Shown: piece after piece, positions 1 through 64,000 of the stretch | Layout: every line of letters begins with the position of its first letter | Numbering within the stretch: position 1 is the first letter of the stretch | Assembly (NCBI GenBank): GCA_039804025.1 | Contig: JBDRZP010000002.1 | Location: 96,851 to 160,850 of the forward strand | DNA from: a candidate division WOR-3 bacterium | GTDB taxonomy: Bacteria; Hydrothermota; Hydrothermia; Hydrothermales; JAJRUZ01 | Direction of reading: 5' to 3' | Length of the DNA stretch: 64,000 bases | Notes under the pieces: model-generated | What the model was told of the DNA's origin: nothing | Database searches by the model: none | What the model saw: the letters and a program-made list of their open reading frames with translations, nothing else | Translations under genes and position numbers: made by a program

Positions 1-376
1 TCATTGAAATATGGGCATGAGGAAAATTTCTTAGAGCAGAAAGTATAAAGAGTATTGCAAGCTCAGCAACAGCAACTGAGGAAGCTTCAGGTGAGTTTAT
101 AACTTTTATTCCTCTTTCCTCTGCAGCTTTAACATCTATATTATCCAGGCCAACACCAGCTCTTCCAATTATTTTAAGATTAGAAGCATTTTCAATAATA
201 TTTTTTGTTACCTTTGTAGCACTTCTAACAATAAGAACATGAAAATCTTTAATTAATTTTGCCAGTTCTTCTTCAGAAAGATTTAATATTTCTTTAACTT
301 CAAATCCTTTTGAAATTAAATAATTTTTCCCTTCTTCATGAATTTTATCTGTTATTAATATTTTATAATTTCCCAT
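1..376 (-). CDS. serA: D-3-phosphoglycerate dehydrogenase / D-isomer-specific 2-hydroxyacid dehydrogenase (N-terminal part; C-terminus lies beyond the window start)
   Basis: The minus-strand translation from the ATG at 376-374 reads MGNYKILITDKIHEEGKNYL...NLKIIGRAGVGLDNIDVKAAEERGIKVINSPEASSVAVAELA. This is the PGDH / 2-hydroxyacid dehydrogenase substrate-binding domain signature. The gene is not in the ORF track because it is truncated by the window edge. Confidence 0.7.
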   Translation of the reverse strand, partial: MGNYKILITDKIHEEGKNYLISKGFEVKEILNLSEEELAKLIKDFHVLIVRSATKVTKNIIENASNLKIIGRAGVGLDNIDVKAAEERGIKVINSPEASSVAVAELAILFILSALRNFPHAHISM

Positions 377-466
377 AATCTATTTTAAAACAAAAAAATA
401 AAAAATTGAAAATAAACTTATAATTAATATAGAACGAATTTCACATTTTCTTTTAAAATTATTAGT

Positions 467-1336
467 ATGATTCTAATAATTTATCTAATTTTCTTAAAAA
501 CAGAAGTTTCTATACTTAAAAAGGCTGATTCTCTTTTTGCATCTTTTGAATTCAAAAAAGCAATTGTCTTATGTGAAAAAGCCTTACAAAAATCCGTTTT
601 GAAGGAAGAAAAAGAAAAAATTATCTCAAAAATTATTGATATAGCTTATTTTACAGGCGAGTATAATCTGGCAATAAATTATTTAAAAACTTTAAATAAG
701 ATAAGAGAAAAAGGAAATAGAGATTCTATTTTTTATAAACTGGGATTAACATTTGAAAATATAGGTGAAACAGACAGTGCCTTAAAGTACTTTCAAAAAA
801 TTTTAATAGATTACAAAGAAAGTATTTTAAAGGAAATTGCAGAAAAGGAGATAGACAAAATTTTTGAAAAAAGGTTAAAAGAATATGTTGCAGAAGCTGG
901 AAATATAAAATTAACAAAATTGGAATATGAAAATTATGTAAAGAATTTACCACCTTATAAAAAACCTAAAAATAAAGAGGAAGAAAAAAAAGTTATTGAA
1001 GATTTATTATTAAAAAAATTAATTTTAATTGAATCCTTAAAAGAAGGACTTTTTTGGGATTATGAATATAATAAGGAATTAAAAAATTTAAAAGAGGAAA
1101 ATTTAATAAAGTTATATTTTAAAAAGATTGCTGATACAATAAATATAAAAGAAGAAGATATTAAAAATTATTATAATAAACACTTAGATAAATTCAAAAA
1201 AGAAAATAAAACCTTTGAGGATGCAAAGATTTATATAGAAAAGGCTTTAAGAATGGAAAAATTTAAAGAAAAAAAAGATAAAATAAAAGAAAATTTATTA
1301 AAAAAGTACAATACAAAAATATATAATGATAAATAA
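467..1336 (+). CDS. Lys/Glu-rich membrane-anchored hypothetical protein (TPR / SurA-N-like chaperone-like region, no PPIase domain recognised)
   Basis: 289-aa ORF with an N-terminal hydrophobic segment followed by K/E-rich helical repeats. It converges on the gene at 1365..4298 and shares a terminator with it. The function is not recognisable. Confidence 0.45.
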   Translation: MILIIYLIFLKTEVSILKKADSLFASFEFKKAIVLCEKALQKSVLKEEKEKIISKIIDIAYFTGEYNLAINYLKTLNKIREKGNRDSIFYKLGLTFENIGETDSALKYFQKILIDYKESILKEIAEKEIDKIFEKRLKEYVAEAGNIKLTKLEYENYVKNLPPYKKPKNKEEEKKVIEDLLLKKLILIESLKEGLFWDYEYNKELKNLKEENLIKLYFKKIADTINIKEEDIKNYYNKHLDKFKKENKTFEDAKIYIEKALRMEKFKEKKDKIKENLLKKYNTKIYNDK

Positions 1337-1340
1337 AAAA

Positions 1341-1358
1341 GGGGGGTTATCCCCCCCC
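1341..1358. terminator. Bidirectional intrinsic terminator hairpin (GGGGGG-TTAT-CCCCCCCC) between convergent genes
   Basis: A perfect GC stem in an AT-rich context. It is flanked by AAAAAA on the 5' side and TTATAATTATTT on the 3' side, so it is followed by a U-tract on either strand. Confidence 0.6.
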
Positions 1359-1364
1359 TTATAA

Positions 1365-4298
1365 TTATTTCACAAATACAAGTTTCTTAGTGATATCCTT
1401 TGTATTTGTTTCAAGTCTCACAAAGTATACACCTGAAGAAAGTTTGTCTCTATCAATCTTTACACTATATTTACCTGGTGTCATAAATTTGTTATCAATT
1501 AGAGTTGCAACTTTTACACCATTTACATTGTAAAGATTTATCTTCACAGGGGAAGCATATGGAATTGTAAAATTAATTTCAGGATTTTTAGAAATTGAAT
1601 TGGGAATATTAAGAGCAAGTTCAAGTCTTTCTTTTATATTAATTGGCTTTTTGCCTTCTTTGACAGCAACAACAGGGAAAATAAGTTTTGTATAATAGGA
1701 CGGGACCCTTACGCTATCATTATCCTGAGGGAACCATCCACCATATTCTATTTTATTTGCAAAAGTATCACCTACTTGGAAGAAAAATCCAACAGTGTCA
1801 GGGAAAGAAACATCCAGCTCCTCATCAAGGGACCCAAAAGGGATAGCAATTTCATACTGTTCGTAACCAAGAGGCATGGCAGAAGCACAAGGGAATCCAA
1901 CGCTTTTTGTCTGTCCAAGAGTTCTATCTACAAAAATAGGTGTGAAAGCTGCTATATCAAGAATTGAAGTATAATAGAGAGCAACTCTACCTTCTTTTTT
2001 AATACCTGGAGGAGGAAATTGACCATCGTTATTATCATCAAAATAAAGGAATATTCTATCAAATTGAGTTCTTGTCAAATCAAAGGGAGCCCTCACAGCT
2101 GCATAGAGATAATCACCATCGTATTTTAAATAAATGAAAGCAGAACCCGGGGGATTAAGTAATCTATGCATCTGGAATACATCTGATGCATCAAGTTTTA
2201 TAGCATCATTCCATTCACTCAAAGTATCAATAAATCCATCAATAATTGGCATAACCTGAGAAACAGGAACAGTAATAAATCTTGGAACTTCCACTGTTGT
2301 AAAGGAAAGAGACTTAAAATTATTTGTAGGTTTTACATCAGTTGAAAGAAGGGTTTTTATAGTGAGAGTATAATTGAGGTTACCTGCACCAGTAGTAAAG
2401 GGAGCAAAACTTACAAGCAAAGTATCGTCACTTATTAGGTTATTCACAAGAACTGTATCAGCATAGACTGTGACTCCAGCAGAGTCTATTTTGGCTTCCA
2501 CATTAAAACTTTCTGTATTTAATCCCTCATTAACTATTTTAGCCTGAATCTGAATTGAAGAATAGGCAGGAGCAAAGGGTTTTGGTTTTTCAATACTAAA
2601 TACTCCAACATCATGTGCATAAGGATATCTTACAAAGGCACACATCATAAGATCTCCAGTAGTTGCATATTGCTGCCAGGTTCCACCAATTCTTGCCCAA
2701 GTTCTTGATGGATAATTAAGAGAAGCATCCACACCCTGACCCTCTGTTCCAGGATAAGGATAAAGCTGAACATGACCTATCCAGAAATCTCCTGAATTAA
2801 TCTTTACTTTTGGAAAAGCATAAACCCAGGACCTTGAGCCTGAAGGGTCAAGTGAGTCTGTTGTAACATTCACGGTATCAACAAAAATTTCATTTCCAGG
2901 ATAACCTGAATTCTCATCAAATACAGAAATCTGGAAATCCTGATGGGTTGCATCAGGCCATGGCCAGTAAGGGTCTCCTTCTGATAGAATATAAACTTTA
3001 ACTGTATCTACATAATAAGGATATGTTGCTGGGGAAATTCTGTGTCCCCATGCATTACCAGCAGCATAAAATGCATAGGCATTTGCCATTACTCCGTCAT
3101 TATAACATATCCATTCACCTGAAGAAGCTTTAACTTGTTTTGTCAAAGTGTCATCTCCGGCAAAATCATCAGCATAATCGTGCCATACAATTATCTCATA
3201 AGTAAATTCTGATGGTGTCCACTGTGGAGAAAAAGTAATAGTATCAGATGCTCCAGCAGGAAGAGAAGGTATTGTTTGAGACGAAGAGTAAACCTGGACA
3301 CCGAGAGATTCAACAACACAATAAACATTAAAACTACCTGCATTTGTTTGACCTATATTTTTAACTACAGCTTTAATATCAGTAGGAGTATAGGGCATAG
3401 TAGTTGAGGAAGGTGATATTATTTGATAGGTGCTGACATCGTTATTGAAAGTGGCTGCCAATATTTTCCATATATAAGAGGCATAAAAGGCAGTATAGTA
3501 TATAAACTTATCACCATCAAAAACTATACCCTCTGGAATAAGACTGTAACCCCCGGGTGGAGCATACTGAGCCACAATTACACCGTTTGAGCCCGAAATA
3601 TCAACCTCATTTATCTCTGCAGAAGCTCCATTATCATCAGTAACCCACATATTTCCTGTTCTTGAATCATAACTTATATCCATTGGCCAATCAATAATAC
3701 TTCCAACACTTACAGTTCTAATAATCTGATTGGTGGAAGGATCCCATTGAACAAGAGAGCCTAATCCAACCCCACCACCAACACTTGCAACCCATAAATA
3801 ATTATTATCATTTGTAAGACCCCTTATATATGTTCCAACAGGTGAAGAATATGTTTGAACATAGGTTCCATTTGTCTGGTATTTATATATGTATCCATAG
3901 CTAAAATCAGCTATCCATAAATAACCCTGAAAATATGTTATTCCAAGACAATAACCGCCACTTGAAAGTTGCCACTGATTAACCACATTACCAGTTGAGG
4001 GATCAATAACATAAACTATAACAGGGGTAGTTGCATTTGAAATATTATAAAGGTAAGTCCCATCAAACCCAAGACCCATGTGATATGAACCTGGAGCAGG
4101 GAAGGAATCAACAACATCCCAGAGAGGAACCTTTAAAAGATTTTTATAAACCTCTGAAGGTTTTCCATTTTGAAGTAGAGAGGCACCTGCTTTTAAAAGT
4201 TCATCTTTTTTAGAGGTAGGTAAAGAACCTGTTTTTACTGTAATGCCTTCACCAGCTATAAGCCCTGCTACTAAAAGGGCTAAAATGAGACTCCTCAT
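1365..4298 (-). CDS. Large secreted T9SS-sorted surface protein (signal peptide, beta-propeller-like repeats, two CARDB-like domains, Por C-terminal sorting domain)
   Basis: There is a signal peptide, MRSLILALLVAGLIAGEG. The N-terminal half carries repeated YLW.AS / GG.G blade-like motifs. Ig-like, CARDB-type segments follow (VKNIGQTNAGSFNVYCVV; IVNEGLNTESFNVEAKIDS). The C-terminus, KINLYNVNGVKVATLI...GVYFVRLETN...KKLVFVK, is typical of a T9SS CTD. A good RBS, AAGGAGGAAAAGC, precedes the ATG. Confidence 0.7.
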   Translation of the reverse strand: MRSLILALLVAGLIAGEGITVKTGSLPTSKKDELLKAGASLLQNGKPSEVYKNLLKVPLWDVVDSFPAPGSYHMGLGFDGTYLYNISNATTPVIVYVIDPSTGNVVNQWQLSSGGYCLGITYFQGYLWIADFSYGYIYKYQTNGTYVQTYSSPVGTYIRGLTNDNNYLWVASVGGGVGLGSLVQWDPSTNQIIRTVSVGSIIDWPMDISYDSRTGNMWVTDDNGASAEINEVDISGSNGVIVAQYAPPGGYSLIPEGIVFDGDKFIYYTAFYASYIWKILAATFNNDVSTYQIISPSSTTMPYTPTDIKAVVKNIGQTNAGSFNVYCVVESLGVQVYSSSQTIPSLPAGASDTITFSPQWTPSEFTYEIIVWHDYADDFAGDDTLTKQVKASSGEWICYNDGVMANAYAFYAAGNAWGHRISPATYPYYVDTVKVYILSEGDPYWPWPDATHQDFQISVFDENSGYPGNEIFVDTVNVTTDSLDPSGSRSWVYAFPKVKINSGDFWIGHVQLYPYPGTEGQGVDASLNYPSRTWARIGGTWQQYATTGDLMMCAFVRYPYAHDVGVFSIEKPKPFAPAYSSIQIQAKIVNEGLNTESFNVEAKIDSAGVTVYADTVLVNNLISDDTLLVSFAPFTTGAGNLNYTLTIKTLLSTDVKPTNNFKSLSFTTVEVPRFITVPVSQVMPIIDGFIDTLSEWNDAIKLDASDVFQMHRLLNPPGSAFIYLKYDGDYLYAAVRAPFDLTRTQFDRIFLYFDDNNDGQFPPPGIKKEGRVALYYTSILDIAAFTPIFVDRTLGQTKSVGFPCASAMPLGYEQYEIAIPFGSLDEELDVSFPDTVGFFFQVGDTFANKIEYGGWFPQDNDSVRVPSYYTKLIFPVVAVKEGKKPINIKERLELALNIPNSISKNPEINFTIPYASPVKINLYNVNGVKVATLIDNKFMTPGKYSVKIDRDKLSSGVYFVRLETNTKDITKKLVFVK

Positions 4299-4321
4299 GC
4301 TTTTCCTCCTTATTTTTTCAG

Positions 4322-4333
4322 GGGATTGAACCC
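4322..4333 (-). promoter_or_regulatory. Upstream motif GGGTTCAATCCC (member of the recurring AGGTTCAAATCC family), 23 nt upstream of the ATG of 1365..4298
   Basis: Seen directly; see the finding on the recurring motif. Confidence 0.5.
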
Positions 4334-4344
4334 TTCATTAACTT

Positions 4345-7206
4345 TCATTTAAATATAATAAACTTACCTAAAAAGTCCCTTGAATCCGAGCTAAGTTTTA
4401 TAAAGTAAGTGCCCTTGGATAGTTTATTTGATTTTGAAATAATTTCTGAAAGTGAAAGGGTATAAATTCCCTCTTTTTCATAAAATTTAAAGGTATTACC
4501 GAGTCTTCTACCTGTTTGGTTATAAATTGAAACATAATATTTACCTGAGTAAGGAACAAAAAGTTTTAATTCATTATTTTTTAAACCAAAAGTTGATATG
4601 ATATAAGGACTATTTGAATAAATAAAGGAAACAGGTTTTTCTCTAATACCTAATCCATTCCAGACATCTCTTGCAGTATCAGCATTTCCCTGAAAATCAA
4701 AAAGACTGTCACCTGCAACAACAGCAAATGCTAAAACAATACTATCACCTGAAGGGATTGTAAATGAACCCGCTGAAATAAGAGTAGACCAGTTATCCTT
4801 CTGGTAAGTATTAGGAATTCCAATTAAACCCTTAAGAAATTGAAATTTATAGGCATCCGTAATATAGCCATTAGGGTCAACATAAACGGAATTCTGTATA
4901 AATGTTATATTTCTGGGGTTCTGTGGTTCAAGGAGTACAATTCCAAGACATTTGTTATGAGTAGGGTTACCATTACTTAAATAAATAGCTTTCCTTCCAA
5001 GATCTCTTCCACCTGTATCAGAATTTGGACTTATATCAATATCAAGAAACATTCCTGAGTAAAAATCAATCAAATTATAATTCCAGTTATTTTTTATTGT
5101 GTATTTAAAAATTATAAAATCGTTATAGGGTGGAAGTGCCCAAGCAAAACTTTCCTGATGCACCTCAACACCCCTTGAATTTGGGTGTCCTGAATCATCA
5201 TACCTTGCACTTGCATCCTGATCTGAATATTTAGTGGCTCCTATCTGTAATAATCCATTTGGTAAATACATCCAATCTGCGTTATCAGCTGAATAGTCTG
5301 TATTTAATACATAGGAATTTGAATTACCAGCCCAGATTGAACCAATTTTAAGATAATTTTGACTATTTTTAGGGTAATGAAGCCCACTACCTTCATTCTG
5401 GTTACTATTTGTAAATCCTATTGCTCCAAGAGCTGTAACTGTTAGCAAAATTTCACCAACATCATGATTTCCGTAAAGAACTGGTATAAGTCCAACCTTC
5501 AAATTGAAATTTCTGAAATCATAGATAGAATCATTGGAATTTATTTTAAGAACCATGGGAGCCTGATACCCCAGTGGAGTTGAAGGTGAAGATGTCACAA
5601 CAAAGGGATCAATGTTTACCTTTGAACTTTCTGTAGGCATATCAGGATAAAGTGCAGTTGAGTCTAAAACACTAACATATGAGTCTGAGGTTTTTAAAAC
5701 AGCATTTACATTTGTGGCATTAATACCTATATTTCTCAATGTAATAAAAAGATTTACAGTTTCACCCGGGTCAAATATACCGTTTCCATTACCATTTGCA
5801 TCATCAACTCTATACCTTGAAAATAGAATAAAGGGTCTATTCGGTGAGGGAGTATTTTGTAAGGCTTTCCATATATTCAATCTTCCCCATCCATAATTGT
5901 TATTTGGATAAGGTGAACCCTGAGTAGGCTTGTCAGGATAATCAATTATTAAACTGTATATCTGTTTTGGTGTAAGCAGATTATTTTTTTGAACAATAAT
6001 AGCAACTGCACCGGCAACATGGGGGGTTGCCATTGAAGTTCCATTCCAGCCTCCCTGATAACCCCCACCTGGAACAGAGGAACGAATATTTACTCCAGGT
6101 GCGCTTATCTGTGGCTTTATAAAGTTCCAGTCATTTCTCAACCAGTAAGTTGTATCATTAAAGGGACTCTGATTAGGGGCCGGTCCTCTGCTTGAAAAAG
6201 AAGCAATATTATCATTTATATCAGTTGCACCAACTGCAAGAGTATGAGGATAACTTCCTGGTGCTCTTAAACCTGAAAAACCCTCATTTCCAGCGGCAAA
6301 AACAGGTAAAATGCCGAGAGTAAGCCAGGTATATACAACACCCCACCAGTGCAAATCTGTATAATTTGTTGTTCCCCAGGAATTTGACACAGCTCTGATA
6401 TCAACTCTTCCCTTCCAGGAAACCATTGAGTCCATACATGGGTCTATAGTTGCATAACTTCCAGAACCGCTAGAATTAAAAGCCTTGGCTGTAACAAATC
6501 TCGCACCAGGAGCAACTCCTATATCTTCTGTAAAAGGACCTACGCCATCTCCTCCGAGAATAGTTCCCATTGTATGGGTTCCGTGTCCGTTATCATCATA
6601 TGGATTAGGATTTCCATTTACACCATCAAACCAGTAACCTGTAACCCATTTACCTGAAAGAGCAGGATGAGATACCTCTACTCCTGTATCAATATGACCT
6701 ATTATAACATCCTGTCCATTATAACCAGCATACCAGCAGGAATCAGCTTTAACCTTTGAAACATTCCACTCAATAGCTGCTGGATAGGTATTATCCTTTT
6801 CAGTTTTTGTGTATATTATCTTTACCTCGCGATTTTCATCTATAAACCAGATATCATCATTTTTTTCAAGTGCATAAATAACTTTTTTAGTAGCCTCCAT
6901 ATGAAAACCATTATAAGCAAAATTCTTCATTAGAATTTCATATTCACCCTTAAAATTATCTTCAAGCCATTTTATTACTTTTGACTGAGAATTTTTGGCA
7001 TATTCCTTAAAAAACCGAACTTTTTCTTCTGTTGAAAGGGAAGTTATTTCATCATAAGGATAAATATCAGAAAGATGCACAACAACGTGAATTCTATCAT
7101 TCTTTGAGAGATAATTCAATTTTTCTCTTAGTGAGGGTGTTATTTTACCCTCAAAAGGCAGATAAGGGGGAGTTAACCCCCATATTATTAATAAAAATTT
7201 AAACAT
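4345..7206 (-). CDS. Subtilisin-like serine protease (peptidase S8, fervidolysin-like) with T9SS C-terminal sorting domain
   Basis: The catalytic triad motifs are present: HIDTGVEVSHPAL (Asp), HGTHTMGTILGG (His) and GTSMATPHVAGAVAI (Ser). It also has an N-terminal signal peptide plus propeptide and the C-terminal beta-sandwich GTYFIKLSSDSRDFLGKFIIFK. The RBS AAAGGAGGTATA precedes the ATG. Confidence 0.85.
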   Translation of the reverse strand: MFKFLLIIWGLTPPYLPFEGKITPSLREKLNYLSKNDRIHVVVHLSDIYPYDEITSLSTEEKVRFFKEYAKNSQSKVIKWLEDNFKGEYEILMKNFAYNGFHMEATKKVIYALEKNDDIWFIDENREVKIIYTKTEKDNTYPAAIEWNVSKVKADSCWYAGYNGQDVIIGHIDTGVEVSHPALSGKWVTGYWFDGVNGNPNPYDDNGHGTHTMGTILGGDGVGPFTEDIGVAPGARFVTAKAFNSSGSGSYATIDPCMDSMVSWKGRVDIRAVSNSWGTTNYTDLHWWGVVYTWLTLGILPVFAAGNEGFSGLRAPGSYPHTLAVGATDINDNIASFSSRGPAPNQSPFNDTTYWLRNDWNFIKPQISAPGVNIRSSVPGGGYQGGWNGTSMATPHVAGAVAIIVQKNNLLTPKQIYSLIIDYPDKPTQGSPYPNNNYGWGRLNIWKALQNTPSPNRPFILFSRYRVDDANGNGNGIFDPGETVNLFITLRNIGINATNVNAVLKTSDSYVSVLDSTALYPDMPTESSKVNIDPFVVTSSPSTPLGYQAPMVLKINSNDSIYDFRNFNLKVGLIPVLYGNHDVGEILLTVTALGAIGFTNSNQNEGSGLHYPKNSQNYLKIGSIWAGNSNSYVLNTDYSADNADWMYLPNGLLQIGATKYSDQDASARYDDSGHPNSRGVEVHQESFAWALPPYNDFIIFKYTIKNNWNYNLIDFYSGMFLDIDISPNSDTGGRDLGRKAIYLSNGNPTHNKCLGIVLLEPQNPRNITFIQNSVYVDPNGYITDAYKFQFLKGLIGIPNTYQKDNWSTLISAGSFTIPSGDSIVLAFAVVAGDSLFDFQGNADTARDVWNGLGIREKPVSFIYSNSPYIISTFGLKNNELKLFVPYSGKYYVSIYNQTGRRLGNTFKFYEKEGIYTLSLSEIISKSNKLSKGTYFIKLSSDSRDFLGKFIIFK

Positions 7207-7572
7207 TTATACCTCCTTTTTAACCTTTATTTAAACTGATTCTTTAATTAAATTTTCTATCTTTTTCCTTTAACCCCCCCTAAATAATATTTTTATTTTA
7301 AGTCAAATTTTCATAAATGCCAAAAGTTTGTAGAATACCATAACAATATTGAATTTTTCTGGCTCAATAAGATTAAAAGAGGTGCCCACTACAAAATGTT
7401 TTTTGTATATTCCTCTTTAAATTTTTCAACATAGGTATTTTCTCATAAAATTTTTTGCATTTCACCTCATAAAAATTTGTAAGCATAAGCAAAACCAAAC
7501 TTTGTTTTTAAAAGAGTTGCACAGAAAATATACCTTTACTTTACCCGTTTTTGCATAAAAAGTGAATTTTTG

Positions 7573-7590
7573 CGCACCCTAAAGGGTGCG
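7573..7590. other. GC-rich perfect palindrome CGCACCC-TAAA-GGGTGCG inside a 487-bp AT-rich intergenic region
   Basis: Seen directly. It has no adjacent U-tract on either strand. It is either an atypical terminator of the upstream minus-strand operon, whose stop is at 7694, or a protein-binding palindrome. Confidence 0.3.
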
Positions 7591-7693
7591 GCTACCATAA
7601 AATTATAGAATATGAGAATAAATGTCAAAAATTTTCAAAAAATTAATTTTTACCTTTTCCCATTATCTAATATCTCTTTAAAATTTTTCAAAG

Positions 7694-9187
7694 TTATTTA
7701 TTTTCCCAGGTATCAATCTGAGCTTTTTGAAGTTTTCCTGAATAATCTATATAAACTGTTTTTATCTCCGTAAAGATATCATAAACCGTCCACCCGCCTT
7801 CCCTGTGTCCGTTACCAGTAGCCTTTACCCCTCCAAAAGGAAGATGACACTCTGCTCCTATTGTTGGTCCATTTATATAAGTAATACCAGCCTCAATTCT
7901 CGCTATTGCCTTCATTGCATTATTTATATCCTGTGTGTAAATTGAAGAAGATAGGCCATATTTGGTTCCATTTAATATATCAATAGCCTCATCAAGATTT
8001 TTAGCCTTTATAAAAGCAACAACAGGACCAAATATCTCCTCCTGACAGATCCTCATAGAAGGTTCAGCATCTTTAAATACAGTGGGTTTATAAAAGAAAC
8101 CTTTATCATATTCATCTCCCTTTAAAGGTTCTCCACCAAGAATAAGTTTTGCACCCTCCCTTTTCCCAATTTCTACATATGAATGAATTTTATTCCTCTG
8201 AGCTTCATTAATAACAGGACCCATTTCAGTTCTTTCATCAAGAGGGTTTCCGATTTTTAAAAGCTTTGCTCTTTCCACAAACATCTCAATAAACTTCTCA
8301 TAAATATCCTGATGAACAATTATCCTTGATGTAGCAGTGCATCTCTGACCTGCTGTGGCATAAGCTCCCCATAAGGCTCCTTCAAGGGCAAGTTCAAGAT
8401 TTGCATCAGGCATGACAATTTGGGCATTTTTACCACCAAGTTCAAGGGAAACTTTCTTAAGATTTTTTCCAGCAACCTCTGCTATTCTTGAACCCACTTC
8501 TGAAGAACCAGTAAAAGCAACGCCCCTTATATCAGGATGAGAAAGTAAAATTTCCCCAACTTCACTACCCCCTCCGAATACAAGATTTATAACACCAGGA
8601 GGTGTTCCTGCTTCTTCTAAAATCTTAACCAGTTCATAAGCACAAGCTGGAGCATCAGAAGGTGGTTTAAAAACGAGAGTATTACCTGCTAAAAGAGCAG
8701 GGAAAATTTTCCATGCAGGAAGAGCAATTGGAAAATTCCATGGTGTTATAACAGCAAAAACACCAACAGGCATTCTGAATGTCAAAGCAAATTTATCAGG
8801 AAGTTCTGAGGGAGTGTTATAAGAGAATAGTCTTCTTCCTTCTCCAAAGGCATAGAAAGCAGTATCAATTCCTTCTTGGACATCACCCCTTGCTTCCTTC
8901 ATTATTTTTCCATTTTCCCTTGCAAGAAGTTTAGCAACTTCTTCTTTTCTTTCAAGAAGAATTTCAGCAGCCTTTCTCATTACTTCAGCTCTCTTTGGAG
9001 CAGGAACTTTTGACCACATCTTAAAAGCCTTTTTTGCAGCTAAAATAGCTTCTTCTACATCCTCTCTTACTGATTTGGGGAAAAGTCCAATAACTTCATC
9101 CCAGTTTGCAGGATTTCTGTTTTCAAAAAACTTACCTGATTTTGAAGGTTTCCATTTACCATCAATATAATTTAAATACTCCTTCAT
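7694..9187 (-). CDS. NAD(P)-dependent aldehyde dehydrogenase family protein
   Basis: ALDH signatures are present: the catalytic Cys in GQRCTATSR, the Glu in LELGGKNAQIV, and FTGSSEVG / EEIFGPVV. The RBS is AAAGGAGGGATTT. Confidence 0.85.
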   Translation of the reverse strand: MKEYLNYIDGKWKPSKSGKFFENRNPANWDEVIGLFPKSVREDVEEAILAAKKAFKMWSKVPAPKRAEVMRKAAEILLERKEEVAKLLARENGKIMKEARGDVQEGIDTAFYAFGEGRRLFSYNTPSELPDKFALTFRMPVGVFAVITPWNFPIALPAWKIFPALLAGNTLVFKPPSDAPACAYELVKILEEAGTPPGVINLVFGGGSEVGEILLSHPDIRGVAFTGSSEVGSRIAEVAGKNLKKVSLELGGKNAQIVMPDANLELALEGALWGAYATAGQRCTATSRIIVHQDIYEKFIEMFVERAKLLKIGNPLDERTEMGPVINEAQRNKIHSYVEIGKREGAKLILGGEPLKGDEYDKGFFYKPTVFKDAEPSMRICQEEIFGPVVAFIKAKNLDEAIDILNGTKYGLSSSIYTQDINNAMKAIARIEAGITYINGPTIGAECHLPFGGVKATGNGHREGGWTVYDIFTEIKTVYIDYSGKLQKAQIDTWENK

Positions 9188-9211
9188 AAATCCCTCCTTT
9201 TTTAAAATTAA

Positions 9212-9664
9212 TTAAAATCCTTCTTTTAAATCAAATTCTTCACCTTTTTGCATAATTTCCTCAGCTACAAAAATCTTTGAACCTGTCCTTAAGGCAATTG
9301 CTATTGAATCAGAGGGTCTTGCATCAATAGAATAAATGTTTCCCTCTTTATCTTTAAATAGTAGTCTTGCATAATAAGTTGTATCTTTTAAAGCATTAAT
9401 AACAATTTTCTCTAACTGAATATCAAAAGCATCAAGAATTGATTTAATCAAATCATGGGTTAAAGGTCTTTCATAAACTATGCCTTTCATACCCATATAA
9501 ATTGCCTGTGCTTCTGGTTTTCCAATCCATATTGGAAGAAAACGGTTCCTGTTTTTCTCTTTTAAAACAACCACAAAAGTCTCTTCATTTATAGCACCCT
9601 CAGGACCAAGGGTTTGTTGGTAAATTGAAAAAACTTCTACTTCTACAATTTGAGGTTCATTCAT
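9212..9664 (-). CDS. Bifunctional nuclease (BFN / DUF151) family protein
   Basis: 150 aa with the characteristic DUF151 motif DARPSDSIAIALRTG. Confidence 0.65.
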   Translation of the reverse strand: MNEPQIVEVEVFSIYQQTLGPEGAINEETFVVVLKEKNRNRFLPIWIGKPEAQAIYMGMKGIVYERPLTHDLIKSILDAFDIQLEKIVINALKDTTYYARLLFKDKEGNIYSIDARPSDSIAIALRTGSKIFVAEEIMQKGEEFDLKEGF

Positions 9665-10359
9665 AATATAAAATTATAAAATAAAAAAGCAGTCAAAATT
9701 GTTAAAACTATACCTGAAAAAGACCTAAAAACTAAAAAAAACTTAACTTTTTTATCTTTAAAGTTAAATATAAAATAAAGGGTTGAAATAAAAGGAATTA
9801 AAGAAAGAAAAGGGTTTAAAAAATAAAGAAAAAAGGAAGAACCCCTTTCAACAAATCCCCAGAATTTCATTTTTCCCTGAATAAGATTATTGTACTTAAA
9901 AAATGTATATTCTATTGAATATAAAAGAATCCAGTAAGCATAAGTAACAATAATAATAAATGTTAAAATTTTAAAAAAAGAAGGCTCAAACCATAAACCC
10001 TTTTCCTTTACTTCAGGAAGCGGATAATACATAGAAAAAATGAAAATGATAAATATATGCAATAGCTGATCAATTACATAATAAAAAAAATTTTCTCCAA
10101 TTTCTTCTCTATAAGACAAGAATACCTTAAATTTATCCTGGATAATATGCAAAATTGTTATGAGAATAATCCCAAAAAGAACATTTAAAGAAAAGGAAAA
10201 AGGCAAAAGAAATAAGAACATTGAAGAAAAAAGCAAAAGACCATGAATTAAAATACCTGATATACTTTTAGTTTTCTTTTCAAAAAGTTTATCTGTTTGA
10301 AGAGGATAATCTGTAAGAAAATGAGCAAAAGTTAAATGCCAGAAAAAAAAAGAATTCAA
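9661..10359 (-). CDS. DUF3307-like integral membrane protein
   Basis: Polytopic hydrophobic protein with an N-terminal [10 protein letters not shown] motif of the kind seen in DUF3307. It overlaps both of its neighbours by 4 nt. Confidence 0.5.
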
Positions 10360-10802
10360 GATTCTTCCTTTATAACCCAGACCTTTATTATTCCTTCAAT
10401 ATTTTTGTAAAGTTTTATAGGAATTTCATATAAACCTGGTTCTTTTAAAGGTGAATCAAGTTCAATCTGAGTCTTTTCAATATTTTTAAAACCTCTCTCT
10501 TCAAGTGCTTTAACTATATCAATCTTTGTCACAGCTCCGTAAGTTTTTTCTTTACCCTTTAAAGTAAAGGAAATAGATATTGAAGATAAAGAATCTTTAA
10601 GCCTTTCAGCCTGTTCTATTAAATGCTTTTCTTTATTTAATTTCTGTTTTTCAACTTCTTTTAAATGCCTTATGATACCGTCCGTTGCCGGTGCTGCTAA
10701 TCCCTTTGGTATCAAAAAATTTCTTGCAAATCCATCTTTTACTACTTTTATTTCTCCCTCTTTCCCGAGTCCTTTAACATCTTTCAAAAGTATTACTTTC
10801 AT
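10356..10802 (-). CDS. rplI: 50S ribosomal protein L9
   Basis: [36 protein letters not shown] is the canonical L9 N-terminus. Confidence 0.9.
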
Positions 10803-10807
10803 AACTT

Positions 10808-11023
10808 TTAAATCACATACTCCTTAACAAACGGTAAAAGTGCCATCTGTCTTGCTCTTTTTATTGCAAGGGCAAGCTTCCTCTGATGGTATGCACAGAG
10901 CTTTGTCTGTCTTATTGTCATTATCTTACCTCTTGGAGTAAGATAATTTTTCAAAGTTTCAACATCTTTGTAATCTATTATTCCTATTCCTTCTTTACAA
11001 AACCTGCATTTTTTTGATTTCAT
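10808..11023 (-). CDS. rpsR: 30S ribosomal protein S18
   Basis: [34 protein letters not shown]...[13 protein letters not shown]. The start was moved to the internal ATG at 11023, which has a GGAGGAAAAAT RBS. The longer ORF in the track would overlap ssb. Confidence 0.9.
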
Positions 11024-11036
11024 ATTTTTCCTCCTT

Positions 11037-11465
11037 TTAAAAAGGTAAATCGTCCTCAGGTGGTATCTCCTCAGGTGGTAATTCTTCTTCAGGTGCAACA
11101 GATATCTCTTCTGTCTTTTCCTTTTCTAAAAATTGAACCCTTAAACCAACAACTTCAACAACACTCCTTTTTTCACCATTTTGAGTCTCAAAGGTTCTTG
11201 ATTGTAATCTACCTTCAATAAAAACAGGTGAACCTTTGGAAAGTTTCTGGTTTACTCTTTCAGCAAGAGCACCAAAGGTTACTACATTTACAAAAAGAGT
11301 ATCCTCTTTCCAATCACCTGTTGAAGGATCTCTATAAGGTCTAGTAGAGGCAAGCCTAAATCTTGATATTGCCCTACCCTGAGGGGTAAATCTTATTTCA
11401 GGATCCTGAACAAGTCTCCCTGAAAGAATTACTAAATTCATATTCGGAACCTTTATATCAGCCAA
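11037..11465 (-). CDS. ssb: Single-stranded DNA-binding protein
   Basis: It has an OB-fold ([29 protein letters not shown]) and an acidic C-terminal tail ending in DDLPF. A TTG start at 11465 follows a GGAGGTG RBS; the ATG at 11441 is an alternative. Confidence 0.9.
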
Positions 11466-11784
11466 CTTCCACCTCCTTCTTTCCTTTAAAAGATTTTACA
11501 TTTTCCTTTCTCAATATCATTACACGAAATATTTCTCTAATCAGACGAATCTGATTTCTTAAAAAGATAGGTAAATCTGAACCCGATTTAAATTCCCATA
11601 AACTATAAAATCCAGAATTTTTATGCCTTATAGGATAAGCAAACTCCCTGATTCCCCAGTCATCCACCTTTAAAATTTCTCCACCATTTTCTTTTATAAG
11701 ACTTTCCAATTTATTATAAATTTCTTTTCTTTTCTCAACATCCAGTTCAGGATCAAAAATTAACATCATTTCATACTCTCGCAA
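11458..11784 (-). CDS. rpsF: 30S ribosomal protein S6
   Basis: MREYEMMLIFDPELDVEKRKE...GGEILKVDDWGIREFAYPI is the S6 signature. It heads the conserved rpsF-ssb-rpsR-rplI cluster. Confidence 0.9.
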   Translation of the reverse strand: MREYEMMLIFDPELDVEKRKEIYNKLESLIKENGGEILKVDDWGIREFAYPIRHKNSGFYSLWEFKSGSDLPIFLRNQIRLIREIFRVMILRKENVKSFKGKKEVEVG

Positions 11785-11807
11785 TTTTTCCTCCTTTGTT
11801 TAAAATG

Positions 11808-11857
11808 TCTCAGGTTGGGTCTGGAACCCGTAATTTTTACCTACGGGTCCTGAGACA
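11808..11857 (-). ncRNA. Structured leader / terminator hairpin in the ychF-rpsF intergenic region (candidate S6:S18 autoregulatory rpsF leader)
   Basis: The nested inverted repeats GTCTCAGG...CCTGAGAC (8 bp) and ACCCGTA...TACGGGT (7 bp) form a bulged hairpin that ends 24 nt upstream of the rpsF ATG. An RNA motif that binds the S6:S18 complex is established for rpsF leaders. Matching this hairpin to that motif is inference. Confidence 0.4.
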
Positions 11858-11871
11858 AGTTTAAGAATTAA

Positions 11872-12885
11872 TTATACAGTGGAACTAAACTTAAATTCAA
11901 GAATATCTCTATCCTTAACAATATAATCCGGTCCGTGAATCTCTATTTTACCCTTTTCCTTAAGTTCTTTCCAGGAAGGAATTTCAAGAAAGTCAAAGGG
12001 GTTTGCAACTTCTACTTTTATAAATCCCTTCTGAATATCACTGTGGATTTTACCTGCTGCTTCATAAGCATTCTTTCCTTTTTTAAGTGGAAAGGCACTT
12101 GCAATTTCACCTTTTAATGTATAAAATCTTATAAAGCCAAGAAAATTAAAGGCATATTCCAGAATTTCAAAGGGGGAAGAAAAACCTTCTTTTTTTAATT
12201 CTTTTAAAATTTCTTCCCTTTCTTCTTCACTTAGATCTTTTAATTCTTCATATATTTTGAAAGGAGAAATAAAATATTTATCCTTAATATCAAGTTTATA
12301 ATCTTTCTTTTTATCATCAGAATTTATAACAAAAATTTTTTTCTTTGCCATTAAAAGGGGAAAGTCTTTTATATCTTCTGGTTCGAGCCCCTTTTCAATT
12401 TTTTCCTTTGCCTCAATTAATTTTTCCCTTAAATCCTTATTTAAATTTTTTTCTTTCAATTTTTTTTCTATTCTCTCCACATCTGAAATAGAAAGTTCCA
12501 GTAAAAGGATTTCTCTCTCTTTATCAGGATTTATTTCTTTTAAATAAGAAGAAACCCTTTCATCACTAAACCCCCTTAAAATAAATATTAATAAATCAGC
12601 TTCTCTTATATAAGAAAGAAACTCATTACCAAGACCTTCTCCTTTATGGGCACCCTCAATTATCCCTGCAATATCATAAACATTTACTTTAAAATTTCTT
12701 ATCTCCTTTGAGTTAGCCTTAAAAGCGAGTTTTTTTAAAAGTTCATCTTCAATCTCTGCTTTTCCTTCATTTTTACCAATGGTTGTGAATGGATAGATAT
12801 TTCTCTCTACTTCCTTTCCTGTTACAATATAAAAGAAGGTAGATTTCCCTGAATTTGGGAAACCCACCAACCCAATTTTTTCCAC
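11872..12885 (-). CDS. YchF/Obg-family GTPase-like protein (divergent ribosome-binding ATPase with TGS-like C-terminal domain)
   Basis: It has a G1 motif, GLVGFPNSGKSTFF, and a C-terminus (IRFYTLKGE...AGKIHSDIQKGFIKVEV) that resembles the YchF TGS domain. Confidence 0.6.
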   Translation of the reverse strand: MEKIGLVGFPNSGKSTFFYIVTGKEVERNIYPFTTIGKNEGKAEIEDELLKKLAFKANSKEIRNFKVNVYDIAGIIEGAHKGEGLGNEFLSYIREADLLIFILRGFSDERVSSYLKEINPDKEREILLLELSISDVERIEKKLKEKNLNKDLREKLIEAKEKIEKGLEPEDIKDFPLLMAKKKIFVINSDDKKKDYKLDIKDKYFISPFKIYEELKDLSEEEREEILKELKKEGFSSPFEILEYAFNFLGFIRFYTLKGEIASAFPLKKGKNAYEAAGKIHSDIQKGFIKVEVANPFDFLEIPSWKELKEKGKIEIHGPDYIVKDRDILEFKFSSTV

Positions 12886-12911
12886 CCTTTTATAGAACTA
12901 TAAAATTCTAT

Positions 12912-13118
12912 TTAAGCTCTTTTTACTTTTACAGCCTTGGGACCTTTTGGTGAATCTACTTTTTCAAAACTCACAGCTTCACCCTGTCTTAAGGTTTTAA
13001 ATCCATCTATTTCTATGTCCGAGTAATGGACAAAGAGCTCTTCGGATCCATCGTCAGGAACAATGAATCCATATCCTTTTTTTGCGTTAAACCACTTTAC
13101 GCGACCTGTGAGACGCAT
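12912..13118 (-). CDS. cspA: Cold-shock protein (CspA family)
   Basis: [36 protein letters not shown] carries the RNP1 and RNP2 motifs. Confidence 0.9.
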
Positions 13119-13149
13119 CTTAAAAACTCCTTTTGATTAAAAAACTTTA

Positions 13150-13161
13150 GGATTTGAACCT
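13150..13161 (-). promoter_or_regulatory. Upstream motif AGGTTCAAATCC (read on the minus strand), 31 nt upstream of the cspA ATG
   Basis: Seen directly. On the + strand it contributes TTGAAC, followed by a 16-nt spacer and TATAAA. That makes it also a plausible -35 element for the divergent gene at 13202. Confidence 0.5.
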
Positions 13162-13201
13162 TTAAAATAAATCTCTATAAAATACCATATATTTTTTAAA
13201 A

Positions 13202-14305
13202 ATGCAAATATTTAAAAAATACCCAAGTTTTATTCTTTTTATATTCTTTTTTTCTGGAATAATTTTAGGTAAAAACATTAAAAATTTTTTTCTGAGTATT
13301 TTAGTTTTTTTAATATTTTTAATTTCACCATTTAAATATTTAACTTTTATTCCACTTGGAAATCTTCATTTTTATTTAAATAAAAAAGAAGATAAGAATT
13401 TGAATTATCCTATTTTGTTAAAAAAATTAAACAAATACTTTAAAGACAAAATGGAAAAAAACTTTGAATCGGAAACAAAGGAATTCTTACTTCCTCTTTT
13501 ATTAGGTGAAAGAAGTAAATTAAATAAAGAAAACTTTAAAAAATTTATAAGAACAGGAACACTCCACTTTTTGGCTATTTCAGGTCTTCACATGACAATA
13601 ATTACTTCTATTTTCATTTCCTTTTTTATTTTTTTAAGAATGAATTTTAAAAGGGCTATAATATTTTCAATCCTTGGAGTCTCCCTATACATAACAATTA
13701 TTCCTTTAAGACCTTCTGTTTTGAGAGCCTATATAATGATAGTATCTTTTCTTTCAACTTTTTCTTTAAATATAAAAGTCCATCCGCTTTCTATTATTGG
13801 AAATGCAGGATTTTTATCCCTCATACTATTCCCAGAAAGTGCCTTTGATCCGGGTTTTCATCTCTCCTATCTTGCAACAACAGGAATAATAGTTTTATTC
13901 CCCCTTTTTAACAAAATGAAAATCAAAAACTATTTTTTAAGAAACTTTTTATACCTTCCCTTTTCCGTTTCACTTTCTGCACAATTATTTGTCTTTCCTT
14001 ATATCTACTTTTTTTTCAAAAATATTTCACTTATTGCTCCATTATCAAATATTATTCTTTCACCACTTATTTTTTTATCTCTACTTGGAGGAATATTAAG
14101 TTTAATTTCACCTTTTGGATTTTTAACAGAAAGATTCGTAGTTTTTACAGAAATAATAACAAAAATAATTTTTTTTCTTTTAAATTTTTTATCTAATAAA
14201 AGTATTTTTATTTATACTGAAAAAATAAACTACCTATATCTTTCTATATTGATTTTTTTACCTCTTTTAACCTTTACATTGAAAATCTTAAATCAAAAAA
14301 AATAA
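13202..14305 (+). CDS. ComEC/Rec2-family membrane protein (competence domain only; no metallo-beta-lactamase domain)
   Basis: LHFLAISGLHMTIITSIF is the ComEC competence-domain signature. The protein is polytopic and only 367 aa long. Confidence 0.65.
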   Translation: MQIFKKYPSFILFIFFFSGIILGKNIKNFFLSILVFLIFLISPFKYLTFIPLGNLHFYLNKKEDKNLNYPILLKKLNKYFKDKMEKNFESETKEFLLPLLLGERSKLNKENFKKFIRTGTLHFLAISGLHMTIITSIFISFFIFLRMNFKRAIIFSILGVSLYITIIPLRPSVLRAYIMIVSFLSTFSLNIKVHPLSIIGNAGFLSLILFPESAFDPGFHLSYLATTGIIVLFPLFNKMKIKNYFLRNFLYLPFSVSLSAQLFVFPYIYFFFKNISLIAPLSNIILSPLIFLSLLGGILSLISPFGFLTERFVVFTEIITKIIFFLLNFLSNKSIFIYTEKINYLYLSILIFLPLLTFTLKILNQKK

Positions 14306-14314
14306 AATTTATAA

Positions 14315-16543
14315 GTGGAAGTAATTAAAGACCTTATACCAGTAAAAGCATTAAATAAATTAAAGAGTAGCATAGGGAAAAAATATATAATAATCTCCGG
14401 AGAACCAGGGCTTTTAAAAAGTGAATTAATAGAGAAATTTATCTCAGAAACAAAAATTCCCTATGAAAGATTTATTTTAAAAACAGAAGATAAAAAAACC
14501 TCTTATTTCCTTCAAAGACTTTCAGAAAAGTTAATAAGAGGTGAGGCAGAAAGTCTTGAGGGAATGAAAAATTCACTTATTAATTTTTTTAGAGAAGAAA
14601 AAGATATTAAACTTTTTATTTTTGAAAGATTTGAAGAAATAAAAGGTTCTGAAACAGAAAGTTTATTCTGGAATATAAGTATAAATTCAAATCCTGAAAT
14701 AAGTTTTCTATTAGAAACAAGAGAAGAAATTAAAACACCTCTTGAAACCCAAACAGAAAGGATTGATAGAAACTATCTCCTTTTAACTGAAGAAGAAGTA
14801 ATTGATTTTTTAATAAAGAATAATATAACTTTCAAAAAAAGAGATATTGAGAAAATTTTGTCAAAAACTGGAGGGCATGGACTTTTTACAAGAATATTCT
14901 TATCAGAGTATTTATCAAAAAATATAATACCAGAAAAAATAGAATCAGATTATATTGAAAATATTTTAAAAGAAAAATTTATGTCTCTTGAACCTGATAA
15001 AAAAAGCTTAGTTATGGGAATTTCCTGTTTAGAAAGATTTAAAAAAGAAGAACTTGAGAGAATTTTTGGATTGAAAGAACCAGAAAAATTTATTGATGAA
15101 ATAACTAAAAAATTCCTTTTTGTAGAAAAAGCCGGTGATTACTATTACTTAAATCCCCTTTTCAGAGAATACCTCCAAAAGGAACTTGAAAAAAGCCCAA
15201 AGGGACTTATGCTTAAAAAATGGATACTTGACAATGCCATTGAATATTACCTTGAAAAGGAAGATTTTTTCCAGGCTCTTTTTTATCTTGAAAAACTGAA
15301 ATTCTATTCAAAAATTCTTGATATTTTAAGTAAAAAGTTTTTTGATATCCTTGAAACGAATAGAGCCCTTGAAATAGAACCTATTCTTGATAAATTGCCA
15401 GAAGAACTTCGTCAGAATTTCCTTATAATATTAATTAAAGCACAGATTTATCTATTAGAACATAAATTTGAAGAAATTCTAAAGGAGCTTGAAAAAATAG
15501 ACATAAATAAACTGGAACCATTATATTTAGGTGTTTATTACTATTTGAAAGGAGCTGCATTATATTATTTAAGTAATTATGAAGAAGCAGAAAAAAATGC
15601 ATATAATGGTCTTCTTTATAAAGAAAAAATTGAAAATAGAATTCTTTATCGCTTAAACAACTTGCTCGGTGCAATTAATTCAATGAAAGAAAATTTAGAA
15701 GAAGCGGAAAAATTTTATGAAGAAGCATTAAAAATAGCAAAAAATATTAAAATATCAAAAAGAGGACTCTCCATATTACTTACAAACCTTGGCTCAATTT
15801 ATCTAAGAAGAGGTGAGTATGAACTTGCAGAAAAAAATTATAAAGAAGCCCTCAGCTATACAGTAGATGAAGACCTAATTGCCTACACCCTCGGCTGGTT
15901 ATCTCAAAGCTATTTCTATTCTGGAAACATAGAAAAAACTTTAATTACATTAAATGAAATGAAAAAATCAATTGAAAAATCAAAAAGTTATTACTATTTA
16001 AATACATATTACACTGTTCTAAGAGATTACTATGTTTTTATGGAGAATTTTGAAGAAGCTTACTCAATTAATGAAAAGTTAAAAGAAATTTATGAGGAAT
16101 ATAAAGACCCTGAAATTATCTTTGATATGAAACTTTTTGAATCTTTTTACAATCTGATAAATTGTAATACAGAAAAAGCCTTAGAGATTGCACTATCTTT
16201 AAAAACAGAAAGAAACATTCTTGAAAGTGAAAAAAATATACTTCTTGCAAAAATTTATTTTAAAAAAGAAGAATATGAGAGAGCAGAGGAATATTTCAAA
16301 AAGGGAATTGAAATATGCAAAGAAAATATTTATAGACAAACAACTTATAGAATACCATATTTTTTATATTTATATTATACAAAACAATTTGATAAAGCTG
16401 AAAATGAATTTAAAATAATTAATGAGAAAATAAAAAATACAAATTCACTCCTTTTTTACATAAGGTTTAATTTAAAAACTTTTCCAGTAAAAATAGATGA
16501 GGAAAAAATTTTTAATTTCCTAAAAGAAAAGAACCTTATTTAA
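14315..16543 (+). CDS. TPR-repeat protein with an N-terminal STAND / MalT-like NTPase-like domain (Walker A degenerate)
   Basis: It has a GTG start. The N-terminal ~200 aa carry IIISGEPGLLKSE, which is a degenerate P-loop, not GxxxxGKS/T. The remaining ~500 aa are TPR-like helical repeats. Confidence 0.45.
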   Translation: MEVIKDLIPVKALNKLKSSIGKKYIIISGEPGLLKSELIEKFISETKIPYERFILKTEDKKTSYFLQRLSEKLIRGEAESLEGMKNSLINFFREEKDIKLFIFERFEEIKGSETESLFWNISINSNPEISFLLETREEIKTPLETQTERIDRNYLLLTEEEVIDFLIKNNITFKKRDIEKILSKTGGHGLFTRIFLSEYLSKNIIPEKIESDYIENILKEKFMSLEPDKKSLVMGISCLERFKKEELERIFGLKEPEKFIDEITKKFLFVEKAGDYYYLNPLFREYLQKELEKSPKGLMLKKWILDNAIEYYLEKEDFFQALFYLEKLKFYSKILDILSKKFFDILETNRALEIEPILDKLPEELRQNFLIILIKAQIYLLEHKFEEILKELEKIDINKLEPLYLGVYYYLKGAALYYLSNYEEAEKNAYNGLLYKEKIENRILYRLNNLLGAINSMKENLEEAEKFYEEALKIAKNIKISKRGLSILLTNLGSIYLRRGEYELAEKNYKEALSYTVDEDLIAYTLGWLSQSYFYSGNIEKTLITLNEMKKSIEKSKSYYYLNTYYTVLRDYYVFMENFEEAYSINEKLKEIYEEYKDPEIIFDMKLFESFYNLINCNTEKALEIALSLKTERNILESEKNILLAKIYFKKEEYERAEEYFKKGIEICKENIYRQTTYRIPYFLYLYYTKQFDKAENEFKIINEKIKNTNSLLFYIRFNLKTFPVKIDEEKIFNFLKEKNLI

Positions 16544-17327
16544 AATAATAATAAAAAGCCCTTAAAAGCAAAAAAATAAATAAAAAAATAGAGAAAGTTT
16601 TCCCAATTAAATTTCCATATTTTAAAAAATAAATTAAAAAACCTCTTGCAAAATCGAATTTTTTTAAAAATTCATTCTTTCTGCTTAAAAGGATAGATGA
16701 GCCCTTGTGAGAAAAGTAATTTTTTGAAAAATAAATATCCTTGACTTTAAATCCTTTATTATAAAATCTTATAAAAAATTCAACATCTGTAAAATAAACA
16801 AAAAAACTTTCATCAAAACCAAAAAGTTTTTCAAAAACTTCTCTTTTTAAAAAAATTGCAGAAAAAGCAGGTTGAATTTTTTCACCTTTTTTAATTATTC
16901 CTTTATGCCATCTGAATCTCAGTATATTTGTTAGTGAAGGTAAGGCTCTTAAAAAATAATAATATTTATCATCTTTTCTTAAAAGGGGAACCAAAACCAG
17001 AGGGTTATATTTTTTTAATTCATTAATAATTCCTTCAAAGTTTGATTTATCAAATGAAATGTCAGGGTTGCAGAAAAAAACATATTCACCCCTTGAGAAT
17101 CTAAAAGCAAAATTGTTGCCTTTTGAAAAACCAATATTTTTTTTAAATAAGAAAATTTTAATATTTTTTATTTTTTTTAAAATTGATGGGGTCTCATCCT
17201 TTGAACCTGAATCAACAATTATCCATTCGATTTCATTATTTAAAACTTCTTTTATAGAATTAAGTAAATTGATTATAACTTCACTGCTATTAAAACAAAC
17301 GGTTATTCCTGTTAAGAACTTTTTCAT
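16536..17327 (-). CDS. Glycosyltransferase family 2
   Basis: ITVCFNSSEVIINLL...WIIVDSGSKDETP is a GT2 (GT-A) N-terminal signature. Confidence 0.7.
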   Translation of the reverse strand: MKKFLTGITVCFNSSEVIINLLNSIKEVLNNEIEWIIVDSGSKDETPSILKKIKNIKIFLFKKNIGFSKGNNFAFRFSRGEYVFFCNPDISFDKSNFEGIINELKKYNPLVLVPLLRKDDKYYYFLRALPSLTNILRFRWHKGIIKKGEKIQPAFSAIFLKREVFEKLFGFDESFFVYFTDVEFFIRFYNKGFKVKDIYFSKNYFSHKGSSILLSRKNEFLKKFDFARGFLIYFLKYGNLIGKTFSIFLFIFLLLRAFYYYFK

Positions 17328-18369
17328 TTATTACCTTTAAAAGCTCAAGAGAAACTTCCTTCCAAGGTTTAAAAGCTTTTTTAAAAGATAACTTACCTTT
17401 TTTTATATCTTCAATAAATTTTAGCATTTTATCTTCTTCTCCCCAAACAAAACCCTTACCTTTTTCATATTTCACAAGGTAAGAAAAAAGATTTGAAGAA
17501 TTTTTAAAATAAGCAAGAATAGGAACAGAACTTCCAGAATATTCAAAAAATTTAAGAGGGATATAATTTCTGGTATCACTATCCCTAAAAATTATAAATA
17601 AATCTGCAATTTCAAAATAATTTTTTAAATTTTTATATTCCACATAGCCAATGTTTTTAATTCTTCTATCTTTTAATCTTACCTCAGGACCCAAAAGGTA
17701 AAGATTGTAATTAACAGATTCTGTAAACTTAACAAATCTTTCAAAACTTTCAATAGCATTTTTTAGAGTTCCTGTATAAATTATGTTAAATCCCTCATGA
17801 GATTTTTTTTCAAACTCTATTGTTCCTCCATGCAAAACATAACCCTTTATATTAAAACTCTTTAAAACATAAAAATGGGAACCTATAAATAAATCAACTA
17901 TATTTTCTGAATTTTTAATAAATTTTTTAAATTTCTTTCCACTTTCAAAATCTGCAGGATCTCTTATCTCACATATAAGGGGTAAATTAAATCTCCTTTT
18001 TAGGGATAGAGCAACTTTTAAAAGTTCAAAGGGAGGAATTGTAACAAATATGAATTTAAAATTTTCTTCCTTTAAAATCGTTTTTGCTCTTTTATAAAAT
18101 GGTCTTAAATATCTTTTTAATTCCCTTCCACCTTTATTTTTAATTTTTAAAGGTGTTTTTAAAAAAATTAAGTAATCAAAAACCCTCTCTATTTTTACAC
18201 CTCTCAAATCCTCTGATAAAGAATCATCTTTTAAAATTTTTTTTGGTAATTTTTTTGTTAAAATAACAGGCTCAGTAAAATCTTTTAAATATTTAATATA
18301 GTTATATGCCCTTATAGATGCAGCAAAAGGTTCTGGTGGAAAATAATAAGAAATAAAAAGAAACTTCAA
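17290..18369 (-). CDS. Glycosyltransferase (GT-B, group 1-like)
   Basis: MKFLFISYYFPPEP is typical of GT4 N-termini. The C-terminal half is Rossmann-like. Confidence 0.55.
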   Translation of the reverse strand: MKFLFISYYFPPEPFAASIRAYNYIKYLKDFTEPVILTKKLPKKILKDDSLSEDLRGVKIERVFDYLIFLKTPLKIKNKGGRELKRYLRPFYKRAKTILKEENFKFIFVTIPPFELLKVALSLKRRFNLPLICEIRDPADFESGKKFKKFIKNSENIVDLFIGSHFYVLKSFNIKGYVLHGGTIEFEKKSHEGFNIIYTGTLKNAIESFERFVKFTESVNYNLYLLGPEVRLKDRRIKNIGYVEYKNLKNYFEIADLFIIFRDSDTRNYIPLKFFEYSGSSVPILAYFKNSSNLFSYLVKYEKGKGFVWGEEDKMLKFIEDIKKGKLSFKKAFKPWKEVSLELLKVINEKVLNRNNRLF

Positions 18370-18378
18370 TTTAATGAA

Positions 18379-18401
18379 GGGGGAGGGTAATTTCCTCCCC
18401 C
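18379..18401. terminator. GC-rich hairpin GGGGGAGGG-TAATTT-CCTCCCCC downstream of the protease gene at 18429..21293
   Basis: The 8-9-bp G/C stem is seen directly. A T-rich tract follows on the + strand. On the minus strand it lies 28 nt after the protease stop. Confidence 0.4.
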
Positions 18402-18428
18402 TCTCTTTTAATTTTTTCTTCTTATATT

Positions 18429-21293
18429 TTAGTAATTAAGGAATTTAACAACGCGACTTTCCTTATCGGTTTTCAATCTCAGGAAGAAAACTCCCTTTCC
18501 AACTTCTTCTTTCTTCAAAGTAACAAAGTATAAACCTGTATTCCTTTCCCCCTTCTCGATATTTTTAATTATTCTACCAGCCACATCAACAAGATCAAGG
18601 GTAATTTTTGAGTTGTATGGTAAACTGTAAATTATATTTACACCTTTAGGATTTCTTTCTGCTTTTAAATAAAGGCTTTTTATGTTATTATACCTTGCTT
18701 CCTTAATAAGGGTATAACAGTTTATGATTGCATCAACATTCTGCTGTAAATTTGTAAGACTATTTCCCCCCACTATTGCAAAAACAACCCTCTGGGTATC
18801 ATTAGGATTAAGTGTAAAAGGTCCTGTTGATGCAACAATCGTCCAGTCGTCAGGTGCAGAAGTCTGATCATTCCCAATCTGCCCTGCAAGAAATTGATAC
18901 TTATCAGTCTCCGTCGGTCTTCCAGTAGGATAAACATATGTGGGATTATGTAAAAACTTACCTATAAAATTAGCCTGAGATTCAATAAGTGAAACACCAA
19001 CATAAGTGCTCCCATAATACATATAAATAAGGTTCCTTGTTAAATCTTTATTCCCCTGATTCTGATTATAACCAGTTGAACCCCCAATATCAAAATCCAT
19101 AAATAATCCAGCATAAACCCCTGATACCGGATTTGATCCCTTGTTAATTAAATCAAGTTCAACAAGAATACCATTACCACACCCAGGATTCCCTGTCTGA
19201 GAAAAAGCAAAAGCATATTGTGTTAAATAAATATTTTTTGGACTTGTGTGATTAGCATCATCATAACCTGACCTTGCCATAGTATCACCTTTAAATGGAT
19301 TCACCCACCATAAACCATCCCTTGGCGCAAAATCACTATCAAATGATTCACCTGCATTGTAAAAGGCATCAACAACATAACTGGAACTATTCCCAATTGC
19401 AAAAGAACCATAAAAAAGATGATTAGCACCATTTTTTGGCCACTTAAAACCTGTCCCTGGACCTATACTCCCCCCTTCATCTAGTGAAGGAAATCCACCT
19501 TTATTTGAAACTGTTAAAATAGCATTTCCTGCAGGAATATCAAAAGTGGTAGGACCAAGCTGGCCAATTTGAAGGGAAAAATAGTATGTCCAGGTTTTAG
19601 GATTACCATTATCATCATACCCATAAATATAAAGAACAAAATTCACATTCGTTCCAACAGGTGCCCCAGGATCAGCATAGGCAGAAAAATTATCAGTATT
19701 AGGTGAACTCTGATTGGGAACCAAATCAGGCCATGCTCCAAGTGAATCCACAACTGTAACATATGGACTCATAGCTTTTAATTTTCCTGTTAGTGTAAGA
19801 GCTGTATCCTTACCAACATTCTTGGCAACAAAATCAATAATAACAGTTTCACCAGGATCCCAAACAGAACCAGTTCCTGATGTATCCCATGAAACTATTG
19901 TAACATAAGGCAAATTAAGTTGTGTCTTTATTGCGTGCCATACATTAACAATACCCCATCCAACCCTATCATTTGGATAACTGTATCCACAGTTATTAGG
20001 TTTTGAAGTTGTATTTATCAGAAGAGAATAAGCACTATCAACAGTAAGTGTAGGATTAGCCTGGAATATAAGTGCAAGGGCTCCTGTAACATGAGGAGTT
20101 GCCATTGATGAACCATTCCAGGTAGCATAACCACCACCAGGAACAGATGACCTAACCCCTGAACCAGGTGCTGCTATATCAGGCTTTAATAAATTCCATG
20201 TTGGATAAAACCAGTATTGAGGATTATTCCAGGGGGATTGATTAGGAGCAGGTCCCCTCTGACCAACACAATCATGGCAGGCTCCTGAACCCACTGTGCC
20301 AACACCTATAACAATTGGATAGTTTCCAGGTGTTCCTGCTGTTCCTGTGGAAGCACAGGAAGTTCCACAATTAGCATTATTTCCAATGGCAAAAACAGGG
20401 AATATTTCAAGACTTCTCCAGGTCTGAACTGCTGACCAGTAAGCAAGTGAAGTTTGTGTACAGGAACCCCATGAATTATTCACAGCCCTGATATTTAATC
20501 CTGAATCTGCCTTTAAAGAAGCAATCCACTGAAATCCACCTGATATATTACCGGCCTGACAACCATTATTAAATATCTTTGCCATAACAAAAGTAGGAAC
20601 GTTCGGGGCAACACCTATATCATTTGCTCCAAAATTACCTGTCCCTCCTATTGCTGTTCCTGTTGTATGTGTTCCATGCTGACAACCATCAGAAAAGGGA
20701 TTTCCATCTGATGTAAAATCTCTTCCTTTAAAAGTAACACCAGCAAAAGCAGGATGGTTCTTATCAACTCCTGAATCCATACTACCTATAATAACTCCCT
20801 CACCCCTGAAACCATTAGCCCAGGCTGAATCAGCTCCAACCATCTGCATATTCCAGGGAGCAGCTAAAGGTTCTGGATAATCGGTATTATCCACTTTCTC
20901 AGGTCTTATAAGAAAAACCTCAGGTTCCAGTTCAACTCTTAATACATCATCTCTCTGCAAAATTTCTTTTATAACTTTTGGTTTTGCTTTAAGCCTTATT
21001 CCATTATATACCCAGTAACTCTCATATAAAACTACATCTGAAGTTGATTTCTTCGAAAGAAAATTAAGAATTTCTCTCTGAGACTCAGATGCAAGAAGTT
21101 TAAGATAATCTGCTCTTGTCTTTATATCAGGTATAGTTTTCAAAAACTCATAATCAGGAAAAGGATTCATAAGAACTATTACAGTTAGAACTTCATCCTC
21201 TGAGGCTATTCTGAGTTTTTCCTGAAGATCAAGGGGGACTTTCTCCCATGAGGGAGTAAAAAATGTTAGTAAAACTAAAAGTAAATTAAACAT
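18429..21293 (-). CDS. Subtilisin-like serine protease (peptidase S8), paralog of 4345..7206, with a Cys-rich insert and T9SS C-terminal sorting domain
   Basis: The catalytic motifs are SMDSGVDKNHPAF, HGTHTTGTAIGG and GSSMATPHVTGALALI. The C-terminus (GVFFLRLKTDKESRVVKFLNY) is a T9SS CTD. The start was placed at the ATG at 21293, where the signal peptide MFNLLLVLLTFF begins and an AAAAAGGGAG RBS precedes it. The ORF in the track starts 16 codons further upstream. Confidence 0.85.
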   Translation of the reverse strand: MFNLLLVLLTFFTPSWEKVPLDLQEKLRIASEDEVLTVIVLMNPFPDYEFLKTIPDIKTRADYLKLLASESQREILNFLSKKSTSDVVLYESYWVYNGIRLKAKPKVIKEILQRDDVLRVELEPEVFLIRPEKVDNTDYPEPLAAPWNMQMVGADSAWANGFRGEGVIIGSMDSGVDKNHPAFAGVTFKGRDFTSDGNPFSDGCQHGTHTTGTAIGGTGNFGANDIGVAPNVPTFVMAKIFNNGCQAGNISGGFQWIASLKADSGLNIRAVNNSWGSCTQTSLAYWSAVQTWRSLEIFPVFAIGNNANCGTSCASTGTAGTPGNYPIVIGVGTVGSGACHDCVGQRGPAPNQSPWNNPQYWFYPTWNLLKPDIAAPGSGVRSSVPGGGYATWNGSSMATPHVTGALALIFQANPTLTVDSAYSLLINTTSKPNNCGYSYPNDRVGWGIVNVWHAIKTQLNLPYVTIVSWDTSGTGSVWDPGETVIIDFVAKNVGKDTALTLTGKLKAMSPYVTVVDSLGAWPDLVPNQSSPNTDNFSAYADPGAPVGTNVNFVLYIYGYDDNGNPKTWTYYFSLQIGQLGPTTFDIPAGNAILTVSNKGGFPSLDEGGSIGPGTGFKWPKNGANHLFYGSFAIGNSSSYVVDAFYNAGESFDSDFAPRDGLWWVNPFKGDTMARSGYDDANHTSPKNIYLTQYAFAFSQTGNPGCGNGILVELDLINKGSNPVSGVYAGLFMDFDIGGSTGYNQNQGNKDLTRNLIYMYYGSTYVGVSLIESQANFIGKFLHNPTYVYPTGRPTETDKYQFLAGQIGNDQTSAPDDWTIVASTGPFTLNPNDTQRVVFAIVGGNSLTNLQQNVDAIINCYTLIKEARYNNIKSLYLKAERNPKGVNIIYSLPYNSKITLDLVDVAGRIIKNIEKGERNTGLYFVTLKKEEVGKGVFFLRLKTDKESRVVKFLNY

Positions 21294-21312
21294 AAAAACT
21301 CCCTTTTTTATT

Positions 21313-21325
21313 GGGATTAGAACCC
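21313..21325 (-). promoter_or_regulatory. Upstream motif GGGTTCTAATCCC, 19 nt upstream of the protease ATG at 21293
   Basis: Seen directly. It overlaps the 3' end of the oxidoreductase beta/gamma gene. Confidence 0.5.
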
Positions 21326-22626
21326 TATAATTTTCTTCCAAAATTTAATCCTTCTCTAAAACAGGTTAAAGTCTCATCTTTAGCCTTTCCATATTTTAAA
21401 ATGGCTTTCTCATAAAGTTCAAAATCAAAAGGATTAAATTTTCCAAAAAGAACACCAAGAGAAAAGTAAGTGGGTCCACCTCTTAATTTTATATATTTCC
21501 TTGCTGGAACTCTTATAAAATTTTTATTATCAGTTAAAGATTCATCTATAATTATATTTTTAGACCTCTCTATAAAACCTTTCACCCTTTTTAAACCGTC
21601 CATACTGGTAATAATAAGATAATCAGGTTCTTCAATGCCAGTGTATTTTATATCTCCATCCTTTATTATAATTTCCGAAACAGAAAAACCGCTTCCAACT
21701 GTAACAGGATTATCATTTTTCTGAGTGGAATTTAATCCTCCTAAAATTGCAGAAATGCATAAAAGAGAAGAAGCAAGCTGAACACCTTCACCTGCTGAAC
21801 CTGCTATAACTATTTTTATTGGATTTTTTAAATTTATTTTCCTTTCCGCTTCAATCTCTGTAAATTCAAATTCACTCTTTTTATCAAAAAATTTACTTTT
21901 ATATAATAACCCAAAACTTTCCCTTTCAATTTTTTCCTTAATTTTTCCACCACTATTTTCAAGAATAATTTTCAAGTCATTACCTTTTATATCATTATAT
22001 CTTGTTGCATATCCGGTACAGAGTTCAAGTATTTCAATAACAGAAAAACCTCTATGGGATATAGCTTCTTTTATTATATCTTTTAAATCAGGATCCTGAG
22101 AAAAGGTTCTTGCATAAAAGGAAGCACCTGAATTTTTAAGAATATCAATAATTCTTAAAGCCTCAAAAGGATTTCCTCTTATTGTGGTTGAGGTCTTGAA
22201 TTCTTTTGGAGTTAAACCAGAATGCTGACCACCTGTCATTCCATAAAGAAAATTATTGTGAACAAGAACTGTAATATCAACATTTAACTTTGCAGACTCA
22301 ACGAGATGAAGAAGTCCTATAGTTGCTCCTCCATCACCTATCATAACTATTGTTTTTAATTGGTTATCAAAAAGAACTTCATCAACCATCTTTACACCAG
22401 ATGCGATAGCTGTTGACCTTCCATGCAATGTATGTAATGTATGAACATTAAAAAGTTTATCAACAAGACCAACACAACCTATATCAGAAACAATTAGAAC
22501 ATCTTTCTTTTCAAGATTGAGTTCAAAAATTGCCCTTGCAAGAGCCATATCAATTGATGTATGCCCGCAACCAGGGCAATAGGGAAAATTCTGCGGTTTT
22601 TCTATAATTTCAAAAAGATCTTTCAT
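21325..22626 (-). CDS. 2-oxoacid:ferredoxin oxidoreductase beta subunit (TPP-binding) fused to a gamma-subunit domain
   Basis: The N-terminus carries the TPP-subunit Cys motif CPGCGH and GDGG. The C-terminal ~180 aa (KIVIAGSAGEGVQLASSLL) resemble the PorC / gamma subunit. Confidence 0.75.
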   Translation of the reverse strand: MKDLFEIIEKPQNFPYCPGCGHTSIDMALARAIFELNLEKKDVLIVSDIGCVGLVDKLFNVHTLHTLHGRSTAIASGVKMVDEVLFDNQLKTIVMIGDGGATIGLLHLVESAKLNVDITVLVHNNFLYGMTGGQHSGLTPKEFKTSTTIRGNPFEALRIIDILKNSGASFYARTFSQDPDLKDIIKEAISHRGFSVIEILELCTGYATRYNDIKGNDLKIILENSGGKIKEKIERESFGLLYKSKFFDKKSEFEFTEIEAERKINLKNPIKIVIAGSAGEGVQLASSLLCISAILGGLNSTQKNDNPVTVGSGFSVSEIIIKDGDIKYTGIEEPDYLIITSMDGLKRVKGFIERSKNIIIDESLTDNKNFIRVPARKYIKLRGGPTYFSLGVLFGKFNPFDFELYEKAILKYGKAKDETLTCFREGLNFGRKL

Positions 22627-23720
22627 ATTGACTCAAGAAAATTTTTTATTTCTCCCGGTGATATTAAAGAACCTATTTTTGTTAAAGAATAAGCCTTTGT
22701 TCCCAAAAGATGCCTTATCAAAATGTAAAGGTTACCCATTATATTCTCTTCAACAACAATAATTTTCTTATATTTCTCAAAAATTGATTTTAAAAATTCT
22801 TCTTTCAAGGGATAAAGAGTTTTTAAAATTAAATAACTTACCTTTTTTAATTCTGCTATCTCTCTTACAGATTCAGATGTTACACCATAAGAAACAATTA
22901 AAATATCAGAATTTCTCTCAAAATATTCATAAAATAAAAATTTATCTATATTTTTTAATATTTTTTCTTTAAGATGATAGAGAACTTCAATTACCTCAGG
23001 GTCATCCTTCTTTAAATCACCTTTTTTATCATGGGCACTACCTGTATACCTGGTAAGGAATTCACCCCCAACTGGTGAAAAATCAGGAACATCCTTTAAA
23101 TCTTTAAAATTATAAGTTTTAAATTGTCCATTCCCGGAAAAATATTTACGTTCTAAAACCTCTGGTTTTTTTAAGAAGTTTAAATCTATACTCTTTTTTG
23201 TCATCGTTATTTCCTTTTCTGTTAAAAAAATAACAGGTGTTCTTAGAAATTCAGAAACATTTACAGAATGAATTATTAATTCATAACACTCTTCTATACT
23301 TGAAGGAGAAATGATAGGCAATGGATAACTACCAGAATTTGAAAAAGCTGAAAATAAAAGGTCTCCCTGTGAAGAAGTTGTAGCACCACCTGTTGCAGGA
23401 CCGAGTCTCTGTGCAAGAACAATTGTAATAGGAATTTCAGACATAATAGCATAGGAAAGGGATTCTATCATAAGGGAAAATCCAGGTCCTGAGGTTGCAG
23501 TCATTGATTTTATACCTCTTAAAGAGGCACCTATACAATAAGATATTGCAGAAATTTCATCAGAGGCACCCACTGCAATACCTTCCACTTTTGGAAGTTC
23601 TCTCATCATTGGTTCATATATAACAGATGCAGGTGTTATTGGATACCCTGCAAAAAATCTTACACCTGCATCAATTGCTCCCTTAGCAATGAGTTCACCG
23701 CCACTTGTAAAAATTTTCAT
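22623..23720 (-). CDS. 2-oxoacid:ferredoxin oxidoreductase alpha subunit
   Basis: GAIDAGVRFFAGYPITPAS...MTATSGPGFSLM is the KorA / PorA signature. Confidence 0.8.
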   Translation of the reverse strand: MKIFTSGGELIAKGAIDAGVRFFAGYPITPASVIYEPMMRELPKVEGIAVGASDEISAISYCIGASLRGIKSMTATSGPGFSLMIESLSYAIMSEIPITIVLAQRLGPATGGATTSSQGDLLFSAFSNSGSYPLPIISPSSIEECYELIIHSVNVSEFLRTPVIFLTEKEITMTKKSIDLNFLKKPEVLERKYFSGNGQFKTYNFKDLKDVPDFSPVGGEFLTRYTGSAHDKKGDLKKDDPEVIEVLYHLKEKILKNIDKFLFYEYFERNSDILIVSYGVTSESVREIAELKKVSYLILKTLYPLKEEFLKSIFEKYKKIIVVEENIMGNLYILIRHLLGTKAYSLTKIGSLISPGEIKNFLESI

Positions 23721-24139
23721 TTAAATTCAAAAAATTTATTCTTATCCAATATATGTATAACTTTATAATTTAATTCTTTAAGGGTTTTAGATAAAAATTT
23801 TCTGTGACACCTAAAAAATAATTTTTCAGCACACATAATACAGGACCTTTCCTTCGATATATCAATAAGTTTTTCAATTCCTGACTTATAATTTTGAGTA
23901 TTCATATAATTTTCATAACCTTCTCCTCTGAATCCACCCAGCTCTTCTCCAAGCCAGAAATATAGTATATTATGTTTTTTAAGCTCTTTTTCAAGGTTTT
24001 CTTTGTTAAACCAAAAAAATTTTTTAGATGAAGGAAATCTTCTAATATCAACGAGATTTTTAATCTTATAAAATAAAAGTATGTCAATGAACTCATCTAT
24101 CTTTCTGTTTGAATGTCCAATTGTAAAAATTTCCTTTAC
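23717..24139 (-). CDS. DUF488-family protein; start codon unresolved (no ATG/GTG/TTG in frame)
   Basis: The continuous frame reads (V)KEIFTIGHSNRKIDEF...RRFPSSKKF...GYENY...IMCAEKLFFRCHRKFLS. This matches the DUF488 signatures TIGHS, RRFP and CAExxWxRCHR. The ORFs at 23902..24096 and 23717..23905 in the track split this gene or read it in the wrong frame. Confidence 0.65.
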   Translation of the reverse strand, partial: VKEIFTIGHSNRKIDEFIDILLFYKIKNLVDIRRFPSSKKFFWFNKENLEKELKKHNILYFWLGEELGGFRGEGYENYMNTQNYKSGIEKLIDISKERSCIMCAEKLFFRCHRKFLSKTLKELNYKVIHILDKNKFFEFK

Positions 24140-24438
24140 AATTTCAAAATTACCTCATCTGGGTCAATAAAAGAGACAGTATCCATCTGTTCTTCTGTTG
24201 GCTCAAGGGTAAAAGTTCCTTCTTCCTGTCTTAAAAGTTCAAGAACTTCCTGTTCAAGATGTTCCTTTTTTATGCTTTCTCCCTGTTTCTTAACAGCAAC
24301 AATCATTCCCTTTGTAAAATATATCTCACCTTTTCTTGTGGCACCATCTATAATTAGCTTTCCGGATTTTGAGAGCCTTTTTATAAATTTCAAAATATCT
24401 TCAATTTTTACATCCCTAAGATCACCTACAAGTGCCAT
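24136..24438 (-). CDS. DUF4388-like small protein
   Basis: GDLRDVKIEDILKFI resembles the DUF4388 N-terminal motif. It lies immediately downstream of the response regulator. Confidence 0.45.
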   Translation of the reverse strand: MALVGDLRDVKIEDILKFIKRLSKSGKLIIDGATRKGEIYFTKGMIVAVKKQGESIKKEHLEQEVLELLRQEEGTFTLEPTEEQMDTVSFIDPDEVILKL

Positions 24439-24441
24439 TTT

Positions 24442-24834
24442 TTACTCCTTTTTTATTTCAACCCCGAGAATTTTAAGAACTCTTGAGAGAAACTCTTTCA
24501 GTTTAAAGGGTTTTTCAAAGTATGCCTCAACACCAATATTTTCAGCTTCCTTTCTTACAGCATCTGAACCATAAGCAGTCATTAAAATTAGGTGAGTATC
24601 AGGGCTTATTTCCTTTGCAGCCTTCAAAAGATCCATTCCGTTCATATGCCCGGGAAGTTTTAAATCCGAAACTATAAGGTCAAACTTTTTTTCCTTAATC
24701 TTTTCTAAACCCTCTTCAGCAGTTTCACATAGAACAACTTCAAAAGTTCCTGTTGCTGAAAAGAGTATATCATAAAGAGTCATCCCGAGCACTTTTTCAT
24801 CTTCTACAATTAAAATTCTTTTTTCAGGTTTCAT
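24442..24834 (-). CDS. Single-domain response regulator (CheY-like receiver)
   Basis: ILIVEDE...DLIVSDLKLPGHMNGMDLL...ILMTAYGS carries the phospho-acceptor Asp and Lys signatures. Confidence 0.85.
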   Translation of the reverse strand: MKPEKRILIVEDEKVLGMTLYDILFSATGTFEVVLCETAEEGLEKIKEKKFDLIVSDLKLPGHMNGMDLLKAAKEISPDTHLILMTAYGSDAVRKEAENIGVEAYFEKPFKLKEFLSRVLKILGVEIKKE

Positions 24835-26443
24835 ATTTTTTATTAATAATAGGGTTTGAACCTTTTATAAATTTTTCCGGAATATGAATCATAAATTTTG
24901 TTCCTTTTCCTATTATACTTGAAACATCAATAGTAAATCCATGAGCTTCTATTACTTTTTTTACAAAAGAAAGTCCAAGTCCTGCTCCTTTTTCCTTTGT
25001 AGTAAAAAAGGGTTCAAAAATTTTATCTAAATATTTACTCTCTATTCCTTTACCAGTATCTTCAATTTCAAGAACAAAATCCTTATTCTTTTTAAAATTA
25101 ATAAAAATTTTACCCTCCTTTTCAATTGCTTCAATTGAATTCTTAATAAGATTTAAAAGGGTAAGTTCAAACTTTATCTCATCACAAAGTAATTTTATAT
25201 CATCAGGTATATCTATAAAAAACTCTATATTTTTACCTTTAACAAAAAAATGGGAAATTGAGACTATTTTTTGAACAATTTCATTTAAAAAGTTTAAAGT
25301 TATATTGAGTTTGAAAGGTTTTGATATTTCAAGTAGAGATATTAAAATATAGTTCATTATCTCTCCTTCTTCCTTTAATGCTTTTATAAGTTCTTTAATT
25401 TTTTCATCCTTAACCTTTAACTCTATTATTTCACTAACCCCCAAAACTCCTGAAATTAAATTCTTAAGTTCATGAATTAATCCTGCTGTTACTTTTCCTA
25501 TAAAAGCCATCTTCTCTTCCTGAGATCTTCTTTCAACAAGATATTTGATTTCCTCTTCAAGCGTTTCCTTTCTTTCCCTTATTTCCTTTATAAAATTTAT
25601 ATTTTCAATTGCAATAGATAAAGTATTTGAAATCATCTCAAAGGTTTTAATTTCTTCTTCATCAAAAATTCCCCTTTTCCTTTTTATATAAAGAACACCA
25701 TGAACAAAATCCTTTGTAGGGACAAGTATTGCAAGTTCCCTTTCTTTTAAAACTGTTTTCATTTTCTTAATTGCTTCGCCTGGAAAAGAAAACTCTATAT
25801 TTAATATCTCAAACTCCCTTTTACCCCTGAACATAACCGGAATTAAAACATTACCCTTAACCCTGTAAAAACACACAGATTCAATATCTTGAATATTTTC
25901 GTAAATATTTTTTATAACATATTCAAGAAGCCTATCTTCATCTAAAACCCTTGTTGAAAATAGAACAAGGTCATAACTCAATTCAAGCCTTTCTATTGAT
26001 TCTTTCCTCTTTTTATGTAAGTAAGAAGAAAAAAATAAAGGACCTATAAAGGAGGAAAGGAGTTTAAGGTCATTAAAAACCTCCTCTGAAAGATTATCCC
26101 TGAAATCAATCAATATAAAACCAAAAAGTTTTCCAAAGTGATAAAAAGGAAAATAAAAAAGGTAATTACACTCTGGACCTGTAATTTCATTAAAAGGAGT
26201 ACTCCCCACTGGATAAAGGGTAGCCTCCTTTAAACCGAAAAGAAAATCCTTAATTTTATTTTCATTCTCATACTTTCTGAATAAAGGCTTTATCTCTTCT
26301 TCTTTTTCACCAATAAATACATCAAAGGATAAATAACCTTTAAAAAAATTCCTTAAAAAAGCATCAAGGAATCTCCTAACCCTTTCAAGATCAGTCTCTG
26401 CTGAAATCTCTTTTAAAAAAGAAAGGAGAATTCCTGTATCCAT
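24824..26443 (-). CDS. Sensor histidine kinase (cytoplasmic, GAF-like N-terminal region)
   Basis: The H-box is GLIHELKNLISGV. The HATPase_c motifs are IEDTGKGIE and GLGLSFVKKVIEAHG. No obvious transmembrane segments were seen. Confidence 0.8.
   Translation of the reverse strand: MDTGILLSFLKEISAETDLERVRRFLDAFLRNFFKGYLSFDVFIGEKEEEIKPLFRKYENENKIKDFLFGLKEATLYPVGSTPFNEITGPECNYLFYFPFYHFGKLFGFILIDFRDNLSEEVFNDLKLLSSFIGPLFFSSYLHKKRKESIERLELSYDLVLFSTRVLDEDRLLEYVIKNIYENIQDIESVCFYRVKGNVLIPVMFRGKREFEILNIEFSFPGEAIKKMKTVLKERELAILVPTKDFVHGVLYIKRKRGIFDEEEIKTFEMISNTLSIAIENINFIKEIRERKETLEEEIKYLVERRSQEEKMAFIGKVTAGLIHELKNLISGVLGVSEIIELKVKDEKIKELIKALKEEGEIMNYILISLLEISKPFKLNITLNFLNEIVQKIVSISHFFVKGKNIEFFIDIPDDIKLLCDEIKFELTLLNLIKNSIEAIEKEGKIFINFKKNKDFVLEIEDTGKGIESKYLDKIFEPFFTTKEKGAGLGLSFVKKVIEAHGFTIDVSSIIGKGTKFMIHIPEKFIKGSNPIINKKYET
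24852..24863 (-). promoter_or_regulatory. Upstream motif AGGTTCAAACCC, 17 nt upstream of the response-regulator ATG and inside the 3' end of the kinase gene
   Basis: Seen directly. Confidence 0.45.
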
Positions 26444-26976
26444 TATTTAATTTTAAATTTTAATAAATTACTTTCGTATTTCATTATAATTATACCAAAA
26501 GAAATACCAAGAAGTGAACCTGCTAAAACATCTGTTGCCCAGTGTCTATCCAAGTATATTCGTGAAACTCCAACAAGACTTGACCATAAAAAAAGTGGAA
26601 TAGTTAAATTTTTATGCCTTTTAGATAAAATATAGGAAAAAGCAAAAGAACCGGATGCATGGCCTGAGGGAAAGGAAGAATTGAAAGGGTTTCCATTTCC
26701 ACCCGAAGGTCTTTCCCTTCTTGTAATATATTTAATCAAAAGTGTAAAAAAAGAAACAGAGCTTACTCCAATAAAAGAGAGCTTTGCGTCATCCCTTTCA
26801 TGTTCTGAAAAAAGAGTGGAAAGTAAAACATGAGTTAAAAGGAAAAAATCCTTATCAGCACTTTCCGTTATAACTAAAAAAGTTTTATCAAGAAAAGGGG
26901 TTCTGTTCCTCTGAAAGATATCCCTTACACTTCTATCAAAGGAATTATCAAAAATTAAAAAAATTAAAAGAATCAT
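26443..26976 (-). CDS. PAP2-family phosphatase (membrane)
   Basis: It carries the PAP2 motifs KxxxxxxRP, PSGH and SRxxxxxHxxxD: ITRRERP, SFPSGHAS and SRIYLDRHWATD. Confidence 0.75.
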   Translation of the reverse strand: MILLIFLIFDNSFDRSVRDIFQRNRTPFLDKTFLVITESADKDFFLLTHVLLSTLFSEHERDDAKLSFIGVSSVSFFTLLIKYITRRERPSGGNGNPFNSSFPSGHASGSFAFSYILSKRHKNLTIPLFLWSSLVGVSRIYLDRHWATDVLAGSLLGISFGIIIMKYESNLLKFKIK

Positions 26977-27743
26977 CTTCCGTAAAGAAGCCTATCACCT
27001 AAAAATTGTGGCAAACCAGCTTCAATTATCTTTTTTCTTGCTTTTTCAACATCATATAAAACCCTGTAAAACATAATCTCTTTTTTTTCTAAATCAAAAA
27101 TTAAAAAAGAAGCTCTTGGATCACCATCTCTCGGTTGACCAACACTGCCTGGATTAATAAGATAATCTGTATCCTTTTCCAAAGAAAATTTAAAAATAAA
27201 AAAATCCTTTTTATTTTCATAAAAAATATCCTGAAACCCAAATTTTTGATATTCTCCTTCCTTTTTTCTTTTAAAAATCACTGGTATGTGGGAGTGACCA
27301 AAAAAGGTAATTCTCTTATCTATACTTTGAAATTCAAAAATTGCCTCTTCAAGAGAAAAGATATATATAAAGGACTCTGGCTCTGAAGGGGCTGTATGAA
27401 CAATATCAATTTCCTCATTAACTTCTTCCTTAAAATTCAATTTTTCTATGAATTTTCTGTTCTCATATGTTAAAACTTTTTCAGTCCACTCAATTGCTTT
27501 TAACGCATACTCATTAAGGTTATTTCTTTCTTCATAATTTATCAAAGAGTAATCATGGTTACCACAAACAGTAAGTTTTGAATTTTCCCTTATAAAATCG
27601 GTACATAAATTTGGATCAGCTCCGTAACCTATTATATCACCCAGGCATAAAATCTCATCGTAACCTTCTTTTTTAGCCACTTCAATTACTTTGCTTAAGG
27701 CTTCATAATTAGAATGTATATCAGAAATTACAAGATACCTCAT
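26973..27743 (-). CDS. Metallophosphoesterase (calcineurin-like)
   Basis: The motifs ISDIHSN, GDIIGYG and GNHD are present. Confidence 0.8.
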   Translation of the reverse strand: MRYLVISDIHSNYEALSKVIEVAKKEGYDEILCLGDIIGYGADPNLCTDFIRENSKLTVCGNHDYSLINYEERNNLNEYALKAIEWTEKVLTYENRKFIEKLNFKEEVNEEIDIVHTAPSEPESFIYIFSLEEAIFEFQSIDKRITFFGHSHIPVIFKRKKEGEYQKFGFQDIFYENKKDFFIFKFSLEKDTDYLINPGSVGQPRDGDPRASFLIFDLEKKEIMFYRVLYDVEKARKKIIEAGLPQFLGDRLLYGR

Positions 27744-28150
27744 TTTCTTATAGATTTCCCAATACTATCAAGGACACCGTTTATAAATTTAACCGCATTT
27801 TCATCTATAAATCTATTGGCAATTTTTAAAAGTTCTTCAATTATAACATTTAAAGGAGTATCTGGATAAAAAAGTATTTCACCCACTCCAAACCTCAATA
27901 TTGATTTTTCATAGGGTAAAATCCTCTCAAAATCCCAGTTTTTTAAATTTTTTTTTATTAAATCATCTATAACATTTAAATTTTTTAAAATTTTTTCTAA
28001 ATATTCCCGTGCAAGAGAACTCTCTTCACCTTTTTCTTTCTCAATCAATTCAAGGGGGTTATCTCCTAAAAGCTCAAATCTATAAAGTAAATTTATAGCC
28101 AAAAGTCTTGCCTTAGTTTTTTTCTTGAATCTAATTCTTAAGGATTTCAT
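27740..28150 (-). CDS. nusB: Transcription antitermination factor NusB
   Basis: ARLLAINLLYRFELLGD...ILRFGVGEILF matches the NusB fold signature. Confidence 0.75.
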   Translation of the reverse strand: MKSLRIRFKKKTKARLLAINLLYRFELLGDNPLELIEKEKGEESSLAREYLEKILKNLNVIDDLIKKNLKNWDFERILPYEKSILRFGVGEILFYPDTPLNVIIEELLKIANRFIDENAVKFINGVLDSIGKSIRK

Positions 28151-29240
28151 GAAGGGCTTTAATAAGTTTTATGTTATCCTTTCTTCTTCCAACCGTAATT
28201 CTTAAAGAATTTGGAAAAATACTCCTTGGTAAAGGTCTTGTTATTATGCCTCTTTTAAGAAGTTCCTCATAAATTTTTCTTTCATCCATATTAAACCTTA
28301 CAAAAATAAAATTGGTATCTGATTTTAAATAAAATAGGTTCATTTTATCAAAATTCCTGTATAAAAATTCCTTTTCCTTTTTAATCCTTTTTCTTGATTT
28401 TTCTAAAAATTTTTCATCATCAAGAGCATAAAGAGCTACAATTTGAGCTAATCTATTCACATTAAAAGGAATTTTAACTTTTAAAAGGGCATTTATTATT
28501 TCTGGTCTTGCAAGTAAATATCCAATTCTTAAACCTGCTAGTCCATAAGCCTTTGAAAGTGTCCTTATAATTATAAGATTTTCATATTCTCTGTAAAGCT
28601 TCATACTATCGGGGAAATCTTTACTTTCTACAAAATGATTGTAAGCTTCATCAAATATAACAAGAGTATCTTCTTTCACCTTTTTTAAAAGATATAAAGC
28701 TTCTTCATGGGAAAAACTTGTTCCAGTAGGGTTATTTGGATTTGCTAAAAATATAACTTTCGTATCATCTTTTAAATTTTCTGCAATTTTAACAGGGTCA
28801 CAGGCCAAATTTTCTTCTTTTAAAGGAACTTCAATAATTTTAGCATTGAAAATTTTTGAAACTATTTTATACATTGGAAAAGAACCAGTATTAAAAATGA
28901 CTGAAACTTTATTATCAATAAAAGCCATACCAATATAGTAAAGAAGTTCAACTGAACCATTACCTATAAGCACTTCATCTTCACTAACATTGTGTTTTTC
29001 TGCAATTTTTTTTCTTAAATAGTATGAGGTATCATCAGGATAATAATTCATTTCCCTTAAAAATTTTCTCATAGCTTTTAAAGCAATTGGAGAAACTCCA
29101 TAAAGATTTTCATTTGATGCTAATTTTATAACTTCAGAAAGACCAAGTTCCCTTTTAACCTCTTCTATTGGTTTTCCTGGCTCATAAGGTGTAAGGTCAA
29201 CTAAATGCTCTTTGATTAATTTACAAATTTTTTCCTTCAT
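28131..29240 (-). CDS. Class I/II aminotransferase (histidinol-phosphate / aromatic aminotransferase-like)
   Basis: IKLASNENLYGVSP and TLSKAYGLAGLRIGY carry the PLP-Lys motif. Confidence 0.8.
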   Translation of the reverse strand: MKEKICKLIKEHLVDLTPYEPGKPIEEVKRELGLSEVIKLASNENLYGVSPIALKAMRKFLREMNYYPDDTSYYLRKKIAEKHNVSEDEVLIGNGSVELLYYIGMAFIDNKVSVIFNTGSFPMYKIVSKIFNAKIIEVPLKEENLACDPVKIAENLKDDTKVIFLANPNNPTGTSFSHEEALYLLKKVKEDTLVIFDEAYNHFVESKDFPDSMKLYREYENLIIIRTLSKAYGLAGLRIGYLLARPEIINALLKVKIPFNVNRLAQIVALYALDDEKFLEKSRKRIKKEKEFLYRNFDKMNLFYLKSDTNFIFVRFNMDERKIYEELLKRGIITRPLPRSIFPNSLRITVGRRKDNIKLIKALHEILKN

Positions 29241-30063
29241 AATATTCCCTCCTTAAGCTTTCCAAAGGGGAATCCTCTTCCCCTGAAAACATAGCACAGG
29301 TTAAAATTCTTTCACCAAAAATTTCTTTTAATTTTTTAATGTAATCCTTATAACCCAAATCTCTTATAAAATGATGGTCAATTATTACTTTGCTCTTTTC
29401 ATTTTCCTTTAAAAAATCCGATAGATCATTTATAAATTCTTCTATATCCTTTTTTTTACTTTGATATAGGGAGGGACCATCAAGAAAAAAATAATCAATT
29501 CTTTTACCCCTTAAAAAATCTTTTAAGTTTAAATCCCATAAACCCTGTGTGTCCGAGGAATAAAAAACTTTTTCCTCTTCCTCTAAAAAAAATCCTATAA
29601 CTTTACCTTGTTTTTTTTCTTTACCATGCCAAAGTCCATTAGAAAAAGTTATTTTTGTCTTTCCAAAAATAAAATCCTTTGAATCAGCAAAAAAGTATTT
29701 AATACCTCTTTTTTCTAAATCTTCTATAAATCTTTTTGCACGGATAATCTGCATATGATTCATATCTCTTTTATAATCCTTTATAAGAAGTCTTTTATTT
29801 ATAAAAATATCTGTATCAAAAAAAGGAAAATGGTCATTATGATAATGGGTAATTATCACAATATCACTCTCCTTAACATGCTCCCTTATTTTTCTGTAAG
29901 TTTCATTTAACTTTTTAATTTCAAGGGGAGAAGGAGGATAATTATTTCTTCTCGGTGCAAGGGCACAGGATGGGTCAACTATAATTTTTAAATCACCAGT
30001 TTCAATGAAAAGAGAAAAAGATCTTGTTCCAAGACTATCTGCTCCCAGTGGGACAATTTTCAT
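29221..30063 (-). CDS. MBL-fold metallo-hydrolase
   Basis: It has the metal-binding motif HYHNDH. The start is uncertain. The ATG at 30063 ([10 protein letters not shown]) is preferred over the TTG at 30135 used in the track. Confidence 0.6.
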   Translation of the reverse strand: MKIVPLGADSLGTRSFSLFIETGDLKIIVDPSCALAPRRNNYPPSPLEIKKLNETYRKIREHVKESDIVIITHYHNDHFPFFDTDIFINKRLLIKDYKRDMNHMQIIRAKRFIEDLEKRGIKYFFADSKDFIFGKTKITFSNGLWHGKEKKQGKVIGFFLEEEEKVFYSSDTQGLWDLNLKDFLRGKRIDYFFLDGPSLYQSKKKDIEEFINDLSDFLKENEKSKVIIDHHFIRDLGYKDYIKKLKEIFGERILTCAMFSGEEDSPLESLRREYYEGKNL

Positions 30064-30511
30064 AATCCAAAATTTTTTTAACCCTTCTCTCGTGTCTTCC
30101 ACCTTCAAAAGGAGTTTCAACAAATTTAAGGACAATCCTTTTTAATTCCTCCTCATCTTTAAAATTCTTTGAGCCGAGAGCTAAAACATTTGCATCATTA
30201 TGAGCTCTTGCAAGATAAGCATCTTCTTCATCCCTGCATAAAGCAGCTCTTATTCCCTTCACCTTATTAGCAGCAATCATCATTCCGATTCCTGTCATAC
30301 ATACAAGGATTCCAAAATGAGCTTTACCTTCCTTTATTTCTTCTCCGACTCTTATTGCGAAGTCAGGATAATCAGATGATTCTTCTGAAAAACTTCCGAG
30401 ATCAATTACTTCAAAGTCTTTTTCCTTTAAAAGTTTTTTTATAATTTCTTTTATTTTGAAACCCCTGTGATCAGCACCAATAGCAATTTTTATTTTAGAG
30501 GCGTCAGCCAT
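30035..30511 (-). CDS. rpiB: Ribose-5-phosphate isomerase B
   Basis: [14 protein letters not shown]...[18 protein letters not shown] is the RpiB / LacAB signature. Confidence 0.85.
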
Positions 30512-31416
30512 CCGTATTTATCCTCTACCTCGCCATTTACATAACTGAAAAATAGTTCCTGAAGATGCTTTGTTACAGGACCTCTTTCACCTTTACCTAT
30601 TATCATTTTATCAATACTTCTTATGGGTGTAATCTCTGCAGCAGTTCCTGTAAAGAAAACTTCATCAGCTATATAAAGAAATTCTCTTGGTAACATAACT
30701 TCTCTAACTTCATAACCAGCATCACGAGCAAGTCTTATTACTGTATCCCTTGTTATACCAGGTAAAATGCAAGCATCAAGAAAAGGAGTATAAATTATTC
30801 CGTCCCTTACAGCAAATATGTTTTCTCCAGAACCTTCTGAAACAAATCCCATTGCATCAAGAGCAATCCCTTCTGAAAATCCATATAAAACTGCTTCCAT
30901 TTTAATAAGCTGTCCATTTGCATAATTTCCAGAAGCTTTAGCAAGAGGTGGAACAGTATTTGGTGCTATTCTTGTCCAGGAAGAAACCATCACATCAACA
31001 CCTTTTTCAAGAGCCTCGGGACCTAAATATTTACCCCATTCCCACACTGCAATGGCAACTTCAACAGGACAATCAAGAGGGTTAACACCCAGAGAATGAT
31101 ACCCCCTATAAACAATTGGTCTTATATAACATTCAGATAAATCATTTTTAATAACTGTCTCTTTACAGGCATTCATGATTTCTTCCATGGAGTAAGGTAT
31201 TTCCATTCTGTATATTTTAGCAGAATCAAAAAGTCTCCTAATATGTTCTTTTAATCTGAAAATAAATGAGCCTTTTTTTGTTTTATAACACCTTATTCCT
31301 TCAAAGACAGAAGAGGCATAATGAAGAGCATGTGTTAATACATGTATCTTTGCATCTTTCCATGGCACAAATTCACCATTCATCCATATATATTTTGCTT
31401 CCTTTAATCCAGCCAT
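30490..31416 (-). CDS. ilvE: Branched-chain amino acid aminotransferase
   Basis: [35 protein letters not shown]...[14 protein letters not shown] matches the class IV aminotransferase signature. Confidence 0.9.
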
Positions 31417-31436
31417 TTTTTAAAAAATTGTTTATA

Positions 31437-31449
31437 GGGAATTTAACCC
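31437..31449 (-). promoter_or_regulatory. Upstream motif GGGTTAAATTCCC (variant of the recurring motif), 20 nt upstream of the ilvE ATG
   Basis: Seen directly. It heads a ~13-kb run of co-oriented, overlapping genes from ilvE to the protease at 18429. Confidence 0.4.
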
Positions 31450-31559
31450 GCTATATTTTTTAAAAAAAACATTAAAACCCCTCCTTAAAATGCACTTTAA
31501 AATTGATATTTTATTAATTTCTTCTCCTTGCTTTCCTTTTCTAAATATAATAAAACAAA

Positions 31560-31895
31560 TCATAGACTTTCCAAAAAATCCTCAAATTTTTTTGCTTTTT
31601 CAAAACTGATATACCTTATAATTGGCAAAATATTTTCTTTAATATAAACTTTAAGGGATTCATAAATAATAAAATCAATATTTTCCCCAGAAATTTTTAA
31701 TTCTGATTCAAAAGGTTCTATATCTTTTATTTCCACAACAATCTTATCTTTTTTCTTCTCATATTCAATTATCTTTTCTTTTTCAGTATGTGTATCAAGA
31801 ATTTTTTTAAATCCTCTTTTTTCCAAATTATTCTTAAAAACTTCAAAAAAACCTGATATAAAATTATCTTTTCCTTTAAATTTTAATTCTTTCAT
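31560..31895 (-). CDS. Hypothetical protein, translationally coupled (ATGA overlap) to the upstream antiporter gene
   Basis: 111-aa ORF with no recognisable domain. Its codon usage is consistent with its neighbours. Confidence 0.4.
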   Translation of the reverse strand: MKELKFKGKDNFISGFFEVFKNNLEKRGFKKILDTHTEKEKIIEYEKKKDKIVVEIKDIEPFESELKISGENIDFIIYESLKVYIKENILPIIRYISFEKAKKFEDFLESL

Positions 31896-33142
31896 CTTAT
31901 TCCTTCTTTTCTTATTTTTAAAATAGGAACAAGCAAAATTGGGGCAAGAAAAGTTGTAACTGCTGTTACCATTACACTAACTCCGTAAATATCATGAGTT
32001 ATAGCACCCCTTGAAAGAGCAACTCCAGCCACAATGAGTGCAACTTCACCCCTTGGTATCATACCTGTTCCAACCCTTAATGCTCCAATAAAATTGAATC
32101 TTATTAATAGAGCAGGGATTCCACAACCAAAAATCTTTGTTATAATTGCAATAAATGTAATTACAATACCAAATAAAATTGATTTCCCCATTGAATTTAA
32201 ATCAACAAGCATACCCATAACAACAAAGAATATAGGAACAAGAAAGTGGTAAACACCTTTTAAATCTTCAATAATTTCTTCCTTCAATTCTGTAGTTGAA
32301 AAGGCAAGACCAATTGCATAAGCTCCAATTATCATAGCAAGTCCAAAGGATTCAGCAAGATAAGAGGCAAAATAAGTAAGAGCAAGAATTATAGAAAGCC
32401 AAGCTCCCTCTGATTTAAGTTTTTTTAAAATTTTTGTGAGAGGTTTTGCTATCAATATCCCAACAATAAGAATTATAAGCCAGATGGATATTGCTTTAAA
32501 GGTAATAAAGATTGCTTTATTTATTGAAACATGACCCATATCTATTATGCTGATTACAATGGTAAGAACCAAAATCCCCAGAACATCATCTACAACAGCA
32601 GCTGCAAGTATTGTAACACCCTCAGGAGTATTAATCTTCCCGAGATCAGATAAAATTCTTGCTGTTATTCCAACGGATGTGGCTGTTAAAATGGCACCCA
32701 TAAAAAGACTCTCCGGACTCATGAAGGAATCAGCAAAACCAAACCAGATTGTAAAAAGGTTACCAAGGAAAAAAGGGAAAATAACTCCTCCTGCTGCTAC
32801 TATAAAGGCAGGTAAAGAATACCTTAAGAAAAGGGAAAGTTCTGTTTCAACCCCTGAAATAAAAAGGAGTATTATTACAGAAACCTGGGCAAGAGAGTAA
32901 AGTTCAGGTGATATACCAAGTATATTTGAATTAACCAAGGGAAAGAGGGGGGATGCATGAGGTAAATTTATGTGCTTACCAAGAAAAAATGGACTTATTA
33001 AGACTCCTGCTAAAAGTTCACCGAGAACAGCAGGTTGCTTAAAAAATCTTTCAAAAATTTCACCACCTATTTTAGCAAAAAATATTATTACAGAGATCTG
33101 AGCCACAAGATGGAAGGCAATTTCAGCCAGATTAGATTCCAT
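31892..33142 (-). CDS. Cation:proton antiporter (CPA2 / Kef-NapA type Na+/H+ exchanger)
   Basis: It has about 12 transmembrane segments with LGELLAGVLISP and GLAFS motifs typical of CPA2. Confidence 0.8.
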   Translation of the reverse strand: MESNLAEIAFHLVAQISVIIFFAKIGGEIFERFFKQPAVLGELLAGVLISPFFLGKHINLPHASPLFPLVNSNILGISPELYSLAQVSVIILLFISGVETELSLFLRYSLPAFIVAAGGVIFPFFLGNLFTIWFGFADSFMSPESLFMGAILTATSVGITARILSDLGKINTPEGVTILAAAVVDDVLGILVLTIVISIIDMGHVSINKAIFITFKAISIWLIILIVGILIAKPLTKILKKLKSEGAWLSIILALTYFASYLAESFGLAMIIGAYAIGLAFSTTELKEEIIEDLKGVYHFLVPIFFVVMGMLVDLNSMGKSILFGIVITFIAIITKIFGCGIPALLIRFNFIGALRVGTGMIPRGEVALIVAGVALSRGAITHDIYGVSVMVTAVTTFLAPILLVPILKIRKEGIR

Positions 33143-33177
33143 TAATCTTTAATTTTATTATTAAAAATTATTAATTT

Positions 33178-34431
33178 TCAATATAGAGTATTCAAAATTT
33201 TTAAAGGTACCCCCATTAAACCAAAATCTTTCCTCAACTGATTTTTTATATATCTTATATAATAAGTTGGCAAATAATCCTCTGAAATAACTTCATAAAC
33301 TCTGGGAATTTTGCTTTTCTCTCTTATATCCTTAATAAAAAAAGGAGGTGGATTTTCCTTCACAACTTTTGACAAAAATTTTTTAAGAAACGATTTTTTA
33401 ATTACTCTATTCATCTCTTTCCAGACATTTCTTATAGTTAAATAAAGAGTATCAATTCCGAGCTTTTCTTTTGCAGAAACGAGGATTATGGGAACATAAG
33501 AAATATAGGGATAGATTTCCTTTAAATCCTTATAAATTTTTTCAATTTCTTTTTCTTTTAAAAGATCAATCTTATTCAAAGCAATAATTATACCTTTACC
33601 CTTTTCCTCAATTAATGAAAAAATTTTTCTTTCAATTTTTGTAAAGGGTTCACGGATATCTATTACAAATATGACAATTAATGAGTAATCAATAGAGTGA
33701 GATGTTTTTACATAGGAAAAATATTCAAGATCATTATTAAATTTTTTTCTAATTCCTGCAGTATCAATAAATATAAATTCATCTTTAAAAGCTTCAACAG
33801 GGTCCCTTGTTGTTCCTGGAACAGGTGATACAATAGCATAATCTTCTCCTATAAGGGAATTTAAGAGTGAGGACTTCCCCACATTTGGTCTTCCGATTAT
33901 TGTTACAGGAATTTTTTTCTCTTCACTTTCCTTACAGGGGAACTCTTTAATTAGACTTTCAATTAACTCTGAAATACCCCACTTTTGAGTAGCTGATATT
34001 TTAAAAATTTTCTCTTGAGGTATTGAAAGTTCATAAAAATCAAGAAGATTTTTATCTTTAGCATCTATTTTATTTATGATAAGATAGATTGGTTTATTTT
34101 TAGTTCTCAGCAAATTCATGATCTCTTTATCTCCCTCTGTTAAACCTTCCTTAGCGTCAACTACAAAGAGAAAAAGGTCAGCCTCATCTATTATTTTGAA
34201 AACCTTTGATTTTACCTCTTCTTTTAACTCATCCTCAGGACCAAAAAGACCACCTGTATCACAAACCTCAAAAATATTGTCATCATATACAACTCTCTTT
34301 CTTAAAATATCCCTTGTAATTCCAGGTAACCTGTGGGTTACAGCTATATTTTTGCCAACTATTGAATTAAAAAGGGTGCTCTTTCCTACATTAACCCTTC
34401 CTATAATTACAAAAAAGGGAATTTTTTTCAC
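33178..34431 (-). CDS. der: Ribosome-biogenesis GTPase Der (EngA)
   Basis: There are two tandem G domains ([12 protein letters not shown]...DTGG and [12 protein letters not shown]...DTAG) followed by a KH-like C-terminus. Confidence 0.9.
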
Positions 34432-34682
34432 TTCTTAATATAATAAAAAGAAATAACAAGGAAAAAAAGAGAAATATAAAAATTTTTAAAAGAAATGTTA
34501 AAAATAACAGCAGAAAGAGAAAGAGTTGAAAATTTTATTATATATAAAAACTTCTCCTCATTAATAATTTTTTTATAAAACCTATATAAGGGAAAATTTT
34601 CTAAAAATAGAAGGGAATAAAAAAACAAAAAAAATGAAACAAAAAGAGAAAAAAATCTTATTTCTCTTAAATAAAGAGGCAA
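34428..34682 (-). CDS. Doubtful small hydrophobic ORF (low complexity)
   Basis: 84 aa of F/L/K-rich sequence in an AT-rich tract. It could simply be der 5' leader or promoter space. Confidence 0.2.
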
Positions 34683-34737
34683 AAATAAGGAAATTAAATA
34701 AGGAAATAGGAAAAATATAATAAAGTAGAAGATTTTA

Positions 34738-34751
34738 GAACCGGGGGACGG
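34738..34751 (-). other. GC-rich 3'-UTR element GAACCGGGGGACGG (+ strand), complementary to the hup 5' leader element
   Basis: Seen directly. On the mRNA it also forms a local hairpin, AACCG-UCCCC-CGGUU, 13 nt after the hup stop. Confidence 0.5.
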
Positions 34752-34764
34752 TTTTCTAATTATA

Positions 34765-35040
34765 TTACTTCTTTACAAGGTTTTTAAGCTCTGAAGAAGG
34801 TCTGAAGAAAGGAACCTTCTGGGCAGGAATTGTTATTTCTGCCCCTGTTCTTGGATTTCTTCCTTTTCTCTGTTTTCTCTTTTTAACTCCAAAAGTTCCA
34901 AATCCAACAAGTCTTAACTCATCTCCCTTTTTAAGGGTTTGTTTTACTGCATCAATAAAAGCATCAACAGCCGCTGCTGCGGCTTTTTTTGCTATTTTTG
35001 CCTTACTGGCAACATGGTCGATAAGTTCAGCTTTATTCAT
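34765..35040 (-). CDS. hup: DNA-binding protein HU
   Basis: MNKAELIDHVA...GFGTFGVKKRKQRKGRNPRTGAEITIPA carries the HU arm signature. The RBS is AAAAAGGAGGTAAAAT. Confidence 0.9.
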   Translation of the reverse strand: MNKAELIDHVASKAKIAKKAAAAAVDAFIDAVKQTLKKGDELRLVGFGTFGVKKRKQRKGRNPRTGAEITIPAQKVPFFRPSSELKNLVKK

Positions 35041-35082
35041 ATTTTACCTCCTTTTTGTTTTTTTTTTGATTTTAAAGATTTT

Positions 35083-35097
35083 CCGTCCCCCGGGTTC
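35083..35097 (-). other. 5'-leader element (mRNA 5'-GAACCCGGGGGACGG) at the predicted hup transcription start, complementary to 34738..34751
   Basis: Seen directly. It pairs with the 3' element over 14 bp with one C bulge. Confidence 0.5.
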
Positions 35098-35104
35098 ATA
35101 TTTA

Positions 35105-35133
35105 ATTATAACATAAAAGAAAAGATTTGTCAA
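35105..35133 (-). promoter_or_regulatory. Sigma-70-type promoter of hup (TTGACA - 17 nt - TATAAT on the minus strand)
   Basis: The minus-strand -35 TTGACA lies at 35133..35128 and the -10 TATAAT at 35110..35105. The predicted TSS is about 7 nt downstream, at roughly 35098-35097. That is the first base of the GC-rich leader element. Confidence 0.6.
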
Positions 35134-35190
35134 GTCTTAATGTTGAAAGAACACATTTTCAAAAATTATTTTTTAAAACCATTATAAATA

Positions 35191-36267
35191 CTATTTTCCA
35201 TTTATACTATTTAGTATTAAATAAACTGGATTAAATTTTTCATTGTTAGAGAGTATTTTTCTTATCGTTTCAAGTTCACACAAAATTCTTTCTAATTTTT
35301 TTTCATCCTGAGAAAGTGAAACTAAAAAATCTCTTATATCTTTAAGTTTTATATGTTGAATATATTCAGGTATTATTTTCTTTCCACTTATTATGTTAAC
35401 AAGAGACACATAGGGAACTTTTGTTAAAATTCTGGCAAGGTAATATGTGAGTTCTGATACCTTATAAATTACAACCATAGGAGTCCCTGCAAGGGCACAT
35501 TCAAGAGAAGCTGTACCACTAACTGTTATAGCAAATTTAGATTTTTCTATATAAGGGGTTGGATCCTTATCTATAACTTCAAACTTATTTTTTATCTTCT
35601 CTAAAATCTCTTTTTCAGGATAAATAATGGATATTAAAAATTTATAGTCTTTAAAATCTTCTTCTATATAATCCCTTATTTTTATCATATCAATAATATG
35701 TCTTTTTATTTCTTTTTTTCTTGAGCCTGGAAGGAAGATAATCCATTTTTCTTTATTTAAATTCCAATTAATTCTTTCTGCAATAGGAGTGCCTACAAAA
35801 AAAGCGGGAACCCCCTTTTTTCTTAAAAAGTCTGCTTCAAAAGGAAAGGTTGATAAAACCCTGTCAGTATATCTTCTTAAATCCCTTATTCTCCAAGAGC
35901 CCCAGGCCCAGACCTGAGGGGGAATATAGTAAAAAACTTCCCTTTTTATTTTCTTTAAATGTTTTGCAAGAATCAAATTGAAACCAGGAAAATCAACAAG
36001 AATTATTTTTTTTATATCATTTTTTATAACAAAGTATATAATTTCTTTTAGTAAATTTTTAAAAAAGCCTACTATACCTATTGCTTCTGTAAATCCAACA
36101 ACTGCTTTTTCTGTTATATCTTTTATAAGAACAGCACCTTTTTTCTCCATTTCTTTACCGCCATAGGCAAAAATCTCAATATCTTTTCTTTTTTCTAAAA
36201 TCTTTTCAATTAAATAAGAAGCATTCTTATCACCAGAAATTTCACCGGCTACAAAAAGTATTTTCAT
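35191..36267 (-). CDS. lpxB: Lipid-A-disaccharide synthase
   Basis: MKILFVAGEISGDKNASYLIEKI is an LpxB N-terminus. The protein has GT-B architecture of about 360 aa. Confidence 0.8.
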   Translation of the reverse strand: MKILFVAGEISGDKNASYLIEKILEKRKDIEIFAYGGKEMEKKGAVLIKDITEKAVVGFTEAIGIVGFFKNLLKEIIYFVIKNDIKKIILVDFPGFNLILAKHLKKIKREVFYYIPPQVWAWGSWRIRDLRRYTDRVLSTFPFEADFLRKKGVPAFFVGTPIAERINWNLNKEKWIIFLPGSRKKEIKRHIIDMIKIRDYIEEDFKDYKFLISIIYPEKEILEKIKNKFEVIDKDPTPYIEKSKFAITVSGTASLECALAGTPMVVIYKVSELTYYLARILTKVPYVSLVNIISGKKIIPEYIQHIKLKDIRDFLVSLSQDEKKLERILCELETIRKILSNNEKFNPVYLILNSINGK

Positions 36268-36833
36268 TTTAAATAAATTATCAAAAAACCTAAAAGAATA
36301 AGAAAAAGAATTAAAAAAATAGTTGATTTTTCAAATTTAAAAACTTCAAAAAAATTATATAACTTTCTTGTCCTTTTTGAATAAGGTTTTAATTTTGGAA
36401 AAAATCTGTATGTATTTTTTTTATAAATTCTGTATTCTTCTCCAAATTCCTTTTCAAGAAAATTTTCTTCCTCAAGAACTATAAGAAAATACTGAAGGAA
36501 AAAGAGAAAGATAAAAAGTAAAAAGAAATATATGGGGGGGTTATAAAAAATCATAATAGAAAGGGATATGAAAAAATTTCCAAGATATATTGGGTTTCTT
36601 AAAAAAGCATAAGGACCACCTGTGACAAGAAAGCTAGCTTTAAGATCTTTTGCTCTTGTAGCTTCACCTGCATACATTAAACTGTAAATTCTCAAAAGCT
36701 CACCTAAAATTAAAAGAGGAAGTGAAAGAAAAAAATTTTTTACATTAGGATTTACAAAAAATAAAATTATTATAAAAAAGGGTATTCCTGTTTTATCCCT
36801 ATTTTTGTAAAGAAATTTACCAATCTTTTTCAA
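36264..36833 (-). CDS. Membrane methyltransferase-like protein (ICMT / phospholipid methyltransferase family-like)
   Basis: A polytopic membrane protein carrying RNPIYLG, which is reminiscent of the RHPxYxG motif of the ICMT / PEMT family. Confidence 0.45.
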   Translation of the reverse strand: MKKIGKFLYKNRDKTGIPFFIIILFFVNPNVKNFFLSLPLLILGELLRIYSLMYAGEATRAKDLKASFLVTGGPYAFLRNPIYLGNFFISLSIMIFYNPPIYFFLLFIFLFFLQYFLIVLEEENFLEKEFGEEYRIYKKNTYRFFPKLKPYSKRTRKLYNFFEVFKFEKSTIFLILFLILLGFLIIYLK

Positions 36834-37765
36834 AATTTTATCCTCTTTAAGTTATTTTCAATTATTTTCTTTATTCTGAGTGCAAGCTTTAAACTTTTTA
36901 AAGCTTCTCTGCCATCAACCAGAACTTTTTCCTTATATAAGCAAGCTCTTACAAAACTTTTTAATTCTTCTTTAAGTGGATTGATATTTATAACATCAAC
37001 AGGATAGGGCAAAATCTGAGAATTTCTCTTTATATATACCTGTGCATCCTTTTCCTTTAAATCAACTGATATATATGTATCCTTCTGGAAAAACCTGATT
37101 TTTCTGAAAGGCTCCCTTGAAATCCTTGAAGCTGTTAAATTACAAACAGAGCCATCCTCAAATTCTATCCTCACATTTGCAATATCAATCTTATCAGTTA
37201 TAACAGGCACACCAACTGCATCTACTTTCTTAATTATTGATTCTTTAAAAATAAAGAGAAGATCTATATCGTGAATCATAAGATCAAGAATTACATCCAC
37301 ATCTGTTCCCCTTCCCACAAAGGTAGATAGTCTCTCTGCCTCAATAAACATTGGATTTTTTATTATATCCCTTACACTCAAAATACCAGGGTTTAACCTT
37401 TCAACAAATCCAACCTGCAAAATTAGATTTCTACTTTCCGCTTCCTTTATAAGTCTTTTTGCTTCACTTATTTTAGTTGTTAAAGGTTTTTCCATAAATA
37501 AATGCCTATTATTCTTTAAAACCATTAAACCAACTTCATAATGATTAAGTGTGGGAACAGCACAGGTTATAGCCTCAACTTTTTCCATAAGATCATAGGG
37601 AGTTTTAGCAGGATAAACTGAAAGCTCTCTTGCAACCTCCTTTGTCCTTTCCTCCCTTATATCATAAACTCCGATAAGTTCTGCTTCTTCAATTTCCTTT
37701 AATAACTTAGCATGAATTGAGCCGAGATAACCAACACCAATTACCCCGACTTTAAGCTTTCTCAA
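36830..37765 (-). CDS. Gfo/Idh/MocA-family NAD(P)-dependent oxidoreductase
   Basis: VGVIGVGYLGSIHAKLL is a Rossmann N-terminus of this family. Confidence 0.8.
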   Translation of the reverse strand: MRKLKVGVIGVGYLGSIHAKLLKEIEEAELIGVYDIREERTKEVARELSVYPAKTPYDLMEKVEAITCAVPTLNHYEVGLMVLKNNRHLFMEKPLTTKISEAKRLIKEAESRNLILQVGFVERLNPGILSVRDIIKNPMFIEAERLSTFVGRGTDVDVILDLMIHDIDLLFIFKESIIKKVDAVGVPVITDKIDIANVRIEFEDGSVCNLTASRISREPFRKIRFFQKDTYISVDLKEKDAQVYIKRNSQILPYPVDVININPLKEELKSFVRACLYKEKVLVDGREALKSLKLALRIKKIIENNLKRIKF

Positions 37766-38451
37766 AGGTACCCTTTATAACCAACAGAAAAGGTTCTTAT
37801 ATGGTTATCTGATAAAAGATCTCTGAAAGAAAAAGAAAAGAAAAATTGATCCTGAAGATTAAAAAAGAACCCAGCATTAAAAATCCCGTTTTCGTGAATT
37901 GGATCATTAAAACCAAAGGAATATTCTGAAAATATTGAAAATTCAGGGGAAAAATTTAAAATAAGGGAAGAAAAAACATCCATTCCATTTTTTTCATCCT
38001 TGGTTTCAAAGGTTCTATTTATTCCTCCATTTAAAATAAATCCACTTAAAATATTTAAATCCTTACTCATAGCAAGAAAAATACCCCTTGATTTAACAAA
38101 GTATCTTTCTGTTAACTCAAAGTATTCATCAAAACCCTGTGTTTCAATACCAAATAAAACAGAAGGTAAATAAATAGATTCCTCAATAAGAAGATAAGAT
38201 ACATTAATACCTGGTAATGGATAAAACTCTACTTCTTGATCTCCCACAATACCAAGTCCTCCGTACCTCACACCAAAAGAAAATTTATCAAGGATACTAG
38301 CATCAAGGGAAAATAATAGGCCACCTTTTTTTTGAAACCTTATGTCAAATTTAAACTCACCTCTTGAAAGATTCTTTGCAAAGGGAAAATCTCCTGGTGA
38401 AAGGGAAAGAGAAAATAAAATACTTGGAAAAATGAAAAGAAATTTTCTCAT
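37762..38451 (-). CDS. Putative outer-membrane beta-barrel protein
   Basis: It has a signal peptide (MRKFLFIFPSILFSLSLS), alternating hydrophobic beta-strand periodicity and a C-terminal aromatic residue (…GYKGYL). Confidence 0.4.
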   Translation of the reverse strand: MRKFLFIFPSILFSLSLSPGDFPFAKNLSRGEFKFDIRFQKKGGLLFSLDASILDKFSFGVRYGGLGIVGDQEVEFYPLPGINVSYLLIEESIYLPSVLFGIETQGFDEYFELTERYFVKSRGIFLAMSKDLNILSGFILNGGINRTFETKDEKNGMDVFSSLILNFSPEFSIFSEYSFGFNDPIHENGIFNAGFFFNLQDQFFFSFSFRDLLSDNHIRTFSVGYKGYL

Positions 38452-38485
38452 ATGAAAAAATTTTATGATTAAACTTATAGAATTT

Positions 38486-39328
38486 TCAAAAGATTTCTGA
38501 AAATTTAGAAATTAAAATAAGGTCACAACCTGCTTTTAAAGAAAATTCAATACTTTCCTTTAAAGAGTAATATTTTTTTATACCTCCCATTAATAAATCA
38601 TCAGTTATTATTTTACCTTTAAATAAGAGTTTTTTTCTTAAAATTTCCTTTAAAAAAAATTCAGAGAATAAAACAGGATGTTCTGATATCTTTTCATATT
38701 TAATAAATCCAGCCATTACATACTCAATACCATTTTTTATTAAAACTTTATAGGGGAAAAAATCTTTCTCAAGTTCCAAAAGAAAACAATATGAAACAGG
38801 AAGCTCTCTGTGAGGATCTTCCTTTGCTCTTGCCTGGTTTATAAAATGCTTAGCACAGCAAGAAACTCCTTCTTCCTTCATTATTCTAAAAAATTTAAGG
38901 GAATACTCTGACACAATTTTAGGATCATTTCCAAAACTTCTTCCCTTTTTACATATAATTTCATTTTCACTATCAAAACAAATATCAACACAGGGAGCAA
39001 AATTTATATCAATACCCAGATCCTTCATTTTCCTTGCCATTTCTCTTACATCTTTTTCGAACTCTATAAAAGGCATTTTGCTCCATTCCTTAGGTGAAGG
39101 GAAACCAGTAAGAATCCATGAAGCATATCCACCTTCCTGGTCTGTGGCAATTTTTAAATCGTATTGAGCAAAATTTTTTAAATCTCTTATAAATTCCTTA
39201 ATTTCTTTTAAATCTTTATTCCTAAAAGAACTCTTTAAAAAAATAGCAAAAGGTTTTATGTTTTTAACAATTTCAAATCCTTCCTCAAAATCTTCAATTC
39301 CAATAATAAAATTCTTATAAGGATTCAC
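38486..39328 (-). CDS. Glycoside hydrolase family 3 N-terminal-domain protein (NagZ-like beta-N-acetylhexosaminidase, short)
   Basis: IATDQEGG and DINFAPCVDI resemble the GH3 / NagZ active-site region. Confidence 0.55.
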   Translation of the reverse strand: MNPYKNFIIGIEDFEEGFEIVKNIKPFAIFLKSSFRNKDLKEIKEFIRDLKNFAQYDLKIATDQEGGYASWILTGFPSPKEWSKMPFIEFEKDVREMARKMKDLGIDINFAPCVDICFDSENEIICKKGRSFGNDPKIVSEYSLKFFRIMKEEGVSCCAKHFINQARAKEDPHRELPVSYCFLLELEKDFFPYKVLIKNGIEYVMAGFIKYEKISEHPVLFSEFFLKEILRKKLLFKGKIITDDLLMGGIKKYYSLKESIEFSLKAGCDLILISKFSEIF

Positions 39329-39912
39329 CTAAAACTAATTTTTCTTTCCTTACCCTCAATTATTCTTTTAATATTTGACCTGTGAGCAAAGAAAATAAAA
39401 ACTACTGTTATAAAAAGTAAAATATCAAAGTAAAGAGGGTAGTTTTCAATAAATATACTTACAATTAAAACAGTAAGAGAAGCAGAAAGTGAGCCAAGGG
39501 AAACCATTCTGAATAGAAGAATAACTGTAAAAAAAACTATAGCACCTATTAATATGGGAAAAGGAATTAAAGCTAAAAAGGCTCCAAATAAAGTGGCAAC
39601 ACCCTTTCCACCTTTAAATAAAAGAAAAGGAGAAGTTATATGACCCAAAACAGTTAAAAAGGCAACTAAACTTGCAAAATCAAAGGAAAAAAGTCTTAAA
39701 GCAAAAAAAGTTGGGAAAAAGGCTTTGCTTATATCAAAAATGAGAGTTAAAATACCGATCTTTTTATCAAACCTGAAAACATTTGTAGCACCTATATTAC
39801 CACTTCCGAATTTTCTAATATCCTCACCCTTAAAAATTTTCACAAATATAAACCCATATGGAACAGAACCTGAAAGGTAGGAAAGAATCAAATAAATTAA
39901 TTTAGAATGCAT
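39325..39912 (-). CDS. plsY: Glycerol-3-phosphate acyltransferase PlsY
   Basis: LSGSVPYGFIF...GSGNIGATNVFR is the PlsY signature. Confidence 0.85.
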   Translation of the reverse strand: MHSKLIYLILSYLSGSVPYGFIFVKIFKGEDIRKFGSGNIGATNVFRFDKKIGILTLIFDISKAFFPTFFALRLFSFDFASLVAFLTVLGHITSPFLLFKGGKGVATLFGAFLALIPFPILIGAIVFFTVILLFRMVSLGSLSASLTVLIVSIFIENYPLYFDILLFITVVFIFFAHRSNIKRIIEGKERKISFR

Positions 39913-41082
39913 TTTATTATTCTAAATTTTTATAATTTCAAAATGAAAATCCTTGCAGAATTTTTTTCCATTATACCTCCCATTTTTTTTCCCTTATCTG
40001 TTTCAGTTTCATCAGTTTTGTTTATTCTTCTTATAATATCTCCACTTTTAAAATTTAAGGAATTTTTAAACTTCTCAAAAAAATACAGGTTTTTTTATAT
40101 TTTTCTTTTTCTTTTTTTTATTTCCTATATATTTTCTTCTATTTTTTCCTATAATCCCCTATACAGCTTGAAAAAAATCCGGGAATTTTTATTTTACCTT
40201 GCAATTCCTTCCACTATATTTATTTTTCAGGGATATAAAAAAAGGAAAAGAATTTTAAAAATTTTTATTTTATTTTCCCTTTTAAGTGCTTTCTATTCCT
40301 TCTTTCAAATTTTAAAGGGAAAAGGTGATGAAATTAGGGCTCACGGTTTTTTTCTTCATCCTTTGACCTATTCAGGCTTTTTAATTATTCCTCTTACCTT
40401 TTCAGTGGGCTTTGCCTTAACCTCTAAGAAAAAAGAAAAATTTTTTTATCTATTTGCCTTTTTTGTGCTTATAACAGCTCTTTTATTAACAGATTCAAGG
40501 GGAGCTCTTTTTTCTCTTTTTATTTCAACAATAATTTTAATTTTTAAATTAAAGAAAAAAATAATTTTCCCAATTTTTTTAATTTTTACTTTATTTCTGA
40601 TTCTATTTTTAATAAAAAATCCTCTTAATATAAGAAAAATTGATTTAAGAAAGGAAAGTATAGAAAAAAGAACTCTTTTAATAAAAGCTTTTCCTGAATT
40701 CTTTTTTAAAAAACCAATTTTTGGATACGGAAGAGTCTACACAGAAGAATGGATTAAAACCCTTGACAAAAACAAATATAAGGAAGAAAGCATTAAAATT
40801 TTAAAAGAAATGAACCACTTTCATAACAGTTTCCTCCAGGTAATCTTTTATTTTGGAATTATAGGTTTTTTAATTTTATATTCCATTTATTTTTATCTTT
40901 TAAAAACCTTATATTCAAAAAAAACACTTTTATCTTTTTTAACATTTACAAACCTTTTAGCCTTTCTTATTCATGGCTTTTTTGAAATAAATATTTTTGC
41001 TGAGGAAATTTTTTTGCCCCTTTTTTATTTCATAGGAATTTCCCTTAGTGAAGATGAAAATAATTCTTTATTCAGGGTATAA
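39907..41082 (+). CDS. O-antigen ligase (Wzy_C)-family membrane protein
   Basis: A polytopic protein with the motif LLTDSRGALFSL characteristic of the O-antigen ligase / Wzy_C loop. Confidence 0.65.
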   Translation: MHFIILNFYNFKMKILAEFFSIIPPIFFPLSVSVSSVLFILLIISPLLKFKEFLNFSKKYRFFYIFLFLFFISYIFSSIFSYNPLYSLKKIREFLFYLAIPSTIFIFQGYKKRKRILKIFILFSLLSAFYSFFQILKGKGDEIRAHGFFLHPLTYSGFLIIPLTFSVGFALTSKKKEKFFYLFAFFVLITALLLTDSRGALFSLFISTIILIFKLKKKIIFPIFLIFTLFLILFLIKNPLNIRKIDLRKESIEKRTLLIKAFPEFFFKKPIFGYGRVYTEEWIKTLDKNKYKEESIKILKEMNHFHNSFLQVIFYFGIIGFLILYSIYFYLLKTLYSKKTLLSFLTFTNLLAFLIHGFFEINIFAEEIFLPLFYFIGISLSEDENNSLFRV

Positions 41083-42106
41083 ACCCTATGCTACTGTTAG
41101 TTATTTTTATAAATATCTCAAAAGAATAAATCCTGATACAATCTTTATATCATATAACGAAGGGACAGATTATTTTATAAATTCAAGAAAAATAACCTTA
41201 AAAAAAATATTTAAAGAAATATTTGAACCTGATCTATTTATTTACGTTGAAACAGATCCTGGAAATGGTTTCTGGATTGAGGATATAAATGAGGTAAAGG
41301 TTAAAAAGGCATGCTGGCTTATTGATAACCACTTAAATTTTATCTGGCATAAAAATTTTGCTAAACTCTTTGATTATGTTTTTGTGGCACAAAAATCTCT
41401 TATCCCATGGTTTAAAAAATATGGATTAACTCCTCTTTTTTTACCCCTTGCCTGTGATCCTGAAATACATAAAGAATGGTTTAATGAAAAGGAATATGAT
41501 ATTGTTTTTATAGGACACCTAAATAAAGAAAGGGAAAAATTTTTTAAAGAAATTGAAAAAAATTTAAAGGGAATAAAGTTAAAGGTAATGGAAAAGATAT
41601 ATCTTGAAGAAATGGCAAAAATGCAAAGTAAGGGCAAACTGGGTTTTAACTTACCTGTTAGAAAGGATATAAATATGAGAACCTTTGAAGTTCCTGCCTG
41701 TGGCTGTCTTCTTTTTTCACCCTATATAAAACACCTTGATGAAATTTTTAAGGAAGAGGAAATAGTTATTTACAAAAACATAAAAGATATTTTTAGAAAA
41801 ATAGAATTCTATTTAGAAAATAAAGAAGAATGGGAAGAAAAGAGAAAAAGGGGAAAGGAAAAAGTTTTGAAAGAGCACACTTATTTTAACAGGGTAAAAA
41901 ATTTTCTTGAAAAAATAAAGGAGGAAAAAAATGAAAGAAAAATAAGTTATTTTGATTTTTATTACTTAAAAACTAAAAAACCTTTCAGAAAATACTTTGT
42001 ACTTAAAGATTTTCTTAAAATTTTGAAATTCAAAAATTTAATTAAAAATTTATACATTGAATTTTGTGTTAAAATTAGAAAAAAATTTAAAAAATTTCCT
42101 TATTAA
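41048..42106 (+). CDS. CgeB-like / DUF3880 glycosyltransferase-family protein
   Basis: It has a K/E-rich GT-B-like C-terminus. The assignment is by resemblance only. Confidence 0.4.
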   Translation: MKMKIILYSGYKPYATVSYFYKYLKRINPDTIFISYNEGTDYFINSRKITLKKIFKEIFEPDLFIYVETDPGNGFWIEDINEVKVKKACWLIDNHLNFIWHKNFAKLFDYVFVAQKSLIPWFKKYGLTPLFLPLACDPEIHKEWFNEKEYDIVFIGHLNKEREKFFKEIEKNLKGIKLKVMEKIYLEEMAKMQSKGKLGFNLPVRKDINMRTFEVPACGCLLFSPYIKHLDEIFKEEEIVIYKNIKDIFRKIEFYLENKEEWEEKRKRGKEKVLKEHTYFNRVKNFLEKIKEEKNERKISYFDFYYLKTKKPFRKYFVLKDFLKILKFKNLIKNLYIEFCVKIRKKFKKFPY

Positions 42107-42108
42107 TA

Positions 42109-43074
42109 ATGAAAATTTTTATAGATATAACTCCTTTAAGATACACCTTTTCTGGAATTCAGGTTTTTACTTTGAATCTTATAAGGGAATTTAAAAAAAT
42201 GGGAGAAGAGGTAATTGAAATAGAAAAACCTTTTATAAGATTAATTTTCTCTAAAGGAGATGTTTATTTAGGTCCAGATGGGAGAATACCTTTTTTAAAA
42301 AGATTTAAGATTATAAGCACGATAATTCATGATATATGTTTTGAAACAGAACCTTCTTTATTTCCTTCTAATTCAATAAAACTTGCAAGGAAAAAAGTAA
42401 AAAGAGCCCTTTTAAAATCAGATGTTATTTTTGTTCCATCGGAATTTACAAAGGAAAGTATAAAAAAATTTTATGGATTTGAAGATAAAATTAAAGTTGT
42501 TTATCCTGGAGTTAAAATTCCTGAAGATATAACAAAAACCTTTGATGTTCCTGAAAAATTCTTTTTATTTGTAGGAACGGTTCAAAAGAGAAAAAATCTC
42601 ATTAATCTTGTTAGAGCTTTTAAAGAATTGAGTTTAAAAGAATTTTACCTTTTAATAGCAGGTGAAAGGGGATTTGGTTTTGAAGAAATTGAAAGAGAAA
42701 TAGGTAGTAATGTAATCTGGTTAAAAAGAAATTTAACTCAGGAGGAAATATTTTTTCTATATAAAAATTGTGTTGCTTTTATTTACCCGAGCTTCTGCGA
42801 AGGTTTTGGTCTTCCTGTTCTTGAAGCAATGATTTCAAAAAAACCTGTAATAGCTACACCTCTTCCAGTTTTTAAAGAGTTTGCTCAAGATGGTATTTTT
42901 TATTTAAAAGGATTTGATAAAAATGACATAAAAGAGGGTATAATTTATTTTCTTCAAGAAAGTGAGGAGAATATTAAAAACAAAGTTCTTAAAGGTTACG
43001 AAATTGCAAAAAATTTTACTTGGGAAAAAACAGCTCTTAAAATATTAGAAAAATGGAAGGAAATGATCTTATAA
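42109..43074 (+). CDS. Glycosyltransferase family 4 (GT-B)
   Basis: EGFGLPVLEAMISKKPVIAT is the GT4 / EX7E region. Confidence 0.75.
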   Translation: MKIFIDITPLRYTFSGIQVFTLNLIREFKKMGEEVIEIEKPFIRLIFSKGDVYLGPDGRIPFLKRFKIISTIIHDICFETEPSLFPSNSIKLARKKVKRALLKSDVIFVPSEFTKESIKKFYGFEDKIKVVYPGVKIPEDITKTFDVPEKFFLFVGTVQKRKNLINLVRAFKELSLKEFYLLIAGERGFGFEEIEREIGSNVIWLKRNLTQEEIFFLYKNCVAFIYPSFCEGFGLPVLEAMISKKPVIATPLPVFKEFAQDGIFYLKGFDKNDIKEGIIYFLQESEENIKNKVLKGYEIAKNFTWEKTALKILEKWKEMIL

Positions 43075-44396
43075 AAAGGTTAATAGAAAATCCTAAATTA
43101 CTATTACCTGACCTTGAGCCGAGCTTTTACCAATATGAAAATATAGAAAGATTTTTTGAAATTTTAGAAGAAAAAAAAGAAATTGGGGAAAAAATTCTCA
43201 TCATAGGTCACGAGGATGTGGATGGCATAGCCTCTCTTTTTGGAATGGAAATTCTTATTAAAGAAATAGGTCTTAACTTTAAAACTTACCTTCCTTCAAG
43301 AGAGAATGAATCCTATGGAATATCTGATAAAGTAATTGAAAGGTTAAAGGATGAGAATTTTGACTTTTTAATTACAGTGGATTGTGGTCTTTCAAATGTA
43401 ATGGAAATCAAACATTTGAGAGAACTCGGCTTTGATGTTTTTGTTATTGACCATCATTTTGAAGGTAATTTTGAAGAGGAAAATTTAATACATCCTTTTA
43501 AAGGGAAAGGGTTTCCCTTTTTGTCTAATGGTGTTTTAATTTTTATTTTACTTTTTAAAAAATTCGGAGAAAATTTATGGAAAGAAAAGAAATTTTTTGA
43601 TTTTGTTTATCTATCAGGACTCTCTGTTTTATCAGATAAAGTTCCTATTTGCTCAGTAAATCAGTATGTTTTAAATAAAAGTGAATCTATTTTCCCGGAA
43701 ACTGAAATTTATAAAATTTTTAACGAGGTAAATATGAAGCCTCCTCAATTCAAGGAAATATCAAAGATTATTCCCCTTATTCCTGCAAGGAATGGTACTC
43801 ACTTAATTTTAGATTTTTTAAGAGAAAGTGAGGTTTTGGGGAAAAAGAAAATAATGAGAGAAATAATTTCAACATATATTGAAGAGCAAAAAAATTTTGA
43901 AGAATCTCTTTTTATTTCAAAAAATTCAATTTATACTGAAAATAACATTAACTTTATTATATCAAAAAATATAAATCCAAGATACGCAGGATGGATAGCA
44001 GGAAGATTTTTGAAGGAAAATAATTTTCCTTCAATATGCATAACAAGAAAAAATAATGAATGGATAGGTGAAGCAAGATCAAAACCACCTCTTTCGGTTT
44101 TAAAGTTATTAAGGGAAACATCTTTTTTATTTGAAGAATTTGGTGGACATCCCTTTGCCTGCGGATTTAGAATAAAAGAAGAAAATATTGAACCTTTAAT
44201 CAAGAACATAAAAATATTATCAGGTGATTTAAAGAACTTTATCCCTGAACCTGATCTTATACTTGATGAGAAAGAATTTAAGGAATTAAGAGAAATATTA
44301 GAAAAAATTAGTAAGACCGGAATTAATTTTTATATTAAAGTAGGTGAAAAAATCTTTTATTCAACCAAGGAGGGAATTTTAACCTTAAAGCTCTAA
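43053..44396 (+). CDS. DHH-family phosphoesterase (RecJ-like / NrnA-like; DHH + DHHA1)
   Basis: It carries the DHH motifs HEDVDGIAS, ITVDCG and IDHH, plus a DHHA1 motif, GGHPFACGF. Confidence 0.7.
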   Translation: MEGNDLIKRLIENPKLLLPDLEPSFYQYENIERFFEILEEKKEIGEKILIIGHEDVDGIASLFGMEILIKEIGLNFKTYLPSRENESYGISDKVIERLKDENFDFLITVDCGLSNVMEIKHLRELGFDVFVIDHHFEGNFEEENLIHPFKGKGFPFLSNGVLIFILLFKKFGENLWKEKKFFDFVYLSGLSVLSDKVPICSVNQYVLNKSESIFPETEIYKIFNEVNMKPPQFKEISKIIPLIPARNGTHLILDFLRESEVLGKKKIMREIISTYIEEQKNFEESLFISKNSIYTENNINFIISKNINPRYAGWIAGRFLKENNFPSICITRKNNEWIGEARSKPPLSVLKLLRETSFLFEEFGGHPFACGFRIKEENIEPLIKNIKILSGDLKNFIPEPDLILDEKEFKELREILEKISKTGINFYIKVGEKIFYSTKEGILTLKL

Positions 44397-45514
44397 ACAG
44401 AGGATTTTGCTGTAAGAATTGTGTAAGAAAAGATAAAATCCTTAAAAAGACCTTCAGATGTTTTTGCTTTTATATTTATCCTCTCAGGTTCTATATTCAT
44501 AATTTTTGCAAGGTTTTCCCTTATCTTTTTCTTTTTTTCACCCAATTTGGGCTCATCAAGAAGTATAGTTATATCTATGTTAATAATATCGTAACTCTCT
44601 TTTTTAAAAAGATTCATTATTTTTTTTAAAAAAATTTTTGACCTTTTATTCTTCCATCTTTTATCTGTATCAGGGAAAAAATCACCTATATCTCCTCTCC
44701 CCAAAACACCAAGTAAAGCATCACAAAGGGAATGTATAACAGCATCACCATCAGAGTGTCCAAGGGCAAAAATTCCCCTTTTAACACTTAAACCACCTAT
44801 ATAGAGGGAACCTTTACCTTTTACCAATTTATGGGAGTCAAACCCGAGACCTATTTTAAATGAAAATAAATTAAGGAATTCTTGCATATTTTTCAGATCT
44901 TCTTCAAAGGTAATTTTAAAGTTAAAAAAAGAATCTTTTATAAAAAAGGGATTTATATTTAAAACTTCTTTTAAAAGAGTGCTTTCATCAGGGAAATCTC
45001 TTCTTTTAGTTTTTTGAAGAGCTTTTAAAATTAAATCTTTTCTTGTTGCCTGTGGGGTGTGAATTAATTTAATTTTCTCTCTTTCAATTTTTTCATCTTC
45101 ATAAAAAACAGTGTCAGATGGAGTATAAAAGGGAACAATAATTTCTTTTTCAGAAAGTTTTTTCCTCATTTTACTTAAAAGTTTCAAAGAAAAAAAGGGA
45201 CGGGCAAGGTCATGTATAAACAAATAATTATAAGAGGCATTTTTAACACCCTTTTCCATACTTAAACACCTCGTTTTACCACCTTCTACCACTTTAATTT
45301 TTAATTTATAATTTTCTTTATCAATTTCTTTCTTTATATCTTTTACATATTTTTTGGGACACACAAAGATAATTTCACCTATGAATTTTAAATTAGAAAG
45401 TTTATTTATAAGGGAAAGGTAAATTGGTTTATTATTGAGTTTTAAAGATATTTTTGGTTTTCCAAATCTTTTTCCTTTGCCTGCTCCGAGTAAAATAAAA
45501 GAGGTATCTCTCAA
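44393..45514 (-). CDS. ispDF: Bifunctional 2-C-methyl-D-erythritol 4-phosphate cytidylyltransferase / 2-C-methyl-D-erythritol 2,4-cyclodiphosphate synthase
   Basis: The IspD N-terminus is ILLGAGKGKRFG. The IspF C-terminus is IGLGFDSHKL...GHSDGDAVIHSLCDALLG. Confidence 0.9.
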   Translation of the reverse strand: MRDTSFILLGAGKGKRFGKPKISLKLNNKPIYLSLINKLSNLKFIGEIIFVCPKKYVKDIKKEIDKENYKLKIKVVEGGKTRCLSMEKGVKNASYNYLFIHDLARPFFSLKLLSKMRKKLSEKEIIVPFYTPSDTVFYEDEKIEREKIKLIHTPQATRKDLILKALQKTKRRDFPDESTLLKEVLNINPFFIKDSFFNFKITFEEDLKNMQEFLNLFSFKIGLGFDSHKLVKGKGSLYIGGLSVKRGIFALGHSDGDAVIHSLCDALLGVLGRGDIGDFFPDTDKRWKNKRSKIFLKKIMNLFKKESYDIINIDITILLDEPKLGEKKKKIRENLAKIMNIEPERINIKAKTSEGLFKDFIFSYTILTAKSSV

Positions 45515-45777
45515 ATTTTCTGGAGTAAGTAAATCATAAGGAAAATTAGAACAAAGGTTAATAAGTTAATTGTGAATATAAATCCAAATTTTAAATTAAT
45601 TATCATTAAATTTAATTTTATCTCATCTATTCCAACCTTAGCATTATAAAGTATTGCTTCCCTTGCAGGAGAGGGGGGTAAAAAATATTTTAAGATAACT
45701 CCCATTATATCACCGAGTGCTCCTGCAAGTATTACAGCGATAATATTTCTAAGTGTAAATATTTTTCTTGCGCTCAT
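45511..45777 (-). CDS. Small hypothetical membrane protein
   Basis: 88 aa with two hydrophobic segments. It overlaps ispDF by 4 nt and lies directly downstream of tRNA-Leu. Confidence 0.4.
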
Positions 45778-45787
45778 AAAAAATTTA

Positions 45788-45871
45788 TGCCGGGGGCGGG
45801 ACTCGAACCCGCACGGGGTTTCCCCCAGGGGATTTTAAGTCCCCTACGTCTACCGGTTCCGTCACCCCGGC
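45788..45871 (-). tRNA. tRNA-Leu (anticodon UAA)
   Basis: The minus-strand sequence is GCCGGGGTGACGG...GGGGACTTAAAATCCCC...GCGGGTTCGAGTCCCGCCCCCGGCA. The anticodon loop CUUAAAA gives anticodon UAA. It has a long variable arm, a GGTTCGAGTCC T-arm and discriminator A. The CCA end is not encoded. Confidence 0.9.
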
Positions 45872-45922
45872 AAAGTTTAATTTGCTTTTTATATTTTAAT
45901 AAAATTATAATTTTTTTTCAAC

Positions 45923-45934
45923 AGGTTCAATTCC
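45923..45934 (+). promoter_or_regulatory. Upstream motif AGGTTCAATTCC, 23 nt upstream of the acpP ATG
   Basis: Seen directly. The opposite strand reads TTGAAC, a 15-nt spacer, then TATAAT. That is also a plausible promoter for the divergent tRNA-Leu. Confidence 0.5.
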
Positions 45935-45957
45935 TTTTGTTAAAAGGAGGTTATTTA

Positions 45958-46194
45958 ATGGATGTTTTTAACACTCTAAGGGATATAATTGTGGAAGAAC
46001 TGAATGTAACACCAGAACAGGTAACATTAGAAGCAAGATTTCAGGAGGATCTTGGAGCAGATTCTCTTGATGTAGTGGAACTTGTAATGAAGATAGAGGA
46101 AAAATTTGGTATTGAGATACCGGATGAAGATGCAGAAAAGATAAGAACAGTTAAGGATGCAGTTGAGTATATTGAAAGTAAATTAAAAACATGA
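45958..46194 (+). CDS. acpP: Acyl carrier protein
   Basis: [17 protein letters not shown]...[13 protein letters not shown] carries the phosphopantetheine-attachment site DSLD. The RBS is AAAAGGAGG. The track ORF starts falsely inside the tRNA. Confidence 0.9.
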
Positions 46195-47432
46195 AAAGGG
46201 CTGTTGTAACAGGGATAGGTATTCTTACTTCCCTTGGTAAAACAAAAGATGAAAATTTCAATAATTTACTGAAAGGGAAAAGTGGAGTAAAAGTTATTGA
46301 AAAATTTGATGTTTCTGATTTTCCATCAAAAATTGCAGCTGAAATAAAAAATTTTGATCCAACAGATAGACTTTCTCCAAAAGAAATAAAAAGACAGGAT
46401 CTTTTTGTAATTTATTCCCTTTATGTTGTAGAAGAGGCACTTAAAGATGCTGGATGGGATAAGGGATTTCCTTATAAAGGTGAAGAAGTTGGCGTTATAA
46501 TTTCTTCAGGGATTGGTGGAATTATTACCCTTGAGGAGGAAATCAAGAAAATGGTGCAAAAGGGGGCAAAATGGGTTTCTCCTTTTCTTGTTCCTATGAT
46601 GATACCAGATATGGCTTCTGGTGTAATTTCAATAAAATACGGTTTTAAAGGTCCTAATTTTTGTGTTGTTTCCGCATGTGCTTCAAGTGCCCATGCTCTT
46701 GGTGAAGCAAAGTTAATAATAGAAAAGGGTTATGCCAAAGCAATGGTAGTGGGGGGTGCAGAAGCTCCTATAACCCCAATAGCTATTGCTGGATTTGGAA
46801 ATATGAAAGCTCTATCAACAAGAAACGATGAGCCAGAAAAAGCTTCAAGACCATTTGATAAATTAAGAGACGGTTTTGTTATGGGTGAAGGATGTGCTGT
46901 TCTAATACTTGAGGAAAAGGAAAGTGCTATAAAAAGAGGAGCAAGAATTTATGCAGAACTAATAGGCTATGGAGCAACAGCGGATGCATTCCATATTACA
47001 GCCCCCTGTGCTGATGGAGAGGGAGCCTATAGAGCAATGAAGATGGCATGTGAGGACGCAGGAGTAAATCCAGAGGAAATAGATTATATAAATGCTCATG
47101 GAACAGCAACACCAAGGGGTGATGTAGCTGAGACCCTTGCGATCAAGAAACTTATGGGAGAAAGAGCATATAAGGTGCCAATAAATTCAACAAAAAGTAT
47201 GGTAGGACATTTATTAGGTGGAGCCGGAGCACTTGAAGCTGCTGTTACTGCCCTTTCAATTTATCATAAAAAGGTCCACCCAACAATTAACCTTGAAGTT
47301 CCTGATCCTGAATGTGACCTTGATTATGTTAAAGAGGGTTCAAGAGAAGTAGATATAAAGTATGCTCTCTCAAATTCTTTTGGTTTCGGGGGGCATAACT
47401 GTTCTCTTTTATTTAAAAAATTTGAGGAATAA
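46191..47432 (+). CDS. fabF: 3-oxoacyl-ACP synthase II
   Basis: It carries the Cys-His-His triad context: [20 protein letters not shown] and GHLLGGAGA. Confidence 0.9.
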
Positions 47433-47434
47433 TT

Positions 47435-48448
47435 ATGAAGGATGATAGAAAAAAAGCACTTGAGATGGCTATAAAGCAAATAGAAAAGGTTCATGGTAAG
47501 GGAGCAATAATGAGATTAGGAGAGAGAGAATTAATAAAAGTACCGGTAATTTCTACAGGTTCAATATCCCTTGACCTTGCACTTGGAATAGGTGGTTATC
47601 CAAGGGGAAGAATAATTGAAATTTTTGGACCTGAGGCTTCTGGAAAAACAACCCTTGCACTACATGCAATTGCTGAGGTTCAAAAAGAGGGTGGGATTGC
47701 AGCCTTTATAGATGCTGAACATGCTCTTGACCCTGTTTATGCTGAAAAACTTGGTGTTAATCTTTCTGAATTATGGATTTCTCAACCAGATACAGGGGAG
47801 CAGGCTCTTGAAATTGCAGAAACTCTTGTTCGTTCAGGAGCTGTGGATTTAATAGTTGTTGATTCAGTTGCTGCCCTTGTTCCAAAAGCAGAAATAACAG
47901 GTGAAATGGGAGAAGCCCATGTGGGACTTCAGGCAAGGCTTATGTCCCAGGCTATGAGAAAACTGGCAGGAGTTTTAAATAAATCAAAAACCTGTGCGAT
48001 ATTTATAAACCAGATAAGACATAGAATAGGGGTTTTATATGGAAATCCTGAAACAACTCCAGGAGGCCTTGCTTTAAAGTTCCATGCTTCTTTAAGGCTT
48101 GAAATAAAGAAAGTTGAAACAATTAAATCAGATGAGGAAGTAATAGGAAATAGAGTGAAGGTAAAGGTCGTTAAAAATAAACTCGCACCACCTTTCAAAG
48201 AGGCTACTTTTGATATTTTATATGGAAAAGGAATATCAAAGGAAAGTGAATTAATTGATCTTGCTGTGGAAAAAGGAATTATTCAGAAATCAGGAGCCTG
48301 GTATGCTTATAAAGGGAGACAACTTGGTCAGGGAAAAGATAATGTAAGAAAAATTCTTGAAGAAGACAAAAAACTATTTGAGGAAATTGAAAAAGAGTTA
48401 AAAAAAGAACTTTTTGAAAAGGATATAAAAGAAGAGAAAAAAGATTAG
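47435..48448 (+). CDS. recA: Recombinase RecA
   Basis: [39 protein letters not shown] carries the Walker A motif and the L1 / L2 regions. Confidence 0.95.
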
Positions 48449-49337
48449 AGTCGGAATAATTCTTAACCCTTATTCAGGTTCAGGAAAATCTAATAAAATT
48501 TTAAAATGGTTAAAGGAAAAATTGAAAGTTGATAGATATAGTTATTTTATTGAAATTCTGGAAAAAGGTAAAAATATTAGGGAAAATTTATTAAGATTAT
48601 GGGAAAAAAAGGTAAACAAAATAATTGTTTTAGGGGGTGATGGAACACTTTTTCACATTATAAATAATATACCAAAAAATTTTAATATTCCTTTTTCTCT
48701 TTTTCCTTCTGGTTCAGGTAATGATTTTATAAAAACAATTTTTCGAAATAAAAAGGATCTTTCATTTTTTTATGAAGTTTTTAAAAGAGGAATTATTAAA
48801 AGTACCTATACGGGTGAAGTAATAACTAAAAATAAAAGATATTTTTTTGTGAATGCAGCAGGCATTGGTTTTGACGCTAAAATTGCAAAAAGAGCTCTTA
48901 AAATAAGGTCTCTAAGAGGTTTATTGAGGTATCTTCTTTCACTTTTTATAGAGTTAAGGGGAAAAATTTCCTATGAGATGGAAATAGAAGATAGGGAGAA
49001 AGTTTTAAAAGGGAAATATTTGATTCTGGGTTTAGGTATAGGGAAATATTTGGGTGGTGGTTTCTATTTATTTCCAGATGCTTCTCCCTTTGATAATAAA
49101 CTTTCTATATGTATTATTAAAGATATGGATAAGATAAATGTTTTTAAAAAATTGCCCCATGCAATTAAGGGAACACACCTTTCTTTACCAGAATGTATTT
49201 ATTTTAAAAGAGAAGATATAAATATAAAATTAAAAGAAAAAATATTCATTCAATTGGATGGAGAGGTTTTTAAACTTAAGGATAATGAAATAAGAGCAAA
49301 AATCTCAGATAGAAAATTCAATCTCCTCTATATCTGA
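48444..49337 (+). CDS. Diacylglycerol / lipid kinase catalytic-domain protein (YegS / DagK-like); start unresolved
   Basis: The frame is open from 48429 and reads (I)[19 protein letters not shown]...[12 protein letters not shown]. These are the DAGK_cat glycine-loop and GGDGT motifs. The TTG at 48522 used in the track would remove the essential NPxSGxG loop. The only in-frame candidate start is the ATT at 48444, which overlaps the recA TAG stop. Confidence 0.65.
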
Positions 49338-49470
49338 TTGACAAATTAAACTAAAAAACATTAATAATTATTTATGAACCATGTTTATAAAAAAAAATTT
49401 TTTTTAAGAGAAAAAAATGATAAAAAAACTGCAAAACAACAAGATTTTAAAAAAATAAAAAAAATATCTA

Positions 49471-49555
49471 TGTGGAAATTTTTTGAACATTTTAATTATC
49501 TGATTGTAATAGAGTCAGATTTTTATAAAATATAATGTGGAAATCTTTGTGGAAA
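49471..49555 (+). promoter_or_regulatory. Cluster of three DnaA-box-like 9-mers (ATGTGGAAA / TTGTGGAAA) upstream of dnaA
   Basis: TGTGGAAA occurs at 49471-78, 49536-43 and 49548-55, all in the same orientation. The consensus DnaA box is TTATCCACA, whose reverse complement is TGTGGATAA. The boxes here are the TTTTCCACA variant. Confidence 0.55.
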
Positions 49556-49574
49556 AATTTAAAAAAATTTAAAG

Positions 49575-49586
49575 AGGTTCAATTCC
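49575..49586 (+). promoter_or_regulatory. Upstream motif AGGTTCAATTCC, 22 nt upstream of the dnaA ATG
   Basis: Seen directly. Confidence 0.5.
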
Positions 49587-49608
49587 TCGAATAAAAAGGA
49601 GTAAATAA

Positions 49609-50934
49609 ATGAAAGGTAAAACCTTGTGGGAAAAAATGGTTGAAAAATTGAAAAAGGAGCTTTCTGAACAGGAATTCAGATTATTTGAAAAGGTAAATGG
49701 TGGAGATATTGAGGAAGATCACAAGCTTAAGATTTTCTGTCCTGATGAGTATACTAAGGACATAATAGAAAAGGCTTTTGGGGCGAAGTTAAAAAGAATA
49801 CTTTCTGACCTTGATTATCCAATGATTGAGTTAGTTTTTGAAATTAAAGGGGATGGAAAAGCTGAGGAAATCAAGAATATAAAAGTCAAAGATGAGGAAA
49901 TTAAAAGGGAGGGAATTCATTATGGATTAAATCCTGTTTATACTTTTGAAAATTTTGTTCCAGGGAAAAATAGTGAAATGGCTTACACTACTGCCAGGGC
50001 TGTAGCTCATGCACCGGGGCATGAGTACAACCCCCTATTTATTTATGGTGGGGTTGGTCTTGGAAAAACACATCTTCTTCATGCTATAGGTAATGATATT
50101 TTAAAAAGAAAAAAGAACTTCAAGATTTTATTACTAACAACTGAGGAACTCATATCTAAAATTGTTGATGCAATTCAAAAAAGAAAAATGAATGAATTTA
50201 GAAGCAAAATAAGAAGTTTTGATGTGCTTTTGATTGATGATATTCACTTTCTCTCTGGAGCTGAATTTTCTCAGGAAGCTTTATTCCATATATTTAACTC
50301 TTTTTATAATGAAAAAAAACAGGTGGTCCTCACTGCAGATAGAGCACCCTGGGAAATGGATAACATAGCAGAAAGACTTGTGGACAGATTCTCCTGGGGG
50401 CTTGTAACTGATATAAAGCCTCCTGAATATGAAACAAGGCTCGCTATTTTAAAACTTAAGGCTGAAGAGAGGGGGCTTGAAATTTCTGAGGATGTTTTAG
50501 AATTAATAGCAAGAAATGTAAAGAAGAATGTAAGACTTCTTGAGAGTTGTATAGCAAAATTATATGCAATACAGTCTCTTAAAAGAATAAAAATAACTCT
50601 TCCAATGGCTCAAAAATATCTAAGTGATATATTCTCTTCAGCAGCTATAAATGAGCCTGATGATGTAGTAAGAGTGGTTTCTGAATATTACAATATTCCA
50701 AAAACTGAAATAACTGGAAAGAAACAAAAAAAAGAGCTGGTTCAAGCAAGACAGGTAAGCATGTTTATAATGAAAAATGTTTTCAATATGACTGTAGTGG
50801 AAATTGCAAAATACTTTGATAAAGACCATACAACTGTTTTACATGCAATAAATAAAATTGAATCCCAGATTCAGAAAAACGAAAAATTAAAAGAAGATAT
50901 TATGGAAATTGAAAAAATGTTAAAAAGAGTGTAG
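49609..50934 (+). CDS. dnaA: Chromosomal replication initiator DnaA
   Basis: The AAA+ motifs are NPLFIYGGVGLGKTHLLHAIGN and LLIDDIHFL. The C-terminal DNA-binding domain is RQVSMFIMKNV...TVLHA. Confidence 0.95.
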   Translation: MKGKTLWEKMVEKLKKELSEQEFRLFEKVNGGDIEEDHKLKIFCPDEYTKDIIEKAFGAKLKRILSDLDYPMIELVFEIKGDGKAEEIKNIKVKDEEIKREGIHYGLNPVYTFENFVPGKNSEMAYTTARAVAHAPGHEYNPLFIYGGVGLGKTHLLHAIGNDILKRKKNFKILLLTTEELISKIVDAIQKRKMNEFRSKIRSFDVLLIDDIHFLSGAEFSQEALFHIFNSFYNEKKQVVLTADRAPWEMDNIAERLVDRFSWGLVTDIKPPEYETRLAILKLKAEERGLEISEDVLELIARNVKKNVRLLESCIAKLYAIQSLKRIKITLPMAQKYLSDIFSSAAINEPDDVVRVVSEYYNIPKTEITGKKQKKELVQARQVSMFIMKNVFNMTVVEIAKYFDKDHTTVLHAINKIESQIQKNEKLKEDIMEIEKMLKRV

Positions 50935-50940
50935 AAAAAA

Positions 50941-51058
50941 TGTGGAAAAGTATTTTATTAATTTTTCCAATATTTTTCCACATTGAATTTTTTTTAGAGA
51001 CACCTAATGATTTTAAATTTCCACAAACTTAATAATATAATTATAAATATATATTTAA
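50941..51058. other. Candidate oriC: three DnaA-box variants in both orientations plus an AT-rich unwinding tract, between dnaA and dnaN
   Basis: TGTGGAAAA lies at 50941-49 on the + strand. TTTCCACA lies at 50975-82 and 51018-25, which is the opposite orientation. The AT tract TAATAATATAATTATAAATATATATTTAAC spans 51029-51058. Confidence 0.55.
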
Positions 51059-51060
51059 CA

Positions 51061-51072
51061 AGGTTCAAATCC
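51061..51072 (+). promoter_or_regulatory. Upstream motif AGGTTCAAATCC, 19 nt upstream of the dnaN ATG
   Basis: Seen directly. Confidence 0.5.
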
Positions 51073-51091
51073 TTAAAATATAAAACTAATT

Positions 51092-52180
51092 ATGAGATTT
51101 AAAATTTTAAAAGAAGACTTTTTGAAAATGATTGAGAGTGTATATCATGCTATTCCATCAAAGGCAGCATTACCAATTCTTGAAAACATAAAGTTAGAGA
51201 CAAAGGGAAACGAAGTTAATCTTTTTTCCACAAATTTAAACTTTTCTTTAAAAGTTAAGGGAAAGGCGGATGTTGAGGAGGAAGGAGCAATTTGTATAAA
51301 AGGAAAAGAATTAAAGGAAATAGCTTCAAGAATTAAAAATGAAAAAATTTTAATAGAGAAAAGAGATGAAAGGGAACTTTTAATTCATACTTCCCTTGGT
51401 GAATACAGTTTTTTTATTCAGCCGCCTGAGGAGTTTCCCTCAATTGAGGAGATAGAGTTAAAGGAAGGGATTGAGGTCCCATCAAATTTAATATTAGAAG
51501 GTATTGAGAAAGTTTCCTTCTGTGTAGCAAAGAATGATTCAAGACAATTTTTAAACAATATTTTGCTGGACTTAAAGAAGAATAAGCTTTCTTTTGTTTC
51601 CTCTGATTCACATAAACTCGGTGTTTATGAGATAGAAATTGAAAATAAAGGTGTAGAAGGTGAATATTTACTGGATCCAAAGAGCTTTGATTTTCTTAAA
51701 GAATACAAAAATGAAACAATTAAAATATTTTTCTCTGAGACTAAAGTTCAGTTTAATTTCAGCAATGGATATGAAATAGTAAATCTTGTTGATGATAAAT
51801 TTCCTGATTACAGAGCTGTTGTCCCCTCAGATACTCCTTACAGATTAAAAATTGTAAGGGAAGATTTAATAGAAAGTTTAAGAAGACTATCAGTTTTTAC
51901 TACACCTCCTAATCATCCTGTACAATTTTCTCTTTCGCCAGAATCGTTAATTATAAGGGCAGTCTCAGGTGAGGTAGGAGAAGGATATGAAAAGTTAAAA
52001 GGTTTCTATGAAGGAGATAAAATTGAAATTGGTTTTAACTCTCATTATTTGCTTGATATTTTAAGACATATAGATGAAGATGTGGTAGAAATAGGTATTA
52101 CTGGAAGTGAAAGTGCAAGTTTAATAAAGGGGGAAGGCGCTAATCATTACTTTTATCTTTTAATGCCCATTAGGATTTAG
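51092..52180 (+). CDS. dnaN: DNA polymerase III beta subunit (sliding clamp)
   Basis: It has the three-domain clamp architecture. The N-terminus MRFKILKEDFLKMIESV...LPILENIKLE is typical of DnaN. Confidence 0.9.
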   Translation: MRFKILKEDFLKMIESVYHAIPSKAALPILENIKLETKGNEVNLFSTNLNFSLKVKGKADVEEEGAICIKGKELKEIASRIKNEKILIEKRDERELLIHTSLGEYSFFIQPPEEFPSIEEIELKEGIEVPSNLILEGIEKVSFCVAKNDSRQFLNNILLDLKKNKLSFVSSDSHKLGVYEIEIENKGVEGEYLLDPKSFDFLKEYKNETIKIFFSETKVQFNFSNGYEIVNLVDDKFPDYRAVVPSDTPYRLKIVREDLIESLRRLSVFTTPPNHPVQFSLSPESLIIRAVSGEVGEGYEKLKGFYEGDKIEIGFNSHYLLDILRHIDEDVVEIGITGSESASLIKGEGANHYFYLLMPIRI

Positions 52181-53002
52181 TATAGATTCTAAAATTCTAA
52201 AAACTTGTTTAGTTTCAAGTACATCGTGTACTCTTATTATGTTTACTTTTTTTAAAAATAAATAGGCAGCAACTGCAAGGGTACCTATTAATCTATCCTC
52301 AGGTTTTTCTAATTCAAGTATTTTCCCTATAAAGGACTTTCTTGAATGACCTACTAATATAGGAAACCCGAACTCTTTAAATTCATCTATATTTTTCAAA
52401 ATTAAAAGGTTATCAATTACCCTTTTTCCAAAACCTATACCTGGGTCTATAACTATTTTTTCTTTTTTAATCCCATTTTTTAAAGCAAAGTCTACTTTCT
52501 CTTTAAGTTCCTCTTTAATTTCCTTTATGGTATCCTCATAGAAGGGGTTTTCCTGCATATTTTTTGGTGTTCCCCTTATATGCATTATTATTATACCTGC
52601 ATCAAATTTTTTAACAATCTTTATCATTTCCGGGTCATCCCTTAATCCTGATATGTCATTAACTATATTTGCTCCTCTTTTTAAAGCTTCTTCTGCCACC
52701 TTTGACTTTCTTGTATCTATTGAAATTGGAATATCTATTTTTTTTCTTAATCTTTCAATAACTGGGATAACTCTTTTTAATTCTTCTTCAAGAGGCACAG
52801 GCTCCGAAAAAGGTCTTGAAGACTCACCTCCTATATCAATTATATCTGCACCTTGCTCAAAAATTTCTTTACCCCTTTCGAGAGCTTTATCTAAATCAAA
52901 ATACTTTCCCCCATCATAAAAGGAATCAGGGGTTACATTCAAAATACCCATTATTTTTGGTTCTGAAAGATCTATTTCTCCTTCTTTAAATGAAAAATTC
53001 AA
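52160..53002 (-). CDS. folP: Dihydropteroate synthase
   Basis: GILNVTPDSFYDGG...IIDIGGESSRP is the pterin-binding signature. Confidence 0.9.
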   Translation of the reverse strand: MNFSFKEGEIDLSEPKIMGILNVTPDSFYDGGKYFDLDKALERGKEIFEQGADIIDIGGESSRPFSEPVPLEEELKRVIPVIERLRKKIDIPISIDTRKSKVAEEALKRGANIVNDISGLRDDPEMIKIVKKFDAGIIIMHIRGTPKNMQENPFYEDTIKEIKEELKEKVDFALKNGIKKEKIVIDPGIGFGKRVIDNLLILKNIDEFKEFGFPILVGHSRKSFIGKILELEKPEDRLIGTLAVAAYLFLKKVNIIRVHDVLETKQVFRILESILNPNGH

Positions 53003-53015
53003 GAAAAATAAAAAA

Positions 53016-53088
<73 letters not shown>

Positions 53089-53132
53089 TTAATTATAAAT
53101 TATAATTAAAAAAAAATTTTTTTTCAAGTAAG

Positions 53133-53498
53133 TTATTCTTTAAATATTTTTTTAATTGCTTCTCTCAGAGTCTGTACTGTAAATGGTTTAGGTAAAAAGG
53201 CATCCGCGTTTAAATTTTTAACTTTTTCCCTTGTTTCAAAAGAATCATAAGCTGTAACAACTATTGACCTTATATCAGGGTCCTGCATCTGAATTTTTGC
53301 CAGAAGTTCCAGGCCTGAAATTCCTGGTAATTTTATGTCAGTGATAATAAGATCATACTCCCCTGGAACAAATTTCTCAAGGGCTTCTTCTCCTGTTCTT
53401 GCGAGAGTTACATCGTGCTCCTCTTTTAATGTCTGGGAAACAAAGAAAGATAAAGGACCCTCATCCTCCACCACAAGAATTTTTAATTTTTTCATCAA
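53133..53498 (-). CDS. Single-domain response regulator (CheY-like)
   Basis: ILVVEDE...DLIITDIKLPGISGLELL...VVTAY. Confidence 0.85.
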   Translation of the reverse strand: MMKKLKILVVEDEGPLSFFVSQTLKEEHDVTLARTGEEALEKFVPGEYDLIITDIKLPGISGLELLAKIQMQDPDIRSIVVTAYDSFETREKVKNLNADAFLPKPFTVQTLREAIKKIFKE

Positions 53499-55018
53499 AT
53501 CTCCTCCATCATTTCTATAAATTTTTCAACAATTTCAGGTTTAAATTTGTATCCCTTTAATTCTCTTAAAAGTTTTATTGCCTCCTTTTTATCTAATTTA
53601 TCTGCATAACTTCTTTCATTAGTGATTGCATCATAAACATCACATATGGAAATAATCTGTGCACCTAATGGAATCTCATCGCCCTTTAACCCATCAGGAT
53701 AACCCGATCCATCCCAGTTTTCATGGTGATATTTTATAAGGGGAAGAACAGGTTTTAAAAAGGCAATAGGCTTTAATATCTCAAGACCTATTTGAATGTG
53801 TTCCTTCATCAATTCCATTTCTTCTCTTGTTAAAGTGCCAGGTTTATCAAGTAAATATTCCCTTATTCCAATTTTACCAACATCATGAAGAAGCGCTGCA
53901 TATCTTATATTTTTAATATCTTCTTCGTTTAAATTTAACTTTTTAGCGAATTTAACAGCAAGTTCAGATACTCTCTGAGAATGACCCCTTAAGGAAGGAT
54001 CCTTTGCTTCTGTTGCTTTAACAAGAGCCATTAGGGATTCTATATAGCTTCTTTCAAGTTTTTTAAAGAGAATGGCATTTTGAATTGAGACTGAAGCGTG
54101 ATTCGCATAAATTGATAGTTCTTCTTTTAACTCTTGTAAACTCTCTTCCATTCTGTTACCGATCATTAAAGCACCAATAACCCCTTCATTTGTTTCAAGG
54201 GGAATAATCATTATTTCTCTTATATCCCCTTCCGTATATTTAATTAAGAAACTTTCCTTTTCTGTTTCAAGGTTAAGTTTATCATCCCTTTTAATTAAGT
54301 TATCAAAACCGTAAACTTCTTTAACAGAAAAGTGAGAATTTTCTTTTAAAAGGAAGGCACAGTCTTTTTTCCCTGCTATTTCCATTGCTCCTTCAATTAT
54401 AAGGGGTATAAGTTTTTCAAGGTAAAGTTCGGATTGAAGTTTATCACTTAAGTGGTGCAGAATTGATAACTTATTAATTTTTTCTTCCAGTTTTTTATCA
54501 ACTTCAGCTTTTTGAGCTTTTAATTTTTCATTTGCAATTGAAAGTTCCTTGTTTAGCCTACTTAATTCATTAAGAAGTCTTTTATTTTCTTCCTGTAATT
54601 TTCTTTTTCCCAGTGCATTTTTAATAACATTTTTCAGGGTTTCAACTTTAAAGGGTTTTATTAAATAATCATAAGCACCAGCCTTTAAGGCTTCAATTGA
54701 ACTTTCAAGAGATGCGTAGGCCGTCATCATGATTACCTGAATATCAGGATCAAGAGCCTTTGCTGCCTTTAAAATTTCAATTCCCGTTGTATCAGGTAGT
54801 CTTATATCCTGCAATATGAGATGAGGTAAAAACCCCTCAATTATTTTTAGGGCATCAGAGCCATTATGGGCTACTCTCACCTCATAATCAAGATTATCCT
54901 GTGTAATGTTTTTTACAATAAAATTAGCCAGAGTCTCTTCATCATCTACCACAAGTATTCTCCATTTTTCTTCTTTCATATCAATATATATTTTAAAGTT
55001 TTTATTTAGGTAATTCAA
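53495..55018 (-). CDS. Response regulator with GAF-like and HD-GYP (c-di-GMP phosphodiesterase) output domains
   Basis: The receiver domain is ILVVDDE...LQDIRLPDTTGIEIL...MMTAY. The HD-GYP domain is HSQRVSEL...LLHDVGKIGI...HHENWDGSGYPDGL. Confidence 0.85.
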   Translation of the reverse strand: MNYLNKNFKIYIDMKEEKWRILVVDDEETLANFIVKNITQDNLDYEVRVAHNGSDALKIIEGFLPHLILQDIRLPDTTGIEILKAAKALDPDIQVIMMTAYASLESSIEALKAGAYDYLIKPFKVETLKNVIKNALGKRKLQEENKRLLNELSRLNKELSIANEKLKAQKAEVDKKLEEKINKLSILHHLSDKLQSELYLEKLIPLIIEGAMEIAGKKDCAFLLKENSHFSVKEVYGFDNLIKRDDKLNLETEKESFLIKYTEGDIREIMIIPLETNEGVIGALMIGNRMEESLQELKEELSIYANHASVSIQNAILFKKLERSYIESLMALVKATEAKDPSLRGHSQRVSELAVKFAKKLNLNEEDIKNIRYAALLHDVGKIGIREYLLDKPGTLTREEMELMKEHIQIGLEILKPIAFLKPVLPLIKYHHENWDGSGYPDGLKGDEIPLGAQIISICDVYDAITNERSYADKLDKKEAIKLLRELKGYKFKPEIVEKFIEMMEEI

Positions 55019-57569
55019 TTAAGAATTTGGTTCCTTTTCCTTTTTCGCTCTCTACATATATTTTTGCTCCGTGATCCTCAATAATTCTGTGGACTATTGC
55101 AAGCCCCAAACCGGATCCTCCCTTTTTTGTTGTATAAAAGGGTTCAAATATATGGGCAAGTTCAGAGGGTTCAATTCCCACACCCGTATCTTCTATACTT
55201 ATAAATATTATCCCTCCTGTTTTCTCACCTGCCTGTAAGGTAAGTTTCCCTCCTTCTGGCATTGCTTCTAATCCGTTTCTTATTAAATTTTCCAAAACTT
55301 CCTTCATCTGGTCTTCATCAATATAGGCTATAAGCTCATATTCTGGTAAACTGAGATAAAAATCAACTTTTTTCTCTCTGAATTCCTGGCTGTAAAAAAT
55401 TACTATTTCTTCAATCATCTCTTTTATATTTACCCTTTTTCTTTTAAGAGGAGGTCTCCTTGCAAAGGAAAGGAGATTTTTAATAAGTCTATCAAGTCTT
55501 GAAATTTCCTTTAATATAACTCCAAGATGTTTTTTCTTTGGATCATCATCCTGTAAACTGGAATATATATACTCAATACCAACTGATATACTTGCAAGTG
55601 GATTTTTAATCTCATGTGCCATGTGAGCTGCAATCCTTCCAATTGCTGAGAGTCTTTCAGTTCTTCTTAACTGTTCTTCAAGTGCGACCACTTCTTTTAT
55701 ATCTTCAATCATAAGTATAAAACCCTTAATTCTTTCTTTTTCATAAATGAAAGTTGAAGAAAGTGAGAGAGGAATTGTTTCTTCACCTCTTTTTATTTCT
55801 ACATTTTTCTTTATAAGGGGGATTCTCTCCTCAATACTTCTTCTAAAAATACAATTTGGGTCCCCAGGTTCGTGTTCCTCAAATATCCTGCAAAGAGAGC
55901 TTTCCTTTATTTCCTCCTCTTTTAACTTTAAAGTATAAATTGCAGCAAAATTCACCCTTTTAACATAAAGGTCTCTATCTGCATAAATTATACCAACTGG
56001 AATATTTTTAAGGATTATATCTATAAATTCTTCTTCTCCTTTTAAAATAGATAATTCCTTTTTGTATTCATCTATAGCCTTTCTATAAGCCAAAAAACTC
56101 GAAATCAATTTTGATATTCTTTCAAAAATTTCAATATCTTCCTTTGAAAAACCATCAATCTTAGGTGAAGAAATTACCATCACTCCTATTGCTTCTTTAT
56201 CAACAATTAAGGGCAAAACAACCTCTGATTTAACAAGGGGTGAGGCTGGAATATACCTTATATCTTTTGAAACATCAGGTGCGTAAATAATCTCCTTTCT
56301 ATGAACAGCATGCCCTGAAAGTCCCTCAACACCTATTTTTAGTCTTCTCTTTGAGAGCTCCTCAAAATCTTCATAGCCAATTCCAACTTTCATTCTTAAA
56401 TAATCCTCTTCTTCCCTTAAAAGAAAACCAACATATAAAATGTCTAATTCATCTTTTATTATATAACCTACATTGTATAAGAGATCTTCAATATTTTGAT
56501 GATGGGGCACTATATCTATTATTCGCATCAATACCCTGTTAAGTTTATTTAAATTTTCAATTTTTTTCTTTAAATTTAAAATATCTAATATAAGGGATAG
56601 AAATACCGGATTTATATAACTTTTTTCTCCTTTGAAAGAAACAAGGTATTCAGCTTGAGAGGTTTTTAATTCAAAGATATTAAAATCTTTTTTTTCTTTA
56701 AATTCTCTCCTATCCTCAAGGGACTTGAATTTTTCTTCCTCTTTTATAAAAACTTCTGTTTCATAAACATTAAATCTTTCACTAAGGTAACTTTTGAAAA
56801 ATTTTAAGGATTCATTAAAGTTTAAGGAAATAATTTTTTCAAAAAATTCTGATGAAAATAAGAGTTTTTCTTCATACCACTCCTCTGATAGATTAACGAT
56901 TGAATTTAAAAATTCTTTTTCCTCTTCATTTAAAAATTCTTTATCTACAAGAAGTATTGTTTTACTTTTTGAAAAGGAAAATAATTTTTTTTCTTCATAA
57001 ATAATACTTTCTCCTTGAGTTTCAAAATAAGGAATTATCTCCTTTATTTTCTCCTCATCTAATTTTTCTAAAGTTCCAATTTTTATATTAAAATTTTTAG
57101 TTTTAAAATAGATTCCATTTAAATTTAAAAGATAAGATAGTTCTTTTAAAGAATTTTCAATATTCTCCCTTATTTGAGCTTCCAAGGACCTATGGAAATT
57201 GAAGAGAAAGTTCAATTTAAATATTTCATTTTTAGCATCTTCAAAAAGTCTGTAATTCTTTATAAAAATAGATGTTGTATAAAGTATTTTTTTTATTTCT
57301 TCTATTTTTAAATCATCTTTTAAGGAAAAAGAAATTATTGTGTATATTTTCTCATTGTCATGAAGAGGAATATAAATATTTCCATTTTTTATAACTTCCT
57401 CTTTATCAAACAATAATTTTTTCAATTCTTTTACTTCAAGAAAACCTTTTATTTTTTCTGGTTCAATAAGATTTATTTCAGAATTAATTTTTAATTCGAG
57501 AAAATTTTTTATGTTTTTAATTATTTCGGCTATACCTTTTGATTCATTTAATAAATCAATTAATTCCAT
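55002..57569 (-). CDS. Multi-sensor (GAF / PAS-like) histidine kinase, cytoplasmic
   Basis: The H-box is AHMAHEIKNPLASI. HATPase_c carries IEDTGVGIE and GSGLGLAIVHRIIEDHG. Confidence 0.8.
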   Translation of the reverse strand: MELIDLLNESKGIAEIIKNIKNFLELKINSEINLIEPEKIKGFLEVKELKKLLFDKEEVIKNGNIYIPLHDNEKIYTIISFSLKDDLKIEEIKKILYTTSIFIKNYRLFEDAKNEIFKLNFLFNFHRSLEAQIRENIENSLKELSYLLNLNGIYFKTKNFNIKIGTLEKLDEEKIKEIIPYFETQGESIIYEEKKLFSFSKSKTILLVDKEFLNEEEKEFLNSIVNLSEEWYEEKLLFSSEFFEKIISLNFNESLKFFKSYLSERFNVYETEVFIKEEEKFKSLEDRREFKEKKDFNIFELKTSQAEYLVSFKGEKSYINPVFLSLILDILNLKKKIENLNKLNRVLMRIIDIVPHHQNIEDLLYNVGYIIKDELDILYVGFLLREEEDYLRMKVGIGYEDFEELSKRRLKIGVEGLSGHAVHRKEIIYAPDVSKDIRYIPASPLVKSEVVLPLIVDKEAIGVMVISSPKIDGFSKEDIEIFERISKLISSFLAYRKAIDEYKKELSILKGEEEFIDIILKNIPVGIIYADRDLYVKRVNFAAIYTLKLKEEEIKESSLCRIFEEHEPGDPNCIFRRSIEERIPLIKKNVEIKRGEETIPLSLSSTFIYEKERIKGFILMIEDIKEVVALEEQLRRTERLSAIGRIAAHMAHEIKNPLASISVGIEYIYSSLQDDDPKKKHLGVILKEISRLDRLIKNLLSFARRPPLKRKRVNIKEMIEEIVIFYSQEFREKKVDFYLSLPEYELIAYIDEDQMKEVLENLIRNGLEAMPEGGKLTLQAGEKTGGIIFISIEDTGVGIEPSELAHIFEPFYTTKKGGSGLGLAIVHRIIEDHGAKIYVESEKGKGTKFLIELPK

Positions 57570-57570
57570 T

Positions 57571-57819
57571 TCAATCCTCCATCAATTTTTGAAGTCTCTC
57601 CTTTGCTTCCTTATGCTCAGGTATAATTTCTAAAAGTTTTTTATAAAGGTTTATAGCTTCTTCGTTTTCATTGAGAATCTCCATTAAAAGAGCAAGATGG
57701 TATATAATATCTGGATCAGATGGATTCTCTTTGTAAAGTTTTTCAAGAATTTCTCTTGCTTCTTTATAATTTTGCGAGAGCATTAAAAGCTTAGCTTGAT
57801 CAAAAAGATCTTCTTTCAT
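57571..57819 (-). CDS. Small TPR-like protein
   Basis: 82 aa made of two TPR-like helical hairpins. Confidence 0.45.
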   Translation of the reverse strand: MKEDLFDQAKLLMLSQNYKEAREILEKLYKENPSDPDIIYHLALLMEILNENEEAINLYKKLLEIIPEHKEAKERLQKLMED

Positions 57820-58505
57820 TTTGAAAATAAATCTTCAACTTTTTTTCTTTCACCTAAAACAAAAAGCACATCACCTTCCTTTAACTCCTCATCCCCTCCT
57901 GGGCCTATTATAAGTTCTTCCTTCAAGACAGTTTTCCCTTTTTCATTAACCTCTGGAACTTTTCTTTTTATCGCCACTATATTTACGCCATATTTTGTTC
58001 GAAATTCTAGCTCAGAGAGTTTTTTTCCTGAAAATTCAGGAAGTGAAGCTCTTTCTTCAAGAACATAGTTATCAGAAACCTCTATAATTTCAAATAAACC
58101 CGGCGAATAAAGGTTTTTAGCAAGTTTTTCAGCTATTTCCTTTTCAGGGAATATTATTCTTGTAACACCTAATTTATCAAGAATTTTTGCATGTAGTTCA
58201 TCCCTTGCTCTTGCTATTATTCTTTTTACTCCCCTTTCCTTTAATAAGAGGCATGTTAAAATGCTTGCTTCAATTTCATTATTAATTGTAACAATAATTG
58301 CTTCAAAATCTTTTATATCAAGTGTGGCAAGTGCTTTTTCATTTGTTGTATCCATTATGTAAGTTTCAAAAGCAAAATCCTGAACAGAAAGAATTTTTTC
58401 CTCTTCCTTATCAACAGCCACAACCTTTGCACCAAGTTCTGAGAGGTTTTGGACAAGAAGTTTTCCAAACCTTCCAATACCAATTACGCAAAATTCTCTT
58501 TTCAT
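57816..58505 (-). CDS. TrkA / KtrA-family K+ transport regulatory protein (RCK N + C domains)
   Basis: FCVIGIGRFGKLLVQNL is an NAD-binding Rossmann segment, followed by an RCK_C domain. Confidence 0.8.
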   Translation of the reverse strand: MKREFCVIGIGRFGKLLVQNLSELGAKVVAVDKEEEKILSVQDFAFETYIMDTTNEKALATLDIKDFEAIIVTINNEIEASILTCLLLKERGVKRIIARARDELHAKILDKLGVTRIIFPEKEIAEKLAKNLYSPGLFEIIEVSDNYVLEERASLPEFSGKKLSELEFRTKYGVNIVAIKRKVPEVNEKGKTVLKEELIIGPGGDEELKEGDVLFVLGERKKVEDLFSK

Positions 58506-58565
58506 TTAAAAATAATTATAAAGAACTTGATAATTAACTTCAAAATAATTTAAAATCAAAAAAAC

Positions 58566-58577
58566 AGGTTCTATTCC
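58566..58577 (+). promoter_or_regulatory. Upstream motif AGGTTCTATTCC (variant), 18 nt upstream of the ATG at 58596
   Basis: Seen directly. Confidence 0.4.
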
Positions 58578-58595
58578 TTTGAAAAAATCCCTGAT

Positions 58596-59552
58596 ATGAA
58601 AAAATTATTTTACATTTTAAACATTATTCTTGCTCTAATTCTGATTTACATAATACAGTATCCTAAAATACAGCAGGGTAAAATAGTAAAAGCAAAAATT
58701 GCTTTTTACCCTTCTCCTGCTAGTTTTCCGGTTTTTGTTGCAAAGGAAAAAGGATTTTTTGAAAAGGAAAAAGTGGATGCTGAAATTATAAAGACTTCTT
58801 TACCGGAAGTTATAGATGAATTAAAAAGGGGGAAGGTGGATATAGTTGTAGGTTACCCGCCTATTGATTTCTTTATAAGGCAAAAGGAGGAGATTGAAAA
58901 CTATAAAATTATTGCGGATGTTGAAGATAATGAAGATTTTGTATATGCTTCCCTTTTTGGTTTTGGAAAATTGAAAGAAATTAAGGACATAAAGAATTCT
59001 TTATTTTATTATCCTTCACAGAGAATGGAGGGAAAGTTTATTGGGAAAAAAATTTCTGAAAACTTTGGTTTAAATATTAGTAATATCTTTGAATATCAAA
59101 CAGTTTTTCCTCAGATTATAGAGGGTGCAGCTCTTGTTTACGAACCTTACAGGTTATTTTTCCTGAAAAGAAATATAAAAGTTTTAGTTGATGATGTTTT
59201 CAAGGAATTTTTTGGGGAGGGTTCAGTTATTGGAAGTGTTTTGTGTTCAAAGGTAACCCTTGCGTATAACAGGAGAGCATATGAGAGATTTAAAGTAATA
59301 TGGGATGAATCTGTTGATTACATAAAAAATAATCCTGATGAGGCAAAGAATTTATATATTGCTTACTGTGTTCAATATCTTGATGCTGATTTCCTTAAAG
59401 AAGATTTAGAAAGCTATGAATTAAAACTTCCAAGATATAAAAAAACAGGAGAAGTTAGTGATTTAAGTTATTTAACAATTGTAAGAATTTTAAAAAATTC
59501 AGGATTTATTTTTACTGAGCCAGATTTAGCAAGTCTTTTTGAGGTAAAATGA
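58596..59552 (+). CDS. Periplasmic-binding-protein-fold (NMT1 / THI5 / SsuA-like) protein
   Basis: It has an N-terminal signal or anchor segment and a type-II PBP fold. It overlaps purN in an ATGA junction. No permease or ATPase partner is present. Confidence 0.5.
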   Translation: MKKLFYILNIILALILIYIIQYPKIQQGKIVKAKIAFYPSPASFPVFVAKEKGFFEKEKVDAEIIKTSLPEVIDELKRGKVDIVVGYPPIDFFIRQKEEIENYKIIADVEDNEDFVYASLFGFGKLKEIKDIKNSLFYYPSQRMEGKFIGKKISENFGLNISNIFEYQTVFPQIIEGAALVYEPYRLFFLKRNIKVLVDDVFKEFFGEGSVIGSVLCSKVTLAYNRRAYERFKVIWDESVDYIKNNPDEAKNLYIAYCVQYLDADFLKEDLESYELKLPRYKKTGEVSDLSYLTIVRILKNSGFIFTEPDLASLFEVK

Positions 59553-60163
59553 AGATTTTAAAAATCGGAGCCCTTGCTTCAGGTAGGGGTTCCAATGTTG
59601 AGGCTATTTTGAAAAATATTAAATCTGGTTATCTTCCCTGTGAGATGAAAATAGTAATTTCTGATAATCCGGATGCACCTGTATTAAAAATTGCAAGGGA
59701 GTACGGTGTAAAGGCTTTATATATTTATCCTGGTGAAAGAAAACATACCCTTGATCCAGAGAGGGAAGAAGAGTATGCAAGGGTTTTAAAAGAAGAAAGT
59801 GTAGAACTTTTAATTCTTGCAGGATTTATGAGGATTTTAAAAGGGGCACTTTTAAGGGAGTTTAGAAATAGAATAATGAATATACATCCTTCCCTTCTTC
59901 CTGCATTTAAAGGTCTTAATGCGCAAAAACAGGCTCTCGAATACGGTGTTAAAGTTGCAGGCTGTACTGTCCATTTTGTGGATGAGACAGTTGATGGTGG
60001 TCCGATTATACTCCAGAGATGTGTTCCTGTGCTTGAGGATGATACACCTGAAGCCCTTGCTGAAAGAATTCTTAAGGAGGAACATAAGATTTATTCTGAA
60101 GCAATTAAGCTTTATGCAGAGGGAAGGTTGAAGATAGAGGGTAGAAGAGTTAAAATATTATAA
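59549..60163 (+). CDS. purN: Phosphoribosylglycinamide formyltransferase
   Basis: ALASGRGSNVEAIL...NIHPSLLPAFKG...HFVDETVDGGPII is the PurN signature. Confidence 0.9.
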   Translation: MKILKIGALASGRGSNVEAILKNIKSGYLPCEMKIVISDNPDAPVLKIAREYGVKALYIYPGERKHTLDPEREEEYARVLKEESVELLILAGFMRILKGALLREFRNRIMNIHPSLLPAFKGLNAQKQALEYGVKVAGCTVHFVDETVDGGPIILQRCVPVLEDDTPEALAERILKEEHKIYSEAIKLYAEGRLKIEGRRVKIL

Positions 60164-60179
60164 ATATAACTAAAAAATA

Positions 60180-63100
60180 ATGAGCGATTTTGTTCATTTA
60201 CATCTTCATACGGAGTATTCCCTTCTTGACGGGATAATTCCTATTGATAAGCTTCTTGATAAGTGTGTTGAAGAAAGAATGCCTGCCTGTGCTATAACTG
60301 ACCATGGTGCTTTATTTGGTGTTATAGAGTTTTATAAAAAAGCAAAAGAAAGGGGTATAAAACCAATAATAGGGGCTGAGCTTTATATAACAAGATCAAG
60401 AAAGGAAAAGGTGGTTTCCCCAGGTTATGATCCTTATAATCACATAACCTTAATTGCCAAAAATTTAAAGGGATATAAGAATTTAATGAAACTATCTTCA
60501 ATAGGATATCTTGAAGGATTTTATTATAAGCCAAGAATTGATAGGGAGGTTCTTAAAAATTATTCTGAAGGACTTTTCTTTCTGACAGGTTGTATTAAAG
60601 GAGAGATACCACAGCTAATATTACAGGGTAAGATAAAAGAAGCAGAGGATCTTTTAAAAATATACATGGAAATATTCGGAAAAGAAAATTGTATTATTGA
60701 GCTTATGGATCTAAATATGGAGGAAAACATAATTGTAAATAAAGTCCTTTATGAATTTGCCAAAAAGTATGATCTTGTGTATGTTGCCACAAATGATGTT
60801 CATTATCTTGATAAAGAGGATTATGAATTTCATGAAGCAATTCTTGCTCTTCAAACAGGTAAGACATTGAAGGATAAGGAAAGATTCAGATTTAAAACAA
60901 AGGAAGTTTATTTTAAAAGTGAAAAGGAAATGAAGCAAATTTTCAGTTATGATGAAAGGGCAGTTTTAAATACAAGAAAAGTAGAAGAAATGATTGATAT
61001 TGATTTGAAGCTCAACGAAAATTTTTATTTGCCAAAAATTGAAATACCACATCAGTTTGATAGTAATTTTGAATATTTAAAATATTTAAGTTATAAAGGG
61101 CTTGAAGAAATTTTTAAGGGTGATATAAAAAAGAAGTATATTGAAAGGTTAGAAAAGGAGCTTTCAATAATACAAAAATTAAACTTTGAAGGTTATTTCC
61201 TGATTATAAAGGACATAGTTGATTTCGCAAAAAGGGAAGGAATACCTGTTGGTCCTGGCAGGGGTTCAGCAGTTTCTTCACTTGTTCTTTATTCACTTGG
61301 TGTTACGAGGATTGACCCCTTGAAGTATGATCTTCTTTTTGAAAGATTTTTAAACCCTGAAAGAATATCTCCGCCTGATGTGGATATAGATTTTGGTGAT
61401 GAAAGGAGAGATGAAATTTTATCCTATATAAGAAAAAAATACGGAGAAAAAAATGTATCCCAGATTATAACTTTTGGGAGAATGAAGGCAAGGCAGGCAA
61501 TAAGGGATATGGGTAGAGTATTGGGTTATGAATATTCCTTTGTTGATAAACTTGCAAGAGAATGTATTGAGGGAACTTTAGAAGAATCATATTCGGAAAA
61601 TCCGGTTTTTAAGAGACTTGTTGAGGAGAATGAAGATTACAGGAAGATATACGAGTATGCAAAAAAAGCAGAGGGACTTGCAAGACATGCCTCAGTTCAT
61701 GCAGCAGGAGTTGTTGTTGCTCCATCTGAAATAACTGATTATGTGCCTCTTTATATGGATTCAAAAGGAACCATCTGTTCTCAGTATGAGATGAATTCTC
61801 TTGAAGCTGTTGGACTTTTAAAAATAGATATATTAGGACTAAGAACTTTAACTGTAATTGAAGATACATGTAAATTGTTAAAAAATAAGGGAATAGAGGT
61901 AGATCCTTACAATTTGCCTCTTGATGATAAAAAAACTTTTGAAATTCTATCAAGGGGTAAAACTCAGGGAGTTTTTCAGCTGGAATCAAGGGGGATGAGG
62001 GAACTTCTTAAAAGATTAAAACCGGATGAATTTAGGGATCTAATTGCAATTCTTTCCCTTTATAGACCCGGACCAATTGAGGCAGGAGCAACTGAAGAAT
62101 ATGTGAGGAGGAAAAAGGGACTTGTTCCTCTTAGTTATCCCCATGAAAAACTTGAGAAAATTTTAAAGGAGACCTTTGGTCTCATTGTATATCAGGAGCA
62201 AGTTATGCTTATAGCCCATGAGCTTGCAGGTTTTTCCTTTGCTAAAGCTGATATTTTGAGAAAGGCTATGGGTAAGAAAAAGGAAGAATTAATGAGTGAA
62301 AGTATAATGAGGGAATTTGTAAGTGGTATGGTAGAAAGAGGTATTCCTGAAGATATGGCAAAGGATATGGTTTTAAAGATACATTCCTTTGCAAAGTATG
62401 CTTTTAATAAGTCTCATTCAACAGGTTATGCACTTTTATCTTATATAACAGCATACCTCAAGGCAAATTATAAAACAGAATTTTATGCCTCTGTTTTAAA
62501 CAGTGAAATAAATAAAATTGAGAAAGTTTCTTACTTTGTTCAAACTGCAAAGAGGGATGGTATAGAAATTTTACCTCCCTGTATTTTAAATTCAGATAAA
62601 TTCTTTAAAGTTGAGGGGGAAAATAAAATAAGATATGGGCTTTTAGGGATTAAAAATGTAGGAGTAAATGCCTGTGATCATATTATAGAATTGAGACGAC
62701 AGAAACCATTTACCTCTTTTGAGGATTTTGTTAGAAGGGCTTCGTCCAAAAAAGTTACCAAGAAAGTTATAGAAGCATTGATTAAAGCAGGGGCTTTTGA
62801 TATTTTTGATCCAGATAGGGAAAAATTGATGAATATTTTTGAAAATAAACTTGTTAAAAAATCAGTTCCCTCACTTTTTACAAATAAAGTGGAGGAAATT
62901 CAGGAAGAAAAAGATGCTTTAAGAGTTATGGAGTGGGAAAAGGAGGTTTTAAATATGTATTTTAAAAACCACCCTCTTGAACCCTATTCAGAATTTGTAG
63001 AGATTCTTTCAACCCACTCATCAATTGATATACAGGAAGAGGAGGAGATAGAACTTAGAAATGTAAGAATGTGTGGGGTTTTGAGCAAAGTGGAATCAAA

Positions 63101-63551
63101 AATTAATAATGATGGGAAAAGAAATTATTATATTCTGCATCTTGAGGATTTTGAAGGTTCTTTTCAAGTTGTTATATTTGATGAATTGAAGAATAAAATT
63201 GAAAAATACCTTGATAAACTTGCTCCTTTTTATGTTGAAGGAGATGTTTTTCAGGGTTCTTCAAAAATATTTGCAAGAGAAATTATGCCTTTAAAGGAAG
63301 CGATTTCTAAAAAATTGAAGGGAATACTTATAAAATTAAATTTAAAAGAACTTGATGAAGAAAAAATTAAAAGTTTAAAGGAAATAGTAAATAAATTTAA
63401 GGGAAAATTTGATCTTTATTTATCCCTTGATACAGGAGAAAAAAGGAGAATTTATAAATCAATGGTTTTTAAAGTTTCTTTTAAGGAAGAGTTTTTTGAT
63501 GAAATTAATGAACTATTTGGGGAAAATAGGATTGAAAGTCTTGTTGAATGA
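60180..63551 (+). CDS. dnaE: DNA polymerase III alpha subunit
   Basis: The PHP domain is FVHLHLHTEYSLLDG. The polymerase core is GPGRGSAVSSLV. The OB domain follows. The protein is 1123 aa. Confidence 0.95.
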   Translation: MSDFVHLHLHTEYSLLDGIIPIDKLLDKCVEERMPACAITDHGALFGVIEFYKKAKERGIKPIIGAELYITRSRKEKVVSPGYDPYNHITLIAKNLKGYKNLMKLSSIGYLEGFYYKPRIDREVLKNYSEGLFFLTGCIKGEIPQLILQGKIKEAEDLLKIYMEIFGKENCIIELMDLNMEENIIVNKVLYEFAKKYDLVYVATNDVHYLDKEDYEFHEAILALQTGKTLKDKERFRFKTKEVYFKSEKEMKQIFSYDERAVLNTRKVEEMIDIDLKLNENFYLPKIEIPHQFDSNFEYLKYLSYKGLEEIFKGDIKKKYIERLEKELSIIQKLNFEGYFLIIKDIVDFAKREGIPVGPGRGSAVSSLVLYSLGVTRIDPLKYDLLFERFLNPERISPPDVDIDFGDERRDEILSYIRKKYGEKNVSQIITFGRMKARQAIRDMGRVLGYEYSFVDKLARECIEGTLEESYSENPVFKRLVEENEDYRKIYEYAKKAEGLARHASVHAAGVVVAPSEITDYVPLYMDSKGTICSQYEMNSLEAVGLLKIDILGLRTLTVIEDTCKLLKNKGIEVDPYNLPLDDKKTFEILSRGKTQGVFQLESRGMRELLKRLKPDEFRDLIAILSLYRPGPIEAGATEEYVRRKKGLVPLSYPHEKLEKILKETFGLIVYQEQVMLIAHELAGFSFAKADILRKAMGKKKEELMSESIMREFVSGMVERGIPEDMAKDMVLKIHSFAKYAFNKSHSTGYALLSYITAYLKANYKTEFYASVLNSEINKIEKVSYFVQTAKRDGIEILPPCILNSDKFFKVEGENKIRYGLLGIKNVGVNACDHIIELRRQKPFTSFEDFVRRASSKKVTKKVIEALIKAGAFDIFDPDREKLMNIFENKLVKKSVPSLFTNKVEEIQEEKDALRVMEWEKEVLNMYFKNHPLEPYSEFVEILSTHSSIDIQEEEEIELRNVRMCGVLSKVESKINNDGKRNYYILHLEDFEGSFQVVIFDELKNKIEKYLDKLAPFYVEGDVFQGSSKIFAREIMPLKEAISKKLKGILIKLNLKELDEEKIKSLKEIVNKFKGKFDLYLSLDTGEKRRIYKSMVFKVSFKEEFFDEINELFGENRIESLVE

Positions 63552-63623
63552 ATTTTTTAAGTTAACAGTTTTTTAACCCAAATTTAATGATTTTTTAATA
63601 TTCCCCTTTTATCTTTATAAATA

Positions 63624-63635
63624 AGGTTCAAATCC
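63624..63635 (+). promoter_or_regulatory. Upstream motif AGGTTCAAATCC, 21 nt upstream of the pstS-like ATG
   Basis: Seen directly. Confidence 0.5.
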
Positions 63636-63656
63636 TAAAAACAAAAAGGAGTTTAT

Positions 63657-64000
63657 ATGAAACACTATATAAAAAACTCAGTAATAATAGCTTTATGTGC
63701 AGGAGTTCTATTCTCTCAAAAGATAGTTCGTGTAGATGGTTCATCAACAGTATTCCCTATAACAGAAGCTGTAGCAGAGGAATTTCAGAAAGTTTATAAG
63801 GATATAAAGGTGGTTGTGGGAATTTCAGGAACAGGTGGTGGTTTTAAAAAATTTTTAAGGAATGAAACAGATATAAATGATGCCTCAAGACCAATAAAGG
63901 AAATTGAATATGAAATTGCAAAAAAAAACGGTATAGAGTTTATTGAATTACCAATTGCCTACGATGGACTTACAGTTGTTGTTAATCCTTCAAACAATTT
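63657..64000 (+). CDS. pstS: Phosphate ABC transporter substrate-binding protein PstS-like (N-terminal part; continues beyond the window)
   Basis: [20 protein letters not shown]...[20 protein letters not shown]...[11 protein letters not shown] is the PstS / PBP signature. The RBS is AAAAAGGAG. Confidence 0.65.

Follow-up and report, generated by a model that had tools for sequence, protein, structure and literature searches.

A tRNA T-arm-like hairpin as a candidate mRNA-leader element in the Hydrothermales lineage

A recurrent motif upstream of unrelated genes

Why should a sequence identical to part of a tRNA recur just upstream of unrelated protein genes? The question is raised by a 64,000-nt stretch of DNA from a candidate division WOR-3 bacterium, hereafter the window, in which the first-pass annotation noticed an 11-mer matching the T-stem/loop of tRNA in front of ten genes. 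All ten sites were found where they had been reported, with shifts of at most 1 nt, on the coding strand throughout and upstream of confirmed start codons. The distance to the start codon had been given as 17-33 nt; the upstream placement holds, but we measured 17-31 nt, from the CC of the hairpin described below to the first base of the start codon. Wherever an SD exists (6 of the 10 sites) it indeed lies 3' of the motif, starting 10-18 nt past the CC; it is absent at dnaN, the response regulator gene, ilvE and the PBP-like gene. Nine of the ten downstream ORFs are backed by Pfam (ACP, DnaN, NMT1/PBP-like, PBP_like_2, class IV aminotransferase, response regulator, S8 peptidase, CSD, and a CARDB + Por_Secre_tail protein), and the identity of DnaA was confirmed via its homologues. 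Since the functions of these genes have no common theme, we agree that the motif is not a pathway-specific operator.

The 11-mer occurs 9 times in the window with at most one mismatch, when 2.0 occurrences are expected, and at least 9 were obtained in 0 of 100 shuffles. In a PWM scan, 11 sites score at least 19 and all other positions at most 14. An unbiased 7-mer enrichment made with no prior (positions -50 to -9, 59 genes) returned GGTTCAA as the most enriched 7-mer upstream of genes, in 8 genes versus 0.45 expected (p = 1.7e-8). About 18% of the genes carry the motif, some 20 bases 5' of the start codon, and the ilvE and PBP-like sites, previously described as variants, are genuine members.

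A short hairpin built like a tRNA T-loop

In its RNA form, the motif pairs N-G-G with C-C-N' (3-5 bp) around a 7-nt loop, U-U-C-N-A-N-N. The flanking pair N-N' was A-U in 28 of 51 sites, G-C in 16, G-U in 2 and U-A in 1, and unpaired in 4 of the 51. Its covariation exceeded that of 500 out of 500 shuffles and was maximal at register 0, and RNAalifold gave an identical 3-bp helix. Counted by family, the pair is A-U in 12, G-C in 5, G-U in 1 and A-C in none (hypergeometric p ~7e-4), and compensatory switches are seen at orthologous sites, between A-U, G-C and U-A for acpP and between G-C and A-U for the family that we call c. Two further 11-mer matches, at 19129 (-) and 55168 (+), were rejected as members: both lie inside ORFs, and the second encodes G-I-E-P and does not keep the flanking pair in orthologues.

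Within the loop, U1, U2 and A5 are invariant, while C3 is conserved at 90%, A4 at 87% and U7 at 77%. The invariant bases are those that build the T-loop of tRNA (G53-C61, U54, U55 and A58, with C56 preferred), so the motif was rightly described as a copy of the T-stem/loop. They also correspond to the consensus GUUCNANNC recognized by the T-arm enzymes TruB/Pus4. Sites that nearly match but have a broken GG, UU, A or CC are not enriched upstream of ORFs, where only 7-18% of them lie, versus 62-78% for the motif. At position 56, the third of the loop, the ilvE family has A, U or G and one other family has G; this variation would weaken recognition by TruB-type enzymes.

A conserved mini-hairpin by the ribosome-binding region of some 18% of genes of unrelated function, gained or lost one gene at a time, could also be the operator of a global post-transcriptional regulator, an RNA-binding protein or a small RNA with a dispersed regulon, acting like CsrA on GGA hairpins; the tRNA likeness would then be incidental. 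We find this improbable: the conserved positions are exactly the bases that define the T-loop, which would be an odd coincidence, the gene functions share no theme and no candidate regulator was identified.

The median ΔG of the hairpin by nearest-neighbour energies, which leave out T-loop tertiary stabilization, is -2.4 kcal/mol at 37 °C and +1.7 kcal/mol at 70 °C; the hot-spring growth temperature of the source organism is deduced from its relatives. Such a stem would be too weak alone at 70 °C, and a partner is therefore probably needed.

Position of the hairpin in the leaders

The acpP hairpin, AGG-UUCAAUU-CCU (45923..45935 (+), 23 nt before the ATG at 45958), follows the conserved promoter TTGCTT-18-TATAAT by 11-12 nt and thus probably lies at or near the mRNA 5' end. 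For the NMT1/PBP-like gene, AGG-UUCUAUU-CCU (58566..58578 (+), ATG 58596, 18 nt, no SD) is found 9 nt past TTGATA-17-TAAAAT. At cspA, AGG-UUCAAAU-CCU (13149..13161 (-), ATG 13118, 31 nt), also kept in locus L173, is separated by 18 nt, counted from -10 box to GG, from the conserved promoter TTGCAT-17/18-TG-n-TATTTT. The 4-bp hairpin of dnaN, AAGG-UUCAAAU-CCUU (51060..51074 (+), ATG 51092, 19 nt, no SD), is kept in 6 of 6 genomes, 14-35 nt from a conserved TATAAT. That of dnaA, GAGG-UUCAAUU-CCUC (49574..49588 (+), 4 bp, ATG 49609, 22 nt), stands between the DnaA boxes and the SD, within a stretch of ~30 nt present only in the window and in L001.

The S8 protease hairpin, GGG-UUCUAAU-CCC (21313..21325 (-), ATG 21293, 20 nt), is intercistronic, starts on the final stop-codon base of the POR gene 5' of it and is kept in L170, L171 and L172. 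That of the response regulator, AGG-UUCAAAC-CCU (24851..24863 (-), ATG 24834, 17 nt, no SD), is embedded in the histidine-kinase ORF at its 3' end, with G-S-N-P as the encoded peptide, and is kept in six genomes, with the codons GGT TCA in every one. The ilvE hairpin is GGG-UUAAAUU-CCC (31437..31449 (-), ATG 31416, 21 nt, no SD), and since its orthologues have the loops UUUAAUU, UUGAAUU or UUGGAAU, loop position 3 is free in this family. The CARDB/Por_Secre_tail (T9SS propeller) protein has the 4-bp hairpin AGGG-UUCAAUC-CCCU (4320..4334 (-), ATG 4298, 23 nt) and the PstS-like gene AGG-UUCAAAU-CCU (63624..63636 (+), ATG 63657, 21 nt), both with an SD beginning 11 nt past the CC.

The distance from the hairpin end to the AUG is 17-21 nt in genes without SD, and in genes with an SD the spacing to GGAG is most often 11-12 nt. 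This start-relative placement holds whatever is found 5', be it a promoter, a long leader, an upstream ORF or a tRNA. An A-rich linker follows the motif, then a G-rich SD peak at +23 to +27, and no position-specific signal, -10/-35 boxes included, was found from -40 to -3 of the motif. The hairpin is in sense orientation in 20 of 20 gene families, and at the inverted PBP-like gene of L007 the orientation tracks the gene and not the replichore. Part of this proximity to the AUG could be due to generally short leaders.

The position of the motif 5' of genes, its AT flanks and two calls of a promoter scan (TTGAAC-18-TAAAAT toward gene 13202 and TTGAAC-17-TATAAT antisense at dnaN) could be taken as signs of a DNA element: a core-promoter or initial-transcribed element, a -35-like box (antisense TTGAAC), or a transcription- or nucleoid-factor site. 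The hup promoter, TTGACA-17-TATAAT, is as described in the first-pass annotation, which was also correct in holding that the motif is not a sigma-70 promoter, as it has no fixed geometry to the TTGACA/TATAAT-type promoters of hup, acpP and cspA. The core-promoter or TSS-proximal element that it considered finds no support: the spacing between the phylogenetically conserved -10 box and the hairpin varies from 9 to 35 nt, no -10/-35 signal recurs at a constant spacing to either side, and copies are found within upstream ORFs (the histidine-kinase ORF and, in four genomes, a recX-like ORF before ilvE) as well as 8 and 12 nt downstream of tRNA 3' ends. In addition, promoter-like calls are not in excess (25 versus 20.9 ± 5.8 in shuffles). 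The strict sense orientation and the compensatory changes, with G-U pairs present and A-C pairs absent, point to the RNA level and away from a nucleoid-factor site. A DNA-level role is thus very improbable, and among the three options raised earlier the T-loop-like leader hairpin is favoured by the covarying flanking pair and the conserved T-loop bases.

The spacing between CC and GGAG, with its mode at 11-12 nt, also suggested a switch in which the 3' arm, (A)UCCU, would act as an anti-SD on the SD AGGA, formation of the T-hairpin (GG-CC) freeing the SD so that temperature or a factor toggles translation. Predicted MFE folds of the acpP, PstS-like, T9SS and L007 x896 leaders do place the CC(U) arm opposite the SD and not opposite GG, with 7 bp between UCCUUUU and AAAAGGA for acpP. 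However, in silico any CCU pairs with an SD, the extended complementarity is not kept across acpP orthologues, and the dnaN, response regulator, ilvE and PBP-like families retain the motif without any SD. We consider such masking highly doubtful.

The hairpin had also been proposed as a 5'-terminal structure. This is acceptable for acpP and the PBP-like gene, where it is near the predicted 5' end, but not for dnaA, dnaN, the response regulator and ilvE, where it is well within the leader or between cistrons. The same evidence bears on the idea that the hairpin, alone or protein-bound, protects the 5' end or sets a processing boundary, blocking 5'-dependent RNases (RNase J/E type) or marking polycistronic or tRNA-mRNA cut sites, and so determines mRNA half-life rather than initiation. 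It is located a few nt from the predicted TSS in acpP, the PBP-like gene and family g of L165, directly past tRNA 3' ends, where processing leaves a 5' monophosphate, and at cistron junctions. Yet in cspA, families b and c, dnaN and dnaA some 10-40 nt separate it from the predicted TSS, its stem of just 3 bp has a ΔG of about +1.7 kcal/mol at 70 °C, and the constrained spacing is to the SD/AUG and not to the 5' end. We therefore regard this role as unlikely, though worth keeping in mind.

Distribution, probable role and known systems

The window belongs to the Ca. Hydrothermales of candidate division WOR-3, and in ~300 kb sampled from this lineage each Hydrothermales-like locus (DnaA 69-93% identical) has the motif; two more distant WOR-3 lineages lack it. 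In all relatives sampled, orthologous leaders of acpP, dnaN, ilvE, the response regulator, the S8 protease, cspA and the PBP-like gene (not in L006) keep it. The module is nevertheless dispensable: it is missing before dnaA in four relatives, and hairpin and linker are cleanly missing before the PBP-like gene of L006.

This insertion/deletion-like behaviour, the identity of the 11-mer with a common tRNA T-arm and the fact that metagenome matches to motif plus SD are mostly true tRNAs could suggest remnants of decayed tRNA genes, a very small mobile repeat or chance matches. Such an origin is hardly credible: the similarity is confined to 13 nt, no tRNA or Rfam match was obtained at any site with E up to 10, orthologous sites persist over 61-93% protein identity while the flanks diverge, and the 11-mer, PWM and 7-mer statistics all indicate enrichment. 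The motif matches no Rfam family. It looks like a previously undescribed RNA signal working after transcription, not a promoter.

The fixed SD/AUG spacing, the variable -10 spacing and the copies in upstream ORFs and after tRNAs argue for an RNA leader element over a promoter or nucleoid-factor site. Our preferred reading, held tentatively, is that of a lineage-specific cis-acting mRNA-leader element mimicking the T-arm, with a function that we infer from position alone. Because nearest-neighbour energies predict that a 3-bp stem would not be stable at the temperature of a hot spring, it would most likely be held by a partner that recognizes T-arms, either a T-arm-binding or -modifying protein or the ribosome. 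The complex would promote or tune translation initiation at the downstream ORF and, secondarily, shield the 5' side of the message. As suggested earlier, tRNA-processing or -modifying enzymes might recognize the leader hairpin. On a 3-bp GUUCNANNC stem-loop, the modification rate of E. coli TruB is 0.3 times that on tRNA (PMC13492117), and E. coli mRNAs contain TruB-dependent pseudouridine at GUUC (PMC13062092). More generally, a short stem-loop of 2-3 bp suffices in vitro for GUUCNANNC modification (PMC13492117; PMC13062092; PMC13236023), a point for which PMC13492117 cites Safra 2017.

Among known systems, the leader motif shares with the promoters of the FCB group, to which this lineage is related, the recurrence of a lineage-restricted motif 5' of many unrelated genes. 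Promoters of Bacteroidota, in this group, have -33 TTTG / -7 TAnnTTTG, whereas the Hydrothermales lineage has ordinary TTGACA/TATAAT-type promoters (hup, acpP, cspA), to which the leader motif has no fixed geometry. The 5'-terminal stabilizer hairpins of bacterial mRNAs, for example in the ompA, aprE and ermC leaders, are stable, gene-specific stems required at the 5' end; like them, the present hairpin is small and 5' of the SD, and it is 5'-proximal in acpP and the PBP-like gene, but it is a 3-bp consensus common to unrelated genes and often transcript-internal. The thrS operator, a mimic of the tRNA-Thr anticodon arm, is single-gene and autoregulatory. In operators of this type, as here, a leader hairpin copying part of a tRNA adjoins the ribosome-binding site, and through it a tRNA-binding protein acts, or in the present case would act, on translation; the present hairpin, however, mimics the universal T-arm and is dispersed across unrelated genes.

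With the tRNA T-arm itself, the leader hairpin shares the G-C-closed 7-nt loop with U at 1 and 2, A at 5 and C preferred at 3, and its consensus GGUUCAAAUCC is identical to the T-arms of the lineage's own tRNA-Pro and tRNA-Asp. It differs by its stem of 3 bp (sometimes 4-5) instead of 5, by position 57, which may be a pyrimidine, and position 56, which may vary, by its location in mRNA leaders and by having no acceptor, D or anticodon arm; ARAGORN and the Rfam tRNA model did not detect the leader hairpins. The same sequence-structure code is used by the T-loop mimics of eukaryotic mRNAs, modified by TRUB1/Pus4 (GUUCNANNC) and TRMT6/61A (m1A), and by the GUUC sites of E. coli TruB. Such sites are dispersed, chiefly over coding or 3' regions, with low stoichiometry and no positional conservation, whereas the leader T-loop mimic, a putative modification target, keeps a fixed spacing to the start codon in ~18% of genes and is conserved across species.

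Occurrence of the element in the window and in related genomes

All ten sites at which the first-pass annotation had placed a T-arm-like motif before unrelated genes were recovered, each on the coding strand and 5' of a start codon. In the window, the sequence GGTTCAAATCC with at most one mismatch occurs nine times for 2.0 expected, a number reached in none of 100 shuffles. When a weight matrix was built from the ten sites, 11 sites scored at least 19 and all other sequence 14 or less. In a search made without any prior, GGTTCAA was the 7-mer most enriched between -50 and -9 of 59 genes (8 genes versus 0.45 expected, p = 1.7e-8). The eleventh matrix site, at 55168-55178 (+), is antisense within the ORF of a GAF histidine kinase; since it encodes G-I-E-P, hence its retention in relatives, and since its flanking pair is lost in orthologues, we took it as a coincidence and not as a member. 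A match at 19129 (-) within the S8 protease ORF was rejected likewise. The genes downstream of the ten sites encode, by Pfam, an ACP, DnaN, an NMT1/PBP-like protein, a PstS-like protein, a class IV aminotransferase (ilvE), a response regulator, an S8 peptidase, a cold-shock protein and a CARDB protein with a T9SS tail, and the identity of dnaA was confirmed by homology. The CC closing the element stands 17-31 nt before the start codon; a Shine-Dalgarno sequence (SD) precedes six of the ten genes, every time on the 3' side of the motif, and is lacking in the other four.

The DnaA protein of the window is 93% identical to that of L001, a MAG of 'candidate division WOR-3 bacterium' and the one relative matched when genome contigs were searched with DnaA. 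Identity with six further clusters is 69-74%, two of the six being Candidatus Hydrothermales MAGs according to NCBI. We compared the dnaA region of six relatives and the kinase region of five; with about 300 kb of lineage DNA covered, 51 motif instances in 20 gene families were collected. As the first-pass annotation had suggested looking for, the motif is kept at orthologous leaders. Each of the six dnaA loci has it before acpP and dnaN, and each of the six kinase loci before ilvE and the response regulator; the four kinase loci with an S8 protease gene all have it there. Of the five relatives showing the PBP-like gene, four carry the motif in its leader, and the orthologue comparison also places it before cspA. 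In two more distant WOR-3 lineages (L008 and L009, 44% DnaA identity) the motif was found in none of the leaders. The motif and its linker behave like a single insertion/deletion unit some 30 nt long. At dnaA this module is present in the window and L001 only (window 49549-49608, compared with L002, L005 and L006), and in the PBP-like leader of L006, the exception among the relatives, it is cleanly gone (about 18960-18994), leaving a leaderless-looking TTGATA-17-TAAAAT-6-ATG.

Scanning 241 million metagenome records with a pattern of motif plus SD gave 39 loci. An ARAGORN tRNA gene lies beneath the match in 24 of them; the majority of the loci are real tRNA genes with an SD behind them. Ten others contain a single match in DNA that is not Hydrothermales-like; nine of these have no tRNA call (one is a tRNA cut at the contig edge) and in the tenth the called tRNAs stop short of the match. 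The last five (L133, L144, L149, L159 and L165) are true relatives, of low GC, with the motif before genes, and L144, L149 and L165 carry extra copies, including before genes for a PPIase, a 3-hydroxyacyl-CoA dehydrogenase and a Kelch/T9SS protein. A pattern scan of viral contigs gave chance single matches, among the matches listed. In the window itself, ARAGORN called only tRNA-Leu and tRNA-Met and no cloverleaf at motif sites, cmscan found no tRNA (RF00005) match at any of these sites with E up to 10, and Rfam 15 gave nothing at the sites with the gathering threshold, nor did any of its 19 matches with E up to 10 coincide with one of them. A tRNA gene or tRNA-like element was therefore rejected, and we give a negligible probability to the idea that the sites are tRNA remnants or chance occurrences.

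Hairpin anatomy and T-loop signature

Among the 51 instances, GG/CC is flanked by A-U in 28, by G-C in 16, by G-U in two and by U-A in one, and the flanking bases are unpaired in four. The covariation of this pair exceeds that of 500 out of 500 shuffles and is maximal at the proposed register, and RNAalifold independently predicted the same three pairs. At the orthologous acpP site the window and L001 have A-U, L002 and L007 have G-C and L005 has U-A, which is a compensatory change; in a second family (family c), L144 has G-C where L149 has A-U. With each family counted once there are 12 A-U, five G-C, one G-U and no A-C (hypergeometric p ~7e-4, by our own arithmetic). The next outward pair is formed in about half of the instances. 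An intrinsic terminator, with its GC-rich stem of 5 bp or more and its U-run, or a REP-like repeat, a longer imperfect palindrome lying 3' of genes, was discarded, the stem here having only 3 bp, the 3' flank being A-rich and the element being always 5' of genes.

Loop positions U1, U2 and A5 and both G-C pairs are invariant over the 51 instances and 20 families, and C3, A4 and U7 are found in 90%, 87% and 77% (family-weighted). The three invariant loop bases correspond to tRNA U54, U55 and A58, and the others to C56, R57 and U60. This invariance is not merely an artefact of the search pattern, since orthologues located by synteny retain the invariant bases and since near-miss sites are not enriched upstream of ORFs (7-18%, versus 62-78% for true matches). 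Position 3 is variable, as it is A, U or G in the ilvE family; G is also found in the L007 instance x379. From its sequence, the element has what defines a T-loop: a 7-nt loop with G-C closure, U1 and U2, and A5, positions 1 and 5 being those of the reverse-Hoogsteen pair. The consensus of TruB and Pus4 (GUUCNANNC; G-U-U-C-N-A-N-N-C, stem of at least 2-3 bp) is fully matched by 43 of the 51 instances, the failures being the ilvE family (at C56) and x379. One sequence in L165, at 11902-11914 (+), may be a variant whose loop has 8 nt (AGG-TTCAATTA-CC); this single case stands after a TATAAT box and before an ORF.

Position relative to promoters and start codons

The first-pass annotation had also considered a core-promoter or TSS-proximal element, and this is not supported. 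When the sequences were aligned on the hairpin, no column from -40 to -3 exceeded 0.5 bit (family-weighted). For promoters conserved among species, from which the TSSs were predicted, we observed that the distance from the -10 box to the GG is 11-12 nt for acpP (TTGCTT-18-TATAAT), 9 nt for the PBP-like gene (TTGATA-17-TAAAAT), 18 nt for cspA (TTGCAT-17/18-(TG)n-TATTTT), 19-20 nt for gene families b and c (TATAAT) and 14-35 nt for dnaN (TATAAT); it thus spans 9-35 nt, with no fixed -35/-10 geometry. Reading the sense TTCAAA as a -35 box would place the TSS beyond the start codon. The antisense TTGAAC was called twice as a -35 box by the promoter scan, at 13154-13183 (+) (TTGAAC-18-TAAAAT, toward the gene at 13202) and at 51040-51068 (-) (TTGAAC-17-TATAAT, antisense at dnaN); as the families share no -10 signal that would match it, these calls are probably incidental, and promoter-like calls are no commoner than in shuffles.

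Several copies stand where no promoter is possible: within ORFs, at a stop codon or just after tRNAs. The motif ahead of the response regulator is contained in the kinase ORF, whose final codons it occupies at 17-19 nt from the response-regulator start, and there it encodes G-S-N/I-P; its GGT and TCA codons are unchanged in six orthologues and the adjoining codons vary synonymously. That of ilvE is within the 3' end of a recX-like ORF in four genomes, and that of the S8 protease begins at the stop codon of the preceding gene. In L007, copies at 183-199 (+) and 4330-4342 (-) follow tRNA-Pro (94-170) by 12 nt and tRNA-Leu (4351-4434, -) by 8 nt, and the corresponding mRNAs must be co-transcribed with the tRNA. 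L007 also carries a gene inverted relative to dnaA in which the motif keeps the gene's own orientation, which rules out a replichore-oriented motif of the Chi or KOPS type. Restriction to the sense strand, compensatory changes, G-U pairs without A-C, copies in ORFs and after tRNAs, and the lack of fixed promoter geometry together argue for an RNA structure and not for a duplex-DNA site or promoter; an element acting at the DNA level is very unlikely.

On the 3' side, the hairpin is followed by an A-rich linker and then by a G-rich peak at +23 to +27, the SD. Where an SD is present the hairpin is most often 11-12 nt from GGAG, with a second group at 15-20 nt; in the four genes of the window without SD the CC is 17-21 nt before the start, and in two dnaN orthologues up to 24 nt. 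The sole constant in the placement of the hairpin is its distance to the translation start. Some leaders can instead pair the CCU arm with the SD, as a switch masking the SD would do, but this pairing is not conserved and as a general mechanism it is inapplicable to the four families without SD, making such a switch highly improbable.

Other features were observed around these genes. The folP gene (window 52160-53088 (-)) has a TTG start at 53002, just 13 nt past tRNA-Met (3' end at 53016), and an N-terminal extension, FSFKEG..KIMGILNVTPD, kept in five genomes; this start has no SD and a promoter cannot fit. A real T-arm CC is consequently 21-24 nt before the start codon, a spacing like that of the leader motif. 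This arrangement suggests tRNA-mRNA co-transcription, and the spacing may hint at the origin of the motif. The dnaA hairpin is 3' of conserved DnaA boxes; such boxes (TGTGGAAAW) flank dnaA on both sides (49471-51232), at 49471, 49536, 49548 and 50941 on the plus strand and at 50974, 51017 and 51224 on the minus strand, and the cumulative GC-skew minimum is about 10 kb to their left (36-40 kb), coinciding with a flip in gene orientation. The hup promoter is, as first annotated, a textbook TTGACA-17-TATAAT (35133-35105 (-)), and it is followed by a GC-rich leader element, GAACCCGGGGGACGGAA (35097-35081 (-)), kept in L170, L173 and L174. The rpsF-ssb-rpsR-rplI leader (11808-11855 (-)) contains a long-range helix, TCTCAGG...CCTGAGA, around a second hairpin; its appearance is that of a ribosomal-protein leader, and no Rfam family matched it with E up to 10. 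Finally, many first genes (in the window, for example, those at 39912 (-), 58505 (-) and 13202 (+), and in L008 and L009 throughout) have no SD and a TATAAT-like box 6-10 nt before ATG, suggesting that leaderless or near-leaderless mRNAs are frequent in WOR-3.

Possible roles and comparison with known systems

The comparison of leaders establishes, at the sequence level, a conserved and strand-specific hairpin that covaries, has the bases defining a T-loop and is positioned relative to the start codon. The hairpin would act at the mRNA level, most likely as a docking site for a T-arm recogniser; docking would affect translation initiation of the next ORF and might in addition protect the 5' side of the message. 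To this combined reading, an mRNA T-arm mimic docking such a recogniser, we tentatively give slightly less than an even chance. T-arm enzymes are plausible partners, the alternative being the ribosome itself. TruB and Pus4 require GUUCNANNC, and a stem-loop of 3 bp is modified by TruB at 0.3x the rate of tRNA (PMC13492117); in E. coli, mRNAs contain TruB-dependent GUUC pseudouridines (PMC13062092; see also PMC13236023). That the hairpin is the operator of an unrelated global RNA-binding regulator seems to us quite improbable.

The 15-nt consensus folds with -1.5 kcal/mol at 37 °C, and the median ΔG of the 51 hairpins rises from -2.4 kcal/mol at 37 °C through -0.2 at 55 °C to +1.7 at 70 °C, by nearest-neighbour rules that omit the tertiary contacts of a T-loop. 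Hot springs and hydrothermal fluids are the habitats in which the relatives were sampled (sequence record titles; PMC12285271). The 3-bp stem probably needs a partner. The hairpin could also be a 5' stabiliser or a processing boundary. In three families the predicted TSS is close to it; elsewhere it is 10-40 nt off or intercistronic, and its median ΔG is positive at 70 °C. We regard this explanation as unlikely; a merely weak stabiliser hairpin would still be a useful lineage marker, of modest general interest.

A distinctly unlikely possibility is a structure-based initiation signal, in which the T-arm mimic, about 18 nt before AUG, would recruit or position the ribosome with or without an SD, either directly or after writing by T-loop enzymes (TruB, the m5U54 methyltransferase or the m1A58 methyltransferase). 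Such a signal would give a bacterium, for the first time, a leader code that is genome-wide, fixed in position and built on a tRNA mimic, and its interchange with leaderless or SD-only starts (the PBP-like gene of L006, dnaA of the relatives) would represent an evolutionary swapping of initiation modes. Complementarity of the motif to 16S rRNA (790 loop, 3' tail and 5' end) presumably amounts to short or imperfect matches only.

A leader signal present in about one fifth of unrelated genes and kept from species to species would give bacteria a new kind of leader element in addition to the Shine-Dalgarno sequence, and would also be a natural use of T-arm mimicry at genome scale. The set provides substrates for asking whether the tRNA-modifying enzymes of bacteria also act on mRNAs to functional effect, a question open after recent pseudouridine maps. 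To our knowledge, WOR-3 is a phylum with almost no experimental data, and the motif offers an entry point into its gene expression; the pattern N-GG-UUNNANN-CC-N' marks true start codons and could help to annotate these genomes better.

A literature search for a bacterial T-loop leader motif found no description of one, and we class the motif as a putative cis-acting leader hairpin with T-arm mimicry. It differs from known systems in several respects. The T-loop mimics of eukaryotic mRNAs, and the few in E. coli, are scattered, whereas the present motif is positionally fixed and common to unrelated genes. Known 5' stabiliser hairpins are gene-specific, in contrast with one shared at a fixed position among unrelated genes. 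Operators mimicking tRNA, such as that of thrS, are not positionally fixed across unrelated genes, unlike the hairpin described here.

Follow-up and report, generated by a model that had tools for sequence, protein, structure and literature searches.

Known pairings between the ends of bacterial transcripts

The E. coli ompA leader and the B. subtilis aprE and ermC leaders stabilise their messages through 5'-terminal stem-loops, which are local leader hairpins, and a paired 5' terminus of this kind blocks 5'-end-dependent decay. rRNA processing stalks are long and are cut by RNase III, an enzyme whose typical substrates span roughly two helical turns, and intercistronic stabilisers are local hairpins. 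Few bacterial messages, namely RNAIII, icaR and hbs, are known to pair their 5' and 3' UTRs in cis (review PMC7821165). The B. subtilis hbs mRNA, which encodes HU, displays a 14-nt interaction between its two UTRs that was proven by compensatory mutants (Braun, Durand and Condon 2017, PMC5737220); this interaction limits RNase Y cleavage and slows decay, and stability is restored in the compensatory mutants (PMC5737220). In S. aureus icaR, as summarised in the review, a UCCCC motif of the 3' region occupies the Shine-Dalgarno sequence by base pairing, so that translation is blocked and RNase III is attracted (PMC7821165).

A related arrangement was found around hup, the HU gene of the window, i.e. 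the whole 64-kb stretch of DNA that was analysed. As in hbs, the message encodes HU, the helix is 14 nt long, its arms lie in the leader and just past the stop codon, and a very strong Shine-Dalgarno sequence stays outside the helix. The two loci nevertheless belong to different phyla, their arm sequences differ and no common descent is detectable between them. The hbs 5' arm lies downstream of two leader hairpins and over the RNase Y site, whereas the window arm occupies the first predicted nucleotides of the transcript with no hairpin upstream. Likewise, the hbs mRNA is monocistronic and its 3' arm directly precedes the intrinsic terminator, whereas that of the window adjoins the coding sequence of another gene, termed orfX. 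The window helix is hbs-like in its working, but it is not the hbs element by descent and departs from it in these two positional features. Moreover, the hbs 3' UTR is counted among the functional 3' UTRs that are not conserved in the orthologous mRNAs of close relatives (PMC7821165), whereas the window helix is kept with covariation across several clades.

As far as the account of icaR in that review goes, it has in common with the window the cis pairing of an mRNA 3' region with the leader through a C-rich 3' motif. On the contrary, the Shine-Dalgarno sequence of the window (35054..35046) is left free, 28 nt from the arm, and the 3' arm pairs with 35097..35083. As in the 5'-terminal stabilisers, the predicted 5' terminus is engaged in a helix with at most ~2 unpaired nt, which is the protective feature, but the partner strand is located ~345 nt downstream, beyond the CDS. 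rRNA stalks and intercistronic stabilisers resemble the window in that flanking complementarity or a 3'-edge stem delimits and protects a segment of a longer transcript, yet neither involves the 5' end of an mRNA. The main new point is that a predicted end-to-end helix is phylogenetically maintained, with compensatory changes, in a deep-branching thermophilic candidate phylum. This provides comparative evidence that selection maintains end-to-end mRNA pairing, and it suggests that the HU messages of two unrelated phyla reached the same solution independently.

The hup gene and its flanking arms

The elements of the hup unit in the window are, in the order of transcription:

35128..35133, minus strand, -35 hexamer TTGACA of the hup promoter (consensus scan)
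35105..35113, minus strand, extended -10 element TGnTATAAT of the hup promoter (consensus scan)
35083..35097, minus strand, 5' arm GAACCCGGGGGACGG, predicted first nucleotides of the transcript
35055..35082, minus strand, A-rich leader of 28 nt from the 5' arm to the ribosome-binding site, whose length and sequence differ from relative to relative
35046..35054, minus strand, strong Shine-Dalgarno sequence AAAGGAGGT, outside the helix (sequence reading)
34765..35040, minus strand, hup coding sequence (HU, 91 aa; Pfam PF00216, E = 2.8e-34)
34738..34751, minus strand, 3' arm CCGTCCCCCGGTTC, starting 13 nt (A+T-rich) past the hup stop codon

The hup promoter is made of TTGACA (35133..35128), a 17-nt spacer and TATAAT (35110..35105), with 12 of 12 consensus matches and an upstream TG. 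Its hexamers are kept among the A+T-rich relatives described below: TATAAT is identical in all of them, and TTGACA is retained at 14 of the 15 loci (L083 reads TTGACT) with a spacer that varies in sequence. The consensus sigma-70 promoter that the initial annotation had read on the minus strand is thus confirmed. The hup transcript is predicted to start at 35099-35097. Seven A+T bases separate the -10 hexamer from GAACCCGGGGGACGG, which begins at the 8th nucleotide, and in every member of clade A, to which the window belongs, the 5' arm begins 6-9 nt past the hexamer; the placing of the 5' element at the predicted transcript start, which had also been proposed, is borne out by these positions. 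The total leader length is 39-73 nt across relatives. A Shine-Dalgarno sequence AAGGAGGT is present at 15/15 A+T-rich loci and is invariant in an 11-sequence alignment. A regulation of HU translation by the pairing had been suggested as well; it is unsupported, the 5' arm ending 28 nt upstream of the Shine-Dalgarno sequence.

GAACCCGGGGGACGG and CCGTCCCCCGGTTC form a 14-bp helix of 11 G:C and three A:U pairs in which a single C is bulged; the duplex of the arms alone has a dG of -29.1 kcal/mol. The 276-nt hup gene is thereby enclosed in a loop of about 330-350 nt. Sequence and duplex energy thus agree with the 14-bp duplex with a single bulged C that the initial annotation had drawn between both hup flanks, and its description as almost entirely G:C is to be corrected to 11 of 14 pairs. 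The G+C content of the window is ~30%, and its 64 kb contain nine islands with at least 9/10 G+C, two of which are the arms, while three fall inside a tRNA gene. With one mismatch allowed, the 11-mer core CCGGGGGACGG was found just at these two sites within the 64-kb window, where ~0.01 matches are expected by chance, and two matches were seen in 0/100 shuffles. The arm complementarity is not a chance match, and the search for other copies gave no indication of a repeat family.

Conservation and covariation of the arms

A HU protein scan of genome contigs gave at least 80 generic HU loci, with 62% as the best identity among the matches listed. None of these listed matches was a close relative, and 80 loci were reused as an out-group control only. 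Syntenic relatives were found through a protein search and then exact-protein look-ups. In addition, metagenomes were probed independently of the arms with a degenerate pattern for the HU C-terminal peptide KVP[FAV]FRP[SA]S[ED]L, which is specific to the HU sub-family of these loci. The comparison set consists of 15 distinct A+T-rich loci including the window, which form three clades (A to C) of Ca. Hydrothermales/WOR-3 and whose HU proteins are 65-96% identical. A further clade (D) comes from organisms of higher G+C content.

Clade A: the window (WIN), L081-L087, L089 and L096; gene order lpxB-hup-orfX-der; HU 79-96% identical
Clade B: L090, L103 and L104; gene order dprA-hup-(orfX)-der; HU ~69% identical
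Clade C: L094 and L101; HU 65% identical
Clade D: L091-L093 and L098, four loci of which three are distinct; organisms of ~60% G+C

Complementary arms were found at 15/15 A+T-rich loci, with sequences that differ by clade and helices of 10-22 bp (dG -23 to -33 kcal/mol for arm-only duplexes). In clade A the arms are ..ACCCGGGGGACGG / CCGTCCCCCGG.., or more fully (G)GA(A)CCCGGGGGACGG(A..) opposite (..T)CCGTCCCCCGG(K)(Y)C. Clade B carries TTGCCCCGGGGAAAG / CTTTCCCCGGGGCAA, which pair over a perfect 15 bp in L103 and L104, and clade C carries TTTGCCCCGGGG / CCCCGGGGCAAA. Within clade A, the outer pairs are A:U in some members (GAACC/GGTTC) and G:C in others (GGACC/GGTCC), with G.U intermediates in L086 and L089, and the inner end of the helix is extended in some members (GGAT/ATCC, GGAA/TTCC). 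The spacer from the stop codon to the 3' arm measures about 6-25 nt across relatives and varies in length and sequence, and the open reading frame through the 3' arm differs between sub-clades (PSPG vs RPPV). Since leader and spacer are unconserved and the frame through the 3' arm is variable, the constraint acts on the nucleotides and on their complementarity.

A whole-mRNA MAFFT alignment misaligned the arms of the distant clades, and the counts for the 15-pair helix were taken instead from a gapless mini-alignment of the arm regions anchored on the core, a register that undercounts the outer pairs in clade A sequences with a bulge. RNAduplex applied to 88-nt and 60-70-nt flanks of the loci and of all window genes was dropped as a poor statistic, because scattered A+U helices are strung together and some of the upstream flank is untranscribed promoter. 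It was replaced by arm-only duplexes, by a compact-helix score with a reversed-tail control and by formal pair counts. Standard pairs occupy 86.7% of the cells (15-pair helix, 15 loci; 0/500 shuffles as high), and six of the 15 pairs have changed on both sides. Cells with both-side changes number 25, against 11.2 expected (0/500 shuffles as high), and the covariation score reaches 0.308, compared with at most 0.132 for registers shifted by 1-3 columns; the covariation comes from just three or four independent lineages, and shuffling therefore exaggerates how independent the changes are. The compensatory changes for which the hup flanks of relatives had been proposed as a source are thus present. 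Moreover, G.U pairs in several relatives fit sense-strand RNA and not DNA.

These data bear on a DNA-level explanation, in which the elements would be the terminal inverted repeats of an insertion, the borders of an invertible segment or two operators for one regulator. The elements are indeed inverted repeats at the DNA level, with cores (CCCGGGGG or CCCCGGGG) that form partial palindromes. However, a single pair exists within 64 kb, no transposase or invertase gene adjoins the hup locus, and every clade A contig shows lpxB-hup-orfX-der in one and the same order and orientation, none of them carrying it inverted. Furthermore, bulges, G.T positions and both-side changes preserve the pairing and not a fixed motif. 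No direct repeat beside the arms is visible by eye in the window sequence. This explanation is hardly credible, and the terminal-inverted-repeat alternative of the initial annotation was rejected on account of the single pair, the conserved synteny, the compensatory changes and the G.U pairs. Because the pair is single in the window and is kept and covarying among relatives, it is to be seen as an RNA-level helix and not as a mobile-element repeat. As regards existence alone, it is very probable that the two arms pair with each other in a conserved long-range RNA helix ('panhandle'). Such a panhandle had been proposed to join the two ends of the mRNA: the predicted helix does link the hup mRNA 5' end to a site past the stop codon, and this site is probably not the mRNA 3' end.

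Predicted folding of the hup message

When the RNA from 35097 to 34700 (35097..34700) was folded, the arm helix was present in both the MFE and the centroid structures (z = -4.45), and the co-folding of both flanks that had been put forward as a check therefore gives the arm helix as the dominant prediction. In partition-function calculations, the window arm pairs have a mean probability of about 0.91-0.95 at 37, 55, 70 and 80 °C, and the arm helix stays while much of the remaining hup mRNA structure melts over 37-80 °C. In the same way, the arm helix closes the MFE structure of 15/15 predicted hup mRNAs, with pair probabilities of 0.74-0.99 at 37-80 °C, and RNAalifold recovered the same closure independently from a whole-mRNA alignment. 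The persistence of the helix at high temperature matters since, by the names of its closest HU proteins, the window comes from Ca. Hydrothermales/WOR-3, and the single WOR-3 strain in culture, sy37, has been grown at 70 °C (PMC12285271); sy37 may match the ~60% G+C clade D.

In clades B and C, the G+C arm is located ~33 nt downstream of the -10 hexamer, and the predicted nucleotides +1 to +11 can pair directly beyond the 3' arm. The result is a bipartite helix of ~10 bp, an internal loop and 13-15 bp, up to ~25 bp in total. These outer A+U-rich helices could be fortuitous matches in A+T-rich sequence.

The bipartite helix is relevant to a processing stalk, in which RNase III would cut the duplex and thereby free a paired-end hup mRNA from orfX-der, or trigger decay as in icaR. 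In agreement with this, a double-stranded helix flanks the entire cistron, clades B and C have a predicted helix of two parts, and the 5'/3' pairing of icaR makes an RNase III substrate according to the summary in the review (PMC7821165). Nevertheless, the window helix is just 14 bp with a bulge, below roughly two helical turns, and the helix length is not conserved, being 10-18 bp within transcribed sequence. Measured against an RNase III criterion of ~20 bp or more, the continuous duplex amounts to 14 bp plus a bulge in the window and to up to ~25 bp, in bipartite form, in clades B and C. A stalk of this type is improbable.

Genes downstream of hup

Two genes follow hup on the same strand of the window:

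34428..34736, minus strand, orfX, unannotated hydrophobic protein of ~100 aa with an uncertain start codon (conserved ORF)
33178..34431, minus strand, der (EngA GTPase), conserved downstream neighbour in clades A-C (neighbourhood and Pfam)

orfX overlaps the start of der by 4 nt and begins at or beside the 3' arm. The roughly 330-nt interval between hup and der corresponds to orfX and is conserved in clades A, B (L103) and C (L101). Compared with close relatives, the differences in orfX at codon positions 1/2/3 are 14/6/25 and 13/5/30, which is the signature of a translated gene; the protein had no Pfam match. In clades B and C, the orfX ATG lies 2-6 nt past the 3' arm, and in L089 a GTG is found 8 nt ahead of it. 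In the window and most of clade A, no ATG, GTG or TTG precedes the conserved first hydrophobic segment of orfX, and the stretch directly after the hup stop codon offers ATA, ATT or ATC codons only. L090 is devoid of orfX, and its der ATG is located 21 nt past the 3' arm.

A terminator scan of the minus strand detected no terminator-like site after the 3' arm in the window, where the tail is UAAAAUCU, and a conserved U-tract after the 3' arm was not found among relatives. As the 3' arm lacks a terminator and stands at the start of a conserved ORF that overlaps der, the transcript probably continues. hup thus probably heads a hup-(orfX)-der unit, with orfX and der presumably co-transcribed with it, and the 3' arm would mark the cistron boundary. 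The 3' element had been described as part of a 3' UTR: it does lie 13 nt past the stop codon, and since it adjoins orfX without a terminator it does not belong to a terminal 3' UTR.

The two arms could also form a long-range terminator hairpin that stops or reduces transcription before orfX-der. Such an intrinsic terminator or attenuator would be in keeping with the lack of a local terminator hairpin after hup and with the U-rich sequence found soon past the arm in L090 (GGGGCAUUUUUAUUU), L087 and L089. On the other hand, the U-tract is unconserved, the arm being directly followed by UAAAAUCU in the window and by AAAAAUG or AAAUGAA in clades B and C, and, on general kinetic grounds, a hairpin with a translated loop of 330 nt is unlikely to form in time for termination. 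The pair was rejected as an intrinsic terminator on the basis of its long-range stem and of a tail without a conserved U-tract, and a terminating or attenuating role is very improbable.

A translational role is suggested by the position of the 3' arm. As an insulator or coupling device, the helix would hide the initiation region of orfX, and that of der via the 4-nt overlap, so that ribosomes leaving the heavily translated hup would rarely start on orfX-der, or would need a terminating ribosome to open the helix first. orfX is a genuine CDS, conserved and beginning at the 3' arm, and no terminator or conserved promoter separates it from hup. Moreover, the orfX ATG of clades B and C lies inside the predicted bipartite helix, the leader CAU pairs with the orfX AUG in L104, and the GTG start of L089 stands 8 nt before the 3' arm. 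This role is however rather unlikely as the explanation of the helix, which is present in L090 without orfX and is kept in clade D, whose hup genes end at terminators of their own and, in L091-L093, face a convergent neighbour; in clade A the masking cannot be placed because the orfX start codon is not identifiable there. An insulator role is compatible with a role in message stability and the two are not exclusive.

Lineage specificity and clade D

The specificity of the pairing was assessed with a score defined as the best compact leader/tail helix minus the reversed-tail control. The score excess is 9-21 units in 15/15 loci of clades A-C and 9-11 in clade D. HU loci of Bacteroidota, Pseudomonadota and others (n=73) have a mean excess of 0.55, and two of the 73 reach at least 8. 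End-to-end pairing is thus a property of the lineage and not general to hup genes.

In clade D, hup ends with a canonical terminator, GGGGGCGCAAGCCCCC then T6, and the downstream gene is convergent with hup in L091-L093, which are the clade D loci with gene calls. In the MFE structure, the leader element GGGGGUUGCGUCCCU pairs with the whole terminator, which is 7 kcal/mol better than the best local-only fold, and the leader is paired with the terminator in this manner at the three distinct ~60% G+C loci. Clade D shares with hbs a layout in which a 5' hairpin is followed by the arm and the 3' arm is at the terminator. The predicted helix is hup-centred, as it survives both the absence of orfX (L090) and a terminator-ended hup (clade D).

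Proposed role of the helix

The favoured reading is that the helix protects the hup message from ribonucleases. According to this model, hup transcription would start at the 5' arm or within 2 nt of it, and once RNA polymerase clears the hup stop codon the 3' arm would pair with the 5' arm, shutting the whole hup cistron in a ~350-nt loop under a 14-bp G+C-rich clamp. The clamp is predicted to be stable near 70 °C, with the rest of the A+T-rich message far less structured. Decay that depends on the 5' end (RppH, RNase J, RNase E/Y entry) would act poorly on a paired 5' terminus, and 3'-to-5' exonucleases would be held up by the helix where the hup cistron ends. With both ends shielded in this way, the abundant HU message could outlive the orfX-der part of its transcription unit. 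A protected 3' end would require an unproven processing step, because no terminator or conserved U-tract follows the 3' arm.

Several arguments favour protection. The 5' terminus is predicted to be paired in every clade, and the hup-centred helix outlasts the loss of orfX and the switch to a terminator-ended hup. HU is needed far above Der, and a hup module that resists nucleases and stands first in the operon would bring this about. Finally, the only HU mRNA known to have been dissected by experiment, B. subtilis hbs, uses a stabilising 5'/3'-UTR interaction. The overlap of the 3' arm with the orfX initiation region fits a translational role equally well. Taken jointly, the claim that the long-range helix exists and that it would protect the hup message from ribonucleases has about an even chance of being right.

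The hup message represents a natural test case, with a 14-bp clamp, a 276-nt gene and natural compensatory variants, for what the sealing of a 5' terminus to the end of a cistron does to decay, operon processing and translation. The analysis has also exposed orfX, an unannotated conserved gene whose start is entangled with the helix.

The same geometry would be suited to a closed loop made of RNA only, in which ribosomes or 30S subunits released at the hup stop codon would re-initiate on the same message, which is short and expressed at a very high level. The helix would set the stop codon, 13 nt from the 3' arm, near the leader, whose 5' arm is ~30 nt from the Shine-Dalgarno sequence, and would at the same time keep recycled ribosomes out of orfX-der. 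Such recycling is quite improbable. If true, it would do in a thermophile what cap/poly(A) circularisation does in eukaryotes, a G+C clamp being the one device that withstands the growth temperature.

Other candidate elements in the window

A search of the whole window against Rfam at gathering thresholds returned two tRNAs and no other match, and the region 34400..35250 gave sub-threshold chance matches only. A promoter-like TTAAAA-17-TATAAT (34787..34759), whose predicted start falls exactly at the 3' arm, was discarded, its -10 not being kept in relatives; such promoter-like matches are equally frequent in shuffled sequence (11 found vs 8.5 expected). A second pair of complementary elements, ACCCGGGGG / CCCCCGGGT (3560..3550 and 2157..2143), is located within one large CDS, where it encodes Pro-Pro-Gly, and was judged a coincidence.

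A conserved gene between hup and der

The interval between hup (the HU gene) and der (encoding the EngA GTPase) is not empty but is occupied by an open reading frame, referred to here as orfX, that runs 4 nt into the start of der.

34428..34736, minus strand: orfX, a conserved unannotated ORF with a hydrophobic product of about 100 aa

The same ORF was also found downstream of hup in A+T-rich relatives belonging to clades A (L081-L085, L087, L089, L096), B (L103) and C (L101). The way in which substitutions are distributed across codon positions shows orfX to be translated. Its product has no match in Pfam. In most clade A genomes orfX lacks a canonical start codon, and the sole candidate starts are ATA, ATT or ATC placed directly after the hup stop.

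Additional predicted pairings of the hup leader

In clades B (L090, L103, L104) and C (L094, L101), the predicted transcript begins with a conserved UCUUUGAAAAU (nucleotides +1 to +11) that is able to pair with the sequence directly 3' of the 3' arm of the long-range helix bracketing hup. This second predicted helix would enclose the orfX AUG, which in L104 is predicted to pair with a CAU of the leader.

In the relatives of about 60% G+C (clade D), hup has its own terminator. The leader element GGGGGUUGCGUCCCU of L091, L092 and L098 is complementary to the entire sequence of the terminator hairpin, GGGGGCGCAAGCCCCC. In computed folds the leader-terminator pairing is about 7 kcal/mol more stable than the local-only fold. 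The clade D terminator could re-pair with the hup leader once termination is done.

In the window, the minimum free energy fold also predicts that the hup Shine-Dalgarno region, AAGGAGGU (35046..35053, minus strand), is paired with ACCUUCUU (34794..34801, minus strand), the latter lying within the codons of the conserved RPSS motif close to the hup 3' end.

Hairpins within the hup coding sequence

Small hairpins inside hup are preserved among relatives by compensatory synonymous changes.

About 34969..34984, 34925..34937 and 34821..34844, minus strand: small hairpins in the hup coding sequence

At one pair of the hairpin GCCGC-AGCA-GCGGC, 6 sequences have C:G and 5 have U:A; at one pair of CCCU-UAAAA-AGGG, C:G is found in 7 sequences, U:A in 4. 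These changes suggest that RNA structure in the hup coding region is under selection.

The rare motif and G+C-rich elements elsewhere

The rare motif of the two arms that bracket hup recurs as one further pair, whose members lie 1.4 kb apart and share 9 complementary nt.

3550..3560 and 2143..2157, minus strand: CCACCCGGGGG and TCCCCCGGGTTC, within the ORF 1365..4298

This ORF encodes a 977-aa protein with CARDB and T9SS-sorting-tail domains, in which the two sites code for PPGG and NPPGS. Their complementarity is probably a coincidence.

Among 73 HU loci from other phyla, a clear excess of leader/tail complementarity was found in only two, L017 (a Bacteroidales MAG) and L076 (Aquaspirillum serpens), for which a portion of the scored 5' segment may precede the start of transcription.

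The 64-kb window contains only nine G+C-rich islands (at least 9 of 10 nt), and terminator-like sites with a G+C stem are very few in it; judged from this window, the genome appears to have few classical intrinsic terminators.

Surroundings of hup and its promoter

Two elements were noted around hup.

34759..34787, minus strand: promoter-like TTAAAA-17-TATAAT, overlapping the hup stop codon
About 35135..35158, minus strand: motif AAATGTGTTCTTTCAACATTAAGA, immediately upstream of the hup -35 hexamer

A transcript predicted from the first would begin exactly at the 3' arm. This site is probably fortuitous as a promoter, since its -10 hexamer was found in only the two closest relatives. The upstream motif is kept among clade A relatives in the form AAATG[TG][GC]C..T.T.CAA and could be an UP element or a regulator-binding site of the hup promoter.

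Follow-up and report, generated by a model that had tools for sequence, protein, structure and literature searches.

Conserved DnaA-box clusters on both sides of dnaA mark a probable replication origin and dnaA control region in a WOR-3 bacterium

Does the DNA around dnaA hold the replication origin of an uncultured bacterium, or do the DnaA boxes found there control transcription only? We address this question in a stretch of 64,000 nucleotides (the window) from a hot-spring metagenome-assembled genome of the uncultured WOR-3 lineage 'Ca. Hydrothermales' (equivalent to Caldifarciminales). We conclude that the region is probably a replication origin combined with a dnaA control region, in which the core oriC and its unwinding element occupy the dnaA-dnaN spacer and an operator array occupies the dnaA leader. 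The layout is that of an ordinary, expected bacterial origin and dnaA control region, with no new kind of element. The gene neighbourhood on which an earlier note had relied, recA-dnaA-dnaN-dnaE with acpP/fabF, folP and purN nearby, is borne out by NCBIfam (Table 1), and the two spacers considered here adjoin dnaA and dnaN, as expected of an oriC, both genes matching equivalog models. Rfam yields two tRNAs only, whether 48.4-52.3 kb is scanned permissively or the whole window at the gathering threshold. The DnaA protein is full-length, and domain IV retains the recognition elements R..DHTTV.HA seen in the E. coli (1J1V) and B. subtilis (8BTG) proteins; the predicted DNA-reading residues of this domain are orthodox.

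Table 1. Genes and sequence elements of the dnaA region, with positions in the window
Feature	Position	Strand	Remarks
acpP	45958-46194		NCBIfam
fabF	46191-47432		NCBIfam
recA	47435-48448		NCBIfam
lipid kinase gene	48522-49337		NCBIfam
TTGACA, -35-like hexamer	49338-49343	+	candidate distal dnaA promoter; directly after lipid-kinase stop codon
DnaA box 1, ATTTCCACA	49471-49479	-	kept in L004-L010; TTATCCACA in L011/L012
box 1-box 2 interval	49480-49535	+	A/T-rich; 65 bp start to start, length invariant
DnaA box 2, ATTTCCACA	49536-49544	-	pattern search, alignment
DnaA box 3, TTTTCCACA	49548-49556	-	12 bp after box 2
leader motif AGGTTCAATTCC	49575-49586	+	22 nt before dnaA ATG; genome-wide motif, not origin-specific
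dnaA	49609-50934	+	441 aa; TIGR00362, 456 bits
degenerate box TTTTCTACA	50930-50938	-	overlaps dnaA stop codon
DnaA box 4, TTTTCCACA	50941-50949	-	7 nt after dnaA stop; TTATCCACA in L006
tandem pair: degenerate TTTTCCAAT (50963) and box 5 TTTTCCACA (50974)	50963-50982	+	11 bp apart; both toward dnaN
GATTTTAAA, then box 6 ATTTCCACA (51017-51025)	51006-51025	+	GATTTTAAA conserved; box 6 points at A/T tract
candidate DNA-unwinding element	51029-51058	.	30-nt pure A/T tract, rich in TA steps
leader motif AGGTTCAAATCC	51061-51072	+	19 nt before dnaN ATG
dnaN	51092-52180	+	362 aa; TIGR00663, 220 bits
folP	52160-53002	-	NCBIfam
purN	59549-60163		NCBIfam
dnaE	60180-63551		NCBIfam

A pattern search for TGTGGAAA returns matches at 49471, 49536, 49548 and 50941 on the plus strand and at 50975 and 51018 on the minus strand, identical to the base with the six positions claimed in the earlier note. 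All six exact TGTGGAAA/TTTCCACA boxes (8-mer cores) fall in the two spacers that flank dnaA (428 bp together), three in the 271-bp spacer upstream of the gene and three in the 157-bp dnaA-dnaN spacer. Dinucleotide shuffles of these spacers contain on average 0.021 and 0.012 boxes, respectively, and none of 20,000 reaches three for either spacer. Across the whole window the pattern occurs ten times (3.9 expected), a total attained in 1 of 100 shuffles, and the remaining four matches lie in coding DNA (8272, 31730, 48265 and 51225). A box-density scan places the two highest peaks of the 64 kb in the dnaA-flanking spacers and finds no further cluster within the window. Read as 9-mers, boxes 1-3 are ATTTCCACA, ATTTCCACA and TTTTCCACA, boxes 4-6 are TTTTCCACA, TTTTCCACA and ATTTCCACA, and two degenerate neighbours occur downstream of dnaA (TTTTCTACA at 50930 and TTTTCCAAT at 50963). 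Good boxes number only three to four per cluster. Under an Ori-Finder/DoriC-type definition (consensus TTWTNCACA, at most one mismatch, intergenic DNA), both spacers contain an intergenic DnaA-box cluster. The suggestion that the box is a lineage-specific variant finds no support here: TTTTCCACA conforms to TTWTNCACA, the classical consensus, and is already known both from E. coli, as the mioC box, and from cyanobacteria (PMC5835720, PMC4674748), and half of the six boxes read ATTTCCACA.

The identity of these repeats is further supported by their conservation in relatives, which we grouped by DnaA identity into L004 (93%), L005-L010 (69-74%) and L011/L012 (44%); a scan of genome contigs supplied one relative only. 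The upstream spacing of 65+12 bp is kept in 10/10 loci, across which the interval between boxes 1 and 2 aligns without gaps. Among 67 unrelated dnaA loci, a negative control of generic DnaA loci (32-43% identity) drawn from a metagenome scan with universal Walker-A peptides, the 65+12 layout is found in none, and it therefore reflects a clade-specific constraint rather than chance. The downstream boxes stand at +7, +40 and +83 in most of the eight Hydrothermales loci, the exceptions being TTTCCACG in place of box 6 in L010 and an 11-bp shift in L008, and the tandem pair at +29/+40 is present in most relatives. In L011/L012 the homologous box positions hold the canonical TTATCCACA. Position, orientation and spacing kept in ten related loci, together with the canonical sequence at 44% DnaA identity, argue that the six repeats are real DnaA boxes, as the earlier note had proposed, to which DnaA would bind.

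The second cluster does adjoin the 30-nt pure A/T tract described previously, which begins 3 nt after box 6. Pure A/T runs of at least 30 nt occur five times in the window, and such a run by itself is therefore not unique; the least stable duplex 30-mer of the 64 kb starts at 51028 (-25.0 kcal/mol, the next being -26.5). The tract contains TATAAT (51036-51041), which is separated from box 6 by exactly 10 nt and does not vary in 8/8 close relatives, while the length of the 3' part of the tract differs among relatives. Layout, conservation and predicted low stability indicate an A/T-rich element beside the boxes, at which the duplex would unwind. The box rule of the basal unwinding system allows up to two mismatches in a box that is oriented toward the repeats and at most 16 bp away (PMC8287927); box 6 reads ATTTCCACA, with a spacer of 3 nt. 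DnaA-trios are defined as at least three consecutive NAN trinucleotides in the strand opposite TTATCCACA, with 3'-GAT-5' as the preferred form (PMC8287927). Read by hand, the tract offers 3'-AAT TAT TAT-5', which passes the permissive pattern (.A.){3}, as would any pure A/T tract; manual reading and the alignment reveal neither GAT trios in this string nor 3-periodicity in the conservation of the tract.

We propose that the core origin would consist of the reverse box at 50941, the tandem pair spaced by one helical turn (50963/50974) and the final box at 51017, the last of these aimed at the TA-step-rich tract. ATP-DnaA bound at the spacer boxes would oligomerise into the A/T tract and open it for helicase loading, as in the B. 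subtilis incC or 'basal unwinding system'. Under this model DnaA would bind the boxes, the duplex would unwind at 51029-51058 and the origin would fire at this locus. The three same-orientation upstream boxes, which with their 65- and 12-bp spacing would bracket a promoter-like segment of the dnaA leader, most likely serve autoregulation of dnaA by DnaA. They may in addition supply the second half of a bipartite origin, possibly with dnaA looped out. The bipartite oriC/dnaA-promoter architecture claimed earlier is retained in part: two clusters separated by dnaA are kept in ten loci, but the upstream trio fits a dnaA operator equally well. The promoter scan reports one promoter-like pair between boxes 1 and 2, TTGTAA(49504)-16-TAAAAT(49531), and in the alignment the -35 register varies among relatives. 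The more distal TTGACA recurs 133-135 bp before box 1 in 8/8 Hydrothermales loci and was left unscored by the scan because its -10 hexamer is non-canonical.

Transcription supplies another way to read both clusters. They could be operators only, serving autoregulation of dnaA and control of dnaN by DnaA, with the origin at another chromosomal site, an arrangement known from E. coli, in which 42 kb separate oriC from the DnaA boxes of the dnaA promoter. The A/T tract also resembles a dnaN promoter in the promoter scan (TTTAAA-18-TATAAT, 10/12, box 6 within the spacer) and is followed by a generic leader motif; on this evidence the downstream cluster may be an operator. We nevertheless regard this reading as unlikely. 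In its favour are the promoter-like hexamers enclosed by boxes 1-3 and the position of box 6, which has a -35-like hexamer on one side and a perfect -10 hexamer on the other. Promoter-like matches, however, are no commoner than in shuffles (13 against 9.8 +/- 2.2 expected). In L011/L012 the box-to-TATAAT distance is 3 nt; the -35/-10 geometry is lost there, but the box still adjoins the A/T tract. The few boxes per cluster, the leader motif after each of them and a skew breakpoint away from the spacers would suit operators; no 30-mer of the window is less stable than the tract, however, the strand-orientation switch is at most ~10 kb away, and bacterial oriCs are found more often in the dnaA-dnaN spacer than anywhere else (PMC8287927). 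It is far less probable still, to the point of being nearly dismissible, that the boxes are conserved as codons of small proteins, namely a 53-codon ORF at 49374-49535, in which box 1 encodes M-W-K, and a 30-codon ORF at 50940-51032. An open frame of 51-79 codons does run through box 1 in 7/8 Hydrothermales loci, often with its ATG 6-8 nt after the distal -10, and gene callers annotate it in several assemblies; its eight homologues all fall within the lineage. Its substitution pattern is not protein-like, however, which led us to reject it as the cause of box conservation: pN/pS is 0.75, equal to that of an alternative frame, codon position 1 is the most variable, and the peptides of the window and L004 share 49% identity where the DnaA proteins share 93%. 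The frame is broken in L008 and has no Pfam match. The 65+12 spacing persists in L011/L012; the frame through box 1, read by eye in L011 only, closes there after ~14 codons. The downstream ORF was likewise set aside, being closed in L005 and not conserved among relatives. The 49374-49535 frame may be translated as a sequence-independent upstream ORF.

Skew and gene orientation bear on whether the origin might instead lie where gene orientation switches (39.9-45.9 kb). One candidate site would be the spacer between tRNA-Leu and acpP, which has a 33-nt A/T run (45886-45918); the dnaA boxes would then be purely regulatory. The raw cumulative GC skew of the window reaches its minimum at ~40-41 kb. 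With the coding-strand effect removed (GC3 model, bootstrap), the replication-associated component flips sign at a best breakpoint of 41-46 kb with a long left tail, no bootstrap replicate placing it in 46-52.5 kb; the estimate comes from ~55 genes with large gene-to-gene scatter, in a window that extends 13 kb to the right of dnaA. A breakpoint at 39.9 kb maximises co-orientation. This alternative seems to us highly improbable all the same. Raw skew tracks the coding strand in this genome, and 39-47 kb contains neither a TTTCCACA box nor a near-consensus box cluster. The spacer at 45.8 kb is taken up by a tRNA gene and the acpP leader, and at 39.9 kb plsY overlaps the next gene, so that there is no spacer. 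In favour of an origin at dnaA, the minus strand holds 91% of the genes left of 39.9 kb, the S6-SSB-S18-L9 operon is directed away from dnaA both in the window and in L011/L012, and the replication-associated GC3 component changes sign nearby. Against it, the plus-strand genes from acpP to dnaA have a 'leading-strand-like' GC3 skew, and within the 64 kb the strand bias switches 5-11 kb to the left of the dnaA-dnaN spacer. The skew check suggested with the original claim, run on the window, agrees with it only loosely: on the scale of a chromosome 40-46 kb is 'at dnaA', but the spacers are not pinpointed. We discarded skew as a means of placing the origin exactly: an interval of 41-46 kb lacks the resolution to tell the spacers apart and is slightly at variance with both.

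The proposed origin in the dnaA-dnaN spacer, with a control array in the dnaA leader, has close parallels in known systems. In B. subtilis oriC (incA/B-dnaA-incC), box clusters likewise flank dnaA on both sides (PMC6669920, PMC8287927), and the boxes of the dnaA-dnaN spacer are aimed at an A/T-rich tract just before dnaN; the basal unwinding system there comprises DnaA-boxes 6/7, DnaA-trios and an A/T-rich 27-mer (PMC6669920, PMC8287927). The WOR-3 DnaA, 446-aa-like, can be aligned with the B. subtilis protein (8BTG) over its full length. The WOR-3 locus differs in having three upstream boxes rather than the more than ten of incA/B, a single final box 43 bp from the tandem pair instead of a tight tandem beside trios, no recognisable 3'-GAT-5' trios or GC cluster, and recA-lipid kinase rather than rpmH as its upstream neighbour. 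The oriC1-dnaA-oriC2 arrangement of H. pylori also places dnaA between two sub-origins with the unwinding element downstream (PMC8235120, PMC5043019), an arrangement that is predicted here; superhelicity dependence and DnaA-mediated looping have been demonstrated experimentally in H. pylori (PMC8235120, PMC5043019), whose box consensus differs. Cyanobacterial origins share the identical preferred 9-mer TTTTCCACA and boxes that adjoin the dnaN start, but dnaA is mostly not adjacent to the origin there (PMC4674748), whereas here dnaA adjoins the boxes, half of which are ATTTCCACA, and sister WOR-3 lineages use TTATCCACA. The autoregulated E. coli dnaA promoter region (dnaAp1/p2) resembles the WOR-3 leader in having DnaA boxes both between two promoter-like elements upstream of dnaA and to their sides (PMC5835720); the promoters are predicted ones in the present case, and the 65+12-bp layout of three boxes is specific to the clade.

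These results provide a well-founded origin prediction for the candidate phylum WOR-3/Caldifarciminota; in the searchable literature we found no paper naming the lineage (WOR-3 with Hydrothermales, or Caldifarcim-). The prediction leaves existing knowledge of origins unchanged, and can serve to orient MAG contigs, to estimate replication rates from peak-to-trough ratios in hot-spring metagenomes and to compare the distribution of the dnaA-flanking origin layout.

We further note a tRNA-T-arm-like motif, AGGTTCNANNCC, that recurs in 5' leaders 17-31 nt before the start codon. Its carriers include dnaA (copy at 49575), dnaN (copy at 51061), acpP, csp and other operon-leading genes. Before dnaN, AGGTTCAAATCC is found in all Hydrothermales loci and is missing from L011/L012; in these two, an AGGAG ribosome-binding site serves dnaN. 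Folding of four AGGTTCNANNCC leaders gives a hairpin of 3-4 bp at best (z -0.1 to -1.0) and hence no stable RNA structure, and a role as a -35 element was rejected on the ground that the distances to start codons do not fit. Literature searches for the motif string returned nothing relevant. Tentatively, and with considerable doubt, we suggest that this lineage-specific motif could be an undescribed promoter-proximal or 5'-leader signal of Caldifarciminales, which with the rigid 65+12 array could couple the replication genes to a global growth signal.

Four copies of the TGTGGAAA/TTTCCACA 8-mers on the plus strand and two on the minus strand were found by pattern search of the window at exactly the six positions given for DnaA boxes in the earlier note, and NCBIfam models bear out the gene neighbourhood it described around them (table). 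The window holds ten copies of the 8-mer against 3.9 expected, and six of these ten fall within the two spacers (428 bp in total) that surround a single open reading frame, dnaA. Dinucleotide shuffles of the two spacers gave means of 0.02 and 0.01 copies, and three copies were reached in 0 of 20,000 shuffles of either. We also note a TTTTCCACA inside dnaN at 51224, which lacks conservation.

Features of the dnaA region and its surroundings (window coordinates; for boxes 1-6 position and strand are those of the 8-mer, and the sequence is the 9-mer)
Feature	Position	Strand	Sequence or source
Box 1, upstream	49471	+	ATTTCCACA
Box 2, upstream	49536	+	ATTTCCACA
Box 3, upstream	49548	+	TTTTCCACA
Box 4, downstream	50941	+	TTTTCCACA
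Box 5, downstream	50975	-	TTTTCCACA
Box 6, downstream	51018	-	ATTTCCACA
Degenerate box	50930		TTTTCTACA
Degenerate box	50963		TTTTCCAAT
TTGACA	133-135 bp before box 1		conserved
Promoter-like hexamers TTGTAA-16-TAAAAT	bracketed by boxes 1 and 2		promoter scan
acpP	45958-46194		NCBIfam
fabF	46191-47432		NCBIfam
recA	47435-48448		NCBIfam
YegS-type lipid kinase	48522-49337		NCBIfam
dnaA	49609-50934		NCBIfam
dnaN	51092-52180		NCBIfam
folP	52160-53002	-	NCBIfam
Two-component system	53133-57569	-	NCBIfam
purN	59549-60163		NCBIfam
dnaE	60180-63551		NCBIfam
Leader copies	13150(-), 24852(-), 45923(+), 49575(+), 51061(+), 58566(+), 63624(+)		AGGTTCNANNCC
Weaker copies	4322(-), 11818(-), 21314(-)		AGGTTCNANNCC

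The boxes were compared with related dnaA loci graded by DnaA identity, namely the Hydrothermales relatives L004 (93%) and L005-L010 (69-74%) and the more distant WOR-3 loci L011 and L012 (both 44%). In all ten loci the upstream trio keeps one orientation and a start-to-start spacing of 65 bp and then 12 bp, and the stretch from box 1 to box 3 aligns without gaps. Among 67 unrelated metagenome dnaA loci, used as a negative control, spacings of 11-12 bp turn up often but the 65+12 layout never. From the comparison on both sides of dnaA (downstream side below), the repeats are functional equivalents of DnaA boxes held under positional constraint, in a precise arrangement that is characteristic of the clade. 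A 53-codon frame (49374-49535, plus strand) reads box 1 as M-W-K. It begins about 7 nt past the conserved distal promoter-like element, looks leaderless and is open in seven of eight lineages (broken in L008); some MAG assemblies list it as a hypothetical protein. A protein-coding cause for the conservation of box 1 was rejected, since substitutions in the frame do not follow a protein-like pattern: pN/pS is 0.75, no different from another frame, and variation is greatest at codon position 1. The product has no Pfam match, and it is the DNA itself that is conserved. A 30-codon frame across the downstream boxes was likewise set aside, being unconserved in relatives.

The box sequence had been described as a lineage-specific variant. 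The shift is real, in that sister WOR-3 lineages use TTATCCACA where (A/T)TTTCCACA is found here (at the trio positions L011 and L012 carry the canonical TTATCCACA twice and then CTATCCACA/TTATCAACA), but it is no new specificity; TTTTCCACA fits the Schaper-Messer DnaA-box consensus, TTWTNCACA. The same 9-mer is known from E. coli as the mioC-type box (PMC5835720) and from cyanobacteria as a box termed 'species-specific' (PMC4674748). The window DnaA can be aligned over its whole length with that of B. subtilis (8BTG), and its domain IV preserves the Arg and the DHTTV.HA motif with which E. coli DnaA (1J1V) reads DNA, so that ordinary TTWTNCACA-type specificity is expected.

The dnaA-dnaN spacer follows a common plan in the Hydrothermales loci: first comes a reverse box, at +7, then a tandem pair at about +29 and +40 (about 11 bp apart), and lastly a forward box near +83, preceded by GATTTTAAA and followed after exactly 10 nt by an invariant TATAAT within the A/T tract, the 3' part of which differs in length among loci. 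The 30-nt pure A/T run at 51029-51058 is present as the earlier note stated; it is one of five runs of at least 30 nt in a window of 30% GC, yet by nearest-neighbour energy no other duplex segment in the 64 kb is as unstable as the 30-mer at 51028. The tract could alternatively be a pure promoter, as a promoter scan reads TTTAAA-18-TATAAT across it. In L011 and L012, however, where TTATCCAC(A/T)-CAT-TATAATAATA is retained, the adjacency of box and tract survives while their distance falls from 10 to 3 nt, a change that would break the -35/-10 geometry; this favours an unwinding element, most likely at 51029-51058. The permissive (.A.){3} rule does formally yield DnaA-trios, which carry no meaning in a pure A/T tract. 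The spacer has the plan of a core origin, with boxes aimed at a minimally stable tract just before dnaN, and it shares boxes pointing at an A/T tract with B. subtilis incC (PMC6669920, PMC8287927). L005 (11476), L008 (9656) and L010 (~2293) have a further perfect box, TGTGGAAAA, immediately before the dnaN start codon (TGTGGAAAAATATG); the window lacks it.

The dnaA ATG follows boxes 2 and 3 at a distance of 32-73 bp in the Hydrothermales loci. Such a dnaA-leader location is classical for DnaA autoregulation, and the upstream trio probably serves this role at dnaA; by analogy with B. subtilis and H. pylori it may also form a second origin half. Promoter-like matches in the region are not in excess (13 versus 9.8 ± 2.2 in shuffles) and the -35 register varies among relatives, so promoter assignments here are putative. 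Midway between boxes 1 and 2, L005 (~9920), L008 (~8092) and L010 (~727) carry a near-palindromic TGTGCCACA/TGTGTCACA that the window lacks. Of the proposed bipartite oriC and dnaA promoter, the conserved DnaA-box arrays and the canonical dnaA-dnaN context are genuine, whereas we infer origin activity at this locus, the bipartite role of the trio and the placement relative to strand bias.

The GC-skew test suggested for that placement gave a mixed answer within the window: strand bias does switch near dnaA at chromosome scale, but 5-11 kb to its left, and this offset is the main evidence against an exact origin placement. Coding-sense GC skew is about +0.19 for genes on either strand across the window. 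Raw skew thus tracks the coding strand in this genome, its minima being gene-orientation changes, and the cumulative minimum at ~40-41 kb mainly marks the divergent plsY/Wzy_C boundary rather than the origin itself. A third-codon model separating gene-strand from replication terms yielded a replication component of about ±0.1 and a best breakpoint at 41-46 kb; bootstrapping over genes placed it at 39-46 kb in 59% of cases, further left in 40% and at 46-52.5 kb in none. A breakpoint at 39.9 kb makes 80% of genes co-oriented and one at 51.0 kb 67%; to the left of 39.9 kb the minus strand carries 32 of 35 genes, including the S6-SSB-S18-L9 operon. These values would suit an origin at the switch itself, which we do not favour: pattern search found no DnaA box between 39 and 47 kb, and the genes at 39.9 kb leave no spacer, so the offset is treated as noise or local rearrangement.

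When L008 (9666-19495; DnaA identity 69%) is compared with the window (39325-63551), plsY, dnaE, purN and an NMT1-like gene lie inverted right after its dnaN, and its upstream side lacks the Wzy/glycosyltransferase/recJ/ispDF block, so that rearrangement breakpoints cluster beside the dnaA-dnaN unit. The BFN nuclease-DUF3307-L9-S18-SSB-S6-YchF block lies at 9212-12885 (minus strand), 37-40 kb left of dnaA, and the same-named block in L011/L012 (3050-6602) is only 3.4 kb from dnaA; in both settings the block is on the strand that points away from dnaA.

Between the A/T tract and dnaN lies a conserved block with a copy of AGGTTCNANNCC, which resembles a tRNA T-arm and occurs eight times in the window (0.34 expected). 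One copy is the true T-arm of tRNA-Met; the other seven all lie in sense orientation, 17-31 nt ahead of the start codons of operon-leading genes (csp, the gene at 24834, acpP, dnaA, dnaN, the gene at 58596 and the gene after dnaE). The motif thus marks the block before dnaN as a general signal for gene expression that does not belong to the origin. The dnaN copy is kept in all Hydrothermales loci, and L011/L012 have an AGGAG ribosome-binding site instead. Folding gave hairpins of no more than 3-4 bp, with z-scores that are not significant, no counterpart of the motif was found in Rfam or the literature, and an Rfam scan matched two tRNAs and nothing else. In some leaders its TCCT part could pair with a downstream AGGAG ribosome-binding site.

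MAGs labelled candidate division WOR-3 hold an identical DnaA sequence, and the nearest relatives that carry a name are 'Candidatus Hydrothermales', now listed by NCBI taxonomy as Caldifarciminales, phylum Caldifarciminota. Two large secreted-type proteins on the minus strand (1365-4298 and 4345-7206), one combining CARDB with a Por_Secre_tail sorting domain (type IX secretion), the other a subtilase, would fit a secretion system of FCB-like type in this lineage.
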